Shown: one piece after another, positions 1 to 50,432 of the stretch
How the letters are laid out: every line of letters starts with the position of its first letter
How positions within the stretch are numbered: position 1 is the first letter of the stretch
From: a virus
Taxonomy: Duplodnaviria; Caudoviricetes
Virus record (IMG/VR): IMGVR_UViG_3300047388_000082
Coordinates: 1 to 50,432 of that record
Length of the DNA stretch: 50,432 nucleotides
Strand: one strand, 5' to 3'
Made by a program: the position numbers and the translations under genes
Notes under the pieces: model-generated
Told to the model about the DNA's origin: nothing
Seen by the model: the letters and a program-made list of their open reading frames with translations, nothing else
Database searches by the model: none

Positions 1-45
1 ATAGATGTGGGCGAGCTCGTCGTCGTGGTGCCAGGCGAGCTCGTA
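1..45. repeat. Terminal direct repeat, left copy (circular overlap)
   Basis: 1-45 matches 50388-50432 with a single G/T mismatch at repeat position 19; an ORF reads continuously across the join. Confidence 0.95.
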
Positions 46-240
46 GCCCAGCTTGCACAGGATGATGTCGGCGGTGTCGAACCACATCGACTCGCGCTCT
101 CCCACCATGATGGCGTGGATCGTGCGGACGTTGACACCAGTCACGTGCATGACATCCATATACGTTCTCTCGTCGTCGAGTGAGAGCCAAGCAGCGATGT
201 ACCGCTTGACGATCCTCGTCGGAACGAAGGGTCCGTGCAA
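1..240 (-). CDS. XRE/Cro-CI-like HTH protein spanning the circular junction (ends at TGA 50376-50378); repressor candidate
   Basis: GGAGG RBS then TTG at 240: MHGPFVPTRIVKRYIAAWLSLDDERTYMDVMHVTGVNVRTIHAIMVGERESMWFDTADIILCKLGYELAWHHDDELAHIY+AAA*; HTH-like pattern; absent from the ORF track. Confidence 0.65.
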   Translation of the reverse strand, partial: MHGPFVPTRIVKRYIAAWLSLDDERTYMDVMHVTGVNVRTIHAIMVGERESMWFDTADIILCKLGYELAWHHDDELAHIY

Positions 241-251
241 GGGCTCCTCCC

Positions 252-272
252 ATTTGTTCTGTTTTTGTTCTC
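252..272 (+). promoter_or_regulatory. Putative integrase arm-type site pair (left of attP core)
   Basis: ATTTGTTCTGTTTTTGTTCTC, repeated at 462-482 with 1 mismatch; each copy has two TGTTCT units. Confidence 0.7.
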
Positions 273-387
273 ATCGGGAGGTAAACGGACGACATCAGAG
301 GACACGAGTGAGAGCTATCTACCCCCTGAAATGTCCATTCGGACTGCGTTCTCGTGTCGTCCCGTTACCCTAGGTTCCTAGGTTCGC

Positions 388-434
388 CTTCACTCGTAAT
401 GAAGGGGTCCGGGGTTCGATTCCCCGCGTCGGCT
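388..434 (+). mobile_element. attP: attP core: 3' half of tRNA-Thr(CGT)
   Basis: Anticodon arm CTTCA-CTCGTAA-TGAAG, T arm CGGGG-TTCGATT-CCCCG, acceptor 3' strand CGTCGGC-T; no 5' half or D arm; 400 nt downstream of a tyrosine integrase. Confidence 0.88.
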
Positions 435-716
435 CTAGGATTCTAGACTCGGCCCATCGGGATTTGTTCTGTTTGTGTTCTCCCTCGTTACTCCGGAGAG
501 GTTGCGGGGGTACACCAACCCGAGTTCAACCTCGGTCACGTGGATGCTGTGATAGTCGTGGTGCCACGACCCGTGCCCGTAGGTGTAGGTCATTCCCTCT
601 GCTGCCTTCTTGAGGCCGGGGATCTCGTCGTAGTTGGCGGTGACTCCGATGAGGTGGCCTTCGCCACACCCGCAGTAGTAATCACCACACTCACCATGTA
701 GTACCCAGACCTTCAT
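435..716 (-). CDS. Hypothetical protein (93 aa)
   Basis: ATG overlapping an upstream stop; ends immediately beside the attP core. Confidence 0.6.
   Translation of the reverse strand: MKVWVLHGECGDYYCGCGEGHLIGVTANYDEIPGLKKAAEGMTYTYGHGSWHHDYHSIHVTEVELGLVYPRNLSGVTRENTNRTNPDGPSLES
462..482 (+). promoter_or_regulatory. Putative integrase arm-type site pair (right of attP core)
   Basis: ATTTGTTCTGTTTGTGTTCTC, direct repeat of 252-272. Confidence 0.7.
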
Positions 717-916
717 CTGATCGGCTCGAGCGTTCGGTAAATAGTGCGAGGAGGGACATCAAGCTCCACGACTACCTCCACGTGGTCGTATCCAGCCTCC
801 CGGTTCTCTGCGGCAGCACGCTTCTCAGCCCACTCCTTGTCCGCTGGACCGCACGTCAGGTAGATCTTCTCGGGCCGTCTTGATGAGTCCTTCTGCGTCG
901 ATAGTTTCTGCGTCAC
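713..916 (-). CDS. Small hypothetical protein overlapping the integrase 3' end
   Basis: GAGGAG then GTG at 916; stop coupled to the next ATG; start uncertain. Confidence 0.4.
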   Translation of the reverse strand: MTQKLSTQKDSSRRPEKIYLTCGPADKEWAEKRAAAENREAGYDHVEVVVELDVPPRTIYRTLEPIR

Positions 917-1931
917 GTAGCTCCTCGATGATGTTGACGTAGGTTGAGAGGAGCGTTTGGACCGTGTGGCCCATCTGCTCCGCAATGACTGCAGGGTTAC
1001 GCCCCTCAGCAAAGAGAAGAGAGGCGAACGTGTGTCGAAGATCATAAGGCCTTACACCGTCTGGGGCGGCTTCGGCCCAGCTTCGATTGCGCCAGTTACG
1101 GTAGTCCGTGTCCTTCCAGGGCTTCCCATCCCTTCGCGGGAATACCAGGCCGTCTCGCTTACCGGATGCCAGCTTCCATCCTCGTGCATCTCCCAGAGCG
1201 GGCCCGTAAGGCCTAACGACGCGACCATTCCCGGTCTTAGTCGGTCCCGTAGATCCAAAACTGACAGAGGCCCGGACACTGATGGTCTGGAGGCCGATGT
1301 CCTCCCACTCAAGTGCAAGAGCTTCACCAGGCCGTAGGCCCGCATACGCCAGAAGAGAAACCAGTGTGGCATCTCTTGGGGCCAGCTGAGCACGGACTGC
1401 TTCAACTTCGGCAGGAGTGAGAGGATGGGGCCTAGACTTTCTAGATCGGGCAGGTTTCTTCACCACCTTCGTAGGATTGATTCTCAGGCGCCGCCACTCC
1501 ACGGCCCGCTCGAGGACACCTTGGAGGAACGAGAGCGTCTTACGGGCTGTCTCATCCCCGTTAGCGTCGATGATGCGGTCGCGCATGTCGGCCACCAGAT
1601 CGGGTGTGATGCGGCGGAGCGTGGTCGTCCCCAGGGCCGGCTTCACGAAGCGAGCCTCCAGATCCTTGTACGCCCTGCGAGTGCTCTCGGCCAAGAAGCG
1701 GTTGCCATGGCGCTCCCACCACTCGGCCAAGAACTCGTTCAGTGTCTCTTGCCCAGCATCCAGCTCGGCGAGATCGCCCCGCCTCTTGGCGAGGTTCACC
1801 ATGGACTCGAACGCAACCGCGTCCTTGCGAAGGTCGAAGGTCTTGTTGCGATAGTTGCCTCGGGCTGAGGAGTCGTAGTAGTGCACGAGGTAGACCGTTC
1901 CCTTCTTGCGGTTGTGTCTCTGGATGCTCAT
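825..1931 (-). CDS. int: Tyrosine integrase
   Basis: AGGAGG RBS, MSIQRH start; AGLRPGEALAL (Arg I), YDLRHT, MGH and catalytic Tyr (STYVN). Confidence 0.95.
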   Translation of the reverse strand: MSIQRHNRKKGTVYLVHYYDSSARGNYRNKTFDLRKDAVAFESMVNLAKRRGDLAELDAGQETLNEFLAEWWERHGNRFLAESTRRAYKDLEARFVKPALGTTTLRRITPDLVADMRDRIIDANGDETARKTLSFLQGVLERAVEWRRLRINPTKVVKKPARSRKSRPHPLTPAEVEAVRAQLAPRDATLVSLLAYAGLRPGEALALEWEDIGLQTISVRASVSFGSTGPTKTGNGRVVRPYGPALGDARGWKLASGKRDGLVFPRRDGKPWKDTDYRNWRNRSWAEAAPDGVRPYDLRHTFASLLFAEGRNPAVIAEQMGHTVQTLLSTYVNIIEELRDAETIDAEGLIKTAREDLPDVRSSGQGVG

Positions 1932-1938
1932 GTTCCTC

Positions 1939-2154
1939 CTAGTAGATGTGGTAGTCGGAGGTAAGTACGGCGATCCCGTCGTTGATACCGGAGATCGCAC
2001 CGGCCAGTTCTTTGCGTGATTCGATGTCTTCCTTCATGAGGGCGTTCGTTACCTCCATGATCCTGCGGTTCTCGTCGATCCGTTCGTCGAGCCGCTCCAT
2101 CCGCTTCTCGTAGTCCGAGAGCTTCTCCTGGAGCAGACGCACAGCCACGTTCAT
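1939..2154 (-). CDS. Small coiled-coil protein
   Basis: ORF track; heptad-like sequence; coupled to neighbours. Confidence 0.7.
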   Translation of the reverse strand: MNVAVRLLQEKLSDYEKRMERLDERIDENRRIMEVTNALMKEDIESRKELAGAISGINDGIAVLTSDYHIY

Positions 2155-2420
2155 TTGTCCCTCAGTTCACGGACTGTGCGGAACTCGGGGAAAGTCAGGT
2201 CCCCGTCAGCAGCCGCCAGGAGGGCGGCGTTCTCCCACCCGATCGGCATGCGGTCATGCTTGTGAGAGAACTGCGAGTGCATCCGGCCATAGGCCAACCC
2301 ACGAGCTCGAGCTGCCTGCTCGTAGCTCTCGTGTCCCTCACAGGGTGAGAGGTGGTTGAAGGCGAACACCGTGCAGCCACACGGCAGTGTCTTGTTCCCG
2401 AGGTGGCCGTAGCCAGTCAA
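2151..2420 (-). CDS. Hypothetical protein
   Basis: ORF track; overlapping stop/start with neighbours. Confidence 0.6.
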   Translation of the reverse strand: MTGYGHLGNKTLPCGCTVFAFNHLSPCEGHESYEQAARARGLAYGRMHSQFSHKHDRMPIGWENAALLAAADGDLTFPEFRTVRELRDK

Positions 2421-2596
2421 AACCCGAGCTCGGCCTCGACGACCTCATAGAGAGGACCGATCCCGTAAGCCCCTTGAAGGAGCCCTAGACACTCCTCGAC
2501 ACCAGCGTCGATCTTGGTGCCGTCATTCAGAAGATCCATCCGCTGTTCCACGAGTCCGTGGTTGCGGAGGATCTCGATCAGATCGCGTACCGTCAT
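2417..2596 (-). CDS. Hypothetical protein (59 aa)
   Basis: MTVRDLIEILRNHG...AELGF*; ATGA coupling; below the ORF-track cutoff. Confidence 0.7.
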   Translation of the reverse strand: MTVRDLIEILRNHGLVEQRMDLLNDGTKIDAGVEECLGLLQGAYGIGPLYEVVEAELGF

Positions 2597-2766
2597 GCAA
2601 CCCTCGCTTTCGTGATGTAGGCGTCCAGGTCCGCCGCCTTGATGCGGTAGCGACCCCGGAACTGATAGGCCCGGAGAGTGCCGGCCTGGATCTCGTTGTA
2701 CACAGCCCTTGTGGAGAGGCCCAGCAACGTGGCGACCTCAGAGGGCGATACGAAGCCTAGACTCAT
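2593..2766 (-). CDS. xis: Excisionase-family HTH DNA-binding protein (57 aa)
   Basis: AAGGAGG RBS; MSLGFVSPSEVATLLGLSTRAVYNEIQAGTLRAYQFRGRYRIKAADLDAYI is a typical MerR-like Xis pattern; absent from the ORF track. Confidence 0.85.
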   Translation of the reverse strand: MSLGFVSPSEVATLLGLSTRAVYNEIQAGTLRAYQFRGRYRIKAADLDAYITKARVA

Positions 2767-3019
2767 CTTCCTCCTTGTCGAGGTTTACGGACACGAGCTC
2801 GTGGGGAAACACGATGTGACGCAGATCGCGCAATGCTGAACTGGCGTCACTCGCTTCCCTCTGTGCCGTGAATCCGATTGTCCCATCACCCGCAGTGATG
2901 GCTGTATCTATGAAACCGAAGTTCGTCAAACGTGCCCCAAGTACCCGGAGCTCCTCGACCAGATCCACGTATGGACCGAGCGTCATTAGCACCGAGATGG
3001 TGAAGAGGTCAACTTCCAA
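2738..3019 (-). CDS. Hypothetical protein, possible HicB-like antitoxin domain
   Basis: GAAGGGA RBS + TTG; directly downstream of the HicA-like gene. Confidence 0.45.
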   Translation of the reverse strand: MEVDLFTISVLMTLGPYVDLVEELRVLGARLTNFGFIDTAITAGDGTIGFTAQREASDASSALRDLRHIVFPHELVSVNLDKEEDESRLRIAL

Positions 3020-3206
3020 AGGTCCCTTCGTACTGCGTAGTGGGGTTCACCGGGGGAACCGGATCGTGATCGGCGTTCGTAATTCGCCCGAGGTGATACG
3101 ACGCAGGAAAGGTCGTCCCTTGAGAGCTTCGGCACCTTAGCGGAAGCTAAGAGCGTCTGCTGTACGAATTAGAACTCTTACACAGGTTCCCCCGGAAGGG
3201 GTAGGC

Positions 3207-3404
3207 CTACAACACTCCGCGCTGACGGAGCTGCGACCGTAGGTTCTGTTCCCAGCGCCCACGGCCGGGAGTCAAGGGCAAGGATGCGATGGTGCCCCCA
3301 CCGTTCTTGCCCTTCACTAGGATGTGCGTTCTCCCCTGCTCAACGGAATGCCCGTTGGCCTCGATCTCCCTGATGATTTTCTTGATGTCTCTGTGCATCG
3401 GCAA
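3207..3404 (-). CDS. HicA-like toxin (mRNA interferase fold)
   Basis: 65-aa basic protein: DIKKIIREIEANGHSVEQGRTHILV...LPLTPG...NLRSQLRQRG. Confidence 0.7.
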   Translation of the reverse strand: MPMHRDIKKIIREIEANGHSVEQGRTHILVKGKNGGGTIASLPLTPGRGRWEQNLRSQLRQRGVL

Positions 3405-3474
3405 TGCTGCACTCGGTTAGGACAGGGGGTCCCGAGACAGACGTCGTTCCTTTCTACTGATGGAGGTTTCTGGT

Positions 3475-4506
3475 TTAAGCCCCCGCTAGCGTCCAGCCTG
3501 GCGAAGTCACGTTCAAGTGACCGTGTTTGAGCCAGCTGTAGCCTTGCACCCACGTCGGGAAGGTAGTGGTCCGCTGGAGGTAAGCAGTCTTGTTCCTGTC
3601 GAACAAGCCTCCTCCTTCCGCCACGATCTTCTGCCCGTCCACGCCGTATCCTACGGCACAATGATGTGAATGGGCGGTTATGACGTTGGCATTGACCTTC
3701 GACGCGATCTTTCGAGCTGAGGTCAGCGGCACGCTGTTGTAGCTCTGAGGATGACAGACGTACCAGGGCGTACTTCCCTCAAACCCGTCCTCGATCCACA
3801 TATGGTCAAGGTTCGTGAAGACCATCCGGTCGACGGCCTCCGCTCCTAGACTGCCGAAGACCATCTTCATGGCCTCCTTGAACTGCATGGCAAAGCCCAG
3901 GGCCCTATGCAACCTAGCGTCATGGTTGCCCCAAATGTAGTAGATCGTGTCGAACGTTTCAAGCAGCACGTTCATGACGGCCATACCCTCGCGGAGTTCC
4001 CGCTCTAGGCCTGCGTTCTGCTGCTTGGGGTCGTACTGCGAGAGACTGTCGAAGTTGAAGAAGTCTCCCGAGATGAGGAGGGCGCTCAAGTCGTTCTCCC
4101 TCGCTGTCCGGATCATCGAGTTGACGAGGTTTGGATCGTACAACGGGATGTGCCAGTCAGCCGTGATCATGAGATCGCCTGTGTGAACCAGCGGCTTGTC
4201 GAGGACGAACTCGAAGCTGTCCCCGATCTCGATGGGCGTCGCCTGCCATTCGTATTCGATCGAGGCGAGGGCGCGGCGAACCGTGCTCTCATTGACCCCG
4301 AACCGAAGACCGATCTGGCGATTGGACTCGCCGGCATCTGCCCAGCGTGCGTAGATCTCAGGGGCGATCTTGCGTGTTGAAGTTGCTATCGTCTCGCTCC
4401 ATTCAGGTAGGTGGTCAGTGTCTCCAGTCCGGATCGGTACCGTCGTGACACAGCCATTGCGCTCACGCCGAGAAGAACCCCGGCAGTGCGTGTGGCGATT
4501 CCACAC
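3475..4506 (-). CDS. Calcineurin-like metallophosphoesterase with N-terminal HTH (true start probably near 4390)
   Basis: ADWH, GDFFN, GNHD and AHSHH motifs; SNRQIGLRFGVNESTVRRAL HTH. Confidence 0.85.
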   Translation of the reverse strand: MWNRHTHCRGSSRRERNGCVTTVPIRTGDTDHLPEWSETIATSTRKIAPEIYARWADAGESNRQIGLRFGVNESTVRRALASIEYEWQATPIEIGDSFEFVLDKPLVHTGDLMITADWHIPLYDPNLVNSMIRTARENDLSALLISGDFFNFDSLSQYDPKQQNAGLERELREGMAVMNVLLETFDTIYYIWGNHDARLHRALGFAMQFKEAMKMVFGSLGAEAVDRMVFTNLDHMWIEDGFEGSTPWYVCHPQSYNSVPLTSARKIASKVNANVITAHSHHCAVGYGVDGQKIVAEGGGLFDRNKTAYLQRTTTFPTWVQGYSWLKHGHLNVTSPGWTLAGA

Positions 4507-4700
4507 ATTCCACAGAGGAGCACGGCTTCGAGCTCCTTGCGGTTGAGTCGCTTGAGCGCAGTGTCTATGTCAGCGAGCACGAGAAGCGCGTAGAGGGAGC
4601 CACCAGGCACGGTGTCCTTCCTCTCACGACGCTCCTCGTACTCCTCGATCCAATCTCGGACTTCGGTGAGCCGGTAGTTAGCCTTCAACCGGGGCGCCAT
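4386..4700 (-). CDS. Sigma-70 region 4-like HTH protein
   Basis: DIDTALKRLNRKELEAVLL...TAGVLLGVSAMAVSRRYRSGLETL. Confidence 0.75.
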   Translation of the reverse strand: MAPRLKANYRLTEVRDWIEEYEERRERKDTVPGGSLYALLVLADIDTALKRLNRKELEAVLLCGMCGIATRTAGVLLGVSAMAVSRRYRSGLETLTTYLNGARR

Positions 4701-4926
4701 GTGTCATCCCCTGGTTGCGGCACTTCCGGACCCATGTCCTCATCGCGTTTCTCATGCCGGTGCCCGAAGGCTCCTTGCCGTTGAGCAACTGCTTGCAGAC
4801 GTACTCGGATGCTTCCTGCACCAGGTCGTCGTACTCAGCGTTGCCCTGTCCGCGAAAGCGGGAGGCGATTGCATGTACGCGTGGGAGATACTGTTCCACC
4901 CTCTCGTTTGAGAGGGCTACTGCCAC
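4678..4926 (-). CDS. Sigma-70 region 2-like protein
   Basis: VEQYLPRVHAIASRF...YDDLVQEA. Confidence 0.75.
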   Translation of the reverse strand: MAVALSNERVEQYLPRVHAIASRFRGQGNAEYDDLVQEASEYVCKQLLNGKEPSGTGMRNAMRTWVRKCRNQGMTHGAPVEG

Positions 4927-5295
4927 CTAGAAGAGCGGTGCGTCGTCGGCCTTGGCTGCGGACTTCTGGGTGACCCCGCGAGTGTCGACCTTCTTGGCTC
5001 CCTTGGTGATAATCAGGGCATACGCCGTCAGGTTGAAGTACTCACGCGGGCTACCGTCAGCCGCCTGGCCTAGACTCTGGGTGAACTTCCCGTCAGCTGC
5101 GACGAAATCACCCTGCTTGATCGGCGTCTCGGCGAGGGCCTCAGCGAACTCAGGCCACACGGACACCTTCACGAGCTTCTGCGAGCCAACCGCGCGAATC
5201 GTGAACTCAGTCACGATCTGGCCGTTGACATCCTTCTCCTCGGCATCGCCGAACTGCACGAAGCCGGCTGCACTTGCATATGTGACGTCAGACAA
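4927..5295 (-). CDS. ssb: Single-stranded DNA-binding protein (OB fold)
   Basis: VSVW...IKQGDFVAADGK pattern and acidic-hydrophobic tail DDAPLF. Confidence 0.75.
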   Translation of the reverse strand: MSDVTYASAAGFVQFGDAEEKDVNGQIVTEFTIRAVGSQKLVKVSVWPEFAEALAETPIKQGDFVAADGKFTQSLGQAADGSPREYFNLTAYALIITKGAKKVDTRGVTQKSAAKADDAPLF

Positions 5296-5521
5296 CTATG
5301 TCCTCCTGTTCAGGTGTGTAGGGCACGGGCCCCTTTTCCAAGTACTCGGCTGCCTTACGGAGCCATCTCTCTGAGATCCACGAGACGAGCGTTCGGTTGC
5401 ACCTGTGACACAGGAGTCCCCGGACGTACATCTTGTAGTGGTCGTGATCCATGTCCAGCTTGCGGCGCTCGGACGGTGGACGGCCGCAGATTGCGCAGCC
5501 TCCGTCCTGATCAGCAAGCAT
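5288..5521 (-). CDS. Endonuclease VII-family resolvase
   Basis: QDGGCAICG...DHDH...VRGLLCHRCN; frame is open ~25 codons further upstream. Confidence 0.9.
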   Translation of the reverse strand: MLADQDGGCAICGRPPSERRKLDMDHDHYKMYVRGLLCHRCNRTLVSWISERWLRKAAEYLEKGPVPYTPEQEDIVV

Positions 5522-5573
5522 CAGGTCATAGAACTGACGGTATCCCTTGAGAAACTCCGCATGCTTGGTCGGC

Positions 5574-6023
5574 CTACGCCTCGGGCGCGGAATCGAACAT
5601 GCTCGGCTCTAGACTTTCAGCCGCTCCATCGATAACGATTTCCCTGATCCACCAGCCACCAGAGACCTCCACGAAGGCCATGCACTCGTAGAACTTCTCA
5701 TTGAGGAAGACCACAGTCTCGTCGTCGACGAACTTGTAGCCGTTCTCGAGGAGCTCGGCGTGCGTGACCCACAGGCGGTCATTGACGTCACGGTAGATCT
5801 TGGCCTGACTATCGGCCCGATGCGGGTAAGGAGACGGAGGCCCACCGGCCTCGTTCATCTTGTCGTGCATCGCGACAAGCTGCGTCCAGTCCTCATCCGG
5901 AGCCACCTTGTTGTTCGCCCAGGTGTCCTCCTCGCAGTCAGCCACTCGGCAGACAGCGACGAACGGCGGGTAGTTGATCCCGCACATAGAGCACCTGCGT
6001 GACTTGATCGTGTGCTCGTTCAT
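5574..6023 (-). CDS. Hypothetical protein with Zn-ribbon N-terminus
   Basis: MNEHTIKSRRCSMCGINYP...C; ATGA coupling. Confidence 0.7.
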   Translation of the reverse strand: MNEHTIKSRRCSMCGINYPPFVAVCRVADCEEDTWANNKVAPDEDWTQLVAMHDKMNEAGGPPSPYPHRADSQAKIYRDVNDRLWVTHAELLENGYKFVDDETVVFLNEKFYECMAFVEVSGGWWIREIVIDGAAESLEPSMFDSAPEA

Positions 6024-6109
6024 ACCCAACTCCACACCAGGGCTACAAGAATCCCAATGCCGATCGCGGGAATGATGAGTGCCATGAGGCAGTCGATAGC
6101 GACTCCCAT
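6020..6109 (-). CDS. 29-aa membrane peptide
   Basis: MGVAIDCLMALIIPAIGIGILVALVWSWV*; coupled at both ends. Confidence 0.55.
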   Translation of the reverse strand: MGVAIDCLMALIIPAIGIGILVALVWSWV

Positions 6110-6255
6110 CAGCCCTCCGTCCGGCGCCACTTGCGACACACGATGTAGACGCGGCCGTCAGTGACCTCGGCATGGAACGGCTTCCAGTTCTCCGGGAGTG
6201 CGATGTGCTCGCCTATCTTGTGAATGAACACCTGCACCTCGTGATAGCCGGTCAT
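6109..6255 (-). CDS. Small hypothetical protein (48 aa)
   Basis: MTGYHEVQVFIHK...WRRTEG*; TGATG coupling at both ends. Confidence 0.6.
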   Translation of the reverse strand: MTGYHEVQVFIHKIGEHIALPENWKPFHAEVTDGRVYIVCRKWRRTEG

Positions 6256-7565
6256 CAGAAGAGCACCTCCGGAGCGAGCCCGCCTACGAGGCGAACCCCA
6301 TCCTCGGTGTCCTTGATGGTCACGTTGATCACGTCACCCACAGGCTTGCGGCGGGACTTGTAGACGGCCATCGAGAGCTGGCAGATGCCAACACCCCGGA
6401 CGTCGAAGCCCCAGTCCACGCCTGCGCCAATGTCGCCTGACCCTGCCGTCCTCTTGAAGGAGGAGTTGGAGTCACCCTTGTTGGCGTGGTGGATCATGAT
6501 CACCGCAGCCCCGGTCTCCCGAGCCAGCGGCTTAATCGAGTCGTTGAACAACTTGTTCATCTCACCGGCCGAGTTCTCGTCGCCTGTGTGGATGCGTCTC
6601 ATTGCGTCGATGACGATGAGGGTGGGCTCGAACTCGAGCGCCTCTTCGATGAGCTCGTCCACGTTGCGATCCAGCCGGATGTTTTCGTTGTTGATGTAGC
6701 GGATGTTCTTGGCGTCCTCGGTGGTCATGCCCAGCTTGATCAGCCGGTCGTAGACCAGATCCTCGGGGTTCTCCTCGTCGATGTAGAGCACGCGGCCCTG
6801 CTCGAGCACCTTCTGCCCGATCCAGTCGCCACGGCCCTGAGCGATCGAGAGGGCCAGGTCCATCGTGAGCCAGGACTTACCGAGGTTGGGATCGCCCATA
6901 AGCAGGTGGACATCCCCTCGGCACATCAGCCCCTCTACCAACCAGCGGACGGGCGGCGGCTCTGCCGTCAGATCGAGAAGCTTGAAGCGGCTCTCGCTGA
7001 TGCCCTTGTGCTGAGTGAGGAGGCGGAGTGTGTCCAGGTCGTAGGTGTCGAAGAACTCACAGACGTCCTTGACGTCACGGGGGAGACGAATGCGTTGTGC
7101 CTTCCCTCGAAGGCTTGCCCGGATTTCCCGGTACGCATTGTCCACCCGGCCGACGACGTTGTAGTCCTTGTCGTTGTCCAGGATGACGAACACACGGTCG
7201 GTCTGGAGGAACGCGGATGACATCTCGTCACGCCACGACTCAATCCCGGACAGGCCCAGCACGCCTACACCATCTGCGCCGGCCTCCTGCCACAACCGCA
7301 TCGTGTCCGTCTCTCCTTCCACCAGGAAGCACACGGGCTTGTTCGCGTCCTGGCTGTTGAAGAGGTCGGGCTTCTGACCAGCGGTGAAGAAGAACTCTCT
7401 CTCGCCGTGTGGAATCCCCTTCCGCACCTTCTCACCGTTCGTGTACGGGAGGACGACAGCGCCATCCGTTCGCACACTCACGTTGAAGTGGGTAAGGGTC
7501 TCCGGTGTGATGCTCCTCTCTTTGAGGAACCACTCTGCCACGGCGGGCATGAGTTCCGACACCAC
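6255..7565 (-). CDS. Primase-helicase (TOPRIM + RecA-like/AAA helicase)
   Basis: LVEGETD and LDND TOPRIM motifs; Walker A GDPNLGKS; Walker B IVID; IHHANK. Confidence 0.92.
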   Translation of the reverse strand: MVSELMPAVAEWFLKERSITPETLTHFNVSVRTDGAVVLPYTNGEKVRKGIPHGEREFFFTAGQKPDLFNSQDANKPVCFLVEGETDTMRLWQEAGADGVGVLGLSGIESWRDEMSSAFLQTDRVFVILDNDKDYNVVGRVDNAYREIRASLRGKAQRIRLPRDVKDVCEFFDTYDLDTLRLLTQHKGISESRFKLLDLTAEPPPVRWLVEGLMCRGDVHLLMGDPNLGKSWLTMDLALSIAQGRGDWIGQKVLEQGRVLYIDEENPEDLVYDRLIKLGMTTEDAKNIRYINNENIRLDRNVDELIEEALEFEPTLIVIDAMRRIHTGDENSAGEMNKLFNDSIKPLARETGAAVIMIHHANKGDSNSSFKRTAGSGDIGAGVDWGFDVRGVGICQLSMAVYKSRRKPVGDVINVTIKDTEDGVRLVGGLAPEVLF

Positions 7566-7798
7566 TAAATTGCCGTGCCTAGACTGCCGTTCTCGTTGAA
7601 GATCTCAACAAGATCGCTGATCGTGTTGATGAACTTCTCCTGCTCACGAATCAGAACACGAAGTCTTTTGTTCGAGTCCTTGAGATCTTCGTTCGCTCGC
7701 TTGAGTCGAACGAGCACCTCGAAAGGCGTCTCGAGCTCGTGCACTTCGTGATAACGAATCGTACGACACAGTTTGCACTGCGGCTCATACTCGCTCAT
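7565..7798 (-). CDS. Hypothetical coiled-coil protein
   Basis: ORF track; CxxC followed by coiled coil. Confidence 0.65.
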   Translation of the reverse strand: MSEYEPQCKLCRTIRYHEVHELETPFEVLVRLKRANEDLKDSNKRLRVLIREQEKFINTISDLVEIFNENGSLGTAI

Positions 7799-8323
7799 TC
7801 ATACCCCCAGTCTGTTCAGTTGTCGGAGGGTCCTGGGCCAGTCCCCGTCGAAGCGGATGGCCTTGTCGTCGATGTATGCGACTGCGCTGAGCTTGCCCTC
7901 ACGGACGTGGGGGTAGCCAACGAAGATGTCGACCTCCTGCAGGTTCGCGTCGTCCAGCATACGCCGGATGTACGCGATCTCTCCCTCGGGGAGTTTGGGG
8001 TCGAGCTTCTCGTTCCAGTCGTAGAAGGAGACACCTACGATGCGGGTGCTCCAGATCATGACCGTGTACTTCTCGGCGAGCCTTGCCAGGGCCTTCTTAG
8101 CTCCAGGGAGCCAGTCACCCTGCTTCGGCCAGACGCCTTCCACACACGTGCCGTCCCAATCGACGGCTAGTACCGGCTTCCTCGCGATGGGATCCCTTTC
8201 TCTTGGAGCTCGAGCACGGGCTTCCACTTCGTTCCGTCGTCGGGCAAGAATGTCGGATCGCACAGAGTGCAGATCTTCCAGTGACCGTACGGAACCATGT
8301 TCGGATTCCCGCATCTCAAGCAT
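7799..8323 (-). CDS. HAD-superfamily phosphatase/nucleotidase
   Basis: AVDWDGT (DxD motif I) and YIDDKA (motif IV). Confidence 0.8.
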   Translation of the reverse strand: MLEMRESEHGSVRSLEDLHSVRSDILARRRNEVEARARAPRERDPIARKPVLAVDWDGTCVEGVWPKQGDWLPGAKKALARLAEKYTVMIWSTRIVGVSFYDWNEKLDPKLPEGEIAYIRRMLDDANLQEVDIFVGYPHVREGKLSAVAYIDDKAIRFDGDWPRTLRQLNRLGV

Positions 8324-8326
8324 GTG

Positions 8327-8725
8327 TCACGGAGTACCAAGGCGATCCTTGACGTACTCCGCCCCGTTGAGGTTGAAGATGATCGCTGCAGCGTGGTCCT
8401 CGTCAGTGTCTCCCCTGAGCCACTGTTCCGAGTGTCGGGAGAAAGACTCCCTGAACCGCTCCAGCTCTTCCTGACCTGCGGCCAACATCCAGTTGCGCGG
8501 GTTGTGTTCCCACGCTCCCTTAGACAGGTGAACAGCCCAACGCTCGTACATCGGACCGTCCCTCGTCAGCAGGTAGTTGATCTTCCCCGTCGCCGAGCTC
8601 CGCTGCATGCCACCGTTGAACTTGACCAAGACCGCCTGGTTAGCAACCCAATCCCGCTCAGCTTGCTTTTCTTCCTCGGTCCATTCCGAGTACCTTTTCC
8701 CCCACGGTGAATTGAGGGTGTTCAT
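8327..8725 (-). CDS. dATP/dGTP diphosphohydrolase-like protein (DUF5664-type)
   Basis: GKINYLL...KGA...RNW...SFSRH...EDHAAAIIFN. Confidence 0.75.
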   Translation of the reverse strand: MNTLNSPWGKRYSEWTEEEKQAERDWVANQAVLVKFNGGMQRSSATGKINYLLTRDGPMYERWAVHLSKGAWEHNPRNWMLAAGQEELERFRESFSRHSEQWLRGDTDEDHAAAIIFNLNGAEYVKDRLGTP

Positions 8726-9021
8726 CGAATGAACTCGCCGGCATACGCGGCGATCGACGGGCAGTAGTGCTCCGTGCTTGAGTCACCCGCCATCTCAGCG
8801 ATCCGACCGAGTGCGGTGCGGAACAACTTGCAAGTGTCGAGCGAGTCATTTGCGAGCTTGGCGTAGCACATGGTGACCTCGCCTACGTCCTCCGCTTCGT
8901 AGTCCGTCGCACACGTGCATTCATGCGCGAACCCGTACGTTTCGATCCAGAGGTCTCGGTTTTCGTTCATCCTCTGCGTTGACAGCCTCAGCTGTTCCAG
9001 CGTCTCCGAGTCTACCGGCAT
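8722..9021 (-). CDS. Hypothetical protein
   Basis: AAGGAG RBS, MPVDSETLEQL start; overlaps the polymerase C-terminal tail. Confidence 0.6.
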   Translation of the reverse strand: MPVDSETLEQLRLSTQRMNENRDLWIETYGFAHECTCATDYEAEDVGEVTMCYAKLANDSLDTCKLFRTALGRIAEMAGDSSTEHYCPSIAAYAGEFIR

Positions 9022-9820
9022 AAGTCTCCTTTTCAGCCCAGTTGGTTGTCGTCCACTCCATGTCAGCCTCGATCGGGACGAGCTCGCTGACCGGCGCGTA
9101 GTCCATGAGGATGGGGAGCTGCTCCTGTAGATAGGGCAGCTCGTCCATAACCGCGTCGATGGCGAACTCGTCGTGCACGTAGTTGACAAGGTGGGACTGC
9201 ATCTTCATGGCCTTGAGATGCGCATGGATCTTCACCATGGCAACGCGAGCAAGATCCCCGCCTGTGCCTTGGATGATGTAGTTCAACGCCTTGTGGAGCT
9301 CGAGCACACCTGTCTTCTCGTTCCGTGGCTCGAGGTGCCTACCGAACAGCGTCGTCAGGTAGCCACGCTCATCCCATCGGCGTTGGATTGCGCCCGGTCC
9401 CTCGCCCTGACGGAAGCCGCCGTTGCGGAAGGGTGGGTTGTTGAGCAGCTTGATCGACGGCCAGGTCGCGAAGAACTGCGCCTGCTGAGCCTGGGCAACT
9501 TTTAGGGGGATGCCTAGATTCGCAGCAGCCTTGCCTGCGCCGCCGCCGTAGATGGTCAGGAAGTTCCAGGTCTTGCCAATGTCCCGCTCATCGTCAGTGA
9601 TCACACTCTTGCCGAGGATGGCCTTGGCGGTTTCCTCATGCAGGTCGTCCCCGCGTCGGAACACTTCTGCCATGCCCTCGTCGCCAATGGTGTGGGCGAT
9701 GTAGAACGCGAGCAGCCTGTACTCCAGCTGCTTGTAGTCGAAGAAGAGCAGAGCATCCTGCTTGGGCACAAAGGCCCGCTTGATGACCTTATCTCCCTTC
9801 GGGATGTTCTGGAAGTTCAC
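8921..9820 (-). CDS. polA: DNA polymerase family A, C-terminal (palm/fingers) part
   Basis: NFQNIP, motif A DYKQLEYR, motif B GKTWNFLTIYG, motif C VHDE. Confidence 0.95.
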   Translation of the reverse strand: MNFQNIPKGDKVIKRAFVPKQDALLFFDYKQLEYRLLAFYIAHTIGDEGMAEVFRRGDDLHEETAKAILGKSVITDDERDIGKTWNFLTIYGGGAGKAAANLGIPLKVAQAQQAQFFATWPSIKLLNNPPFRNGGFRQGEGPGAIQRRWDERGYLTTLFGRHLEPRNEKTGVLELHKALNYIIQGTGGDLARVAMVKIHAHLKAMKMQSHLVNYVHDEFAIDAVMDELPYLQEQLPILMDYAPVSELVPIEADMEWTTTNWAEKETYAGRLGDAGTAEAVNAEDERKPRPLDRNVRVRA

Positions 9821-10077
9821 TAACGAGCGGCGATCAGCTGAAAGATCGCGACGTCCAACTCACAAGCCAACTGCTTGGCCTCATCAAGCGTCAGGTCTTT
9901 CACGAAGTCCTTGTAGCCACCTCCGTAAGACCGATCGTCGAAGATCGCCTTCGGGAACGTCAGCTTGATCTTCTTCGTGTGAACACTCGCGACCCCCACG
10001 GCAGAACGCGATGGCTCTGTTAGCGGAATCGCTCCCTTCATCGAGAGCTCCTTCTTCTTTTTCTTCTTGAGGCCCAT
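9820..10077 (-). CDS. Small basic protein between the polymerase halves
   Basis: MGLKKKKKKE...; 1-nt stop/start overlaps on both sides. Confidence 0.65.
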   Translation of the reverse strand: MGLKKKKKKELSMKGAIPLTEPSRSAVGVASVHTKKIKLTFPKAIFDDRSYGGGYKDFVKDLTLDEAKQLACELDVAIFQLIAAR

Positions 10078-10376
10078 TACGGCCGCACGTTCTTGAGGCT
10101 GCTGGCAAAGGTCGGCCGCTTCTCCAACGTGGAGACACGGGCGTCCAGATCGTTCGCAGCGTCAACCAGCTCGGAGATCCCGAGGTAGAGCATCTCCAGG
10201 ATGTCGGCTAGACTCGGCTCCTCGACTTCCGAAGCCTGCTCAGCTAGATCGAGCGCCTCGTAGGCGTCGTCGAGCTCCTGTACTGCAGGTGCCTCGTAGT
10301 CAGTCACGTCGCCGGGGTCAGCGTCCACCAGGCTCAACGTGCGGACAGGCGTGTTGTCGATCGGTGTTTCGTCCAC
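10077..10376 (-). CDS. Small acidic protein between the polymerase halves
   Basis: D/E-rich; 1-nt stop/start overlaps on both sides. Confidence 0.7.
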   Translation of the reverse strand: MDETPIDNTPVRTLSLVDADPGDVTDYEAPAVQELDDAYEALDLAEQASEVEEPSLADILEMLYLGISELVDAANDLDARVSTLEKRPTFASSLKNVRP

Positions 10377-11380
10377 TATCCCTCACTCTCTCCGGACGAC
10401 ATGCGCCCGGTCTTGGTTCCGTGTTGGCGGAAGTTCGGATGGATGATCCCGTCCTCCTGCTCATTCAGCATCGGCTGCAGGTAGGTGCCGTGCATCTTTC
10501 GTGTTGAGCGTAGGTGCAGGATCTCTCGGGCTAGGTCGTGGTCGACCTGAGACAACGTGTCCTTGTCTGTTCCTTCGAGGGTGATGCCCTCTTCCTCGAA
10601 CCTCGCAAGGATCTGCTGCCAACTACCGGGGTTGAACTCCTCCGTTGTTAGATCGCGGATACGGAGCTCGGTGCGCACGGCTTCTTTTCCGTACGCCTTG
10701 GCGGTGGCGGAGAGGTAGTCCATATCCAACGCCATGCCAGCACCCTCCATGTCTAGGAGGGCCAGGGTGACCAGCTTCTCGTGGGCATACAAAGCCACTA
10801 GTTCCGGCCAGTCCTGCAGCTTCGGGTGGAAGAGGTCAAAGAGTCCGAGGGTCAGGATCACGTCCTGGATCGCGTAGGGGATGACGACCTCACGTGGAAG
10901 CACGTGGTAGCCGTCCTCCTTCCGCAGCTTGAGCTTGCGTCGTACTGCGGCAAGCTCCTCGTCCTCCGTAGTCTCAACCCCGAGGTGTGTGCGGGCCAGA
11001 CTCTTGAGTCCCTTCTTCTGGTGCGCGTCTAGCAGGTGAGCCAACGTCTCCGTATCTTCAAGCCGATCGGCGGTGATCGCCTCTCGATCCAAGATGCCGG
11101 CCTGCACGAGCTTCTGTAGGTCGAACTTGATGTTGTGTCCGATCCACGTAGGCGTTGCTTGCAGGATCGCGCTCACCATCCACGAGCTGTCGTAGTCCAC
11201 CAGCTCGAAGTAGTGCCCTACTACGTCCCCGTCATCGCGGTCCCACGCGATCGTCGTACAGAAAGGAGTGTCGAAGTAGCCCAGTCCAGTGGTCTCTGTA
11301 TCGACCGCAATGATGTTGGGTTGGTCATTCAACCAGGCGTCGAACCCGGTCTCAGCTAAGGCCTGCAGCGAGCAGTCCAC
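10376..11380 (-). CDS. polA: DNA polymerase family A, N-terminal part (3'-5' exonuclease + thumb)
   Basis: ExoI VDTETTGL, ExoII HNIKFD, ExoIII YAIQD; ends TKTGRMSSGESEG*; GAGGAG RBS before GTG at 11380. Confidence 0.92.
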   Translation of the reverse strand: MDCSLQALAETGFDAWLNDQPNIIAVDTETTGLGYFDTPFCTTIAWDRDDGDVVGHYFELVDYDSSWMVSAILQATPTWIGHNIKFDLQKLVQAGILDREAITADRLEDTETLAHLLDAHQKKGLKSLARTHLGVETTEDEELAAVRRKLKLRKEDGYHVLPREVVIPYAIQDVILTLGLFDLFHPKLQDWPELVALYAHEKLVTLALLDMEGAGMALDMDYLSATAKAYGKEAVRTELRIRDLTTEEFNPGSWQQILARFEEEGITLEGTDKDTLSQVDHDLAREILHLRSTRKMHGTYLQPMLNEQEDGIIHPNFRQHGTKTGRMSSGESEG

Positions 11381-12017
11381 GGAAGAACTCCTCGTCTCCG
11401 GTCTTGAGGTCATCCAGCGTGACGGAGTAGGCATCCGCAATAGCTTGCGGGTCAGCCTCTACTCCACCGTCGATGGCGAGCTGCGTAACACGTGCCTTGA
11501 GGTCCGCAAGCGGATCGGCGTTGCGGCCGTCGTGCTCCGGTGCCTCCTTGTCGTACAGGCAGAGTCCGAACTGGTCCCCGAGCGATGCGAATGCACGCTT
11601 GAGGGCGTCGGTCACGGCCTCCTTGCTGGCGAGCTCGTGCGGGGTAATGCGGCTCATGTTGTACTCCTGAGCATCCCCGTAGCCCACGTCGCTGTAGGTG
11701 GCGTACCCTCTGGTGTCCCGGAAGATCGAACCATCCAGGGGATACGGTCCTACAGACACTTCGACGATGGCCCTGTATCCAACGCGCACCCCGGTCTTAC
11801 CGTTGGAGTTGGTGAACTCCTCTTCACCTAGACAAGACAGATCCGCCACCCGATACCCCCAGCCTCCATAGCCGAAGATCTCGTTCGCACGTTGCTTGAC
11901 GTCCCAGCCCTCCAGGTAGGAGAACTCTTTACCTCCGCCGCCCGACCTCTTGCTGACACGCTGCGGATCCAGCGGAGCGTCGAGTGCTTCGGAGATACCT
12001 TGATCAAATGCTGACAA
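11352..12017 (-). CDS. Rad52/Sak-type single-strand annealing protein
   Basis: YLEGWDVKQRANEIFGYGGW and KEAVTDALKRAFASLGDQFGLCLYDK. Confidence 0.93.
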   Translation of the reverse strand: MSAFDQGISEALDAPLDPQRVSKRSGGGGKEFSYLEGWDVKQRANEIFGYGGWGYRVADLSCLGEEEFTNSNGKTGVRVGYRAIVEVSVGPYPLDGSIFRDTRGYATYSDVGYGDAQEYNMSRITPHELASKEAVTDALKRAFASLGDQFGLCLYDKEAPEHDGRNADPLADLKARVTQLAIDGGVEADPQAIADAYSVTLDDLKTGDEEFFRGLLAAGLS

Positions 12018-12963
12018 TCGTCACCTCCTTGCTGCGGTAGTCCTTCTCGCTCGGAGTGATGAGCGCGAGCTCCTCCGAGTCCTTGTAGGGCACATACTCC
12101 TGGTCGAGGTTGTAGTGCCCAATCTTGTTGATGCCCTGCGAGCTGCACGCACACAGCGTGTCGTCGTAGGGGCAGTACTGCGCTGACCAGTGCGGGTAGA
12201 GCTTGAGGTCGAAGACCTTGGTCTTGTCATTCCAGCTCAACTTCTGCTCACGCGGCATGATCGGGGCGAGCTCGGGCGTCACGAAGCACGCCTCAGCCGT
12301 GTAGCTCCCGCTCAAGAACGCCTGGCCCGTGTCCGGGTGGCCCCAGACTAGACTCTCGAGGTACCGAGCCGTTGCCATCCATCTCGCATCCATCTGGCCG
12401 TAGACGGACTCCCTAGACAGGGGAGTGCATTCCGCCTCGATGGGTGCCGTGACGTCGCTGCCACCACTGGAAGTGGGCAGGTAGAACACGGAGAACCCGT
12501 TGACCAGCGGGAAGCCGGCGTCGTAAAACGCATACCAGTACGCCGAGCACTGCCACATGTGCTCCGTCTTGGCACCATCCCTCGCGATCCACCGGAGACC
12601 TTCTCCCCGCATGGTCTTGAGGTCGCCCAGCACGAAGCCACCCTTGTCAGCGTCCCAGAAGATCAGGTCTGCTGTCCCGCTCCAACCCACATTCATCCAG
12701 CGGTTGAGCTTGACCTCCTGCATGAACGGGATGCCCTGGTCGACCAAGGTCGAGAAGAGGCGGCGATGCCACATGGTCCCGTTCTCCATCGCCATGGACT
12801 CAGCGATTCCGCGAGTCACACTTTCAGGCGCCCCCGCCAGACGTAGCTGCGTATGACGCAGGGGGCCGATCAGATCCGAACTTGCGTGGAGTAGCCCATC
12901 CTCCGGTCGTCTGGAAGATGCGATCTCTTTCTCCACTATGGAAGCTAGATCTACTGGAAGCAT
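12004..12963 (-). CDS. PD-(D/E)XK (RecB/Cas4-like) exonuclease
   Basis: GTMWH, GTADL...GDLKT, QCSAY, CPY; adjacent to the annealase. Confidence 0.8.
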   Translation of the reverse strand: MLPVDLASIVEKEIASSRRPEDGLLHASSDLIGPLRHTQLRLAGAPESVTRGIAESMAMENGTMWHRRLFSTLVDQGIPFMQEVKLNRWMNVGWSGTADLIFWDADKGGFVLGDLKTMRGEGLRWIARDGAKTEHMWQCSAYWYAFYDAGFPLVNGFSVFYLPTSSGGSDVTAPIEAECTPLSRESVYGQMDARWMATARYLESLVWGHPDTGQAFLSGSYTAEACFVTPELAPIMPREQKLSWNDKTKVFDLKLYPHWSAQYCPYDDTLCACSSQGINKIGHYNLDQEYVPYKDSEELALITPSEKDYRSKEVTIVSI

Positions 12964-13172
12964 TACTCCTTTCTTAGTACCTCAAGTGAGTATCCAAGGA
13001 CTCTCACGATGTGAACTAGTGTCCCGATAGATGGGTTCTTCTCTCCACTCTCGATCCTGGAGATCATCGGTTGTCCCACTCTGGACTTAGCTCCTAGCTC
13101 CTTTTGCGACAGTCCTGCTTCTTCTCGTAACTCCCTTACGACTGATCCCACGTTGCGGAGTGTCAGTTTCAT
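12963..13172 (-). CDS. XRE-family HTH regulator
   Basis: LREEAGLSQKELG...ISRIESGEKNPSIGTL. Confidence 0.92.
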   Translation of the reverse strand: MKLTLRNVGSVVRELREEAGLSQKELGAKSRVGQPMISRIESGEKNPSIGTLVHIVRVLGYSLEVLRKE

Positions 13173-13419
13173 TCGTCTCCTTCGGAGGCCATGGAGTGCT
13201 CCCGGTCGGATCGTGCCCGACCTTCGCGCAGGCTCTCACATACACCGGCCACATCAGCTTTGGACGCTTGGGCTTAGGCGTTCTGCAGAGCCAGCACTCC
13301 TCTAGACTTCCGTTGACGACGATTCGACACTCCTTCTTGGCGCAGTACCAGGTCTTAGGTGTGGGCGGATGAAGAAGGATTCTCAGATCCGCTTTGGTCG
13401 GCTTAGCTGTCCGGGCCAT
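13087..13419 (-). CDS. Zn-finger protein (RanBP2-like pattern)
   Basis: WYCAKKECRIVVNGSLEECWLCRTPKP. Confidence 0.6.
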   Translation of the reverse strand: MARTAKPTKADLRILLHPPTPKTWYCAKKECRIVVNGSLEECWLCRTPKPKRPKLMWPVYVRACAKVGHDPTGSTPWPPKETNETDTPQRGISRKGVTRRSRTVAKGARS

Positions 13420-13594
13420 TCGGGTCCAGTTCTGCCTTCATGTACCCAGGTTGTTTCGCGAGCCAACGCATCAGGTTAGTGATGGGCTGGCCGATGAACT
13501 TACGGACGATGGGCGGCGCATCAACTATCACGTCGTCCTCGTCTATGGCTACGGACACACTCATGCGTTCCGTGGATAGCCACCACCAGCGCAT
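13403..13594 (-). CDS. Small hypothetical protein
   Basis: GAAGGGAG RBS; ORF track. Confidence 0.7.
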   Translation of the reverse strand: MRWWWLSTERMSVSVAIDEDDVIVDAPPIVRKFIGQPITNLMRWLAKQPGYMKAELDPNGPDS

Positions 13595-13730
13595 AGCACT
13601 CCCTTCGTCTCGTCTTTACCCCTGTACGGGCGGCCTTCGCCGGACTCCAGCCGTCACCTGTCCTGGTGTCGGTGCTCCGTGACTTCGGCCCTCACGGGAG
13701 GCTATGGTGCTACCTCCCTTACAACGAACC

Positions 13731-13756
13731 GCCCCCCGAGAATATTCCCGAGGGGC
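13731..13756 (-). terminator. Stem-loop after the DUF6197-like gene
   Basis: GCCCCTCGGGA-ATAT-TCTCGGGGGGC; weak U tail. Confidence 0.5.
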
Positions 13757-13769
13757 ATCCTCAGCGAAG

Positions 13770-14435
13770 CTACGCGGTGAGCGCAGCCGTGACGGCCCCG
13801 ACGCCTCCGCGCATCCCGTCCGGAATGCGATTGGGTGCGAGCTCGACCGCGATGTCGAACACGGCGATCAGTTCTTCCTTGCTCTCACAGCGGGAGTCGT
13901 TCCAGTCCTCCACGCTGTCGAACTGGTAGCCCTGTCCACTCTGGCTGGCGTACTCCTCGAAGGACACAGGATCACCCAGCTCCTCCTCGGGGCCCGAGTA
14001 GAGAGCGCGGTCATCCAGATACCACTTGTAGTCATCTTCGAGAGAATCCCGCTCCCACTCAGTGAGACCACGATTAGCCTCGAACTGCATGATCGCCTCT
14101 TCCACATACGGGCGGACCACGTTCATCTCGGTCGTGTCGAGGAGGAACTGTCCCGAGTCAGCCTCGTCGTAGTTGCCGACGATCTTGATGGGGCACTCGA
14201 TCCCCTTACTCAGGAGGGCGAGCTCGAGGAAGCCTAGAGCACAGGCAGACTTGACCGCCTGGACAGTCGGGATCTCCTTCCCGTCCACGACGATGGTGCT
14301 GGTACCGAAGTTGCCATTAGCTCCGCCTGCGCGGCCACCAGTGGCGTTCTCTCCGAGGTGGTGGAACGTGTGCCTGACCCACTCCTTCTCGTCGATCAGG
14401 GAGCGGGCAATACGAAGGATGCCTTTTGGAGTCAT
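13770..14435 (-). CDS. DUF6197-like protein
   Basis: ILRIARSLI...W...CALG...WND...EELIAVFD pattern. Confidence 0.55.
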   Translation of the reverse strand: MTPKGILRIARSLIDEKEWVRHTFHHLGENATGGRAGGANGNFGTSTIVVDGKEIPTVQAVKSACALGFLELALLSKGIECPIKIVGNYDEADSGQFLLDTTEMNVVRPYVEEAIMQFEANRGLTEWERDSLEDDYKWYLDDRALYSGPEEELGDPVSFEEYASQSGQGYQFDSVEDWNDSRCESKEELIAVFDIAVELAPNRIPDGMRGGVGAVTAALTA

Positions 14436-14446
14436 GTGATTCCTTT

Positions 14447-15268
14447 CTAGAACTCGATGAGGTTGTCGGTGTCGTCCTCGGTGTCGCCGTCATCCGTAGA
14501 TGTCAAGCGATCGAGGACGTTGAAGTTCACGTCCAAGCATGTACCAGGACGCTCGGTCTCGATCAGGCGGGCGATCCCGCCCAGCATGGCGGCGGCTGAC
14601 CTAGGGGCCAAGGCCGGCGCGGTGTTCACTTCCAGCACGTAGGTGTGGCCGTCGTCTCCTACAACGAGATCGACAGCCCCGAAGTGCAGCCCGTGAGCCT
14701 TGACCGCTGCTATGGCCAGGGACTCCTGGAACGCGTTGAGACGCGTCCTGGGAGACACGAAGGTGTGTCCGTGCTCGTAGTTGCGAATCCAAGGCGTGTA
14801 CACCGTGTCATCCGTCAGAACCTTCTCTGACACACGGACGCACTCATCCCCGACCACACGAGCCCGGTACTCACGGGCGACAGGAACGTACTCCACGAAG
14901 AAGTCCGCCGATGGGTACATGGCGGCGTCTCCAAGCTGCATACACAGACCGATGTCCTGGCCCCGCGTATGGTTGATGCTGCGGGACAAGAAGGGCGCAC
15001 GCAGGTTCCCAGGTACCTCCGAGAAGCGAGGGACAACAATCCCCCGCTGTGACATACGGAGAAAGCTGTTCAGCTTGTGGGTAGCCCGCTCAATGGCGTT
15101 CGCTGGGTTGATGGTCAGCTCAGCCTGGTACGGGACACTTCCTGTTGCTCCCCAGCGGATCAAGACGTCTTGCCTATCGCTGGGTACTTCCGTGCCGTGG
15201 GGGATGCCCAGCGCCTCGCCGAGCACCTCCCCAGTAGGCCGCGTGGTGCGGTGGTAGAGGAAGAACAT
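14447..15268 (-). CDS. ATP-grasp (RimK/YheCD-like) peptide ligase
   Basis: LIRWG, EYRARV, FGAVDLV, YVLEVNTAP. Confidence 0.88.
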   Translation of the reverse strand: MFFLYHRTTRPTGEVLGEALGIPHGTEVPSDRQDVLIRWGATGSVPYQAELTINPANAIERATHKLNSFLRMSQRGIVVPRFSEVPGNLRAPFLSRSINHTRGQDIGLCMQLGDAAMYPSADFFVEYVPVAREYRARVVGDECVRVSEKVLTDDTVYTPWIRNYEHGHTFVSPRTRLNAFQESLAIAAVKAHGLHFGAVDLVVGDDGHTYVLEVNTAPALAPRSAAAMLGGIARLIETERPGTCLDVNFNVLDRLTSTDDGDTEDDTDNLIEF

Positions 15269-15426
15269 CAGCAGCTACACCGTTCAGGTGAGCAGGCAGG
15301 GCAACGGCTGTGAATTGCTTCGCTCCTGTATTCCAGGATCGTCTGCTGCTGCTCTGCGATGACGGCTTCGAGCTTGGTGACCTTCTCCTCACAGTCGCAC
15401 CCGAACTCCGGATGACAGAAGGCCAT
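15268..15426 (-). CDS. 52-aa Cys-rich peptide
   Basis: MAFCHPEFGCDCEEKV...CPACSPERCSC*; coupled at both ends. Confidence 0.6.
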   Translation of the reverse strand: MAFCHPEFGCDCEEKVTKLEAVIAEQQQTILEYRSEAIHSRCPACSPERCSC

Positions 15427-16865
15427 TAGTGGAACACCTGCCTCATCTTGGACAAGAACCCGCCGAGGCCCTCGCCTTCGAGCTCGTCCTCCCAGGCATT
15501 GACCTCCTTCTCGATGTCGGCGTAAGCCGTGTCGCACTCCTCTCTGGCCTCAGACAGCCAGGGGTCGTTGTTGATGACGAACACCTCTGCACGGAACAGC
15601 ACCCACTCGACGAAGCCCACGTTGTAGGTCGTCTTCTCAGCCACCTTGGCGAGGATGAAGTTGTGCCTCTCCATGTTGTCGCTTTGCAGCGCATCGTTGA
15701 GCACTGTTGCCATATCCGCGTCGGGATACTCGCTCCCCGCCACCAGTGCGAGCTGCGGCTTCGGACGCGGAGTACCAATCACGTTCGCGGCCGGTGCCAT
15801 GCAGTCGGGACAGAACATCAGCGACTCGTAGACCTCTTCCAGCTCCGTGTATGACGTCCAATCCCCGCAGGAGTCACACTGGATGTAAGAGTCGATCAGG
15901 TCGGTATCCTCTGACACCACTTCCATGAACTCGGCACAACCGCAGCGCGGTCCTGCACTGTAGGAAGCGCCTGTGTCATCAGAGGTCTTCTTGCGGGACA
16001 GGCACTCACCGTCGTAGTACTGGGTGGCGTGCCAGAACCGAGAGTGACCACACTCACACACGGCGTTGCGCTCCGAGGGTGAGAGGACGGTGTTGCAGGA
16101 CGCTCCCGTCCACTGGCTCCCGGTGTTGTAGTAGGTGCGCTCCTTGACCTTGAACTCAAGCAGCTCCCACTCGTCACCAGTGACGTAGACGATCTGACCC
16201 GCCTTGAACTCCTGGAACTTGTCGTTGCTCGGCGGAGTGCCGAACACCTTGGCCCATGCGTTCTGGATGGCGCCCATCTCAGAGGCCCACACCAGGAAGT
16301 TGGCGTTCTCGTGGAAGATCAGGGGCGAGCTTTCACCCTTGGCGAGCACGAGCATGTCGGGGAAGGCCACCGGGTTTATGGCCGCGACGGCGAAGCCGCC
16401 CTCGAGCTCTTGCAGCGCCAGGTGCACCTTGTCGATCCCGTGCTTCTGAATCAGCGCCGGGATGATCTCGGAGTCAACCTGCCCTAGACGAGCGATCCCC
16501 GTCTCTGCGAACAGTTCGTGATCGTTGCTGATGTGACCGTTGTGGGTCACGAAGGTCGTACCGGAGAGGACAGGGTGATTGTTGACGTTCTCCTCAGGAC
16601 GCCCCTGCGTCGCGTAGCGGGTGTGGAGGATGACTGACCGGATGTCGTCACCCTGGATCTTCGGCCGGATCTTGATAAAGTCCGACGCTTTCAGCGGCTC
16701 CTTCGACAGGGCCACCTTCTTGCCACCGACAGATGCGTAGGCCACGCCTGTGGAATCCGTACCTCGGTGCTCGATTGACAACAGCAGCTCATCGACGAAA
16801 CGATTGAGCTGACGCCCGTCTAGACTTCCGGGCTTCTTGATGTGGATACCAGCGATTCCGCACAT
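15426..16865 (-). CDS. Class II (Ntn) glutamine amidotransferase with Cys-rich C-terminal extension
   Basis: MCGIAG start (Cys1), HRGTDSTG, HTRYATQG, NNHP, HNGHI, VDSE, WASE. Confidence 0.92.
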   Translation of the reverse strand: MCGIAGIHIKKPGSLDGRQLNRFVDELLLSIEHRGTDSTGVAYASVGGKKVALSKEPLKASDFIKIRPKIQGDDIRSVILHTRYATQGRPEENVNNHPVLSGTTFVTHNGHISNDHELFAETGIARLGQVDSEIIPALIQKHGIDKVHLALQELEGGFAVAAINPVAFPDMLVLAKGESSPLIFHENANFLVWASEMGAIQNAWAKVFGTPPSNDKFQEFKAGQIVYVTGDEWELLEFKVKERTYYNTGSQWTGASCNTVLSPSERNAVCECGHSRFWHATQYYDGECLSRKKTSDDTGASYSAGPRCGCAEFMEVVSEDTDLIDSYIQCDSCGDWTSYTELEEVYESLMFCPDCMAPAANVIGTPRPKPQLALVAGSEYPDADMATVLNDALQSDNMERHNFILAKVAEKTTYNVGFVEWVLFRAEVFVINNDPWLSEAREECDTAYADIEKEVNAWEDELEGEGLGGFLSKMRQVFH

Positions 16866-18634
16866 TAGGCGATTGCCACCTCCTCGGTGGTTGTGATGTT
16901 GAGTGCACGAATGAAGTCCTCGCCAACGGCGTTGACCTCGCTGTTCTCGATGCAGTAGATGAGGTTGAGCCTCTCGCCCTTGGTGAGCGGGAGCTCGTTG
17001 AAGATGAAGCTCAGACCGTCCTGCCATCCCAAGATGAGGGCAGCCTGTGCCTCGTCGTTGATGTCGTCGAAGTGCTTGTTGACGAACGCGTGATCGTCGA
17101 ACTTGTCAGCGTCGACCTCTTGCTCCGACGTGGCCCAGGCGACCATCGCCTGACAGAGGGCCATGTACGCGTGGATCTTGTGCATGTTGGCCGACGTGTT
17201 GAACACGCGGAACTCGAACGTGCACTTCCCTAGACGACACTCGCACTCGTCCCACGAGTCGTAGCGGACAGCACCACAGGTGCAGTTGCGAGTGAAGCTG
17301 CTGATGTAGTTCTGGAACGAGAGGGCGTTGTACCGATCCATCTCGTTGTCCATTTGCCGGCCGAAGGCCAGCTTGGTCTTGGCTCCTTTGGGCGTGGGCT
17401 GGCAGTAGTGCAGCCCGTTTGTGACCGCCCTATGCATGGGCCACTTGGCGGCACCGAGGCGGAAGATCAGATCCTCCATGAAGCCCCAGATGACCCCCAG
17501 ACGCCATGCGTGCGCGATCCCGGCCTTCTCTGCCCCGACGTGGATATGCAGCCCACACCGGAGGTCGAGCCAAACCTCCTTCGACTTGATCTGTGCCTGG
17601 ATGATCTGCAACGCCTGCCGAAGCTGGCGGATGTCCGTGCGGTTGGCGATGTTCAGCGGCGGGGAGACAAGCTCCCAGTCCACCGAGCTATCGCGCTCGA
17701 GCGACCAGAAGCGGGAATCCGAACCCATGCTGGTCTGCTCGTGATAGCTACCGAGCTCTGCGTGCGGGGTGAGTCCTCGCGCGAAGAGGGCTGCGCCTAG
17801 ACTGCGCCAGCTTCCCCCGCCTTCGATCTCGATACCGACACGCCGGACGTTCTCACGTCCTGGGATGAGCGGGATGATGAGGTCGGCTTCGAGGACGTTG
17901 GTTTCTTCCTCGACCTCGCGGTTCTCTATCGAGGGCAGCTCAGCGTTTCTGTTCGGGTAGCAGTCCTCGCAGTACCCATCTTCGAGGTAGCTCGTCTCGT
18001 AGTCGCATCCGGTACAGCGACCAGGAATACAGTCCTCACACACCGCTCCGCCGTGGTAGTCGGAGTAGATGGTGAGTTCCCGCACAGTGCCCTCAGAACA
18101 AGAAGCACAACGGACGCGCTCCCCGCCTGCATGTGCAGCACAGAAGCGATGCGGGTACGCAGTTGGAGCTGCACACTCGACACAGCTCACGGTGTGAACC
18201 GGACAGACAATCCACTCCTCATCCGTGAAGAGAGGCGATCCCTCAGTTCCGTACCTACCGCACCAGTAGCAACCGAGGCTTGGCGCGTCCCAAGGAGTGT
18301 CTTGATCGGCGCTGAGGTTGCTGAACACCACCCTGTTCGGCGGCGGTGCAGGGCTAGGTGGTGTTGGTGTGTTGTTCGAGTTCAGATACGAGCTGAGTAT
18401 CTCGCTGTAGTTGGCGATCTGGTGGGTCGGGGCGTCATCGTTCTCTACCCAGCCCTCAGGCTGAGGTTGCGGTTGCCTGTACCGCTGCTCACAGTCGATG
18501 CACCCCGGCTGTCCGCAGTCGGCGTCACCGGGTCTTTCTCCAATGTGCGATTCGCTATGCCCCTCCCACAGCGTGCAGAGAGGCTGCGAGCAAGGCCCAG
18601 GAGGGACTTGCTGTTCGTCCGTAGTTTCAGGCAT
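16865..18634 (-). CDS. Amidoligase (COOH-NH2 ligase) with CxxC-rich N-terminus
   Basis: VGIEIE, DSSV...ELVSPPL, CGLHIHV, RYNALSF, TFEFRVFN. Confidence 0.88.
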   Translation of the reverse strand: MPETTDEQQVPPGPCSQPLCTLWEGHSESHIGERPGDADCGQPGCIDCEQRYRQPQPQPEGWVENDDAPTHQIANYSEILSSYLNSNNTPTPPSPAPPPNRVVFSNLSADQDTPWDAPSLGCYWCGRYGTEGSPLFTDEEWIVCPVHTVSCVECAAPTAYPHRFCAAHAGGERVRCASCSEGTVRELTIYSDYHGGAVCEDCIPGRCTGCDYETSYLEDGYCEDCYPNRNAELPSIENREVEEETNVLEADLIIPLIPGRENVRRVGIEIEGGGSWRSLGAALFARGLTPHAELGSYHEQTSMGSDSRFWSLERDSSVDWELVSPPLNIANRTDIRQLRQALQIIQAQIKSKEVWLDLRCGLHIHVGAEKAGIAHAWRLGVIWGFMEDLIFRLGAAKWPMHRAVTNGLHYCQPTPKGAKTKLAFGRQMDNEMDRYNALSFQNYISSFTRNCTCGAVRYDSWDECECRLGKCTFEFRVFNTSANMHKIHAYMALCQAMVAWATSEQEVDADKFDDHAFVNKHFDDINDEAQAALILGWQDGLSFIFNELPLTKGERLNLIYCIENSEVNAVGEDFIRALNITTTEEVAIA

Positions 18635-18642
18635 TCATCCTC

Positions 18643-18783
18643 CTAGTGGATGCCAAGCAGTTGAGGTACGAGGTTGAGCACCGGGACTTTCTCCCAGATG
18701 GCGTGCTCCAGCGGAAAAGCCACGCTGTTGGCGATGCACCAGACGCAGATGCGCCGGCACTTGTGATTACCACCCGCTGCCAT
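18643..18783 (-). CDS. 46-aa peptide
   Basis: GAGGA RBS; MAAGGNHKCRRICVWCIANSVAFPLEHAIWEKVP... Confidence 0.45.
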   Translation of the reverse strand: MAAGGNHKCRRICVWCIANSVAFPLEHAIWEKVPVLNLVPQLLGIH

Positions 18784-19588
18784 TGCAGTCCTCGCAGCAG
18801 TAGCCGTCGTCGCCGTCACCGTAGTAGTCGTCATCCCCGGCGTACTCATGTCCTTCCGGGAAGACAGGGTTCGCCACCTTGTCCATCAGGACTAGACTGG
18901 CGACCTTCGCGGTCTTGGTACGTGAGAGCAGCTGGGCGCTATCGGCACAGGTCAGGATCGTCTTGCGCTTCTTGACCGTCTCCAGGAACGCCTGCCCGAA
19001 GTACACCCAGGCGGCTGCGTGGTTGAAGTTGAGCGTGCCCTCGTGCTGACGAATCTCGATCGTGCCGTGTTCGTCAAGGGACGAGATATTCAGAGCAGCG
19101 AACCGCTCTGAGAAGTACTTGGGCTTGTTCTTGTAGGCGTCGTCACCGTCTCTGTAGATGGAGCCTGACTTGATCTGGGCGATCTTGTGCTCGTTCCAGT
19201 AGTCCGCGTAGCAGGCCCAGTAGTTCCCCCGCCTGTACTCGGACACGAACTTGCTGATGTGCTCACGGTTGGCGCTCCACGTCTCCACCAACTTCATGGT
19301 GAGGTCGTCATCGTCGACGAACTCAGGAGCGTCGTGGTGGACGTGCAGGCCGTCCTCGGCGGTCACAGTGGCGTCGTTATCGACAAGCAGCTCCATGACC
19401 TTCTTGAGCTCGAGCAGGCCCTTGGCCCCCCGCAGGATGGGGGACGGAATCTCTGTGCCACTACCGTCCTGATGGATGTACATGTCTGCCCAGGACTTGA
19501 AGCCGTTGTCCCTGAGCAACTCCTTCGCACGCACAGGGCCACCAGGAAGGTCACACTCGATCTCGACTCCGAATGCTCTAGCGCGCAT
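18767..19588 (-). CDS. Amidoligase (COOH-NH2 ligase), second paralog
   Basis: FGVEIE, DGS...EIPSPIL, GLHVHH, RFAALN, GTIEIRQHEGTLN. Confidence 0.92.
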   Translation of the reverse strand: MRARAFGVEIECDLPGGPVRAKELLRDNGFKSWADMYIHQDGSGTEIPSPILRGAKGLLELKKVMELLVDNDATVTAEDGLHVHHDAPEFVDDDDLTMKLVETWSANREHISKFVSEYRRGNYWACYADYWNEHKIAQIKSGSIYRDGDDAYKNKPKYFSERFAALNISSLDEHGTIEIRQHEGTLNFNHAAAWVYFGQAFLETVKKRKTILTCADSAQLLSRTKTAKVASLVLMDKVANPVFPEGHEYAGDDDYYGDGDDGYCCEDCNGSGW

Positions 19589-19745
19589 TCTTGGCCCCCC
19601 GGATCAGGGTGGCAACGAGATCGTCCACGCCTAGACTGCGCGTGGTAGAGGCCGGCAAGAGCGCACCAACTGGGGTGCCGTGCTGCTGATGCTTCGGCGC
19701 GAGCTTGGCGTTCCGCTCGACCGGAAGCGACAAACGAATCTGCAT
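19578..19745 (-). CDS. Small hypothetical protein
   Basis: GAAGGAGG RBS, MQIRLSLP start. Confidence 0.6.
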   Translation of the reverse strand: MQIRLSLPVERNAKLAPKHQQHGTPVGALLPASTTRSLGVDDLVATLIRGAKNAR

Positions 19746-19797
19746 AAGAGATTCGCCCTCCTTCGGGTTGTTGATGAACCGCCGTACTTGCAGCGGA

Positions 19798-19880
19798 TGG
19801 ACCACGCGGGGATCGAACCCGCCCGAATGTCTGCCCCGCGCTCTTGGGAAGCGCTAAGGCGCTGAGAGCGACATTGGCCC
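19798..19880 (-). ncRNA. Atypical tRNA-like element (83 nt)
   Basis: GGGCCA/TGGTCC-A acceptor, T arm GCGGG-TTCGATC-CCCGC, arm GCGCT-TCCCAAG-AGCGC; no canonical D loop. Confidence 0.6.
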
Positions 19881-19976
19881 TACCAGGGAGGCCCCGAGTG
19901 GGGAGCTAGGCTCCCCGTGGTACGTCAAGGCTTGGCGAGAGGAATCACCACTAGTACGCCTAGACTCACGACAGCT

Positions 19977-20240
19977 TCAAGGACGTGAATCGCATTCTGG
20001 ATCATCGAACGCCCAGTCCTCCTCTCCCCACTTCGCCCAGTCGTAAGGAGCGTCTGCCGCACCTAGACTCGCGGGTGCGGCGTCAAGGAGCACGCGCTCC
20101 AAATCTGCCGTCCCGTAGTGCGCTTCTAGACTGACGCGGACGTCACACTCGTCACACGCACCAGTCCTCTCGCCTCCCAAGCCACGCGCACAGTAGGCGC
20201 AGTAGCCGGGATCGAACTCGCCCTGATCTAGACTCTCCAT
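19977..20240 (-). CDS. Small Zn-ribbon protein
   Basis: GGAGG RBS; CAYC...CDEC. Confidence 0.65.
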   Translation of the reverse strand: MESLDQGEFDPGYCAYCARGLGGERTGACDECDVRVSLEAHYGTADLERVLLDAAPASLGAADAPYDWAKWGEEDWAFDDPECDSRP

Positions 20241-20410
20241 TCGACTACCTCCACATTGTCGAGACGTGCAAGACGGAGCACGTCGGTGAGGGACATCGTG
20301 CTGGCACACACGGGGATGACGATGGGGTCATCACCAGGAACAGGAAGCTCGATCCATTCGACCATGATGTCCTCGCGGGATTCACGAAGACACACGCGAA
20401 TCTTGCCCAT
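20228..20410 (-). CDS. Small hypothetical protein
   Basis: MGKIRVCLRE...; TAATG coupling. Confidence 0.55.
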   Translation of the reverse strand: MGKIRVCLRESREDIMVEWIELPVPGDDPIVIPVCASTMSLTDVLRLARLDNVEVVEWRV

Positions 20411-20574
20411 TACGACCACCTCACCATCAGGCCATCATCCCCAGCAACGTGGGTGGCGTAGTGGCCTTTGTTCTTGAGGCAGCGATTGCCAAACTTGTCG
20501 TACTTGTTGCACTGAGCACGACCGACCGTGATTGGCCTATGAAAGCGCACGATGCGGTTTCTCAGCCTAAGCAC
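20410..20574 (-). CDS. 54-aa protein with C..C..GH..H metal-binding pattern
   Basis: MLRLRNRIV...QCNK...RCLKNKGHYATH...WS*; coupled at both ends. Confidence 0.6.
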   Translation of the reverse strand: MLRLRNRIVRFHRPITVGRAQCNKYDKFGNRCLKNKGHYATHVAGDDGLMVRWS

Positions 20575-20765
20575 TAGCAGGCCACACAGTCAGGGTTGTC
20601 ACACGTCACAGAGCCGTTGTACGGCTCCATGCAGTACGAGAGGCAACAGCCCTCCACAGAGCGAAGGTCGTGCGGGGTCGGAGTCTCGCGCATGATGCGG
20701 TCGAGCTCGCGATCGTATGCGGGCTCATCACCCGCCGTGTCTAGACTGACCATTCTGTAGGTCAT
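20574..20765 (-). CDS. Small Cys-rich protein
   Basis: GAAAGGAA RBS; MTYRMVSLD...CCLSYC...CDNPDCVAC. Confidence 0.65.
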   Translation of the reverse strand: MTYRMVSLDTAGDEPAYDRELDRIMRETPTPHDLRSVEGCCLSYCMEPYNGSVTCDNPDCVAC

Positions 20766-20790
20766 CGTACTTCCTTTCGAGTCGGGTTGG

Positions 20791-21420
20791 TTAGCCACAC
20801 GAGCCGTGGTACTGCGCGGGCAGGCTGTTGTGCCACCGCTGCGCCCAATCTTGGAGGGCTGCGAGGGCAGGGTTGGGGACTGTCGTGGTGACAGCCACGA
20901 GGGTGCTGAACCGAACCTTGCGAACCACCTTGACCACACGCTTGTACGTGGTCAGTGGGACGGTGGCGGCGTAGCCGAAGAACTGGACTGCGTACTGCTT
21001 GACCAGCCCAAGGGCTGTGCAGTCTGTGATCGCTTCGTCGCTGATTCCACGCTGGTGCACTGACTCGTGGATGAGCGTCTTGATGGCGATGGAGGCGTAG
21101 ACGACACCAACGTCGTAACCAGCGTCCAGTGCCTCGAGCGCGTCACAGGCACGTGGCCCGATGTAGACCACAGGCGTGCCGATGTTCGTGAACCCGTCAG
21201 TGTCCACGGTGACTCCGTGCTGCCCTTCTAGACTCACCCATTCGAGGTCTGAGTCCACACAGTCCACCGTGACGTTGTGACCAGCGACCATCGAGGCCAC
21301 ATGATCCAGGTACGCATAGTCGGTACCACCGACAGCGGGCTGCGTACTCCTTGTGAACATCGCCGTCACCGCAAACACCACGGTGGAGAGGATGAACAAG
21401 ATGGTGAGCTTGCGAAGCAT
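20791..21420 (-). CDS. Exported HEXXH zinc-metalloprotease-like protein
   Basis: N-terminal signal peptide/TM (MLRKLTILFILSTVVFAV); TLIHESVHQRGISDE. Confidence 0.75.
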   Translation of the reverse strand: MLRKLTILFILSTVVFAVTAMFTRSTQPAVGGTDYAYLDHVASMVAGHNVTVDCVDSDLEWVSLEGQHGVTVDTDGFTNIGTPVVYIGPRACDALEALDAGYDVGVVYASIAIKTLIHESVHQRGISDEAITDCTALGLVKQYAVQFFGYAATVPLTTYKRVVKVVRKVRFSTLVAVTTTVPNPALAALQDWAQRWHNSLPAQYHGSCG

Positions 21421-21629
21421 TACGCTCCCTTCGCGGTGTTGAAAACGGTTGACCGAACCTGGTACCCGAACAGAGCCAAGACCTGCTCGCCAATGTCCTG
21501 CGCGGTGTTGAGCTTCCCATCGCTCACGATCACGACAGGGGTTGATCCCATCACGTTAGACACGCGCAGAATGGTGTCTTGGTACTCGATGAAATCGTTG
21601 AGGGTTGCGGTTGCAAGCTCGATGGACAT
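21420..21629 (-). CDS. Small hypothetical protein
   Basis: AGGAGG RBS, MSIELAT start. Confidence 0.7.
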   Translation of the reverse strand: MSIELATATLNDFIEYQDTILRVSNVMGSTPVVIVSDGKLNTAQDIGEQVLALFGYQVRSTVFNTAKGA

Positions 21630-21751
21630 AGCTATCCCTCCTAGGGATGTGTGGTTGAAAGGGAGCACGGGTTGGAGACGCTGCGTCTAAAGCGTGGATG
21701 GCCCGTGCAAGGCCGAAGGCCGCGACTGTGAGCGCACCTCCGACCGTGTGA

Positions 21752-22252
21752 CTAGCGGTACTCGCCGATCAGGTCGATCGCGTCGCCGCGAGTCTCAACC
21801 GTCTCGTCGCCGATCTGGATGGTGACGAAGATCTCTTCGTCAAGATCCTGTGCGATCTGGATGAGCGCACCGAGCTGGCGAGGAGTGATGTACGCCTCAA
21901 CATCGGCCACCTTGACAGCAGCTTTGGCCTCAGTCAGCTTCGCTGCCTGCTCCGTGAGCGCCTTGGCCTGCTCCAGGAGAGCCTGCACGTCATCGTCGAC
22001 GCGAGGCACCGTGGTCGATGCCCGAGTTGCACTCACCTTCGGTGCGCCTAGACCTTCGACAGCCGGCCCAAACATGGTGCAGTAGAGGTTGAACTTGGAC
22101 TTCGAGTTCAGCGGCTCGAACTCGCTCCACAACTCCTGAACAGGAGCGAGGCCCGACTTGGCAGACGCCGAAGCGAACTGCTTGAAACCAGCCTTCATTC
22201 CGTCTTCGACGGCCGTGAGGACGTGGGACGGGGTGCGGGTGATGCTGGACAC
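21752..22252 (-). CDS. Hypothetical early protein
   Basis: AAAGGAGG RBS; ORF track. Confidence 0.8.
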   Translation of the reverse strand: MSSITRTPSHVLTAVEDGMKAGFKQFASASAKSGLAPVQELWSEFEPLNSKSKFNLYCTMFGPAVEGLGAPKVSATRASTTVPRVDDDVQALLEQAKALTEQAAKLTEAKAAVKVADVEAYITPRQLGALIQIAQDLDEEIFVTIQIGDETVETRGDAIDLIGEYR

Positions 22253-22319
22253 AACTTCCTCCTTTGGAGGTACAGCCTGTTGCTTGTGGTCGGCACAAGC
22301 ACCGTTCAGTGCGACTCCC

Positions 22320-22562
22320 TTACAGGGAGAGACAGGACAGGCAGCGATTGACTCGCCGACCGTCCCTCGAAACTGTCACAACGGTGGAACCGTCCTGGGG
22401 GCACGTGGCCCGACCAGCCGAGCGCGTCATCCACACCTTGGGCTCGTTAGATGCCCGAGGGTGCATGGGATCTTCGATCCGGTAGAAGCGCGGTGAAGCG
22501 AACTCGCAGTCAAGCTCGGCGACACGAGGAGTGCCGACGCCTTGCATCCTGATTCTGGGCAC
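22320..22562 (-). CDS. 80-aa protein with C-terminal Zn ribbon; first plausible early CDS
   Basis: GAAGGGAG RBS + GTG; CPQDG...CLSC. Confidence 0.55.
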   Translation of the reverse strand: MPRIRMQGVGTPRVAELDCEFASPRFYRIEDPMHPRASNEPKVWMTRSAGRATCPQDGSTVVTVSRDGRRVNRCLSCLSL

Positions 22563-22586
22563 AGTGCTCCCTTCGTCGTGGGTGGG

Positions 22587-22639
22587 TGGAAGCAGACGGG
22601 AGGGAATCGAACCCTCACACTTTCGCTCCAGCCGTCCGC
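22587..22639 (-). ncRNA. Miniature tRNA-like module (acceptor stem + T arm, no anticodon arm)
   Basis: GCGGACGG/CCGTCTGC 8-bp stem, GAGGG-TTCGATT-CCCTC T arm, 3' TTCCA. Confidence 0.7.
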
Positions 22640-23202
22640 ATTGAGGCTCGTACTCGGGCGGGGATACCATCCCCCCGCATGTAGCCGCTTTTCTGATCGG
22701 GGCGCCCTTACACCTTCGGTGTAGAGCTGCACTTGCCGACCCTTGGCCCCGCCGTGTCTGGGGCATCGTGCGTCTACGCGGTTCGCCTTGCGTGCTCGTC
22801 CGTTGCGTGTGGATCTCTCGTCGATGCCATCACAGCTTTGCTGTGTCAACGCCTCCACCTAGTCACATCACGTAGTCACTACGTGACCCCGGTTACAGGG
22901 CACTCCAGCACGGTCGTTACACCGAAGGTGTGTGAGCCTGATCTGCCTGCGGGCCAGCATCTTGACCATGCGAGTGATCGCATAGCTTCGCCACGCCTCT
23001 GGACAGGGGCCATATCCACGCCAGGGGGTTTCACCCAAGCGGGTGAGCAGTTGAGCGACTGCTCGGGTTGGCGCACTCGTCGCCTGGCACGCTCATGCCT
23101 GATGACTGCGCTGCCTGTGACCGCACCATGCGGGGGTCACGTGAAGCGTTATGCCGGGTGGCCCGTCAGTAGCGGGTGACTCGGCACCGGACTGCTCCGG
23201 CC
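22587..23202 (-). ncRNA. Candidate large structured ncRNA (~610 nt)
   Basis: Follows a consensus promoter; no credible ORF or RBS; more than 15 hairpins with nested closing helices; ends in a tRNA-like module. Confidence 0.65.
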
Positions 23203-23207
23203 GACAC

Positions 23208-23236
23208 AACTTAGGGATGCCCGGCAGGAATGTCAA
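23208..23236 (-). promoter_or_regulatory. Housekeeping-sigma early promoter
   Basis: TTGACA (23236-23231), 17-nt spacer, TAAGTT (23213-23208). Confidence 0.85.
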
Positions 23237-23473
23237 GCGAAATCTTCAAATCGTCTCGCAAACCCGCATGGTTGAGCCAAATATCCGTCCCGATATCTCG
23301 CATTAGCGTGCATGACCCAGGTGCATGACCGGCGCGTCACGGGCACTTGCAGGTCAGTCGTGAAACGACCGCGAGCTCGGGCAGGGCTGCGAGGGGTGGA
23401 ACCCCGGTGAGCGCATGCTGGCGGGCGCTGACGTAGGCAAGGTGCGCGCAAGGCGCCCATACGCGAGAGGCGA

Positions 23474-23515
23474 AAATGGGCCGGAAATGGGCTTCCAAAA
23501 GGGGTCGAAATGGGC
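23474..23515 (+). repeat. Phased AAATGGGC repeats
   Basis: AAATGGGC at 23474, 23485 and 23508 plus variant AAAGGGGT at 23498. Confidence 0.7.
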
Positions 23516-24368
23516 TCGATAAACTCGTCGCCGTTTATGCCGTAACGGTGCAACCATGTTTATCGTGTTAAGCCGCATTTCCCTAGTGTTGATGCGGCAT
23601 AGCGGTGCAGTAGGGCAGGCTAGCGCCGCACCAGGGCTGGCATGGGTGGGGGTGTGCATGATGCGGGGTCACATGCGCCGCACTAGTGGGTGCATGTGGG
23701 TGTGTATGTGAGGGCTACGCCCTATGCATGCGCGCCCATATGTATGTGCATGTAACGCGCATGGAATGGGCGATTGAGGCGATTGTATGCAGAGTGTGTG
23801 AGTATGCCTCTATGAGGCATCATCTGGCTCGTCTGCCCTCATAAGGGGAAAACGTTAAGCCCCGTTTAGGGGTACTAAGTGTGAGTGTGTGAGACACCAT
23901 CTACATCAAATGTCCCCTCATGAAGGGTCTCGATATAGCAAAATTAGACCTCTGTAGTTCTTCTGTACTTAAGTACTTAGTACTACGAACGTTCTGACCC
24001 CTCTACAAGAATGACTATAGGAGCCAAATCCCTCCAGAGGGGGAAGAACTTCGGCGCTGGGACCAGAAATAGCGTTACAAAACCACCTCTACTTGCCTTG
24101 TTATAGGTAGAGGCCCATTTTTGGGACTCCCTACTTCGGGGAGGCACCGCTAAGGAGCAATCAGCCAGCGGTCTCCCTCCCCTACCACCTTGCGACGCTA
24201 GAGCTCGAGCGGCGCGAGACCGGATGAAGCCCCTGGGCTCTTGTGTAGAGAAGGTTGTCTGCGAACAGCTGGACCGTTTAGCGGCGGTTTGGTCTGCGTC
24301 AAAGACTTCCTCCCTCGCTCTTGAGTCTGGGGGCCTCTCGCCGGCTTTACACCCAATTTGGAGGTGAC

Positions 24369-24683
24369 ATGGCGAAGTTTGAACAGGGGATCGTGGTCCT
24401 GCACGCACCTCTGGGCCATGTGAACCAGACGGTCAACGTTACGGCCGCTCCCCTCAACGCTCTACCAGCACTAGATCGCATCCGCCGGGTGGTAATCCGG
24501 ACGGTTGACCAGCCAATCTGCTGGCGGGACGACGGTACTGCACCCACGAACACCACGGGGATGTACCTAGCCGCCGGGGACACGTTGGTCTACGACGGAA
24601 CCCGCGCCGATCAGCTCCAACTCATCCGCGCAATCACTGCCACTACCGACGCTGACGTTCGGTTGGCCTACTTCGGAGTCTAG
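24369..24683 (+). CDS. Small beta-rich virion protein (putative)
   Basis: GGAGG RBS, MAKFEQ start; first late gene. Confidence 0.7.
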   Translation: MAKFEQGIVVLHAPLGHVNQTVNVTAAPLNALPALDRIRRVVIRTVDQPICWRDDGTAPTNTTGMYLAAGDTLVYDGTRADQLQLIRAITATTDADVRLAYFGV

Positions 24684-24692
24684 AAAGGAACC

Positions 24693-25133
24693 ATGACCGA
24701 AATCAAAGACAGTCTAGGGCTCAAGGGTGAGATCACCCTGACCCTGCGCGGACCGGACGGCAAGCTCAAGCAGGTCGTCAAGGCCAATACGGTCACTTCC
24801 GCAGGCAAGGCCGGCGCAGCTGACCAGATCCTCGCTTCTCCCACCCTGGCTAAGCCGGGTTGGATGGCGGTTGGTACTGGCTCGCCCGCAGCGACCCTCC
24901 TCGGGACCGAGATCGACCGCAACGCGCTCACTTCCAAGACTAGGAGCACGAACGTTGTGACCTTCGTCGGGGACTGGGCAGCGGGAGACGCTACTGGCGC
25001 CATTACGGAGGCTGGAGTCTTCGATGTGGTCACCGCCAACACCGTCAACATGTGGCTCAGCGCCTCCTTCGCCGTGATCAACAAGGGCGCGTCCGACACG
25101 CTGAACATCAGCTGGACGCTGACCTTCCCGTAG
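24693..25133 (+). CDS. Tail-fibre-associated structural protein
   Basis: NTVT..G, MAVGTG, ITEAGVF, INKGASDTLNISWTL pattern. Confidence 0.7.
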   Translation: MTEIKDSLGLKGEITLTLRGPDGKLKQVVKANTVTSAGKAGAADQILASPTLAKPGWMAVGTGSPAATLLGTEIDRNALTSKTRSTNVVTFVGDWAAGDATGAITEAGVFDVVTANTVNMWLSASFAVINKGASDTLNISWTLTFP

Positions 25134-25136
25134 GCC

Positions 25137-25739
25137 ATGGCGGGCGAAACCCAGAACTACCACGAGACTCGAGACCCGTTCTTCCAGTCGACCGACTTCT
25201 CCTCGGTATCGCCGCTCACCACGTCGATCAGCCTGGTACCGATCCTCCGAGTCCCCGCTACGAGCCTGATGTTCCCGATTGGCTACTGGTTGAAGCCAGG
25301 ACGGCGCTGGCAGATCCAGATGGGCCTCAAGGTCACGACCGCCGTAACACCCGGCAACTGGACCTTCGAGATCCGTCACCAGACGGGCACTCCCTCGGAC
25401 GCGGGTGGAACGATCCTCGCAACCTCGGCGGCGACGGCCTTCACTGCCTCGAAGTCGAATATCACCTGCATCCTCACCGCCGTCATCGAGACGCGCGGCG
25501 ACGCATCGACCTTCGTTCCGACCGCAACCCCGCTGTATGCGTACGGCCAGTTCAGCGCGGACGGTACTGGCGCGATCGTCACGTCACCGGGTAACCCGAT
25601 CATGATTCCGGCTTCATCTGCAGCAGCAGTCAACGTCGACGGAACACTCGCCGGGTCTATCCACATCGATGCGAAGCGGTCTGGTTCCACTGCAGAGACG
25701 GTCGTTGTCCAGGACTTGCAAGTCAGCGCACTGACCTAG
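25137..25739 (+). CDS. Putative virion structural protein
   Basis: T/S/A-rich beta-type composition; late-cluster context. Confidence 0.65.
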   Translation: MAGETQNYHETRDPFFQSTDFSSVSPLTTSISLVPILRVPATSLMFPIGYWLKPGRRWQIQMGLKVTTAVTPGNWTFEIRHQTGTPSDAGGTILATSAATAFTASKSNITCILTAVIETRGDASTFVPTATPLYAYGQFSADGTGAIVTSPGNPIMIPASSAAAVNVDGTLAGSIHIDAKRSGSTAETVVVQDLQVSALT

Positions 25740-25750
25740 GACTCGCCGAT

Positions 25751-27502
25751 ATGGCGATTACGAACGTCCAGCACCCCTCGTTCTCAACCACCTCTCCCTG
25801 CGCCGTTCCAATCGCATCTACAGCAGCAGGCAACGTGCTTACCGCCGACGTGTACTGGAACAGCGCCACCCTCACGATGGCGGTTTCAGACAACAAAGGG
25901 AACACCTGGACACCGCTTGGGAGCCCGAAGGTAGGCAGTGGCGCACTTGCCTCATGGAGCTTGCAGTCATTCGTCTGTCTTGCTCCAGCGGCAGCAACCA
26001 CGACCGTAACTGCAACCGAGAGCGCATCCGGCACCAACAACACCGCAATGGTCGTCCGCGAGTGGACGGGATTCGTCTCAACGAAATCAGTTGACGGTTC
26101 TCCGGTCTACACAAATGTGAACGGAGCGGCGCCAACAGCAGGGCCATTCTCCACGTCGATCCCGACCGCCCTGATCGTTGCCGCCGACCTGACTGCAAAC
26201 AGCATGACCGCGATCATGTCCGCCCCATTCACCGACCAGAGTGGCGCGAGCGGCGACCCTGCCTGGGGCTCCAACTCCTACGGGTTCGAGGTTGTGTCAG
26301 TCACACAGTCTGGAATCTCGGCCACGTTCCACTGCGTTTCCGGAGACAACATCACGTCGATCTACGCGATCGGTGATGGTGGTAGTGCTGCACCTTCGCC
26401 CCCTCAGAAGTTTCGACCGCTGATGCTGGGTCTGACGATGATGTCACCCGCTGTGCGGTCTGGGCTCTGGCTTCCGGCGACACTGCAGTACGGCGGTCTC
26501 GTCGCAGGTACAGCCTGGACGAACCCGCTCTCGGACTCGATCACCATGACGGACGCAATTATCAACAATGTCGGGTTGAAGAAGTCGGACTCTGAGACGC
26601 TCACGGACTCGTTCGCCCGTACATGGGTGGCGTTCAAGACCTTTGCGGACTCGACCACGCTGACCGATGCCATCATCAAGAACTTCGGCAAGGTTCAGGC
26701 GGATACAGAGACCCTGACGGACTCGATCGTCAAGAACGTAGCCTCCAAACGGGCTGACTCGATCACCATGACCGACACACTGGCTAAGAACTTCGGCCTG
26801 AGTCGGGGCGATTCGGTCACCTGCACAGACTCACTTGGTCATACCTGGGTGATTGCCCGGTCTTTCTCGGACTCGATCACCGCAACGGATGCCATCGGCA
26901 ACAACGTGAGTCTAGGCAAGGCGGATACGGTCACCCTGACCGACCTCCTTACCACGACCTCCGGGAAGCAGATCCTCCTCTCGGACACCATCTCCCTCAC
27001 CGACGCGATCGTGAAGAACATCGGGTCAGTAAGGGCAGACACCGTGTCCCTGGCGGACGTCTTCTCCCGCTCGGCTGTCTTCCAGCGGTCGCTGACGGAC
27101 ACCGTGACCATGAGCGATGCCCTTGCTAAGGCGATGGGGATCAGCAAGACCGATTCGGTCTCCCTCACCGATGCGCTCGGCAAGGGCACTGGCAAGGTTG
27201 TAGCGGACTCGACGACCCTCACCGACGCAGTTGCGAAGGCTGTTGGGCTCACCAAGTCCGATTCCGTGACCATCACGGAGGCTCTCGCCAAGAATGCGGC
27301 CCACAAGCTGGCCGACGCAGTAACCCTTACCGACGTTGCGACACCAGTTCTGTCGGGGGCTGGCAACAACTGGACCCTGAATCTGGCTGATGCCATCACC
27401 CTGGCGGATGCCCTGACCCGCACCCTCTCTAACCAGGGGGCCGGCACAGGCACCACTGGACGAGCTCGCAACATCTTCCTCTCCCGTTTCGGGATCTACT
27501 AG
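25751..27502 (+). CDS. Fibre-like virion protein with ~16 tandem 18-20-aa repeats
   Basis: Repeated xD(S/T)xTxTD-xxxKxxG units from ~26528 to 27425. Confidence 0.8.
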   Translation: MAITNVQHPSFSTTSPCAVPIASTAAGNVLTADVYWNSATLTMAVSDNKGNTWTPLGSPKVGSGALASWSLQSFVCLAPAAATTTVTATESASGTNNTAMVVREWTGFVSTKSVDGSPVYTNVNGAAPTAGPFSTSIPTALIVAADLTANSMTAIMSAPFTDQSGASGDPAWGSNSYGFEVVSVTQSGISATFHCVSGDNITSIYAIGDGGSAAPSPPQKFRPLMLGLTMMSPAVRSGLWLPATLQYGGLVAGTAWTNPLSDSITMTDAIINNVGLKKSDSETLTDSFARTWVAFKTFADSTTLTDAIIKNFGKVQADTETLTDSIVKNVASKRADSITMTDTLAKNFGLSRGDSVTCTDSLGHTWVIARSFSDSITATDAIGNNVSLGKADTVTLTDLLTTTSGKQILLSDTISLTDAIVKNIGSVRADTVSLADVFSRSAVFQRSLTDTVTMSDALAKAMGISKTDSVSLTDALGKGTGKVVADSTTLTDAVAKAVGLTKSDSVTITEALAKNAAHKLADAVTLTDVATPVLSGAGNNWTLNLADAITLADALTRTLSNQGAGTGTTGRARNIFLSRFGIY

Positions 27503-27513
27503 AAGGAGCGCCT

Positions 27514-27699
27514 ATGCCTAGTCCGTACAAGAGTGTTCCCGGCGACCAGACCCGGAACGCAGACGGGGCAGAGATCCACACCGTCACGGCCGCTACTGCC
27601 ACAGTTGGCGGCGGTCAGGCGGCACTCGCCACCGTTGCTGGCTACATCATCATCGAGGTCGCTGGGGTGCCGAAGAAGGTTCCCTACTTCAACGTCTGA
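27514..27699 (+). CDS. Small protein (fibre-tip-like)
   Basis: AAGGAG RBS; C-terminus resembles that of 39817-40101. Confidence 0.7.
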   Translation: MPSPYKSVPGDQTRNADGAEIHTVTAATATVGGGQAALATVAGYIIIEVAGVPKKVPYFNV

Positions 27700-27863
27700 T
27701 GGCGAACGCAATCATCAAGGGCGGTACGCGCTCACGGGTGCGTACCGTCCGGCAGGCCCACAAGAAGTGGCACTGTGAATGCGGGCTCGAGCTGAACCGC
27801 TTCACAACGCATCCCGGTTATCGCGGCAAGTGCGATGACTGTGGAAGAAAGCGGCCCACCTGA
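27699..27863 (+). CDS. 54-aa Zn-ribbon protein
   Basis: WHCECG...CDDCG; TGATG coupling. Confidence 0.65.
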   Translation: MANAIIKGGTRSRVRTVRQAHKKWHCECGLELNRFTTHPGYRGKCDDCGRKRPT

Positions 27864-28021
27864 TGGACTGGTCTGGGCTCTACCTCGAGTGCGACAAGTG
27901 CCAGGGTCAGTACATCAAGGGCACACCGCACATCTGCAACATCAACGACCGAAGCGTCGCTGAACTTGCTCTGGAGCACTACCTAATTGGTCGAGGAGGT
28001 TTCACCATTGAGCACCACTGA
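27863..28021 (+). CDS. 52-aa Cys/His protein
   Basis: CDKC...HIC; TGATG coupling. Confidence 0.55.
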   Translation: MDWSGLYLECDKCQGQYIKGTPHICNINDRSVAELALEHYLIGRGGFTIEHH

Positions 28022-28178
28022 TTACGTGACTGAGATGGCTCCTGGATACACCGTCGACAGCAGGTCGATCTCACCAGGTCAACTCTTCGTGGACTACAAG
28101 GGCGAGTTGAGTGTTGCGATCAAGGTCGACTCTCGCGGAATGGTCTACCACTACCGCAAGGCCAAGGACACAGACTAA
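28008..28178 (+). CDS. Small hypothetical protein
   Basis: GAGGAGG RBS + TTG. Confidence 0.6.
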   Translation: MSTTDYVTEMAPGYTVDSRSISPGQLFVDYKGELSVAIKVDSRGMVYHYRKAKDTD

Positions 28179-28198
28179 ACAACTAAGGAGAGTGATCA

Positions 28199-29692
28199 AT
28201 GCCGGGGTTCCACTACTCGGCAGGGATCACTCTCTCTGCAGACGAGATTGGGGAACGGATAGCCCCATGCGCCACCAAGTTCGCGTGGTTCATGAAGAAC
28301 GGCTACTCCCCTCACTACTGGCAGTCGCTCTTCCACTCGGGCTGGAAGGCGGATGACCCCGACCAGGGACTCTGCCGGTTCCGTCACCTAGTTGCAGGAC
28401 GCCGTGGCGGCAAAACGATGTCGGCGGCCTGGGAGCTGGCGTACTACGTGCTGCACCCGGAGGAGTTTCACTGGGATGCGCACCGCGTCAAGTCTTCGAG
28501 GCCGCTGCACGTCTGGGTCGTAACGAAAGATTTCCCGACGGGTCACCCGGCCCTAGTGTGGTTCCGCGAGGTGCTGGCAGCAGCCGGCGCTGAGCACGGA
28601 CATGAGTACCGAGAGAACAAAGGCAACCACTGGTTCGAGTTCGACAACGGTTCCTTCGTTCACTTCCGATCAGCAGAAGACCCCGAGTCTCTGCGAGGTG
28701 CGGGTAACGACATCATCTGGATGGACGAAGCCGCCTTCATCCCGAGCAAGCGTGCTTGGGAAGTAAGCAGGCCGTCCCTCTCCGACCGTCTGGGTCAGTT
28801 GTGGACTACCACGACCCCTGACGGAAAGAACTGGCTCTACAAGGAGTTCTGGAACGAACAGAAGATCCAGGACCCGAAGGAGCTCCGTGTCGAGTACCGC
28901 TCGATCGACAACCCAGCTTTCCCGCAGCAGGAGTGGGAGGACTTGCTCGTCTCCTACCATCCGATGCTGTTCCGCCAGGAGTACATGGCCGCTTTCGATT
29001 CGATGGCGGGCCGTGAGCTCCACGGCGACTGGCTCAAGTACTACCACTCGGAAGACCTTCCTCGGAACCCCGAGACGAAGCAGCTCGACCTCGACGTCTA
29101 CTTCGGGATCGACCCTGCCATCTCTCTGGCTGACGACGCCGACCGTTTCGCTATCTCGGTCATAGGCGTCACCAAGGACAAGTCACAGGCTTACCTGCTC
29201 GACCTCTTTGCCGATCGCATCTCCTTCCCGGAGCAGATCGAGAAGATCGAGGAGCTCGCCGTCCAGTGGCGCCCAATGCTCATCGGGGTCGAGGCCGTGG
29301 CTTACCAGCTCGCCCTCTCCCAGCAGGCACTTCGGATCCCCGGCTTCCTGCCGATCATCCCCATGCTGGCACCGGGCAAGAAACACATCCGGATCCTCTC
29401 GATGGCCCCCCTGTTCAGGACCGGGCGCATCAAGATCCAGAAGTCCCACTACGACTTCATCAACGAGTGGATCGACTACGACAGCACCAGGTCGAACCCA
29501 GACGATGACTGTCTAGACGCGACGGAGATCGCGCTCCGCATGGCCGGAGCCCTCCTTCCTGGTGACTTCTCCAAACAGAGTGACGAGTGGACCCCTGCCG
29601 GCTCGATGGACGAGCTCGCACGTCGCCTCGCGCCAAGGCCCATGTCCGACGAGGACTGGGGCGTAGACGAGCATCTAGGTGCCGACTTCTAG
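28199..29692 (+). CDS. terL: Terminase large subunit
   Basis: AGRRGGKT Walker A, WMDEAA Walker B, TTTP, GIDPA, DDCLDA nuclease motifs. Confidence 0.95.
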   Translation: MPGFHYSAGITLSADEIGERIAPCATKFAWFMKNGYSPHYWQSLFHSGWKADDPDQGLCRFRHLVAGRRGGKTMSAAWELAYYVLHPEEFHWDAHRVKSSRPLHVWVVTKDFPTGHPALVWFREVLAAAGAEHGHEYRENKGNHWFEFDNGSFVHFRSAEDPESLRGAGNDIIWMDEAAFIPSKRAWEVSRPSLSDRLGQLWTTTTPDGKNWLYKEFWNEQKIQDPKELRVEYRSIDNPAFPQQEWEDLLVSYHPMLFRQEYMAAFDSMAGRELHGDWLKYYHSEDLPRNPETKQLDLDVYFGIDPAISLADDADRFAISVIGVTKDKSQAYLLDLFADRISFPEQIEKIEELAVQWRPMLIGVEAVAYQLALSQQALRIPGFLPIIPMLAPGKKHIRILSMAPLFRTGRIKIQKSHYDFINEWIDYDSTRSNPDDDCLDATEIALRMAGALLPGDFSKQSDEWTPAGSMDELARRLAPRPMSDEDWGVDEHLGADF

Positions 29693-29702
29693 AAAGGAAC
29701 AC

Positions 29703-30125
29703 ATGCAGCACTACGAAGACCGCAGTTCCATGCAGGCACCAGGCCTGTGCTTCGTCTGCGAGACCGCCCCTCAGGCTGGCGTCGTGGACACTCTCCAGAA
29801 CTTCACGCCGGGGTTCCCCTCGAACCTCGACGGACGCAAGTACATCTGTGACGGCTGCGCTGCTGCGGCTGCTCAGGCTTGCGGCTTCTACTCGACCACT
29901 GAGGTCCAGGACGCTGAGGCTTCGGCCGAGGCTGCGACTGGCTCGCTCAACGCGGTCATCGACCACGTGACGAATGCGGTTGAGGCCTTCACCCGCGAGA
30001 CCCTTGAGGCTGTTGGCGCATCCAGTGCTCCGACTGTCCAGCCTGAGGTTGCTCCGGAGCCGGTCGTCGAGGCGCCTGTGGTTGAGGCTCCCGTCGCTGA
30101 GGCTCCTGTAGATCCGGCGGCGTAG
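29703..30125 (+). CDS. Hypothetical protein (CxxC pair, P/E/A/V-rich tail)
   Basis: AAAGGAA RBS, MQHYEDR start. Confidence 0.7.
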   Translation: MQHYEDRSSMQAPGLCFVCETAPQAGVVDTLQNFTPGFPSNLDGRKYICDGCAAAAAQACGFYSTTEVQDAEASAEAATGSLNAVIDHVTNAVEAFTRETLEAVGASSAPTVQPEVAPEPVVEAPVVEAPVAEAPVDPAA

Positions 30126-30249
30126 TCATGGAGCCCGAGGCCTACGAGTTCATTCTCGGCTTCGGTAGCGCAACGACAACTGATACGAGCGCGCCCGTAC
30201 GTAAGGGGAAGAAACACCCCATCGGGTTCGCTCCGGCGAAGGGAGCCGA

Positions 30250-30696
30250 TTGTTCGGTAGCGGACTCAAGTTCGAGCTCCTCGAAGCGCGGCTCGAAAAC
30301 AAGCGCCTCGAAGACAAGATCGAAGCGAAAGACAAAGACGCCGACTGGCAAACCCTCACGTACAAGCGAGGGGAAGACGCCTGGCGGAAAGACAACGACA
30401 GGTTCGCTCGGGAACTCGAGGCGACAAAGAACGCGCTCTCGAACGCTCAGGCCCAGGTCGTAGAGCTCGACAAGAAGAACGCTGTCCTGCTGGAGCGGTT
30501 GGACATTCTCGCCAACCACTTCCCGACGCAGACCACCCAGGCCTTCAACTCCCCCGAGGAGCTCGAGGACGCGGAGTGGGCGCTGCGCAACGGACAGATC
30601 GACGCAAGCGAGTTCGAGGAGATCCTCGCATCAGCGGGGGCCCTCAACGCAGAGATTGCTTTCGACACCTCTGCGATCCCACGAATCGGAAGCTAA
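30250..30696 (+). CDS. Hypothetical coiled-coil protein
   Basis: AAGGGAG RBS + TTG; coiled coil. Confidence 0.75.
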   Translation: MFGSGLKFELLEARLENKRLEDKIEAKDKDADWQTLTYKRGEDAWRKDNDRFARELEATKNALSNAQAQVVELDKKNAVLLERLDILANHFPTQTTQAFNSPEELEDAEWALRNGQIDASEFEEILASAGALNAEIAFDTSAIPRIGS

Positions 30697-30710
30697 GGAG
30701 GTGACGCGCT

Positions 30711-33188
30711 TTGTCGGAAATGGCTCAAGCAGCCGCTACCAACGCGGGTAACAAGCCCGCTTCCCAGTTGAAGACCGCGAGCGACCTCGTAGCCAAGATC
30801 GACAAGCTCCGGCAATCGCGTCAGACCCTCGACAACCAGTGGAAGCTGAACCTGGCCTTCTACAAGGGCCGGCAGTACAGCTACTTCAACCGGACCTCCC
30901 GCCAGATCCAGACGCTCCCGACCGATGACGGGGATAAGCCACGCTACCGCGTAAGGCTCGTCTCCAACCAGATCATCACGGGGTCGCACTCACTCCTTTC
31001 CAAGTTCACCAAGACCAAGCCGGTCATCACGGCGACTCCTGGCTCGGGTTCACAGTCCGACGTCAAGGCAGCCCAGATGGCGGAGCGGCTCATGGAGTTC
31101 TGGTGGGACGAGTTCCGCCTCGACGACAAGCTCGAGGAGGCGCTGCTCTGGTCGATCATCACCGGGCAGGGCTACTGGAAGGTCTCGTGGGACCCCAACG
31201 CCAACAAGCAGATGAGGTTCCTGCTCGACCCGCAGGGCAACCCGGTCATCGACGACTCCATGAAGACGGAGTTCATGGCCCAGTTGAAAGAGGCGGGCAT
31301 CGAGGCCCAGGAGAAGGTCGTCAACCTCGGTGACATCCGAGTGGAGGCGATCTCCCCGTTCGACGTTTACCTCGACCCGACTGCTAAGCACTTCGAGGAT
31401 TGCAAGTACGTCATCTGCGTTCACAGTCTAGAACCGGATGAGATCAAGGCACGGTGGGGCGTTGACGTCACCTCCGATGCGCTGGTCTCCGAGCCGGACG
31501 CTTCGGTCCCCTATGAGACCGGACAGCAGGGCGAGAAGACAGTCCGCAAGGTCTACATCGGCTACTTCCTTCCGACCGCCTCGAACAAGAACGGGCGGTA
31601 CGTGGTCTTCGTCAAGGATCCGAATCAGATCCTCGAGGACAAGAAGTGGGCGGACGTCTACCCCATCAACAAGCTGCCGATCGTCAAGTTCCCCGGTCTT
31701 CGTAACCCCGGTCAGATCTATGACGGGTCTTTCGTGGAGCAGGCGATCCCTCTCCAGAAGGAGCTCAACCGCACGCTCTCACAGATCGTGGAGTGGAAGA
31801 ACCTGACCATCAGGCCGCGCGTGTGGGCACCGACAGGATCTCTCCGGACCCGCATCACGAGCGAGCCGGGAATCGTCTACGAGTACAACCCGATCGCAGG
31901 ACTCAAGCCTGAGGTCGAACAGCCTAAGCCGATCCCGCCCTACATCTTCGAGCACTTGACGGAGATCAGCGGCCGGATTAAGGAGATCTTCGCACTGACG
32001 GAAGTCTCCGAAGGCACCGTGCCCCCGAACGTTGAGGCGGGCATCGCGATCGACCTTCTGCAGGAGTTGAGTGCAGACAGGTTGGCTCCGACGATCAAGC
32101 TGATCGAGAAGAGTCTAGCGGCGGCGGGGCAGTTGATGCTCTCGCTCGCACAGACCTACTACATCGAACCTCGCTTCCTCAAGATCAGAGGATCAGGCGG
32201 GGCGACACAGGTACAGAAGTTCACGCAGGCTGACATCGAGGGTGGCACATCCATCAGCGTGGAGACCGGCTCAGGCCTCCCGCGCACTCGAGCTGGTCGG
32301 CAGGCGCAGATCATGAACTTCATCGACAAGGGAATCATCCCGCCGGACAAGGCGTGGAAGTACATCGACATCGCGGACCTCAAGGGACTTGCGGCGCAGT
32401 ATGCGGCCGACGAGGACCAGGCGTACCGCGAGATCGAGAAGCTGATTACAGGCGAGCCCGTCAACCCGATGGCCGTCGCCGACGCTGAGCAGGCATTGCA
32501 GCAAGGGAAGAATCCGGATACCGGGCAGCCGCTCGGACCGCAGGACAACCCGCAGCAGATCCTCCAGAAGGCGTCACTGCAACCGCTGATCGGTGAGAAC
32601 TACGACGTTCACCTCGACGTCCTGTCCTTCTTCATGAAGGGCGTGGAGTTCGAGGCGCTGGACATTCAGATCAAGCAGGCGATGATCCAGCACTGGGAGC
32701 TCACGCTCCAGGCGAAGTTGGCACTGCCCGGTCCTCTTGAGGCTGGCAAGGTCAACACGAACGTTCAGATCAAGGCGACGATGGGTCCGACAGTGGCTTC
32801 CAAGCTGCTCACCCGTCAGGGCATCATGGTTACTCCGGAGGAGGCTTCCGAGCCGCCGCTTGAGACCTGGGTGTCTGACAGTGTGGACGACCCCGATGCA
32901 GATGCGACTGGTCCGGGCGAGGAAGGTAACAACCTCGCCCAGGCCGCTCAGGTCATGCTCAAGGCGCAGACTGACCAGGCGACTGCTTCATTGGCTGCAC
33001 AGCAGAACAAGCAGCAGCACGAGCAGAGTCTAGATGTAACTGCCCAGAAGGCAGGACAGGACGCTCAGCTCCATCAACAGAAGATGGCTCACGCTGAGGA
33101 GCTGCATCAGCAGTCGCTAGCCCTTGCCGCGAAGAAGACGAAAGAGTCTTCCTTCAAACCCCAGCCGAAGAAAACAGGAGCGAAGTAA
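30711..33188 (+). CDS. Portal protein (long, podovirus-type)
   Basis: Follows TerL; GQGYWKVSWD and ISPFDVYLDP patterns; Q-rich helical C-terminal barrel. Confidence 0.88.
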   Translation: MSEMAQAAATNAGNKPASQLKTASDLVAKIDKLRQSRQTLDNQWKLNLAFYKGRQYSYFNRTSRQIQTLPTDDGDKPRYRVRLVSNQIITGSHSLLSKFTKTKPVITATPGSGSQSDVKAAQMAERLMEFWWDEFRLDDKLEEALLWSIITGQGYWKVSWDPNANKQMRFLLDPQGNPVIDDSMKTEFMAQLKEAGIEAQEKVVNLGDIRVEAISPFDVYLDPTAKHFEDCKYVICVHSLEPDEIKARWGVDVTSDALVSEPDASVPYETGQQGEKTVRKVYIGYFLPTASNKNGRYVVFVKDPNQILEDKKWADVYPINKLPIVKFPGLRNPGQIYDGSFVEQAIPLQKELNRTLSQIVEWKNLTIRPRVWAPTGSLRTRITSEPGIVYEYNPIAGLKPEVEQPKPIPPYIFEHLTEISGRIKEIFALTEVSEGTVPPNVEAGIAIDLLQELSADRLAPTIKLIEKSLAAAGQLMLSLAQTYYIEPRFLKIRGSGGATQVQKFTQADIEGGTSISVETGSGLPRTRAGRQAQIMNFIDKGIIPPDKAWKYIDIADLKGLAAQYAADEDQAYREIEKLITGEPVNPMAVADAEQALQQGKNPDTGQPLGPQDNPQQILQKASLQPLIGENYDVHLDVLSFFMKGVEFEALDIQIKQAMIQHWELTLQAKLALPGPLEAGKVNTNVQIKATMGPTVASKLLTRQGIMVTPEEASEPPLETWVSDSVDDPDADATGPGEEGNNLAQAAQVMLKAQTDQATASLAAQQNKQQHEQSLDVTAQKAGQDAQLHQQKMAHAEELHQQSLALAAKKTKESSFKPQPKKTGAK

Positions 33189-33331
33189 TGCCAGACAGAT
33201 CGGCACTTCTCCGCACCCTTCTGATCCAAAGTAAGAAGGCGCAGGAAGAAAGAGATGCCAAGAAGTACGGAGTCATGACCTCTCCTCGTTTGCCGAGGAA
33301 GCCTGGCTTCGGTACTAGCGGAAAGTCGTAA
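33188..33331 (+). CDS. 47-aa basic protein
   Basis: TAATG coupling; MPDRSALLRTLL... Confidence 0.45.
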   Translation: MPDRSALLRTLLIQSKKAQEERDAKKYGVMTSPRLPRKPGFGTSGKS

Positions 33332-33865
33332 GTGGCACAGCGCCGGGTCTACACAGATGCGGACAAGGCCCGTATCAAGATCCTCCTCGACGCTAACGCG
33401 GGCAACATCAAGAGGACGGCACGTGAGACGGGCGTTGCAATAGCCACCATCCGCTCTTGGCGCGACAAGTGGGAAAAGGAGGGCCTTCCGGCAGCAGTCG
33501 CGGAGGTCCTTCCCGCTGTCCAAGCAGAGATTGCTGAGAACATCAACCGAGTCCGAGACAAGCTCCTCATCATCATCGAGGAGAAGGCTGACCGCCGCGA
33601 CATCAACACCCGCGACGCGATCATGGGCTTCGGCGTTCTCACAGACAAGTCCCGCCTTATCGAAGGTAAGGCGACCTCCCGAACGGAGCACGAAGGTGCT
33701 GCTGGGAGTCTTCCCGTGGAACAGGTCCGCGAACTCTTCGCCGGATTTGCCCAGGGGATTGTTGAGGCGGCTGTCCAACGTGATGCCGCAATCTCCTCTG
33801 CCACAGAGGAAGAAACCATAGACGCTGAGTGGAGTGAACAAGCCATCCCGGCACTCACCCCTTAG
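33332..33865 (+). CDS. HTH protein, terminase small subunit candidate
   Basis: YTDADKAR...NIKRTARETGVAIATIRSWR HTH followed by helical oligomerisation-like region. Confidence 0.6.
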   Translation: MAQRRVYTDADKARIKILLDANAGNIKRTARETGVAIATIRSWRDKWEKEGLPAAVAEVLPAVQAEIAENINRVRDKLLIIIEEKADRRDINTRDAIMGFGVLTDKSRLIEGKATSRTEHEGAAGSLPVEQVRELFAGFAQGIVEAAVQRDAAISSATEEETIDAEWSEQAIPALTP

Positions 33866-33885
33866 CTCGTTCAAGGAGGAACACC

Positions 33886-34755
33886 TTGTCAGAAATGACA
33901 TTCGACGACGCGTCGGCAGCACTTTCGGCGGCAGCGAACGCACCCGAGCCTGGGTCCGCTCCTGCTCCGGAAACAAGCACGCCGGCACCCGTCACCCCTG
34001 AGGTTGATGCAGGAACAACCGAGACACCGGACTCCTTCACAAACATCGACCCGAACCTGCTGCCCCCGGAGCTGCAAGCGCAGTACCGGAACATGCAGGC
34101 TGACTTCACCCGCAAGTCGCAGGAGATCGCAGAGACTCGAAAGGCCTTCGATGGTCTCGATCCTGAGCGGGCACGTCAAAGCGTTGAGTTCATCAACGCG
34201 CTCGAGACGGATCCCAACTTCGTTCTCTCCGTGCACGGCCAGTTGACTGAGGCACTGCAGGCTGCGGGCTACTCGCCCGAGCAGGCTGCCCAGGTTGCAG
34301 CTGAGACCATCACGGAAGAGGCGCCGAGTCTAGGCGCTGATGAGGACTACGTGGATCCGGCTATCTCGGGTCTGTCAGCGGAGCTGAACGAGCTCAAGGC
34401 TTGGAAGGAACAGCAGGAGGCGGAGCGGTACGAGCAGAACCTCGCTTCCCACCTGCAGCGGCAGGAGATGGGTATCCGCGCAGCGGACCCCACGCTCTCT
34501 GAACCGGAGATCGACCGCATCTACGAGCTCGCGTTTGCTCACGGCGGCAACCTCGAAGCGGCACACAAGTCGTACTCGGCTTGGAAGTCGGACGTGGTTG
34601 GCGCGTACGTGAACGCCAAGAGCACGCAGGCCAGCGGTGCCGGAGTCCCCGACTCAACAGGGTTCTCCAACGACACTCCCCCGCGTTTCGCAAGTCTTGA
34701 TGAGGCGGACAAGGCTGCTAAGCAGCACCTCGCCAACATTCTCGCCGGCTCCTAG
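33886..34755 (+). CDS. Capsid scaffolding protein
   Basis: Acidic, helical, ADFTRKSQEIAE motif; directly upstream of the capsid gene. Confidence 0.85.
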   Translation: MSEMTFDDASAALSAAANAPEPGSAPAPETSTPAPVTPEVDAGTTETPDSFTNIDPNLLPPELQAQYRNMQADFTRKSQEIAETRKAFDGLDPERARQSVEFINALETDPNFVLSVHGQLTEALQAAGYSPEQAAQVAAETITEEAPSLGADEDYVDPAISGLSAELNELKAWKEQQEAERYEQNLASHLQRQEMGIRAADPTLSEPEIDRIYELAFAHGGNLEAAHKSYSAWKSDVVGAYVNAKSTQASGAGVPDSTGFSNDTPPRFASLDEADKAAKQHLANILAGS

Positions 34756-34781
34756 ATCTCATCTACCTCTAGGGAGCTGAA

Positions 34782-36011
34782 ATGGCTGTAGGGGCGTCAA
34801 TCGCCACCCTCGGCAGCATCCTCAAGGAGTTCTACCTCCCGCCTGTCGTGGAGCAGCTGAACAACGAGCTGCTTCTCTTCACGCGGCTGGAGAAGTCCAG
34901 TGAAGAGCTGCGGGGAATCGAGGCATACGTGCCTCTCCACACCACGCGTTCGGGCGGAATTGGTCCGGCTGCTGATGGTGTTGCACTTCCGGCTGCAGGG
35001 TCGCAGGCCTACAACAAGGCCGTCTACGACCTCAAGCCGCAGTACGGCCGTCTGCGCGTGACGGGTCTCGCAATGGAGAAGACCGCGAAGGACAGCGGTG
35101 CATTCCTGCAGGCCCTCAAGGGCGAGATCGACGGACTTCGGTCCGACCTTCGTCGCGACCTTGCTCGCCAGACCTACGGTGATGGCACCGGCAACATCGC
35201 CCAGTGCGGTGTGACGTCGGCGGCCAACATCGTCGTCCTGAACAACAAGGAAGCGATCCGCAAGGGCTGGATCTACATCGGCATGGTGGTCGACATCGGT
35301 ACCGTCGCTGACGGTCGCGCAATCGCGACTGCACGCAACGTGACCGACGTCTCGGTCGCCAACACCACGATCACGATCGACGGTGCAGTGGTTACGACCA
35401 CGGGTTCGCACTTCGTCTCGCGTTCGGGTGCCGAGCTCGCGACTACGGGTGGCGCTGTCGCTGCCGGTGAAATCGGTGGGCTCCAGCTGCTCGTTTCGGC
35501 TGCTGCCAACACGGTCGGCGGGATCAACGCCGCTGGTGCTGGTAACGGCTTCTGGGACAACCTGCGCGACACCACCACGTCGACCCTGACGTCGGACGCG
35601 CTGGTCCAGAACATGAACCAGGTCAACATCGCAGGTGGCGATCTCTCTCTGATGATCTCCTCCTACGGTATGCAGCGCAAGCTGTTCGGGCTGCTGCAGT
35701 CGCAGGTCCGGTACGTCGATCCGATGACGATCGAGGGTGGCTTCAAGACCCTTGACTTCAACGGCAAGCCGTTCACCGCTGACCGCGATGCCCCGTTCGG
35801 CAAGATCTACCTGCTGGACGAGAGCAAGATCAAGGTCTTCCGCAACCAGGACTGGCACTTCCTGGAGGAGGACGGCGACGTGCTCAAGTGGGTTGTCGGC
35901 TTCGACGCATGGGAGGCTGTGCTCGCGCAGTACGTGAACTTCGGTATCACGAGGCGCAACACGCAGCTGGTCATGACGAACCTGGCCGGTGACGACCCGA
36001 ACGGCTTCTAA
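34782..36011 (+). CDS. Major capsid protein
   Basis: 409 aa after scaffold; HK97-like C-terminal pattern; highly biased codons; followed by a hairpin. Confidence 0.9.
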   Translation: MAVGASIATLGSILKEFYLPPVVEQLNNELLLFTRLEKSSEELRGIEAYVPLHTTRSGGIGPAADGVALPAAGSQAYNKAVYDLKPQYGRLRVTGLAMEKTAKDSGAFLQALKGEIDGLRSDLRRDLARQTYGDGTGNIAQCGVTSAANIVVLNNKEAIRKGWIYIGMVVDIGTVADGRAIATARNVTDVSVANTTITIDGAVVTTTGSHFVSRSGAELATTGGAVAAGEIGGLQLLVSAAANTVGGINAAGAGNGFWDNLRDTTTSTLTSDALVQNMNQVNIAGGDLSLMISSYGMQRKLFGLLQSQVRYVDPMTIEGGFKTLDFNGKPFTADRDAPFGKIYLLDESKIKVFRNQDWHFLEEDGDVLKWVVGFDAWEAVLAQYVNFGITRRNTQLVMTNLAGDDPNGF

Positions 36012-36038
36012 GCCTAGCTTAGAGATCGCTCAAGCCTC

Positions 36039-36064
36039 TGGGGGCGTGGCTCAAACGCCCCCAC
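36039..36064 (+). terminator. Hairpin after the capsid gene
   Basis: TGGGGGCGT-GGCTCAA-ACGCCCCCA. Confidence 0.6.
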
Positions 36065-36083
36065 TCATCTTCTAAGGAGGGAA

Positions 36084-36524
36084 ATGCCAGCTGGTATCAG
36101 CAACATCTGGCTCCCTGGTCGTGGACTCACCGACCTTGCGGAGCGCAGGGCGGACGAGTTCGCACAGGAGTACGACGAGAACCTCCGCTTCGGACGCAAC
36201 GGGGACACAGGTCAGTACTGCGTCTTCCTGATCAGGCGCGGGCACGATCCGCTGCCGATCCTGGGCTTCGATGAAGTCCCGTCCAACGACTACCTCGCTC
36301 GCAGGCTCTACCAGGCTGACGCCCAGAGGCGCGGCGAAGAGATCCTCGACGAGATGAATCGCTCCAACGAAAGTCTAGAGAACGCCGGTTTGACCGACGC
36401 GGATGACGCTGCCGGGACGCTGGCCGAAGGATTCGAGTGGCTGATGCGCACTCAAGGACAGACCTCGCACAAGCGCGAGTACATGGGCAACCGACGCAAG
36501 AACCAGATGGGAGGCTATTCGTGA
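36084..36524 (+). CDS. Hypothetical protein
   Basis: AAGGAGG RBS; ORF track. Confidence 0.8.
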   Translation: MPAGISNIWLPGRGLTDLAERRADEFAQEYDENLRFGRNGDTGQYCVFLIRRGHDPLPILGFDEVPSNDYLARRLYQADAQRRGEEILDEMNRSNESLENAGLTDADDAAGTLAEGFEWLMRTQGQTSHKREYMGNRRKNQMGGYS

Positions 36525-36985
36525 TCGATCCTCGTATGCAGAAGTTGATCTCGGCCCTCTCAGGCGGGCGCGGAGGGGTTGGCGGTGTCAAGGGTGGTGT
36601 AGGCGGACGTGGTGGCGCTGGAGTTGGTAGCGGCCTGGGTTCGTATGGCGCTTCCTCTTCCCCGTACGGAGCAGGCGGCATGTTCTCAGCGCCCATCTCC
36701 TTCAACCCGTTCGGCGCACAGAGTGCTGCTGGCTTCCAGGGTTTGCTCGGTCCCTCACAGGGTGGCGGCGATGCCGCTGCTGCTGTAGCTACTCCCCCGA
36801 GTGTTGGCGGTGACCAGGCCCAGCCTGACGCCCCCGCAGCTCCTACCTTCTACGGTTCTGCAGGCGACGCGCAGCCGGCTTCTCCTTGGATGAGCCCGCC
36901 CGCAGCATCGCAGTCTGGTGGAGTACCGGGTCAGTCACCGCAGGACATCCTTGGTCGCATCCTGTCTATGGGTCGCCAGCTCTAA
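36521..36985 (+). CDS. Gly/Pro/Ala-rich low-complexity protein
   Basis: GGGAGG RBS + GTG (GTGA overlap). Confidence 0.65.
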   Translation: MIDPRMQKLISALSGGRGGVGGVKGGVGGRGGAGVGSGLGSYGASSSPYGAGGMFSAPISFNPFGAQSAAGFQGLLGPSQGGGDAAAAVATPPSVGGDQAQPDAPAAPTFYGSAGDAQPASPWMSPPAASQSGGVPGQSPQDILGRILSMGRQL

Positions 36986-37644
36986 TGGCGTCTCCCGCAG
37001 ACATCCTCTCGGAGATCGACGACCACGGGTTCGCCGACACGAGCTCGACCCGCAAGATGGGCGTCCTCAACGACACCATCGCGGACGTCTGCTCGAGGGA
37101 GCCTTGGCCTTTCCTGGAGAAGGAAGTGCTTCTAGCCTTCGACGGCCTCGTCGCTGCTCCGACCAACCTCCCCGCTGACTTCTCGAAAGTCCTCGGGATG
37201 CAGGACACGATCGCTAACCAGCCTGTTGCATTCGAGCGGTGGGAGATCGTCCGGAAGCGGTACGGGACCAACGTCACGAGTCTAGGCGTAGGCGGACCAA
37301 TCTACTACTACTTCACGGCAGGTCGCCCGCGCATCTATCCGGTGCCGTCTGTCACGCAGACGATCCAGATGGAGTACGTCAGTTACCACCCGACGGTTCT
37401 CCAGTCTGACCCGGAGGCATCGATCCTCATCCCCGCCCGCCACTCACGTGTGCTGGTGCTGGGGGCGCTCTACAAGCTCTACAGCATGGAAGACGATCCC
37501 GAGCTCTCGCAGGTCTTCGAGGCCGAGTACGAGAAGCGGATCGGAATGATGCGCGAGGACTTGATCCGCGTGCAGTACGACAGTCCCGATCACATCTACG
37601 TGACCGACGAGGACTACTACGACGACATGCCCTGGCTCTACTAG
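36985..37644 (+). CDS. Head-tail adaptor / tail tubular protein A-like
   Basis: PWPFLEKE, LPADF, IYPVP patterns; position before nozzle. Confidence 0.75.
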   Translation: MASPADILSEIDDHGFADTSSTRKMGVLNDTIADVCSREPWPFLEKEVLLAFDGLVAAPTNLPADFSKVLGMQDTIANQPVAFERWEIVRKRYGTNVTSLGVGGPIYYYFTAGRPRIYPVPSVTQTIQMEYVSYHPTVLQSDPEASILIPARHSRVLVLGALYKLYSMEDDPELSQVFEAEYEKRIGMMREDLIRVQYDSPDHIYVTDEDYYDDMPWLY

Positions 37645-37654
37645 GAGGTGACAC

Positions 37655-39817
37655 TTGCCGATTCTGACTGACACGTTTGAAGGAACACCTGGCGGAATGA
37701 ATCTGGCAGTCGCCTCCCAGGAGCTCGATGACACTGAGTGTGAGTACGCGCAGGACATCCTCTTCAACAAGATCGGGACGCTCTACATGCGCGGCCCTGT
37801 GCAGGCCATCTCGGCTGTAGCTACTACGCCGAAGCCCGCCACTGGTCTCGTCCAGACGCTCGACCCGAACGGCACCAGTCGCTTCGCAGTCCTCTACGGA
37901 GACACTGGCTCGTCGGTCTTCGGTGCGCTCGACTCTGGTCTTGCCACCATCACGGCGCTGGGCTGGAACGGCACGCTGCCGACTGGCCCGCCCTCGAACC
38001 CCTACTACATCGTGGACTCCAAGTCCGCGCTGAATGGTGGGAGCTGGGTCGGCACGAGCTCGCAGTACGACGCCAATGCTCCGGTGCAGAGTCTAGCCCT
38101 GTGGAAGGGCGGCAACAAAGCCGACTACAGCACGGGCACGATCTCAGTCACTAGAGGAGGCACCGTTGTCACAGGCGCCGGAACTACCTGGACTGGAAAC
38201 GTGGTGGCTGGCGAGTTCCTCTTCGCAACCACGGACGACGGCTACACCCTCACCTTTGTCGGAACAGTGCAGTCGGTCGACTCCAGCACGCAGATCACGC
38301 TGGTCGATCCTTCACCTTATCCGGCTACTGCCAAGGCCTACAAGTGCACGAGTCTCCGGGGTTTCTGTCCTCGTGTGGGTGTGGGGAAGATCACCTGCTC
38401 GACAGGCTCAGCGACCGTAAACGGCGGCGCTACCAAGTTCTCCACGCAGAAGCTCAACACCAACACGTGGAACATCTACAAGGCGGCGGACTGGACGTGG
38501 GTCGGGAAGGTAAGCGCAGTCACCTCCGACATCCAGCTGACACTCGCTGCCAACGCGGCTGTCGCCATGAACAACGAGGCGTACATCGCGCTCCAGGCGG
38601 ACGGCGACTGGTCGATCAATTCCCAGGCCGTAGCCAACAAGAAGATGGGCTTCCTCAACGCGACCTACGCGGGAAGGCAATGGTACGCGAACCTCGGACA
38701 GAAGTTCGCCTACACCACGACGGTGTGGTTCTCGGACCCCAACGATCCCGAGGTCGTCGACCTCTCGACCTACAACGGTAACTTCCTCCCGATCGGTTCC
38801 TCGACGGGGGCGAACACCCCGATCAAGGCGATCATGCCTTCCTTCAACGCCCTGCTGGTCATCAAGGACAACGAGACCTACGGCATCTACGGAACCTCAC
38901 CCTCCAACTTCTCACCGAAGAAGATCGAGGACGACGGGACGCTCGGCGGTATGTCCGTGCAGTCCTACGGAGGTGGAGTCGTGTGGGCCGGTAGGAACGG
39001 CATCTACTTCTACGACGGAGTGAAGTCGAACAACCTCACGAAGGACAAGCTCGGCGCGTACTACAAGAACGCGATCAAGTCCTTCGACCCCACCAAGTAC
39101 CGGCTGTGGTCGATGCTGATCCGGAACCACTACTTCCTCTTCTTGGAGTCAGTGGCTCCCACGTATGCAGTCGTCAAGGGCTCGGTCTCCGTGACCCCGA
39201 CCCGCTACTGCATCACGGTCGATCTCGACTCGGGTGCTGTCTCGACACACACCAACGTGAACCTTCGTGGCTCAATCGTCCTCCCTGCTTCGACGGGGCA
39301 GACGACCTGGTACATCGTCAACAACACGACGACTGGATTCATCTGCGACGCCGGTACTCTCTTCGATTCAACTGGACGAGACGCGATCACTTGCGACGGT
39401 GGCACGGCTGGTCCTGATCCGTACTGGGTCTCGAAGAAGTACAAGGCGGGAGACTCGCTTCGCAAAAAGCTCTTCAAGCAGATAGCCGCTGAGTACCTCG
39501 CAGCTGGTGGAGCTCTCAAGCTGGACACGGTGGTCGGGCTGAACAACGTCGGGGCTACGAGCCTCACGCAGTTCCCCGCCACGGTCTACACGTGGGATCA
39601 ACTCCCGGCAGTAGCCGTGAACTGGGACACACTCGCTTCCCTCTATCCGACCTGGGACCAGATCGTCCAGAGCGTGTTCAAGCCGAAGAGGATCAAGTTC
39701 CTCAAGCGGACACAGCACTTGGCGTTCCGGATCTACGCGGCGGATACCAACCTGACGCAGATGGTGATCGGGCCCTTCCAGCTCGGCTACAAGCTGCAGT
39801 CGATCGGAAGGATCTAG
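37655..39817 (+). CDS. Tail nozzle/hub (P22 gp10 / T7 gp12-like beta-propeller)
   Basis: GGMN start motif, VWFSDPNDP, GIYFYDG; 720 aa. Confidence 0.75.
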   Translation: MPILTDTFEGTPGGMNLAVASQELDDTECEYAQDILFNKIGTLYMRGPVQAISAVATTPKPATGLVQTLDPNGTSRFAVLYGDTGSSVFGALDSGLATITALGWNGTLPTGPPSNPYYIVDSKSALNGGSWVGTSSQYDANAPVQSLALWKGGNKADYSTGTISVTRGGTVVTGAGTTWTGNVVAGEFLFATTDDGYTLTFVGTVQSVDSSTQITLVDPSPYPATAKAYKCTSLRGFCPRVGVGKITCSTGSATVNGGATKFSTQKLNTNTWNIYKAADWTWVGKVSAVTSDIQLTLAANAAVAMNNEAYIALQADGDWSINSQAVANKKMGFLNATYAGRQWYANLGQKFAYTTTVWFSDPNDPEVVDLSTYNGNFLPIGSSTGANTPIKAIMPSFNALLVIKDNETYGIYGTSPSNFSPKKIEDDGTLGGMSVQSYGGGVVWAGRNGIYFYDGVKSNNLTKDKLGAYYKNAIKSFDPTKYRLWSMLIRNHYFLFLESVAPTYAVVKGSVSVTPTRYCITVDLDSGAVSTHTNVNLRGSIVLPASTGQTTWYIVNNTTTGFICDAGTLFDSTGRDAITCDGGTAGPDPYWVSKKYKAGDSLRKKLFKQIAAEYLAAGGALKLDTVVGLNNVGATSLTQFPATVYTWDQLPAVAVNWDTLASLYPTWDQIVQSVFKPKRIKFLKRTQHLAFRIYAADTNLTQMVIGPFQLGYKLQSIGRI

Positions 39818-40101
39818 TGGCTGCGCAGTCTATCGGCGACTGGAACACAACTGATCTAACGAAGTTCGTACAAGCCCTGACTCGAGAAGACGAGACGGTA
39901 GGGAACCTCGGAAGAGGAACTGACTCCTTCACCGTCGCCAACAAGTTGGTGGTGGCGAATGAGTTCCAGATCCTCCAGTACGCAAGCACCGTGGGAGCGG
40001 CGGGCGCAGCTTCGGCTCTGCCTGCCACTCCTTACCAGTACTTGAAAGTCACGGCCCCTGATGGGTCGGTCAAGCAATTCCCAATCTACAACACGGCCTA
40101 A
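39817..40101 (+). CDS. Small tail protein
   Basis: TAGTG coupling; C-terminus similar to 27514-27699. Confidence 0.65.
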   Translation: MAAQSIGDWNTTDLTKFVQALTREDETVGNLGRGTDSFTVANKLVVANEFQILQYASTVGAAGAASALPATPYQYLKVTAPDGSVKQFPIYNTA

Positions 40102-40116
40102 TGGAGGTGAGCGACC

Positions 40117-40929
40117 TTGGCAGTTGACGCAACTGGAACACCGACTAGCCCCGATTCAATCCCGACGTACAACACGGCGGCGGACGCTCCTTCCGGCAAG
40201 GGTCTGAACAACATCGTGGCTGCGCTGCAGACTGCGCTGTCGGCACGGATCCCGAAGACGCTCACCACGACAACTGGTGACCTCATCTATGCCTCAGCTC
40301 CGAACACGCCTGCTCGTCTAGGCGTCGGATCTAACGGCCAGGCCCTTGTGGTCGCTGGTGGTGTCCCCTCGTGGGGCGCAGCTGGAGCGGTTACCTCGAA
40401 GTACACGACACTCATCGACGTCGTGAACACGGCATCTGCGACGGACATTCTCCAGGCGGCTGGGTATTCCGTGCCCGGAAACACCCTTGGTGCGAGCGGC
40501 ACGCTGCGGTTCAAGATCGCGGGTGACTGGCGCAACAACACGGGTGGAACCGTCCAGGCTCCGGGGATCAAGTTGATCTTCGGTGGTACGACACTCTTCG
40601 ATTCAGGCCTCGGTGCCAACTCGATGGCGACGAACGCCCTCTTCTCCCCGTGGGTCATCGAGGGGATCGTTCAGAACATGGGCGCGACGAACTCGCAGTG
40701 GGCACACATCTGGGGCTACCTGGGTGGCAACCCGGCTGCTGTTACTGGCCTCGGTCGTCCGTTCTGGGACGCGGGGGCGGGAATCACGGAAGTCCTACTT
40801 GGATCAACATCGGCGGCAGCGGCGCTCGACACCACACTGGCGAAGACACTCCAGGTGCAGGTCTCCCTCGCTACTGCGAGCGTGAACCACGAGTTCCGGG
40901 CTAGGTACTCGATTGTCGAGGTCTTCTAA
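40117..40929 (+). CDS. Tail fibre/spike protein
   Basis: TTTGDLIYA...RLGVGSNGQALVVAGGVPSW fibre motif. Confidence 0.75.
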   Translation: MAVDATGTPTSPDSIPTYNTAADAPSGKGLNNIVAALQTALSARIPKTLTTTTGDLIYASAPNTPARLGVGSNGQALVVAGGVPSWGAAGAVTSKYTTLIDVVNTASATDILQAAGYSVPGNTLGASGTLRFKIAGDWRNNTGGTVQAPGIKLIFGGTTLFDSGLGANSMATNALFSPWVIEGIVQNMGATNSQWAHIWGYLGGNPAAVTGLGRPFWDAGAGITEVLLGSTSAAAALDTTLAKTLQVQVSLATASVNHEFRARYSIVEVF

Positions 40930-41673
40930 GTGCCAGTTCAAGGGCAGGACGACAGGACGTTCAGCAACGCTGGTTCAGCGGTCAACGCGTCCAGCGGTGG
41001 CTCCTCTACCGGAGGCGACCAGACACCCGACACCTCGAACACGATCCCGGACTACGGGAACATCTACGGGGATCGGAGCGCAGAAGCCAACAGGGCCTTC
41101 GAGACCGCCAAGACGAACATCGCTGCGAAGCGGAGCTCGATCTTCAACCAGTACGGCTACAACGAGGACGGCACGGTCAACGGCAACAACCCGCTTGGTC
41201 TCTACCAGCAGGATCGCCGGAACGACGCCCTCGAGCTCCAGGGTGCACAGGACACTGCGCTGGATCGTGGCCTCGGACTGCAAGGTCTAGGCGCTCAGGT
41301 TGCAGACGCCCCCCGCTACGGCGAGGACGTCAACGCGGCCAACATGATCAGCAACTACACCAACTCGATCCACGGCACGGACATGGACCTGCAGAACGCA
41401 ATCGCGACGCACAGTGGTGCGCTCCTCGATGCGCGGCAGGCCGAGCTCGACAACGCCATCGCTAACGGATGGATGCCGGACGGAGCGGTTGATGATGGTG
41501 GCGGAGTCAAGGCTCCTCAGCAGGCGTCGGCACCTTCGGCGAATGCCAAGTCCACGGCGAAGCGTCTCGCGGCCGCCAACAAGGGACAAGCACCGAACAA
41601 CAAGTCCGGCCCGCTCGGGATCGGAAAACCAGCGCCAGCTAAGAAGCCGGCACCTTACCTAGGGAGACACTGA
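40930..41673 (+). CDS. Putative internal virion (ejection) protein
   Basis: G/A/N/Q-rich helical protein in the post-tail block. Confidence 0.6.
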   Translation: MPVQGQDDRTFSNAGSAVNASSGGSSTGGDQTPDTSNTIPDYGNIYGDRSAEANRAFETAKTNIAAKRSSIFNQYGYNEDGTVNGNNPLGLYQQDRRNDALELQGAQDTALDRGLGLQGLGAQVADAPRYGEDVNAANMISNYTNSIHGTDMDLQNAIATHSGALLDARQAELDNAIANGWMPDGAVDDGGGVKAPQQASAPSANAKSTAKRLAAANKGQAPNNKSGPLGIGKPAPAKKPAPYLGRH

Positions 41674-43076
41674 TGCCGGCACCGCCTAGTCCAGGCATTC
41701 CGAGGTCTGTGAGCTACCCCGGTGTTACGTATCCCACGGGCGCTGACCACTCGATGGATGTTCCGCAACCGGCTCCTATGAACAGAGGCACCCCGATCCC
41801 TGTCCCTCAGACGGTGGCGCAGAAGCAGGCGCTCCTTCTCAAGTACGGGTTCCACGTGGCTCAGGACGGAGTAGCAGGCCCTCAGACCAGCACTGCCTGG
41901 AACGCCTTCATCAAGGGCATTCACGGCAACGCTTGGAACGAGGCGTGGTCGAAGAACCACAATGCACGAACACCTGCCCCGACTCCTCCGCACGACACGA
42001 CGGGCGTCAATCCTCCGGGAACGACTCCTCCGCCTGGTCGCACACCGGCTGGAACCACGCCCTCACCTGATGGCACCGACATCTTCGATCTCTCGGGGAT
42101 GGAGCACATGATCAACCCGGAGGCTTCTGCGCACGCTGCGGCGAACGCGCAGTACGACCCCCAGATCAACACGCTCACTCGAGCTCAGGCTGCCGCTGCT
42201 GTCCAGCAGAAGGCTGACCAGGGCAACCTGGCGAGTTGGTACAAGTCGCTGATCGGAGAGACGGGCGATGCCCACGACTCCGACCTCGCTGACTACCAGG
42301 CCCTTATGGGTACGGCAGGGGACGTCACCAAGGGTGCTGTCGACAGTCTAGGCGGTTCGGCTTCGGCCGCTGCTGCACAGGCAGGCGCACTCGGGCAGAT
42401 CGGCTCCAACGAGCTCGGCGGCATCAGCCTGGCGAACCTCGGGGACATGAACGCCCGCAAGGTGAACTACGGCAAGGAAGGCGTCGGCCAGCGGATCCTT
42501 AGCAGGCAGGCCTTCGACACGGCTACCAGGGACAACGCCGGCAAGGTCGCTGACCTGCAGGGCGCCAAGGGTAACGCCTTCGTCGGAGATCGCGACGCCG
42601 CCTACAACACGCTCGCCTCCCAGCAGAAGAACCTCATGAACGCCAAGATCGCGCAGGCTCTCGCTGGACCGCAGTTGAAGGCTGCAGAGTTGGGCAACAA
42701 GGCGACTCAGCAGAACATCGACATCAACGCGTGGCGGCAGAAGATGGGCATCAAGCTCGCGGCCCAGGGCGGCAACGCTGGCTCCGTTCCAGAGTTCACG
42801 AAGCAGAATCCTGGTGACCTGACCAAGCTCGGCTACACGTTGCTCCAGGGGTCACTTGGGCCGAAGGGCAACTTCAATGCAAGTCCGGTCGACATCTACC
42901 AGAAGATGAGCGCAACGCTCTCCTCACTCTCCTACGGGAAGTGGGACCCCTCGGTGAACCCTGCGGCTAAGGCGTTCCTAATCAGTACGGTCAACGCGCA
43001 TCTCGCAGCGTGGAACCGCCAGAACCCGCAGAACAAGTTCGCCATCAAGGGCGGAGCGATCGTCCACACAAAGTAA
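41673..43076 (+). CDS. Putative ejection protein with peptidoglycan-binding motif
   Basis: QALLLKYGF...DGVAGPQTSTAW (PG_binding_1-like DGxxGxxT). Confidence 0.7.
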   Translation: MPAPPSPGIPRSVSYPGVTYPTGADHSMDVPQPAPMNRGTPIPVPQTVAQKQALLLKYGFHVAQDGVAGPQTSTAWNAFIKGIHGNAWNEAWSKNHNARTPAPTPPHDTTGVNPPGTTPPPGRTPAGTTPSPDGTDIFDLSGMEHMINPEASAHAAANAQYDPQINTLTRAQAAAAVQQKADQGNLASWYKSLIGETGDAHDSDLADYQALMGTAGDVTKGAVDSLGGSASAAAAQAGALGQIGSNELGGISLANLGDMNARKVNYGKEGVGQRILSRQAFDTATRDNAGKVADLQGAKGNAFVGDRDAAYNTLASQQKNLMNAKIAQALAGPQLKAAELGNKATQQNIDINAWRQKMGIKLAAQGGNAGSVPEFTKQNPGDLTKLGYTLLQGSLGPKGNFNASPVDIYQKMSATLSSLSYGKWDPSVNPAAKAFLISTVNAHLAAWNRQNPQNKFAIKGGAIVHTK

Positions 43077-43087
43077 GGAGGTGAGTA

Positions 43088-46000
43088 GTGGCGTCAAGTA
43101 GTTTCTCTCCGATTCAGCCGTTCCAGTTCACGGCAACGGTCCCTAGGAGTGCGAGCCCGTTTGACTACAAGGCGCCACCGCTTCCTTCTGCACCGAGTGG
43201 TCCTACTCTGAACCAGATGTTGGCTCGGATCACTGCCGCTCACTCCAAACCTCACCGCTCCTTCCTCGGGAATGTGGAGCACGGAGCGAAACTGGCTATC
43301 GACCCGGTGGCCTGGACGTTCGACAAGCTCGAGCGCCCCGCCTATGCCGTCGCTAACGCGGCGGACAAGGGTCTCCAGTACCACCACGTTGACCTCGGTG
43401 CTGCACTACACGGCGCACGCGAGGGATTCATGGGTCGCGAGAAGACCAACTTCGGCGCGATCATGGCTCACCGTGGGATCCTCAACAACCACAAGTATCT
43501 CCGTGGCGCTCTCGGCCTAGCCGCTGACGTCGCGACTGACCCACTCTCCTACACAGGGGCCGGCGTTGCCCGCAAGGCTGCGACAGAGGCTCTGGACAGT
43601 GCTAGCAAGGTTGTCCTTCAAGAGGGAACCGGCTACACAGCCAAGGAGTCTGAGCGTGCAGCTCGCATCGCCAAACTCTCTGATGCACATAAGACTCTGA
43701 GTGCGGGCGGTGAGCAGTTCCAACACCGCGCTGCCCTGGCGAAGTTGGGCGTCGAGCTCAACAGCAAGGTTGCTAGCGGTCAGGCACTTACCGAGGTCGA
43801 TCGCGCTGGTATGAACGTCGCGCGGAACACGGCCAAGGCAGAGATGAAGGCTTTCGACAAGAAGTACTTGAAGATCCGGATCGGTCCCAACTCACGGGGC
43901 GGCATGCGGACCCCTGTCCCGCTGGTAAGCAAGAAGGTCGGCGAGATGGGCATCCCTGGTCTCTCGAAGGTCGCATCAAGTCTCGGCAAGGCATTCAAGC
44001 CTGGCTATGAGGATCCGATCCTTCATGCCCAGCTGCTCGGACGTCGGCACCAAGGTGAGCGTCTTGCCAAGGATTACTTCGGCTTTATCCGTCACAGGTT
44101 CAAGGGACTGGAGAAGCTCAAGCCTGAGGACCAGCGTGCTGTCCTTCACTTCTTCGAGAAGCCGAAAGGCGGCGCTAAGGCTGTCATTCGGAAAGGCGAC
44201 CACTACGTTCTCAATCCGAAGCACATTGAGCGGGCCCGTAAGGCGGGATTCTCGGAAGCGCAACTCGAGTTCGTCCAGGCGATGCATGACACGGCGGAGC
44301 ATTTCGCTGGCAAGCATGCTGAGTACGGTCTCGACATCGCCCACCTCGGGGCGCAAGGAAAACTGTACGTCCCACACATCGTCCAGAAAACTGGCGAGGG
44401 GCTGACGGACGCCCAGCGCAATCTCCTGTCTAAACGCGGGTTTGTCAAAAACCGTGCTCATGACTTGTCGGTCGCCGAGCTCCATGCCCTTCACGAAGGT
44501 GGACGGCTTCCACACGACATCGAGACCAACCCCTTCAATCTCCTGACGATCCATGCTAGGTCGGTGGCTAACCAGCACGCGGATCAGCTGATGGTCAATT
44601 ACATGCGTGATGCCGTAGGTGTCCCAACTAGACTCGTGGACAAGGAAGCTCTCGCAAAGGCGCAGATGACTCGTGCCTCTCTCGAGCACCAGATCGCAGC
44701 GCACCCCGCATTCGACGAGGTAGCACACACGAAGGCGATCAAGGACCTCAAGGTTGCGCACGAGGCTCGCGTCCACCACGAATACAGTGAGACGCTTGCC
44801 CGGAACAACGCCGCGATCAAGGACCACCTCGAGAACCGAGAGTGGAAGCAAACCACACTTGCAACGGTCAAACGTATCAGTCAAAGATCGGTAGCCGCGC
44901 AGGCGAAGTTGTCCGAGGATGTTAAGGCGATCCGCGAAGAGCGGAACCCTGGCCTCCTCAAGGATCTGAACCCGCTCAAGGCCTCGAAGGTCGAGCAGGG
45001 GAAGAACCTTTCCACGCTGGAGAAGCGTCTCTCTACCGCCATGAGGGCGGAGAAGGACGTGATGAAGGGGAGCAAGAACCCCGCCGTCAACTCCGAGACC
45101 ATGCGGACGATCGAGAACAAGACCCTGCGCGACGAGCACGGACACAAGTACGCGTTCCCACACCAGGTGGCCGACAGTCTAGAGCGGCTGCACAAGGTGA
45201 TGGACGGCGACGAGGCAACCCTCAACGCCTTCTCCAACGGGTACCGCAAGTGGCTCGGGAAGTGGAAGGTTGCGGTGACGACGGTGAACCCGTCCTACGG
45301 CGTCCGCAACACCCTCTCGGACTACTGGAACATGTACCTGTCCGGAGTCCCGCTCCACGCCATGCCCGTCTACGGGGCCAAGGCTGCACACCTCATGTCG
45401 CTCGCGGCTAAGGGCGACAAGCTGGCGGTCTCCAAGATGCTCGACGCCTACGACTCAGGCATCCTCTCGGGCCTCTTCTCAGGCGACATCAAGCAGGTAG
45501 CGAACTACCTCGAGCAGGGGAGCACCGTCAAGACCCTGGCTCAGAAGGGGCGGTTCATCAAGGCTGCCTCGAAGATGTCACAGGAGATCAACGCGCACCG
45601 TGAGAACTGGGGCCGGCTCACACACTACCTCTACCGGCTCGACCAAGGCAAGAGCGTGTCGGATGCGGCTGACCTGGTAAAGGAAGCCCACTTCGACTAC
45701 GAGGACCTGACGCCCTTCGAGCAGAAGCGGATGAAGGTGATCGCACCGTTCTACACGTGGTCACGGAAGAACATCCCGTTCCAGATCAAGGCGCTCGTGG
45801 AGCACCCCGGTCAGATGGCCGCCTTCCCGCAGTTCGGGTCGGAGGCTGCACAGGCCAGCGGTGCCAAGCCTGGGGACATCGTTCCGCCCTACATGGAGCA
45901 GAACATGGCCCTCAAGTTCGGCGGGAAGTACTTCAACCCAATGATCGGCATCACGGACCTACAGAACGCAGTCCACCCGATGCAGCTGGCGAGCAACCTC

Positions 46001-46519
46001 CTGTCGCCTGCGATCAAGACCCCGCTCGAGCTGATGGCGAACAAGAACCTCCTGACGGGACTGCCCATCAAGGACCCGACCTCCTACGCGAGGAACCCGG
46101 TCAACGACAAGCTGGCAGGACTGCTCAAGCTCATCCCCGGTAGCAACGTTGGAGAGACGGGGCGGAAGAACGCTGCAGGGAAAGAGGTGCACGGACTGGG
46201 CGCTGACCCGATCCTCACCTACCTCCTGGGGCAGACGCCGCTCACGAACAACATCTTCAACAAGGGCGGAAAGATCCACAACGCCCAGCATCCGGCAGAC
46301 ACGAACAAGGCTCTGCTCTCCGAGCTGACTGGCATCAACGGTACGACCGTCGACCAGAACCAGCAGAAGGAGTTCGAGTCGATCGCCTTCCAGGATCAGA
46401 TGAAGGCGCTCATGAAGAACCTGCGAGCTGAGGGACTGATCCCGGCTACCACAGCCCACAACTCAGCGCAGCAGAAGATGATCCAGGAAATCCTATTCCG
46501 AGCACTCAGAGGAGGCTAG
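43088..46519 (+). CDS. Large internal virion (ejection) protein, 1143 aa
   Basis: RNTLSD, HFDYEDLTPFEQ...PFYTWSRKNIP and P.IKTPLELMANK patterns seen in podovirus large polyvalent proteins. Confidence 0.7.
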   Translation: MASSSFSPIQPFQFTATVPRSASPFDYKAPPLPSAPSGPTLNQMLARITAAHSKPHRSFLGNVEHGAKLAIDPVAWTFDKLERPAYAVANAADKGLQYHHVDLGAALHGAREGFMGREKTNFGAIMAHRGILNNHKYLRGALGLAADVATDPLSYTGAGVARKAATEALDSASKVVLQEGTGYTAKESERAARIAKLSDAHKTLSAGGEQFQHRAALAKLGVELNSKVASGQALTEVDRAGMNVARNTAKAEMKAFDKKYLKIRIGPNSRGGMRTPVPLVSKKVGEMGIPGLSKVASSLGKAFKPGYEDPILHAQLLGRRHQGERLAKDYFGFIRHRFKGLEKLKPEDQRAVLHFFEKPKGGAKAVIRKGDHYVLNPKHIERARKAGFSEAQLEFVQAMHDTAEHFAGKHAEYGLDIAHLGAQGKLYVPHIVQKTGEGLTDAQRNLLSKRGFVKNRAHDLSVAELHALHEGGRLPHDIETNPFNLLTIHARSVANQHADQLMVNYMRDAVGVPTRLVDKEALAKAQMTRASLEHQIAAHPAFDEVAHTKAIKDLKVAHEARVHHEYSETLARNNAAIKDHLENREWKQTTLATVKRISQRSVAAQAKLSEDVKAIREERNPGLLKDLNPLKASKVEQGKNLSTLEKRLSTAMRAEKDVMKGSKNPAVNSETMRTIENKTLRDEHGHKYAFPHQVADSLERLHKVMDGDEATLNAFSNGYRKWLGKWKVAVTTVNPSYGVRNTLSDYWNMYLSGVPLHAMPVYGAKAAHLMSLAAKGDKLAVSKMLDAYDSGILSGLFSGDIKQVANYLEQGSTVKTLAQKGRFIKAASKMSQEINAHRENWGRLTHYLYRLDQGKSVSDAADLVKEAHFDYEDLTPFEQKRMKVIAPFYTWSRKNIPFQIKALVEHPGQMAAFPQFGSEAAQASGAKPGDIVPPYMEQNMALKFGGKYFNPMIGITDLQNAVHPMQLASNLLSPAIKTPLELMANKNLLTGLPIKDPTSYARNPVNDKLAGLLKLIPGSNVGETGRKNAAGKEVHGLGADPILTYLLGQTPLTNNIFNKGGKIHNAQHPADTNKALLSELTGINGTTVDQNQQKEFESIAFQDQMKALMKNLRAEGLIPATTAHNSAQQKMIQEILFRALRGG

Positions 46520-47500
46520 ATGGCGACACCAGCGCAGCTCGCGTACCTGCATGCGCAGGCACAAGCGCGTGGTCTTGATCCATCAGCCCTCGATGCAGTG
46601 GGTGGGATGGAGGGCTACTCCGGCAGGATCGGGGACGGCGGACATGCGTTCGGTCCGTTCCAGATGAACAACGCCGGAGGAGTCCTCACTGGACAGTTCC
46701 AAGGGATGACGCCCGAGCAGGAGAACGCGTGGGCGTGGTCCAACCAGGGCATGAGCAACGCGCTCGATCGGATCGCCAAGGTTGCTAAGGGCCTGACGGG
46801 ACGAGCTGCGGTAGATGCCATCGTCAACAACTTTGAACGACCCGCCAACCCAGGGGCGGAACGAGCTGGGGCATACGCCAGACTAGGCGGAGCCGTTGGG
46901 CCGACCCCATCGCCACCCGCCGGCTCAACGCCTGGTCTGACCTCCCCTCAGACAGGTGTAGCAGGTGTCTCGGGCGCACTCAACCCCGGCCAGCGCAGTC
47001 TGCTGCAGGCCCTCAAGATCAACGGGATGGACTCCAGCGTCGTGAAGATGCTGGGTCAGCGTCTAGGGGCTCAGGCTGGAAGTCTAGGCACGCAGGCACC
47101 GGCCAAGGTCACACCGTCAGACACGCAGGGCGCTGACATGGGCAACAGCCTCGTCCGCACCGCCATGACCCAGATGGGCAAGCCCTATCAGTGGGGCGGC
47201 GGCACCAAGCTCGGACAAGCGACGGACTGCTCGGGCCTGATCGTTCAGGTCTACGGGGCTCACGGCGTCAATGTCCCGCGCACGACCTACGCGCAGTGGA
47301 AGGCAGGTACGCCGGTCAACCCCAATGCGCTACAGCCAGGGGATGCCGTCTACTTCCACCCAGGTCCTAGTGGCCCTGAGCACGTTGGCATGTTCATCGG
47401 AGGCGGGAAGTTCATCGAAGACCCGCACACCGGATCCGTAGTCCACATCGAAAACCTCGCGAGTTACCCAGGCTTTATGGGCGCTCGCCGATTCAAGTAA
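46520..47500 (+). CDS. Virion-associated cell-wall hydrolase: lysozyme-like N-domain + NlpC/P60 peptidase
   Basis: GPFQM and FERPA; GKPYQWGG...DCSGL...PGDAVYF...HVGM. Confidence 0.9.
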   Translation: MATPAQLAYLHAQAQARGLDPSALDAVGGMEGYSGRIGDGGHAFGPFQMNNAGGVLTGQFQGMTPEQENAWAWSNQGMSNALDRIAKVAKGLTGRAAVDAIVNNFERPANPGAERAGAYARLGGAVGPTPSPPAGSTPGLTSPQTGVAGVSGALNPGQRSLLQALKINGMDSSVVKMLGQRLGAQAGSLGTQAPAKVTPSDTQGADMGNSLVRTAMTQMGKPYQWGGGTKLGQATDCSGLIVQVYGAHGVNVPRTTYAQWKAGTPVNPNALQPGDAVYFHPGPSGPEHVGMFIGGGKFIEDPHTGSVVHIENLASYPGFMGARRFK

Positions 47501-47509
47501 GGAGGCGCG

Positions 47510-47911
47510 TTGGGATTTCTTCTGAACGACAGTCCGAATGGTCCTGGTTTCCACCCCGAACTCCCGGCGGCTCCTGAGCCAGGTCTTCCTGGGATGGTTC
47601 ATCCAGGCCTGATCCCTCACGAGGGACTAGCCAGTGCGATCAGCGCAATCACCGGAGCCCTCGGCTTCCACGGTGACTCATTCCGGCAGCGGCTACTGGA
47701 CCAGCAGGTGAGAGGCACAGTCGCCCCCACCAAGAACGTCCTCGGGCCCGAAGCTGTCCAGGCCATGTACCAGCAGATCCCACAGCGGACCGCTGGTGAG
47801 AACCACTCCAACCTGCTCGGACTCTTCCAGAGGGCAGGACACCAGCTCCCGCTGAACCCCCAGCATCAGCCCCAACTCAACCCGTTTCAGGGTGGGGGGT
47901 CCCAATACTGA
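47510..47911 (+). CDS. Hypothetical protein
   Basis: AAGGAGG RBS + TTG. Confidence 0.65.
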   Translation: MGFLLNDSPNGPGFHPELPAAPEPGLPGMVHPGLIPHEGLASAISAITGALGFHGDSFRQRLLDQQVRGTVAPTKNVLGPEAVQAMYQQIPQRTAGENHSNLLGLFQRAGHQLPLNPQHQPQLNPFQGGGSQY

Positions 47912-47912
47912 C

Positions 47913-48152
47913 ATGTCCATCGACGACAACTTTCTCACCATGCGCGACGTAGTGCTCGAGATTCGCGCTGACGTAAAAGACCTCAAAGCCACTGCGGCTT
48001 CCAAGACCGACATTGAGGACCACGAGACACGTATCCGTGGCCTAGAGCAAGCGGGTTTCCGCCTCTCCGGTGCTTGGTCCACAGTTGGTGTCCTCGGGGG
48101 TGTGCTTGCCGGCATTGCTGGCCTGGCCCTCGGCCTTCTCTCTTTCTTCTAG
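47913..48152 (+). CDS. Membrane protein, holin/antiholin-like
   Basis: Coiled coil DHETRIRGLE + C-terminal TM helix. Confidence 0.65.
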   Translation: MSIDDNFLTMRDVVLEIRADVKDLKATAASKTDIEDHETRIRGLEQAGFRLSGAWSTVGVLGGVLAGIAGLALGLLSFF

Positions 48153-48159
48153 GAGGAAC

Positions 48160-48330
48160 ATGAAAGTCAAGCTCGCCAAGGTCGTCCACGCGGTTACCGC
48201 CGCTGTCACGTCCCCCACTGCTGTCACCAAGGAGAAGTCCCTCGCGGTCTTCATCGGCGTCCGGATCGCCCTGAGTCTAGGCGCGTCCGCTGCCCTGGTT
48301 GAGGCCGTCGCCAAGATCATCGGTTCGTAA
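48160..48330 (+). CDS. Small hydrophobic protein, holin candidate
   Basis: AGGAGG RBS; amphipathic/TM helices; precedes the lysin candidate. Confidence 0.55.
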   Translation: MKVKLAKVVHAVTAAVTSPTAVTKEKSLAVFIGVRIALSLGASAALVEAVAKIIGS

Positions 48331-48331
48331 C

Positions 48332-48976
48332 TTGGGCGCCATTCGCGGGCGTCTCAAGACGCTCATGACGGAGACGGTCGCGGACGCCCACAACTGGACG
48401 TACCTCGCCGTACGACCCCTCCCGCTGCCCGCTACGTGGCATCCGGGACAGAAGGTCGTCTCCGACTGCTCCTGGGGAGCTCGCCTGCTGCACAAGTGGG
48501 CCGGTGGACCCGACCCCATGCACAACGGCTGGGCCCCTTGGGGCAACAGCTCGACCATCGCGGCCACCAACCGGCACGCCGACTCCCCCAGTGAACTCCG
48601 GGTGGGCGATTTCGTGACCTTCGGTCCTGGCGGAGACGAGCATGCCACCACGGTCTACACGCCGGCCTCTGACCCGGTGCTGTGGAGCGACGGGCATCAG
48701 GGAGCGCCGAACTTCTACCGGCTCTCTCAGGATCCCCGCGAGCACCAGCTCCGCTTTAGCGATCTCCCTGACGAGGCACCCGTGCCCCTGACTCCTGCGC
48801 AGAAGTTGCGCGCGAAGACGGGCTACTGGTCGTGGCTCGCCTGGAAGCTCGGTGAGGGCGACTGGGCGCACTACAAGCCTGCTGATCCGCTGGTCAGGCC
48901 CAACGTGCCCAAGCTCATCCCGATGACCTGGTGGAGGCGCTGGATCCAGTACAACCTGAACCGCAAGAAGGCGTAA
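48332..48976 (+). CDS. Endolysin candidate (divergent NlpC/P60-like cysteine peptidase)
   Basis: SDCSW...GNSSTI...LRVGDFVTFG...EHAT; start uncertain (TTG 48332 or ATG 48365). Confidence 0.65.
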   Translation: MGAIRGRLKTLMTETVADAHNWTYLAVRPLPLPATWHPGQKVVSDCSWGARLLHKWAGGPDPMHNGWAPWGNSSTIAATNRHADSPSELRVGDFVTFGPGGDEHATTVYTPASDPVLWSDGHQGAPNFYRLSQDPREHQLRFSDLPDEAPVPLTPAQKLRAKTGYWSWLAWKLGEGDWAHYKPADPLVRPNVPKLIPMTWWRRWIQYNLNRKKA

Positions 48977-49887
48977 TGGGCCTCTTCAAAAGCATCCTCA
49001 AGGATGTCTCGCTGGCCCAGAACCCGATCGGCAATCTCAAGACACTCAAGAACACGCTGCACGATGCGGAGGGGCTGGTTAACCCCATGAACTACTACCG
49101 CACCGGCAAGGAAGCCGTCACCAATCCTGTTGGCCTCGCCAAGGGAATCGGGAACAGCTACCTCGACTTGGGGCGGCATCCGCTCCGGGCTCTGCAGCAC
49201 CCGCTATCGACGGGACTGATGATTGCTCCGGGTGTGGGCCAGCTTGGCAAGCTCGGAATCCTGGGTAAGGCTGGTGAGGCGGCAGATGTCGTCGCTCCCG
49301 CAGCTTCCAGGGAGGAGCTGTTCCGGAGAGCGGCCACTCGAGCTCGTGGGCCGGCGCATACCACGCCTGGTGTCCACACGTTCTCGACCACCGATGGTCA
49401 GGCCTCCGCAGTCCGGCAGAGTCTAGACACCCCGACCCAGTGGGGCGTCAACCCCGCTAAGGGCGAAGCTGCTTCGGCAGCGGCGGTCAGGGCTGGTCTC
49501 GACAAGCCGACCCAGTGGCGCATCAATAAGGAACCCGAGTCCACACACTGGACTAAGGATCCGGCGCACAAGGGGTACGAGGAAGATCCCATCCTGAATG
49601 GGCACGACCTCGGTGATCTCCATCCGGGCATCGAGCACAATGAGAACCCGTTCGACTTCGCAGGTCAGTCCCAGAACATCTTCTCTCCGAAGCCCCGCAA
49701 CCCAGCGGGCGCCAGTCTAGAGAGAGGGAATCTGGTTCCCTTCCATCTCCCGAAGCACAACCCGATGGAAGAGGGTAAGCCGATCGACCCGAAGGACCTG
49801 GTTCGCAGGATCCTCGCTGATCGGATCGGCACGCAGTACACAGGCGGCAGGAAGCGCGGCCGTCCTGGGTACGACAACATGAACTAA
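48976..49887 (+). CDS. Hypothetical protein
   Basis: TAATG coupling; internal repeat ASAVR..LD.PTQW. Confidence 0.7.
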   Translation: MGLFKSILKDVSLAQNPIGNLKTLKNTLHDAEGLVNPMNYYRTGKEAVTNPVGLAKGIGNSYLDLGRHPLRALQHPLSTGLMIAPGVGQLGKLGILGKAGEAADVVAPAASREELFRRAATRARGPAHTTPGVHTFSTTDGQASAVRQSLDTPTQWGVNPAKGEAASAAAVRAGLDKPTQWRINKEPESTHWTKDPAHKGYEEDPILNGHDLGDLHPGIEHNENPFDFAGQSQNIFSPKPRNPAGASLERGNLVPFHLPKHNPMEEGKPIDPKDLVRRILADRIGTQYTGGRKRGRPGYDNMN

Positions 49888-49944
49888 CCCCCCGTCCCGC
49901 TTCGGTGGTACGGTCGCTGGTCAATATGACGACCACGCGGAACA

Positions 49945-49994
49945 AGCCCCCTCGGGCGTCCCATTAGGGATACTCGAGGGGGCTCTTTTATTTT
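49945..49994 (+). terminator. Intrinsic terminator of the late operon
   Basis: AGCCCCCTCGGGCGTCCC-ATTA-GGGATACTCGAGGGGGCT followed by CTTTTATTTT. Confidence 0.85.
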
Positions 49995-50391
49995 GCCTCA
50001 ACGCGAACTAGATGACCACATCGCCGCTCTATGCGACGAGCACAGCGTTACCCGGATTGTCCGTCCGGGTCGTGGTCGTTGCCGTGCTTCGATTCGGGTG
50101 ATTCGCCATCCCCCGATCCACGAGGAGATGGCCTATTTCGTGGCTCTGCACGAGGTAGGCCACGCAGTGCTCGGAGTACCGCCTCAACTATCTCGGCTGG
50201 AACGTGAGGCGTGGTGCTGGAACTGGGCTCTTGATCAGGCTTTGATCTGGCCCGACTACTCCACCCGCCAGCGGATAGCCGCTTGCTTAGTGCGCTACCT
50301 CTTCCGTGCAGTCGAGCGCGGATGGCGTGTCCCAACCGCCGAATCAGACTTCTGGCGTCTGCTCCGTTGGTGGGATCAGGCAGCGGCATAG
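49993..50391 (+). CDS. ImmA/IrrE-like HEXXH metallopeptidase
   Basis: FVALHEVGHA...LEREAW..A; converges on the junction-spanning HTH gene. Confidence 0.65.
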   Translation: MPQRELDDHIAALCDEHSVTRIVRPGRGRCRASIRVIRHPPIHEEMAYFVALHEVGHAVLGVPPQLSRLEREAWCWNWALDQALIWPDYSTRQRIAACLVRYLFRAVERGWRVPTAESDFWRLLRWWDQAAA

Positions 50392-50432
50392 ATGTGGGCG
50401 AGCTCTTCGTCGTGGTGCCAGGCGAGCTCGTA
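50388..50432. repeat. Terminal direct repeat, right copy
   Basis: Matches 1-45 with 1 mismatch. Confidence 0.95.

Follow-up and report, generated by a model that had tools for sequence, protein, structure and literature searches.

The heptamer AGTCTAG is a real, strongly selected and unexplained signal in the phage genome studied here, and known signals do not fully account for it. The window, which is the entire 50,432-nucleotide stretch of DNA that was analysed, contains 37 copies, compared with 4.44 expected by chance (sd 2.26, largest 11). None of 100 dinucleotide-preserving shuffles reached 37. Of these, 36 read along the sense strand in a pair of gene arms that diverge, and AGTCTAG is the 7-mer with the greatest strand polarity in the genome. 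An initial annotation had proposed a selected directional signal, and that core inference receives strong support from the dinucleotide and synonymous shuffles, from the exactness of the word, and from its amino-acid cost. Each of the 37 coordinates it listed is an exact match, and the genome search returned exactly 1 opposite copy against 36 sense copies, as it had claimed. Its G+C estimate of ~62% gives way to 60.5% from base counts.

The left arm carries 20 exact copies, spanning 443 to 21234, on the minus strand, which is the sense strand of that arm. These copies start at 443, 1432, 2757, 3846, 5070, 5609, 7579, 10208, 12348, 13302, 16820, 17797, 18892, 19631, 19960, 20063, 20126, 20228, 20741, and 21228. 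All are in frame as AGT-CTA-G except 1432, which falls in the other open frame of the integrase gene (825-2000), and 19960, which is non-coding. At 2757 and at 20228 two genes overlap, and the copy is in frame in one of them and off-frame in the other. The right arm carries 16 exact copies on the plus, again sense, strand from 24677 to 49720, starting at 24677, 24711, 26909, 31425, 32112, 33027, 34327, 36372, 37279, 38090, 42345, 45176, 47081, 48274, 49420, and 49714. The sole copy in this arm that is not in frame is 24677, whose TAG is the stop codon of the ORF at 24369-24683; the next start codon follows 9 nt on. The lone antisense copy (44628 to 44634, minus strand) lies within a 1143-aa plus-strand gene. 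Together, the off-pattern copies (1432, 24677, 44628, and 19960) number 4, compared with about 1.2 by chance. Coding scores reveal no counter-oriented ORF with coding potential in either arm, and thus AGTCTAG orientation equals sense throughout. The phage is temperate, as it encodes an integrase, and it is an uncultivated soil phage.

Copies are densest at the head of the left arm, where 7 lie in 1.6 kb (19631 to 21234, minus strand; P = 0.03). A four-Cys zinc-ribbon ORF of 86 aa (19977-20237), as read from its translation, holds 3 of the 7. The initial annotation had placed a density peak at 19.6-21.2 kb; this peak is genuine, although its 7 copies in 1.7 kb make it a modest one. Between the innermost copies, a 3.4-kb central zone (21235 to 24676) carries no AGTCTAG on either strand and is flanked by those 7 copies on one side and by 2 copies within 41 bp on the other. 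The zone contains two small genes that coding scores identify as real (21420-21668 and 21752-22252) and a 2.1-kb non-coding control region (22253 to 24368), at which the polarity flips. In the control region, TGCATG repeats coincide with a strong local GC skew at 23.6-23.8 kb, an AT-rich stretch occupies 23.8-24.1 kb, the sequence GTACTTAAGTACTTAGTAC at 23965-23983 is palindromic and operator-like, and a T-arm-like element lies on the minus strand near 22.6 kb. On a circular map, the arms converge at 49888 to 50432 and on into 1-434; the last plus-strand gene (49993-50391) is real, with a homologue in genome G001. The first 45 bases of the contig recur at its end with one mismatch. Thus, the assembly is circular or permuted, and its ends are arbitrary.

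The signal withstands a codon-shuffled null of the kind that the initial annotation had proposed. Specifically, shuffling synonymous codons within genes (2000 shuffles, 59 ORFs) yields 1.34 sense copies (maximum 6) compared with 31 observed, and 0.24 antisense copies compared with 1 observed. In a refined set of 64 ORFs, 33 copies occupy the AGT-CTA-G frame, compared with 1.79 expected. The observed sense count in ORFs therefore varies with the gene set, from 31 to 33 for 1.3-1.8 expected (antisense, 1 for 0.17-0.24 expected), and the enrichment is about 20-fold. The word is also exact: all 21 single-mismatch variants are at background, with 0-5 sense-oriented copies. The one-mismatch NGTCTAG copies to which the initial annotation had drawn attention belong to this background (CGTCTAG, 4 sense and 3 antisense; GGTCTAG, 2 and 0; TGTCTAG, 4 and 3). 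The flanks show partial constraint at two positions only, and the base at -1 is never T.

Nearly all copies encode Ser-Leu, which raises the issue of whether AGTCTAG is a by-product of coding, arising from a favoured codon pair or from selection for the peptide Ser-Leu-Gly/Glu/Asp. There is a parallel: TCCGGGT, a superficially alike polar word in AT-rich relatives, corresponds to Pro-Gly codons at homologous positions. The synonymous shuffle, however, recovers only the 1.3-1.8 copies given above, and AGT-CTA specifies 27 of the 91 Ser-Leu pairs when codon frequencies predict about 0.7 (hand arithmetic). G comes next in all 27, while Ser-Leu pairs that precede a non-G codon use AGT-CTA in 0 of 36 cases. 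Because AGT-CTA occurs only before G, the word spans a codon boundary. The two codons had been called rare but are only moderately so (AGT, 93 of 891 Ser codons; CTA, 92 of 1234 Leu codons); the motif contains 27 of these AGT and 27 of these CTA codons. Outside the motif, S-L-[GEDAV] tripeptides number 28 of 55 total, close to the roughly 32 expected from a hand estimate based on amino-acid composition. Furthermore, Ser-Leu is unconserved: relatives have it at homologous positions in 17 of 151 aligned cases, 13 of these at a single portal site, and of 3 sites compared with the closest portal homologue (79% identity), 1 is Ser-Leu in both proteins. An origin in codon pairing or peptide selection, unsupported by the shuffle, the boundary-crossing G, and the unconserved Ser-Leu, is extremely improbable.

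Most AGTCTAG copies arose through amino-acid replacements, the phage altering its own proteins, and the copies are young. The initial annotation had proposed a check of related phages for the motif; it is missing from relatives, among them one complete genome of the same architecture. The signal is, by this comparison, specific to this phage lineage.

AGTCTAG is concentrated in genes. Specifically, 36 copies lie in 44.4 kb of ORFs and 1 in 6.0 kb of non-coding DNA, where 0.55 would be expected by chance. Tested on the arms alone, the coding restriction gives P = 0.19; the non-coding pieces in the arms are short, and other signals may occupy them. The AGT-CTA-G phase accounts for 33 copies, compared with 2 that are off-frame in every covering ORF, and this phase needs two rarer codons. 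A BLOSUM-cost model predicts an opportunity ratio of just 2-4.5:1 in favour of the in-frame phase (P = 8e-5 to 0.016). Tolerance of Ser-Leu-Gly/Glu/Asp by proteins could be an alternative source of the frame bias. In-frame copies occur in 28 of 64 genes, where a null proportional to gene length gives 22.9 +/- 2.1 (P = 0.014). Exactly one such copy is found in 25 genes, a spread of approximately one per gene across both arms. Taken singly, each of the three statistics that point to the translated region is modest (P ranges with the null used, 8e-5 to 0.19). Coding-only enrichment, the making of copies by amino-acid replacement, and the lack of the word in relatives had all been missed by the initial annotation.

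We tentatively favour the possibility that AGTCTAG is tied to gene expression, its reader being a lineage-specific factor that acts on the transcript or the translated region. Pointing in this direction are the sense-strand placement (36 of 37), the frame (33 versus 2), the ORF-only enrichment, the one-per-gene spread, and the amino-acid cost. AGTCTAG is a positively selected cis-acting mark on the sense strand of phage genes, and on this reading it would be recognised as AGU-CUA-G on the transcript, inside translated regions, by a sequence-specific reader peculiar to the lineage. Such a reader would give the phage a simultaneous handle on nearly all of its own cistrons, whether for post-transcriptional silencing or immunity, for timed decay, or for protection, and it would spare host messages, given how rarely the word occurs in bacteria. 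We infer, rather than observe, the level of action (RNA or translation rather than DNA), the identity of the reader, and the effect of binding. In one concrete version, the reader could be a ribosome-associated endoribonuclease or RNA-binding protein; some endoribonucleases and RNA-binding proteins read an in-frame codon plus the following base. Pfam, PHROGs, NCBIfam, PDB-sequence, and atlas searches with about 70 ORFs returned no RNase or RNA-binding candidate, and the literature search turned up no earlier example of such an in-frame heptamer signal. The same-tRNA variant AGC-CTA-G is at background (2 sense, 2 antisense), as are the G:U-pairing variants (sense:antisense, GGTCTAG 2:0, AGTCTGG 5:1, AGTTTAG 0:0). 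Thus, what is read is neither tRNA identity nor a target of wobble-tolerant RNA pairing. A flanking-stem test revealed no local RNA structure at the copies (P = 0.87). A narrower proposal, unlikely in our estimation, is that each cistron is self-tagged with an in-frame AGU-CUA-G, a word that host genes would hardly contain, for a reader sensitive to frame, such as a ribosome-associated nuclease or binder. If true, that reader could silence, time, or protect every phage message together, providing a post-transcriptional counterpart of stoperator immunity. To our knowledge, self-marking of this kind is undescribed for any virus.

The orientation of the copies with transcription also suggests a mechanism at the DNA level, one that we consider possible but rather unlikely. 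Here, AGTCTAG would be a stoperator-like roadblock: a repressor-type protein would bind the duplex word asymmetrically and block RNA polymerase from one side. The two lytic arms would thereby be silenced in the lysogen, and the control region would stay free of sites. An account of Cluster A mycobacteriophages (PMC6550527) describes 20-30 transcription-oriented stoperator sites, asymmetric and 13-14 bp long, with a drifting, variation-tolerant consensus; the phage immunity repressor binds them and blocks elongation, and the early lytic promoter has the same motif for its true operator. Analogously, the phage studied here is temperate, its 36 sense sites align with transcription and flip where the arms meet beside the integrase, and its 3.4-kb control zone is site-free with the densest sites on its flanks. 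AGTCTAG is lineage-specific, as repressor–operator pairs are, and its rarity in bacterial genomes means that few decoys would compete with a 7-bp site. Among known logics, the stoperator-like site listed in the initial annotation comes nearest, but what defines that family is not found here. The variable 13-14 bp of a stoperator contrast with an exact 7 bp in AGTCTAG, and the promoter and control region, where stoperator systems use the same motif as an operator, has none. The palindromic, operator-like sequence of that region is a different one, and G001, which lacks AGTCTAG, has a sequence of this kind too. Moreover, non-coding DNA, a cheap location for a DNA site, holds only 1 copy, the frame bias is left unexplained, and searches of Pfam, PHROGs, NCBIfam, and PDB sequences yielded no repressor candidate.

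The polarity is likewise what a central origin predicts, and AGTCTAG could be where a primase prefers to start on the lagging-strand template, with replication running bidirectionally from an origin in the central non-coding region, a reading that we judge improbable. The core of the T7 primase (gene 4 protein) site is 5'-GTC-3', which AGTCTAG contains, and in both arms the word lies on the strand that a 5'-3' helicase-primase would track outward. The centre is origin-like in its repeats, AT-rich stretch, and local GC skew, and the absence of T at -1 fits as well. The phage primase-helicase (6255-7565) has Toprim and helicase domains in a T7-type architecture and no zinc finger of its own; a 77-aa ORF with a CxxC-x5-HxxH pattern (7565 to 7798, minus strand), predicted to bind zinc, overlaps the start of its gene. 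This ORF is a candidate separate zinc-binding module, and a lead only. G001, the genome without AGTCTAG, has a Cys4 ORF in the same position, and the two ORFs are not homologous. Against a primase site, known primases read about 3 bases, and our literature search found no report of genome-wide enrichment of primase words. The spacing of AGTCTAG is not more regular than random (CV 0.83 versus 0.96, not significant), and transcription accounts equally well for the skews at four-fold degenerate sites. The primase site put forward in the initial annotation also supplies no rationale for an enrichment restricted to ORFs and to a single frame.

An exact, short, asymmetric word could also mark a strand-specific nick or a base modification in virion DNA, and localised single-strand nicks are known in T5-like and other nicked phage genomes. 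Genes for glutamine amidotransferase, two amidoligases, and ATP-grasp enzymes are present in the phage, and G001 lacks most of them; of the enzyme cluster at 14.4-19.6 kb, G001 has only the ATP-grasp gene. However, nicking or modification gives no reason for sense-strand orientation or ORF restriction, and no nuclease or methylase of such specificity was found. We regard this explanation as very improbable. Two further candidates were rejected. One is a promoter for the ECF-like sigma factor encoded by two overlapping minus-strand ORFs (4386 to 4926; region 2 at 4678-4926, region 4 at 4386-4700). The pattern sought was a -10-like element before genes with a conserved -35 element about 16-17 bp upstream; no upstream position is conserved beyond codon periodicity, and the copies lie mid-gene. 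The sigma factor itself is context; it is conserved in G001, which is without AGTCTAG. The other is a programmed frameshift heptamer. Such heptamers follow the slippery pattern X XXY YYZ, which allows tRNA re-pairing; AGT-CTA-G / A-GTC-TAG, read directly, lacks the repeated bases of the slippery type.

Exactness, density, and polarity together recall Chi. A Chi-like word would attenuate a helicase-nuclease (a host enzyme of the RecBCD/AddAB type, or a phage or defence enzyme) to protect phage DNA or to promote recombination. According to a Chi survey (PMC12315714), phage LLS has 23 Chi sites, 1 per 1.86 kb, with orientation 20:3, phage MD8 has orientation 32:0, sites in such phages "come and go" and are patchy among relatives, and class B phages often have many Chi. 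LLS and MD8 provide a close quantitative precedent. The phage studied here encodes a nuclease and an annealing protein, and no RecBCD inhibitor was recognised among its annotated ORFs, the absence of a match being weak evidence; it thereby resembles class B of the survey (PMC12315714). AGTCTAG shares with Chi the exact short word, high density, and strong polarity in an inhibitor-less phage. A host Chi, however, must abound on the host chromosome. No excess of AGTCTAG was found in 375 bacterial genomes (5 MAGs, 250 more genomes of one phylum, and 120 more of another), and the word is generally rarer there than a same-composition control. At most it reaches about 1 per 9.6 kb, and in the genome concerned the control word is twice as frequent. 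The same genomes bear on KOPS/SRS, the FtsK/SpoIIIE-orienting origin-to-terminus words: none of the 375 has an AGTCTAG excess. Because AGTCTAG is rare in all of them, mimicry of a host Chi or KOPS is unlikely. Chi is active in one orientation with respect to the end at which the enzyme enters the DNA, and Chi-rich phages keep one orientation genome-wide, whereas AGTCTAG flips twice on the circular map, and it shows no enrichment in non-coding DNA. Finally, given the arbitrary contig ends, the initial annotation's idea of a Chi-like site protecting both genome ends loses its geometric basis. A Chi-like role is improbable.

Compared with known systems, AGTCTAG resembles T7 primase words in being a strand-specific lagging-strand template word that includes GTC, in a phage with Toprim and helicase architecture; unlike those words of about 3 nt, it shows a coding restriction and a frame bias that would be unexpected there. 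With the Chi-rich phages (E. coli LLS, P. aeruginosa MD8, and P1) it shares an exact 7-8-nt word in 20-50 copies, about 1 per 1.4-1.9 kb, with extreme orientation bias, site turnover, and patchiness among related phages. In those phages the word is the host's abundant Chi, in a single orientation and clustered at the entry end (PMC12315714), whereas AGTCTAG is rare in the bacteria searched, flips with the gene arms, and is ORF-confined. The Cluster A stoperators of L5, Bxb1, and relatives are likewise tens of asymmetric sites of lineage-specific sequence in temperate phage genomes of roughly 50 kb, oriented near-uniformly with transcription and flipping at the integrase between convergent arms. 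AGTCTAG differs from them in being an exact 7 nt, located in ORFs in one frame, and missing from the control region; no repressor homologue was found for it, and same-architecture relatives are wholly without such sites. Haemophilus and Neisseria DNA uptake sequences are chromosomal, serve transformation, and consist of a short exact word at about 1 per kb. They occupy ORFs, in frames that tolerate them and where the protein is poorly conserved, with amino-acid changes as the cost. AGTCTAG is, like them, an exact short word placed in ORFs at amino-acid cost, but unlike them, it is oriented with transcription.

The heptamer AGTCTAG is strongly overrepresented in this phage and is oriented with the genes of each arm. 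There are 20 copies on the minus strand (443-21228), 16 on the plus strand (24677-49714), and one antisense copy (44628). Each of the 37 coordinates listed in the initial annotation is exact, and its assertions of an excess over chance and of polarity are borne out. Specifically, dinucleotide shuffles produce 4.4 copies, with 0 of 100 shuffles reaching 37, and the codon-shuffled null proposed there (2000 within-gene synonymous shuffles) yields 1.34 copies on the coding strand, versus 31 observed. With the arms oriented by their genes, AGTCTAG is the most strand-polar 7-mer in the genome (36:1), and it reaches z = 20-23 in a scan of all 7-mers against the synonymous-shuffle null; that it is a mere by-product of coding is scarcely credible. 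The 7-mer CGAGCTC (count 38+38) is explained by the favored codons GAG-CTC. The AGTCTAG signal is also exact: each of the 21 single-mismatch variants has five or fewer sense-oriented copies. Its flanks are weakly constrained, the preceding base never being T and the following base being a purine in 31 of 37 copies. A density peak proposed earlier at 19.6-21.2 kb holds as a cluster of seven copies (P = 0.03), albeit a modest one, and spacing is otherwise random: there is no regular spacing, and neither a density gradient along the arms nor nearness to start codons is significant. The right arm opens with two copies 34 bp apart. Overall, the phage carries one copy per 1.36 kb. Among the papers listed by our literature search on AGTCTAG or a comparable phenomenon, none was relevant. 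The signal is clean, being exact and 20-fold enriched, and it is fit for direct reporter and binding tests.

The genome comprises the entire 50,432-base assembly of an uncultivated phage from a soil metagenome. The analysis rests on this single assembled genome and on our own ORF calls. One DNA sequencing run, probably its source, covers it at approximately 10x (word depth) and shows the phage itself alone, with neither near relatives nor physical ends; no RNA run is listed as containing it. The left arm (roughly 0.4-22.3 kb, minus strand) encodes an integrase, an ECF-like sigma factor (two ORFs), a primase-helicase, a family A DNA polymerase (two ORFs), a Rad52-type annealing protein, a Cas4/RecB-like nuclease, an ATP-grasp enzyme, a glutamine amidotransferase, and two amidoligases. 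The right arm (24.4-50.4 kb, plus strand) encodes the terminase, a P22/SU10-type portal, capsid, adaptor, and tail proteins, and an NlpC/P60 protein. The initial 45 bases are found again, with a single mismatch, at the end of the contig; therefore, the assembly is circular or permuted, and where it starts and stops is arbitrary. Thus, an earlier proposal that AGTCTAG protects both genome ends has no basis. On the circular map, the arms diverge at ~22.3-24.4 kb and converge at ~49.9-50.4 kb, adjoining the integrase.

Several genes merit separate mention, some of them with counterparts in G001, a complete related genome. The sigma factor (4386-4926, minus) consists of two ORFs in different frames with a 23-nt overlap, carrying region 2 and then region 4. 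Possible explanations are a factor made in two pieces, a programmed frameshift, and an assembly error; a homolog of the region-2 part is present in G001. The polymerase (8921-11440, minus) is split into one ORF for the exonuclease and the N-terminal part of the polymerase (10376-11440) and another for the C-terminal part (8921-9820). Two small ORFs of unknown function separate the halves, and the G001 polymerase is likewise two ORFs. A cluster at 14447-19588 (minus) specifies the ATP-grasp (RimK-like) enzyme, the class II glutamine amidotransferase, and the two amidoligase-family proteins. Of these genes, the one for ATP-grasp alone is matched in G001, and the question arises whether such clusters serve peptide or base modification in phages. 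An ORF at 8327-8725 (minus) matches the N-terminal domain of a dATP/dGTP diphosphohydrolase (MazZ-like, E = 3.5e-7). None of the scanned ORFs resembles PurZ, so nothing points to a 2-aminoadenine genome. A transposase-type helix-turn-helix protein (HTH_Tnp_1, HTH_29; 33332-33865, plus) lies between the portal and scaffold-like genes, and it is kept at the same site in G001 (36% identity), which marks it as a member of the structural module and not an insertion sequence. TAG is the commonest stop codon among the 64 ORFs (27, with TAA at 20 and TGA at 17), an unusual leading stop at 60% G+C.

Between the arms, ~2.1 kb (22253-24368) has no convincing ORFs. This region contains four to five TGCATG repeats at 23.6-23.8 kb, where local GC skew rises to +0.33, a stretch of 45% G+C at 23.8-24.1 kb containing GTACTTAAGTACTTAGTAC, and a terminator-like hairpin at 24086-24113. 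It is likely an origin and/or a divergent promoter region, and G001 has two regulatory regions in which similar GTAC-N6-GTAC palindromes are concentrated. Two tRNA T-arm-like elements lie in non-coding DNA on the minus strand: GAGGGTTCGATTCCCTC at ~22596-22620, and GCGGGTTCGATCCCCGC, followed by an acceptor-like GTGGTCCA, at ~19815-19840. ARAGORN and Rfam call nothing at either one, and no tRNA, tmRNA, or Rfam family is found in the window. These elements may represent either the cores of attachment sites that match a host tRNA gene or tRNA-like RNAs that have degenerated.

The placement of the heptamer within genes is distinctive. In the refined list of 64 ORFs, 33 copies are in frame as AGT-CTA-G, two of which (2757 and 20228) are off-frame in an overlapping gene. 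Two copies, 1432 and 24677, are off-frame in every covering ORF, the TAG of 24677 being a stop codon, and the other off-pattern copies are the antisense 44628 and the non-coding 19960. Chance predicts about 0.5, 0.17, and 0.55 copies for the off-frame, antisense, and non-coding classes, respectively; therefore, the selected class is essentially the in-frame copies. AGT-CTA encodes 27 of 91 Ser-Leu pairs. The next codon starts with G in all 27, and AGT-CTA is used in none of the 36 Ser-Leu pairs that precede another base. Thus, the word spans the codon boundary, which rules out a codon-pair habit or a peptide motif as its cause. A substitution-cost model gives the AGT-CTA-G frame 2-4.5 times the opportunities of the other open frame, and the 33:2 split is unlikely under that model (P = 8e-5 to 0.016). 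Non-coding DNA (6.0 kb, 12% of the genome) harbors a single copy, a scarcity with P = 0.055 for all non-coding DNA and P = 0.19 for the arms alone under uniform density. Copies are spread over 28 genes, versus 22.9 +/- 2.1 predicted from length (P = 0.014), with exactly one copy in 25 genes and none in the most conserved enzymes. A promoter for the phage sigma factor is ruled out, as the copies sit in the middle of genes and have no conserved element upstream. Membership in a repeat-element or RNA family and identity as a slippery frameshift site were likewise rejected, and no RNA hairpin surrounds the copies.

Alignment with relatives indicates that the copies were created recently by protein changes. 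Across 52 related loci (tblastn), Ser-Leu accounts for 17 of the 151 aligned dipeptides, 13 of which sit at a single portal position; other aligned positions hold Pro-Met, Lys-Tyr, gaps, and the like. In the nearest known portal homolog (79% identity, protein only), SLE, GLA, and AQV stand where the window has SLE, SLA, and SLD. Ser-Leu-[GEDAV] tripeptides lacking the word number 28, close to the roughly 32 that we estimated by hand from amino-acid composition, so that, by this reckoning, the motif copies come in addition.

The signal is missing from relatives. Searches returned no near-identical phage records, and single-protein scans of viral and bacterial contigs returned no close relatives. 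Hundreds of uncultivated relatives of the terminase and portal occur on ~50-kb contigs, and the relatives available as DNA have at most 59% terminase identity; the closest portal homologs (P0122-P0126) are 69-79% identical. In 16 related loci (10-21 kb), the top 7-mer has z <= 7.8 under the synonymous-shuffle null, and four whole related records hold 3-5 unpolarized copies of AGTCTAG. G001 (49.9 kb, 59% G+C) has the same two-arm architecture and shares, at 34-55% identity, sigma-like, Metallophos-HTH, primase-helicase, polymerase, Cas4-like, and ATP-grasp genes; its top k-mer (k = 6-8) has z = 4.7-5.8, versus 19-26 in the window. The terminal repeat of G001 was set aside as proof of physical ends because its length is exactly 127 bp, which we take to be a common assembler k-mer size. 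The initial annotation would have taken similar counts after codon shuffling as refuting a selected signal, or else an absence of effect of synonymous recoding together with non-conservation in relatives: the codon-shuffled counts are far lower, and the relatives do lack the enrichment. TCCGGGT and TAGTGTT were rejected as analogous polar words in relatives, representing favored codons at homologous positions or failing the synonymous-shuffle null. Such apparent polar words of AT-rich relatives are a useful negative control for the method. When all viral contigs were screened for AGTCTAG in three spaced copies of like orientation, 56 matches emerged, and the top ones, which we inspected, are all tandem or low-complexity repeats. 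Three unrelated low-GC IMG/VR contigs (L224, L239, and L202) carry dozens of one-strand copies in long low-complexity repeat genes, as the antisense of acidic Leu/Asp/Ser/Glu repeats, and are not connected with the phenomenon described here. In each of two related metagenome loci (L094 and L098), one strand carries 20 copies of GGTTCGA, a pattern suggestive of tRNA gene arrays.

To act as Chi or KOPS, a word has to be plentiful on the chromosome of the host. Our search for the host via prophage relatives gave MAG assignments spread across unrelated phyla, and we sampled five MAGs and two phyla. In the five MAGs, from five groups, AGTCTAG occurs 10-98 times versus 64-829 for a control word with its letters reversed. 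Among 251 genomes of one phylum, the densest has about one copy per 19 kb, and AGTCTAG slightly exceeds the control in only a few (e.g., 73 vs 47). In a second phylum (121 genomes), density peaks at one copy per 9.6 kb, in a genome where the control word is twice as frequent. Twelve genomes are flagged as unpublished; the result is independent of them. The poverty of the sampled genomes in AGTCTAG weakens the case for mimicry of a host word, which is unlikely.

What might read the word? Frame bias, restriction to ORFs despite the cost to proteins, and one-per-gene spread are three independent observations, each modest alone, that together point to reading during expression and not of bare DNA. 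Tentatively, AGTCTAG would be read on the transcript or the translated region. Its orientation, its absence from the control region, and its rarity in bacteria fit an RNA-level reader and a DNA roadblock equally well, and a stoperator-like roadblock is a somewhat doubtful but serious contender. The polarity would also fit readings coupled to replication (a primase site, or a Chi-like site at forks) if the origin is central. These readings predict neither coding restriction nor frame bias; a primase site is unlikely, and a Chi-like attenuator slightly more so. No counter-oriented gene exists within either arm to separate transcription from replication, and skews at four-fold degenerate sites likewise fail to do so. 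A nick or modification signal is very improbable, and the remaining probability belongs to something that we have not considered. Homology searches named no reader. Candidates are small ORFs for which BLASTP gives no match in G001, and several carry predicted zinc-binding motifs. Small ORFs specific to this lineage include 5574-6173, 7565-7798, 19977-20237, 21420-21668, 21752-22252, and 24369-24683; the one at 7565-7798 encodes a 77-aa putative zinc protein, adjoining the primase-helicase gene (6255-7565). A 583-aa ORF was dismissed, as the atlas suggests a beta-strand-rich virion-type protein.

Chi, KOPS, and stoperators are genome-wide polar words, each of which revealed a machine that reads DNA directionally. 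The ~33 exact in-frame copies of AGTCTAG cost the phage protein sequence and codon quality. Relatives with shared architecture and replication genes have none; therefore, the reader would be recent, specific, and under strong selection. If AGTCTAG acts on expression, it would provide a new viral means of addressing all of the phage's own genes while leaving those of the host untouched; it would also constitute a compact orthogonal control element. A role in replication or recombination would make it the first word of this type not borrowed from a host.

Two known systems invite comparison. According to PMC12315714, Chi-rich phages carry 23-32 copies, one per 1.4-1.9 kb, with extreme polarity, turnover, and a patchy distribution among relatives, making them the best quantitative match; they differ in that the word belongs to the host, runs in a single direction genome-wide, and is clustered at the entry end. 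Stoperators, as described in PMC6550527, are the best architectural match, with 20-30 asymmetric sites that are oriented with transcription and flip at the integrase. They differ in being 13-14 bp long, in including promoter operators, and in drifting with the repressor among relatives, whereas the control region here has no AGTCTAG and instead has another palindromic operator-like sequence, of a kind also present in G001. As far as the contig and the sampled genomes show, AGTCTAG has the defining features of neither Chi nor stoperators: it shares their logic, not their membership.

Follow-up and report, generated by a model that had tools for sequence, protein, structure and literature searches.

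Why does the genome of a soil phage carry, at the head of its early operon, a stretch crowded with perfect hairpins and apparently free of genes? The stretch lies at 22587-23202 of the window, by which we mean the whole analysed DNA of 50,432 nt. A preliminary description, made from the letters alone, read it as an undescribed large phage RNA. We favour a plainer reading, to which we give a probability of about 0.5: the stretch would give the leftward operon a long, untranslated, hairpin-rich leader or early noncoding transcript, with a tRNA relic at its end. The chances are likewise about even that the region forms part of a 1.8-kb noncoding control region between the divergent early and packaging/structural operons. 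The feature is real; the evidence so far places it with a known type of phage early noncoding region rather than making it a demonstrated new class of RNA.

Phage genome and the gap between its operons

An entire IMG/VR virus record, 50,432 bp long and with a completeness rating of 99%, makes up the window, and the assembly is effectively circular, since its two ends overlap by 45 nt with a single mismatch. Among public sequencing runs, no RNA data set contains the sequence; it is present in a single soil metagenome DNA run, probably its source, as one identical contig with zero variants. It represents an orphan, temperate, podovirus-like soil phage of 50.4 kb, the relevant features of which are collected in Table 1. 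Its kinship to known phages is distant: the portal protein finds its best match, at 28% identity, in Arthrobacter phages.

Table 1. Features of the phage genome and of the gap between its divergent operons
Feature	Position	Strand	Description
Leftward (early) operon	22562 down to 825	-	Split family-A DNA polymerase, AAA_25 helicase-like protein, amidoligase/glutamine-amidotransferase cluster, tyrosine integrase
Tyrosine integrase	825-2000	-	
First gene of the leftward operon	22320-22562	-	80 aa; GGGAG upstream of GTG start; weak codon score
Gap without coding signal between the leftward and rightward operons	22563-24369		Codon log-odds profile
tRNA-derived module	22592-22678	-	T arm, acceptor-like helix, D-arm-like hairpin; anticodon arm absent
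8-bp acceptor-like helix	22639-22632/22599-22592	-	Full-length ensemble probability just 0.02
Intact T arm	22600-22616	-	5-bp stem; ensemble probability 0.97
D-arm-like hairpin GGGGAU-GGU-AUCCCC	22660-22674	-	
14-nt perfect inverted repeat	22918-22931 and 22710-22723	-	Predicted to form, as RNA, a long-range helix of 14 bp around a 194-nt domain; alternatively a pair of hairpins with the same stem
Cluster of short perfect hairpins	23117-23140, 23045-23064, 23031-23046, 22968-22983, 22868-22886, 22831-22845, 22709-22723, 22660-22674	-	
Hairpin CCGGA-GCAG-UCCGG	23187-23200	-	Inferred transcript 5' end; pair probability 0.94 in the 22563-23201 ensemble
Promoter-like TTGACA-N17-TAAGTT	23236-23208	-	Points into the leftward early operon
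Rightward packaging/structural operon	24370 onward	+	Terminase, portal, major head protein, tail proteins
Large terminase (TerL)	28199-29692	+	
P22-like portal	30711-33188	+	

A codon log-odds model, trained on 15 long ORFs from the same genome, gave no positive score in any of the six frames from about 22300 to 24370; the flanking genes scored +8 to +20. The codon profile thus delimits a gene-free stretch of about 1.8 kb rather than 640 nt, of which the hairpin-dense stretch is the left third. It had been claimed that ~640 nt without a credible ORF interrupt an otherwise tightly packed genome. The absence of a credible ORF is borne out by the codon scores and by searches for homologues of the ORFs, but tight packing does not describe this part of the genome, where the gap without coding signal is itself ~1.8 kb long (22563-24369).

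The left border of the gap is set by the first leftward gene. In a HMMER search with the 148-aa frame at 22320-22766 (minus strand), 81-aa homologues covered only its C-terminal 66-79 residues. Two of these are P0124 (67% identity) and P0125 (59%), and residue 2 of P0125 aligns at query residue 70; P0127 is a further homologue of the 80-aa protein. Because the homologues match the C-terminal part of the frame alone, the first gene starts at the GTG at 22562, leaving the 640 nt upstream untranslated. The N-terminal 68 codons of the frame have no small homologue, their other match being one repetitive 1772-aa protein. Four conserved cysteines make the 80-aa protein zinc-ribbon-like.

Beyond this genome, the stretch itself has no detectable kin. 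A blastn search of 50,697 phage records with 22300-23500 came back empty, no homologues of the stretch were found in other sequencing runs, and searches with neighbouring proteins returned nothing in viral, metagenome or genome contigs. The TerL family is broader, with 561 relatives at 52-80% identity. We compared 160 loci of TerL relatives, some of them duplicated between two collections (L005 and L082, for example), a set that leaves out the closest relatives: those with TerL proteins P0005-P0013 (68-80% identity), those with P0002 and P0003 (homologues of a 166-aa neighbour), and those with P0124, P0125 and P0127. Against these 160 loci, blastn and nhmmer searches with 22300-24400 matched nothing but a T arm and, outside the stretch, a motif of 29 nt (24094-24122), and tblastx with 21400-24300 gave zero matches. 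Among themselves, the relatives' gaps share merely blocks of 50-70 nt.

Hairpin density and the inverted repeat

All 22 motif strings quoted in the preliminary description were located on the minus strand within 22587-23202. Per 616 nt, the stretch holds 12 perfect hairpins with stems of at least 5 bp, against a genome mean of 5.11. For stems of at least 6 bp, counted as perfect stems with loops of 3-8 nt in 616-nt windows, the figures are 7 against 1.32 (sd 1.29). Seven such hairpins were matched in 5 of 997 genome windows, all overlapping the same region, and in none of 500 dinucleotide shuffles. The density of perfect short hairpins is therefore the highest in the genome, and the hairpin richness ascribed to the stretch stands. 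Upstream of the promoter-like site, the rest of the gap (23237-24369) has just two hairpins with stems of at least 6 bp, whereas hairpins also occur within the first leftward genes (22281-22329). The enrichment thus tracks the putatively transcribed part of the gap and runs on into the first genes. In the predicted ensemble, pair probabilities of the clustered hairpins range from 0.02 to 0.99, with several local ones at 0.94-0.99.

At such a scale, the genome has no other inverted repeat as long as this one of 14 nt, and no further exact copies of it. An inverted repeat of at least 14 nt arose in 2 of 1000 shuffles of 616 nt and in 2 of 250 genome windows, both of which overlap the same region. 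In the Boltzmann ensemble of 22563-23201, its long-range pairing has a probability of 0.96, against 0.02 for two local hairpins.

Such elements need not act as RNA. The palindromes and the 14-bp repeat might serve a replication origin, a packaging region or a regulatory region as sites for protein binding or cruciform formation, any RNA being incidental. Indeed, the stems are perfect Watson-Crick palindromes, and extending them with G-U pairs gains 6 pairs for the minus strand against 4 for the plus strand, so that strand preference is absent and the hairpins could serve equally well as DNA. The plus strand folds slightly better than the minus strand (z -1.87), and the two inverted copies of the 14-bp site are what a pair of binding sites would look like. 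The setting is also suitable. The 1.8-kb gap lies just upstream of the packaging operon and contains other motifs of a DNA type, namely AGTACT palindromes at 23966-23990 (with similar palindromes in relatives L072 and L005), GT-rich repeats and a conserved TTATAGGTAGAGG motif. Yet the hairpins are mutually unrelated in sequence, unlike iterons or operators, and their enrichment follows the putatively transcribed part and the first genes rather than the gap as a whole. We consider a DNA-level element unlikely, although it fares best among the alternatives to an early transcript.

Other readings of the repeats were dropped. The 14-nt inverted repeat has neither a flanking target duplication nor a further genome copy, which speaks against a MITE. 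Hairpin promoters of the N4 type, serving a virion RNA polymerase, were also set aside; the largest ORF, of 1143 aa, has no PHROG match.

A decayed tRNA-like module at the end of the stretch

The claim that the region ends in a tRNA-like module proved sound. The T loop carries an exact GGTTCGATTCC at 22613, a string with only two copies in the genome, the other being in an attP-like fragment. It caps a 5-bp T stem, beside which lies an 8-bp acceptor-like helix, so that a T arm with a GGTTCGAnnCC-type loop and an acceptor helix, the elements looked for in a canonical tRNA, are both present. On the acceptor side, only 4 of 7 positions of the distal strand are paired, the 8-bp helix being formed by a second strand that is internal. 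No CCA follows the module.

The module looks like a derivative of a tRNA gene that has since decayed, as judged from its alignments. Its best match, 92% identical over 25 nt, is the tRNA-Leu(CAA) of relative L054, and among the relatives' loci its sole sequence matches are tRNA T arms. The L054 gene shares the strand of the module and precedes TerL by 5552 nt, a distance that is ~5560 nt for the module. A covariance model of six tRNA-Leu genes from relatives picks out 22594-22678 at 22.9 bits (rough E 0.0017), aligning the D-arm-like hairpin, a short variable arm and the T arm, with a 23-nt unpaired insert in place of the anticodon arm. Consequently, 2 of the 11 hairpins first listed for the stretch belong to the decayed tRNA. 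A second sub-threshold tRNA-like relic lies at 19797-19880.

The module is not a canonical tRNA. ARAGORN called 0 tRNA genes and 0 tmRNAs there, the Rfam tRNA model (RF00005) gave no match at E values up to 10, and the anticodon arm is destroyed. Matches of the module to Rfam were sub-threshold only, the best being mascRNA-menRNA at 19.2 bits against a cutoff of 42.5, followed by tRNA-Sec at 15.6 bits. The module does resemble phage tRNA and pseudo-tRNA genes in its consensus T loop, in the D-loop-like and variable-arm-like parts that align to the relatives' tRNA-Leu, and in its position, which is that of the L054 gene. It differs in its rejection by both tRNA searches, its lost anticodon arm and its poorly paired distal acceptor. 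A literature search for phage pseudo-tRNA or tRNA-like precedents found nothing relevant among the papers listed. A tmRNA can be rejected too, as there is no ARAGORN or Rfam match and the two acceptor strands lie merely 15 nt from the T arm.

An attP core was likewise rejected. The integrase lies 20.6 kb away, and the genomes of 185,579 species contain no exact copy of the 22-nt string of T arm and acceptor; the exact 25-nt module string has no match in viral contigs. A better attP candidate lies beside the integrase at ~386-441, and resembles a tRNA-Thr(CGT) gene from the anticodon arm through the 3' acceptor strand.

In some relatives, the slot that holds the relic is occupied by real tRNA genes. 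Such genes were found upstream of the terminase gene in 10 of 41 scanned loci, with 1-26 in each, and the Rfam matches in four relatives' loci were bona fide tRNAs only. No tRNA relics were found in the gaps of L085, L005, L087 and L023.

These observations invite a functionless reading: the stretch might be the decaying remnant of a tRNA-gene slot, or unconstrained spacer, its palindromes having arisen by template-switch mutation in unselected DNA. The two sub-threshold relics agree with this, as do the tRNA genes that relatives carry in the slot and the divergence of the relatives' gaps beyond recognition. However, neither Rfam nor the sensitive tRNA-Leu model finds any other relic within 22680-23202, and hairpin density is far above that of the remainder of the gap. 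It is rare for phage genomes to retain ~2 kb of junk, and still several relatives have gaps of 1.5-3.5 kb. On balance, we regard decay as rather improbable as an account of the whole stretch.

Folding and comparison with large structured RNAs

The preliminary description envisaged a discrete RNA species, stable and ~560-610 nt long, whose tertiary fold would be defined and ornate, of the GOLLD or ROOL class, and which would act as a scaffold, sponge, anti-defence or antitermination RNA. Exceptional hairpin density and the predicted 14-bp long-range helix would suit such a molecule, as would its context. GOLLD and ROOL are described as often near tRNAs and in prophages, ROOL having a mean length of 581 nt (PMC5737381). 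The present stretch, of ~640 nt up to the first gene, shares their size class, phage setting and tRNA-like neighbour, a context that alone does not define membership.

Folding energy gives no such encouragement. The minus strand has a minimum free energy of -262 kcal/mol, against -252.8 +/- 7.8 for 120 dinucleotide shuffles (z -1.17), and 14 of the 120 shuffles fold as well; an earlier run with 20 shuffles gave z -1.12 for the whole stretch. Across 100-nt windows of the minus strand, z ranges from +1.3 to -1.8. The stretch thus folds no better than its shuffles, an outcome that the preliminary description had itself named as counting against its proposal. The four nested helices said to close multi-way junctions all have a pair probability of 0.00 in the ensemble, and a GNRA or UNCG signature is not visible among the listed loop sequences. 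The two measures of structure disagree: folding energy is ordinary, and short perfect hairpins are strongly enriched.

Known families offer no support either. Rfam gave 0 matches at the gathering score in the whole window, and GOLLD and ROOL were not matched at E values up to 10 in 22300-23500. The preliminary description had likewise recognised neither of these RNAs in the stretch. GOLLD and ROOL are conserved across phyla (PMC5737381); the present stretch shows no conservation against the equivalent gaps of relatives with 50-60% TerL identity, and conserved multistem junctions are not demonstrable in it. Of the proposed large RNA there remain a noncoding stretch, a promoter-like site, the hairpins and a tRNA-like end, set against ordinary folding, unpredicted junction helices and a lack of strand preference. 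We find an ornate RNA of this class more doubtful than either DNA sites or decay. Nothing in these results points to a new RNA fold, and the stretch is a lead rather than a discovery.

Hidden small genes with atypical codon usage are highly improbable, for although ORFs of 32-148 codons are present in several frames, all six score negative by codon log-odds, no Shine-Dalgarno sequence is apparent for the small ORFs of the minus strand, the largest ORF within the stretch (148 aa, 22733-23179, plus strand) has zero homologues and is itself not gene-called in a set of 5.8 billion proteins, the N-terminal codons of the 22320-22766 frame lack a small homologue, the three longest ORFs have no PHROGs match, and by our own estimate an ORF of ~148 codons is expected by chance about once per 2 kb at 60% GC.

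A putative early transcript

We return to the early leader or noncoding transcript as the preferred reading. The pattern TTGACA-N16-18-TANNNT has a single match in the 50432-bp genome, the promoter-like site at the right-hand edge of the stretch. With 0.20 matches expected and at least one in 16 of 100 shuffles, this match is by itself statistically uncompelling. The -10 element agrees with TATAAT at 3 of 6 positions, and a stricter promoter scan made no call. Position and direction are sensible for a plausible early promoter. What had been called a strong early promoter therefore survives as a plausible one, unique and in the right orientation, but with a weak -10 element and a match that is not rare by chance. 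Transcription is inferred to start near 23201. Most likely, the 640 nt between the promoter and the GTG at 22562 are transcribed by host RNA polymerase.

We speculate that such a transcript might be made and matured as follows. Host RNA polymerase would start at the predicted sigma-70-like promoter and produce the long leader or early noncoding RNA. The 5' hairpin and the internal hairpins could then stabilise this untranslated RNA, guarding it against RNases that depend on a 5' end, and may also protect the transcript from Rho. The acceptor/T-arm stack of the tRNA relic might present a cleavage site of the RNase P/RNase Z type shortly before the first ribosome-binding site. For both enzymes, such a stack is the main requirement. 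Cleavage there would free the leader from the downstream mRNA, leaving an abundant early RNA, as with the Pleft RNA of phages L5 and D29.

Similar modules are known from MALAT1-mascRNA and from non-tRNA substrates of RNase P, in which a long noncoding stretch likewise has, at its 3' end, an acceptor helix stacked on a T arm but no functional anticodon arm. The likeness to mascRNA-menRNA has its limits, since the Rfam score falls far under the cutoff and the mascRNA family is eukaryotic.

The nearest precedent for the transcript as a whole is the early promoter Pleft of the Cluster A mycobacteriophages L5, D29 and StarStuff, which drives an RNA of ~500 nt without a conserved ORF (PMC5712189). 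A noncoding RNA of about this length as the first product of an early promoter is thus already known. The Pleft RNA is reported there as the most abundant phage transcript, stable and processed to species of 100-400 nt, and it lies within a fast-diverging genome end of 2.1 kb. In L5, the RNA ends in a region where ~90% of transcripts terminate. The noncoding RNA of L5 and D29 is toxic to the host (PMC5712189).

Set beside this account (PMC5712189), the present stretch is alike in several respects. In both cases, the RNA is the first early-lytic transcript and heads the leftward operon, although here the transcript is predicted from sequence. In both, the rightward packaging/structural operon begins next to the promoter, and the stretch, too, lies directly downstream of a predicted early promoter, has no conserved ORF and occupies a region of ~2 kb that diverges rapidly between relatives. 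The differences are equally plain. There is no sequence similarity in the blastn search described above, and the host and type of phage are unrelated. A termination region closes the L5 RNA, whereas a tRNA-like module closes the present stretch. For L5, the RNA was shown to be abundant, stable and toxic; the present stretch is known from its letters. As a precedent, Pleft is one of analogous function and not of homology.

A more elaborate version can be drawn, and we hold it to be very doubtful. In it, the transcript would be a lineage-specific early RNA of ~560-640 nt, capped by its 5' hairpin, closed by the 14-bp long-range helix and released by RNase P/Z at a tRNA-derived minihelix, a phage counterpart of 3'-end formation in MALAT1-mascRNA. 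It would be one case of a clade-wide, fast-evolving, hairpin-dense noncoding control region of 1.5-3.5 kb, in which structure and not sequence is under selection.

If the leader of the preferred reading is indeed an abundant early RNA, the observation made in L5 and D29 would extend to an unrelated clade of uncultured soil phages. If true, the extension would add a possible processing signal in the form of a tRNA relic.

An architecture common to relatives

The firmer point is one of architecture. A widespread family of ~50-kb phages, with its 561 TerL relatives, includes high-GC members with noncoding, hairpin-dense DNA of 1.5-3.5 kb between their operons. Noncoding gaps of this size are unusual in phage genomes. 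Stretches of 1.5-3.5 kb without coding signal separate the divergent operons in the high-GC relatives L005, L085, L087/L013, L072 and L014. As far as the compared sequences tell, the architecture is common to the relatives and the sequence is not. Coding models for two of the relatives, L069 and L077, were built from 2 training ORFs each. The densest hairpin window falls within the gap in six of nine relatives; L085 is borderline, and in L023 and L020 it lies elsewhere. In L005, a similar leftward promoter-like site lies ~1 kb upstream of the first clear leftward gene.

The inter-operon region

Between the leftward early operon and the rightward packaging and structural operon, the sequence TTATAGGTAGAGG, followed by a run of T, lies approximately 250 nt 5′ of the first rightward gene. 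A search of the whole window found a single copy in the phage genome. Together with an upstream GTTACA, this motif is kept in six lower-GC loci of related phages that were retrieved by similarity to the terminase TerL (L054, L063, L061, L055, L051 and L109), where it stands immediately 5′ of the packaging genes. In the window the motif can also form a terminator-like hairpin, but the hairpin, unlike TTATAGGTAGAGG itself, is not conserved. The motif, which may resemble T7-type promoter cores, could serve as a late promoter or as a regulatory element.

Palindromes of the AGTACT type lie between the two operons not only in this phage but also in two relatives, and they may represent operators of a shared regulator. 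The strongest local folding signal of the whole gap lies on the plus strand (z, relative to shuffled sequences, of -4.56 at 23660-23759 and -3.68 at 23780-23879) and falls within a stretch of odd, GT- and CATG-rich composition that contains direct repeats of 34 nt and 11 nt.

Among high-GC relatives, 1.5-3.5 kb without coding signal separate the leftward and rightward operons. In relatives of lower GC content, L054 for example, this non-coding gap is missing. In L158, the inter-operon slot is occupied by 26 tRNA genes.

Coordinates of the features described here, in the window and in loci of related phages (L-numbers)
Genome	Feature	Position	Strand
Window	tRNA-Thr(CGT)-like fragment	386-441	+
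Window	Integrase gene	825-2000	-
Window	Amidoligase cluster	14447-19588	-
Window	Second tRNA-like element	19797-19880	-
Window	ORFs flanking the second element	18767-19588; 19977-20309	
Window	Folded, repeat-containing stretch	23660-23880	+
Window	AGTACT-type palindromes	23966-23990	
L072	AGTACT-type palindromes	5558-5758	
L005	AGTACT-type palindromes	4251-4270	
Window	TTATAGGTAGAGG motif	24086-24122	+
Window	End repeat	1-45; 50388-50432	
L085	Stretch without coding signal	3180-6300	
L005	Stretches without coding signal	1860-3400; 3900-5100	
L072	Stretches without coding signal	3360-4620; 4980-5900	
L014	Stretch without coding signal	5600-8100	

Other tRNA-like elements

A second, sub-threshold tRNA-like element sits in a 390-nt gap between two ORFs. 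It scored 21.9 bits (rough E 0.003) against a covariance model built from six tRNA-Leu genes of related phages, and ARAGORN called no tRNA there. Its predicted fold is cloverleaf-like, with a loop, UCCCAAG, that would read as a CCA anticodon with C33.

Approximately 390 nt past the end of the integrase gene, another fragment resembles part of a tRNA-Thr(CGT) gene, from the anticodon arm through the T arm to the 3′ acceptor strand, an identity read from the sequence by eye. This fragment is likely the attP core.

Early arm and record ends

The early arm carries a cluster encoding two Amidoligase_2 proteins, a glutamine amidotransferase, and a protein resembling ribosomal protein S6 glutaminyl transferase. 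The two ends of the record share a 45-nt repeat with one mismatch; labelled linear, the record is effectively a circular assembly.
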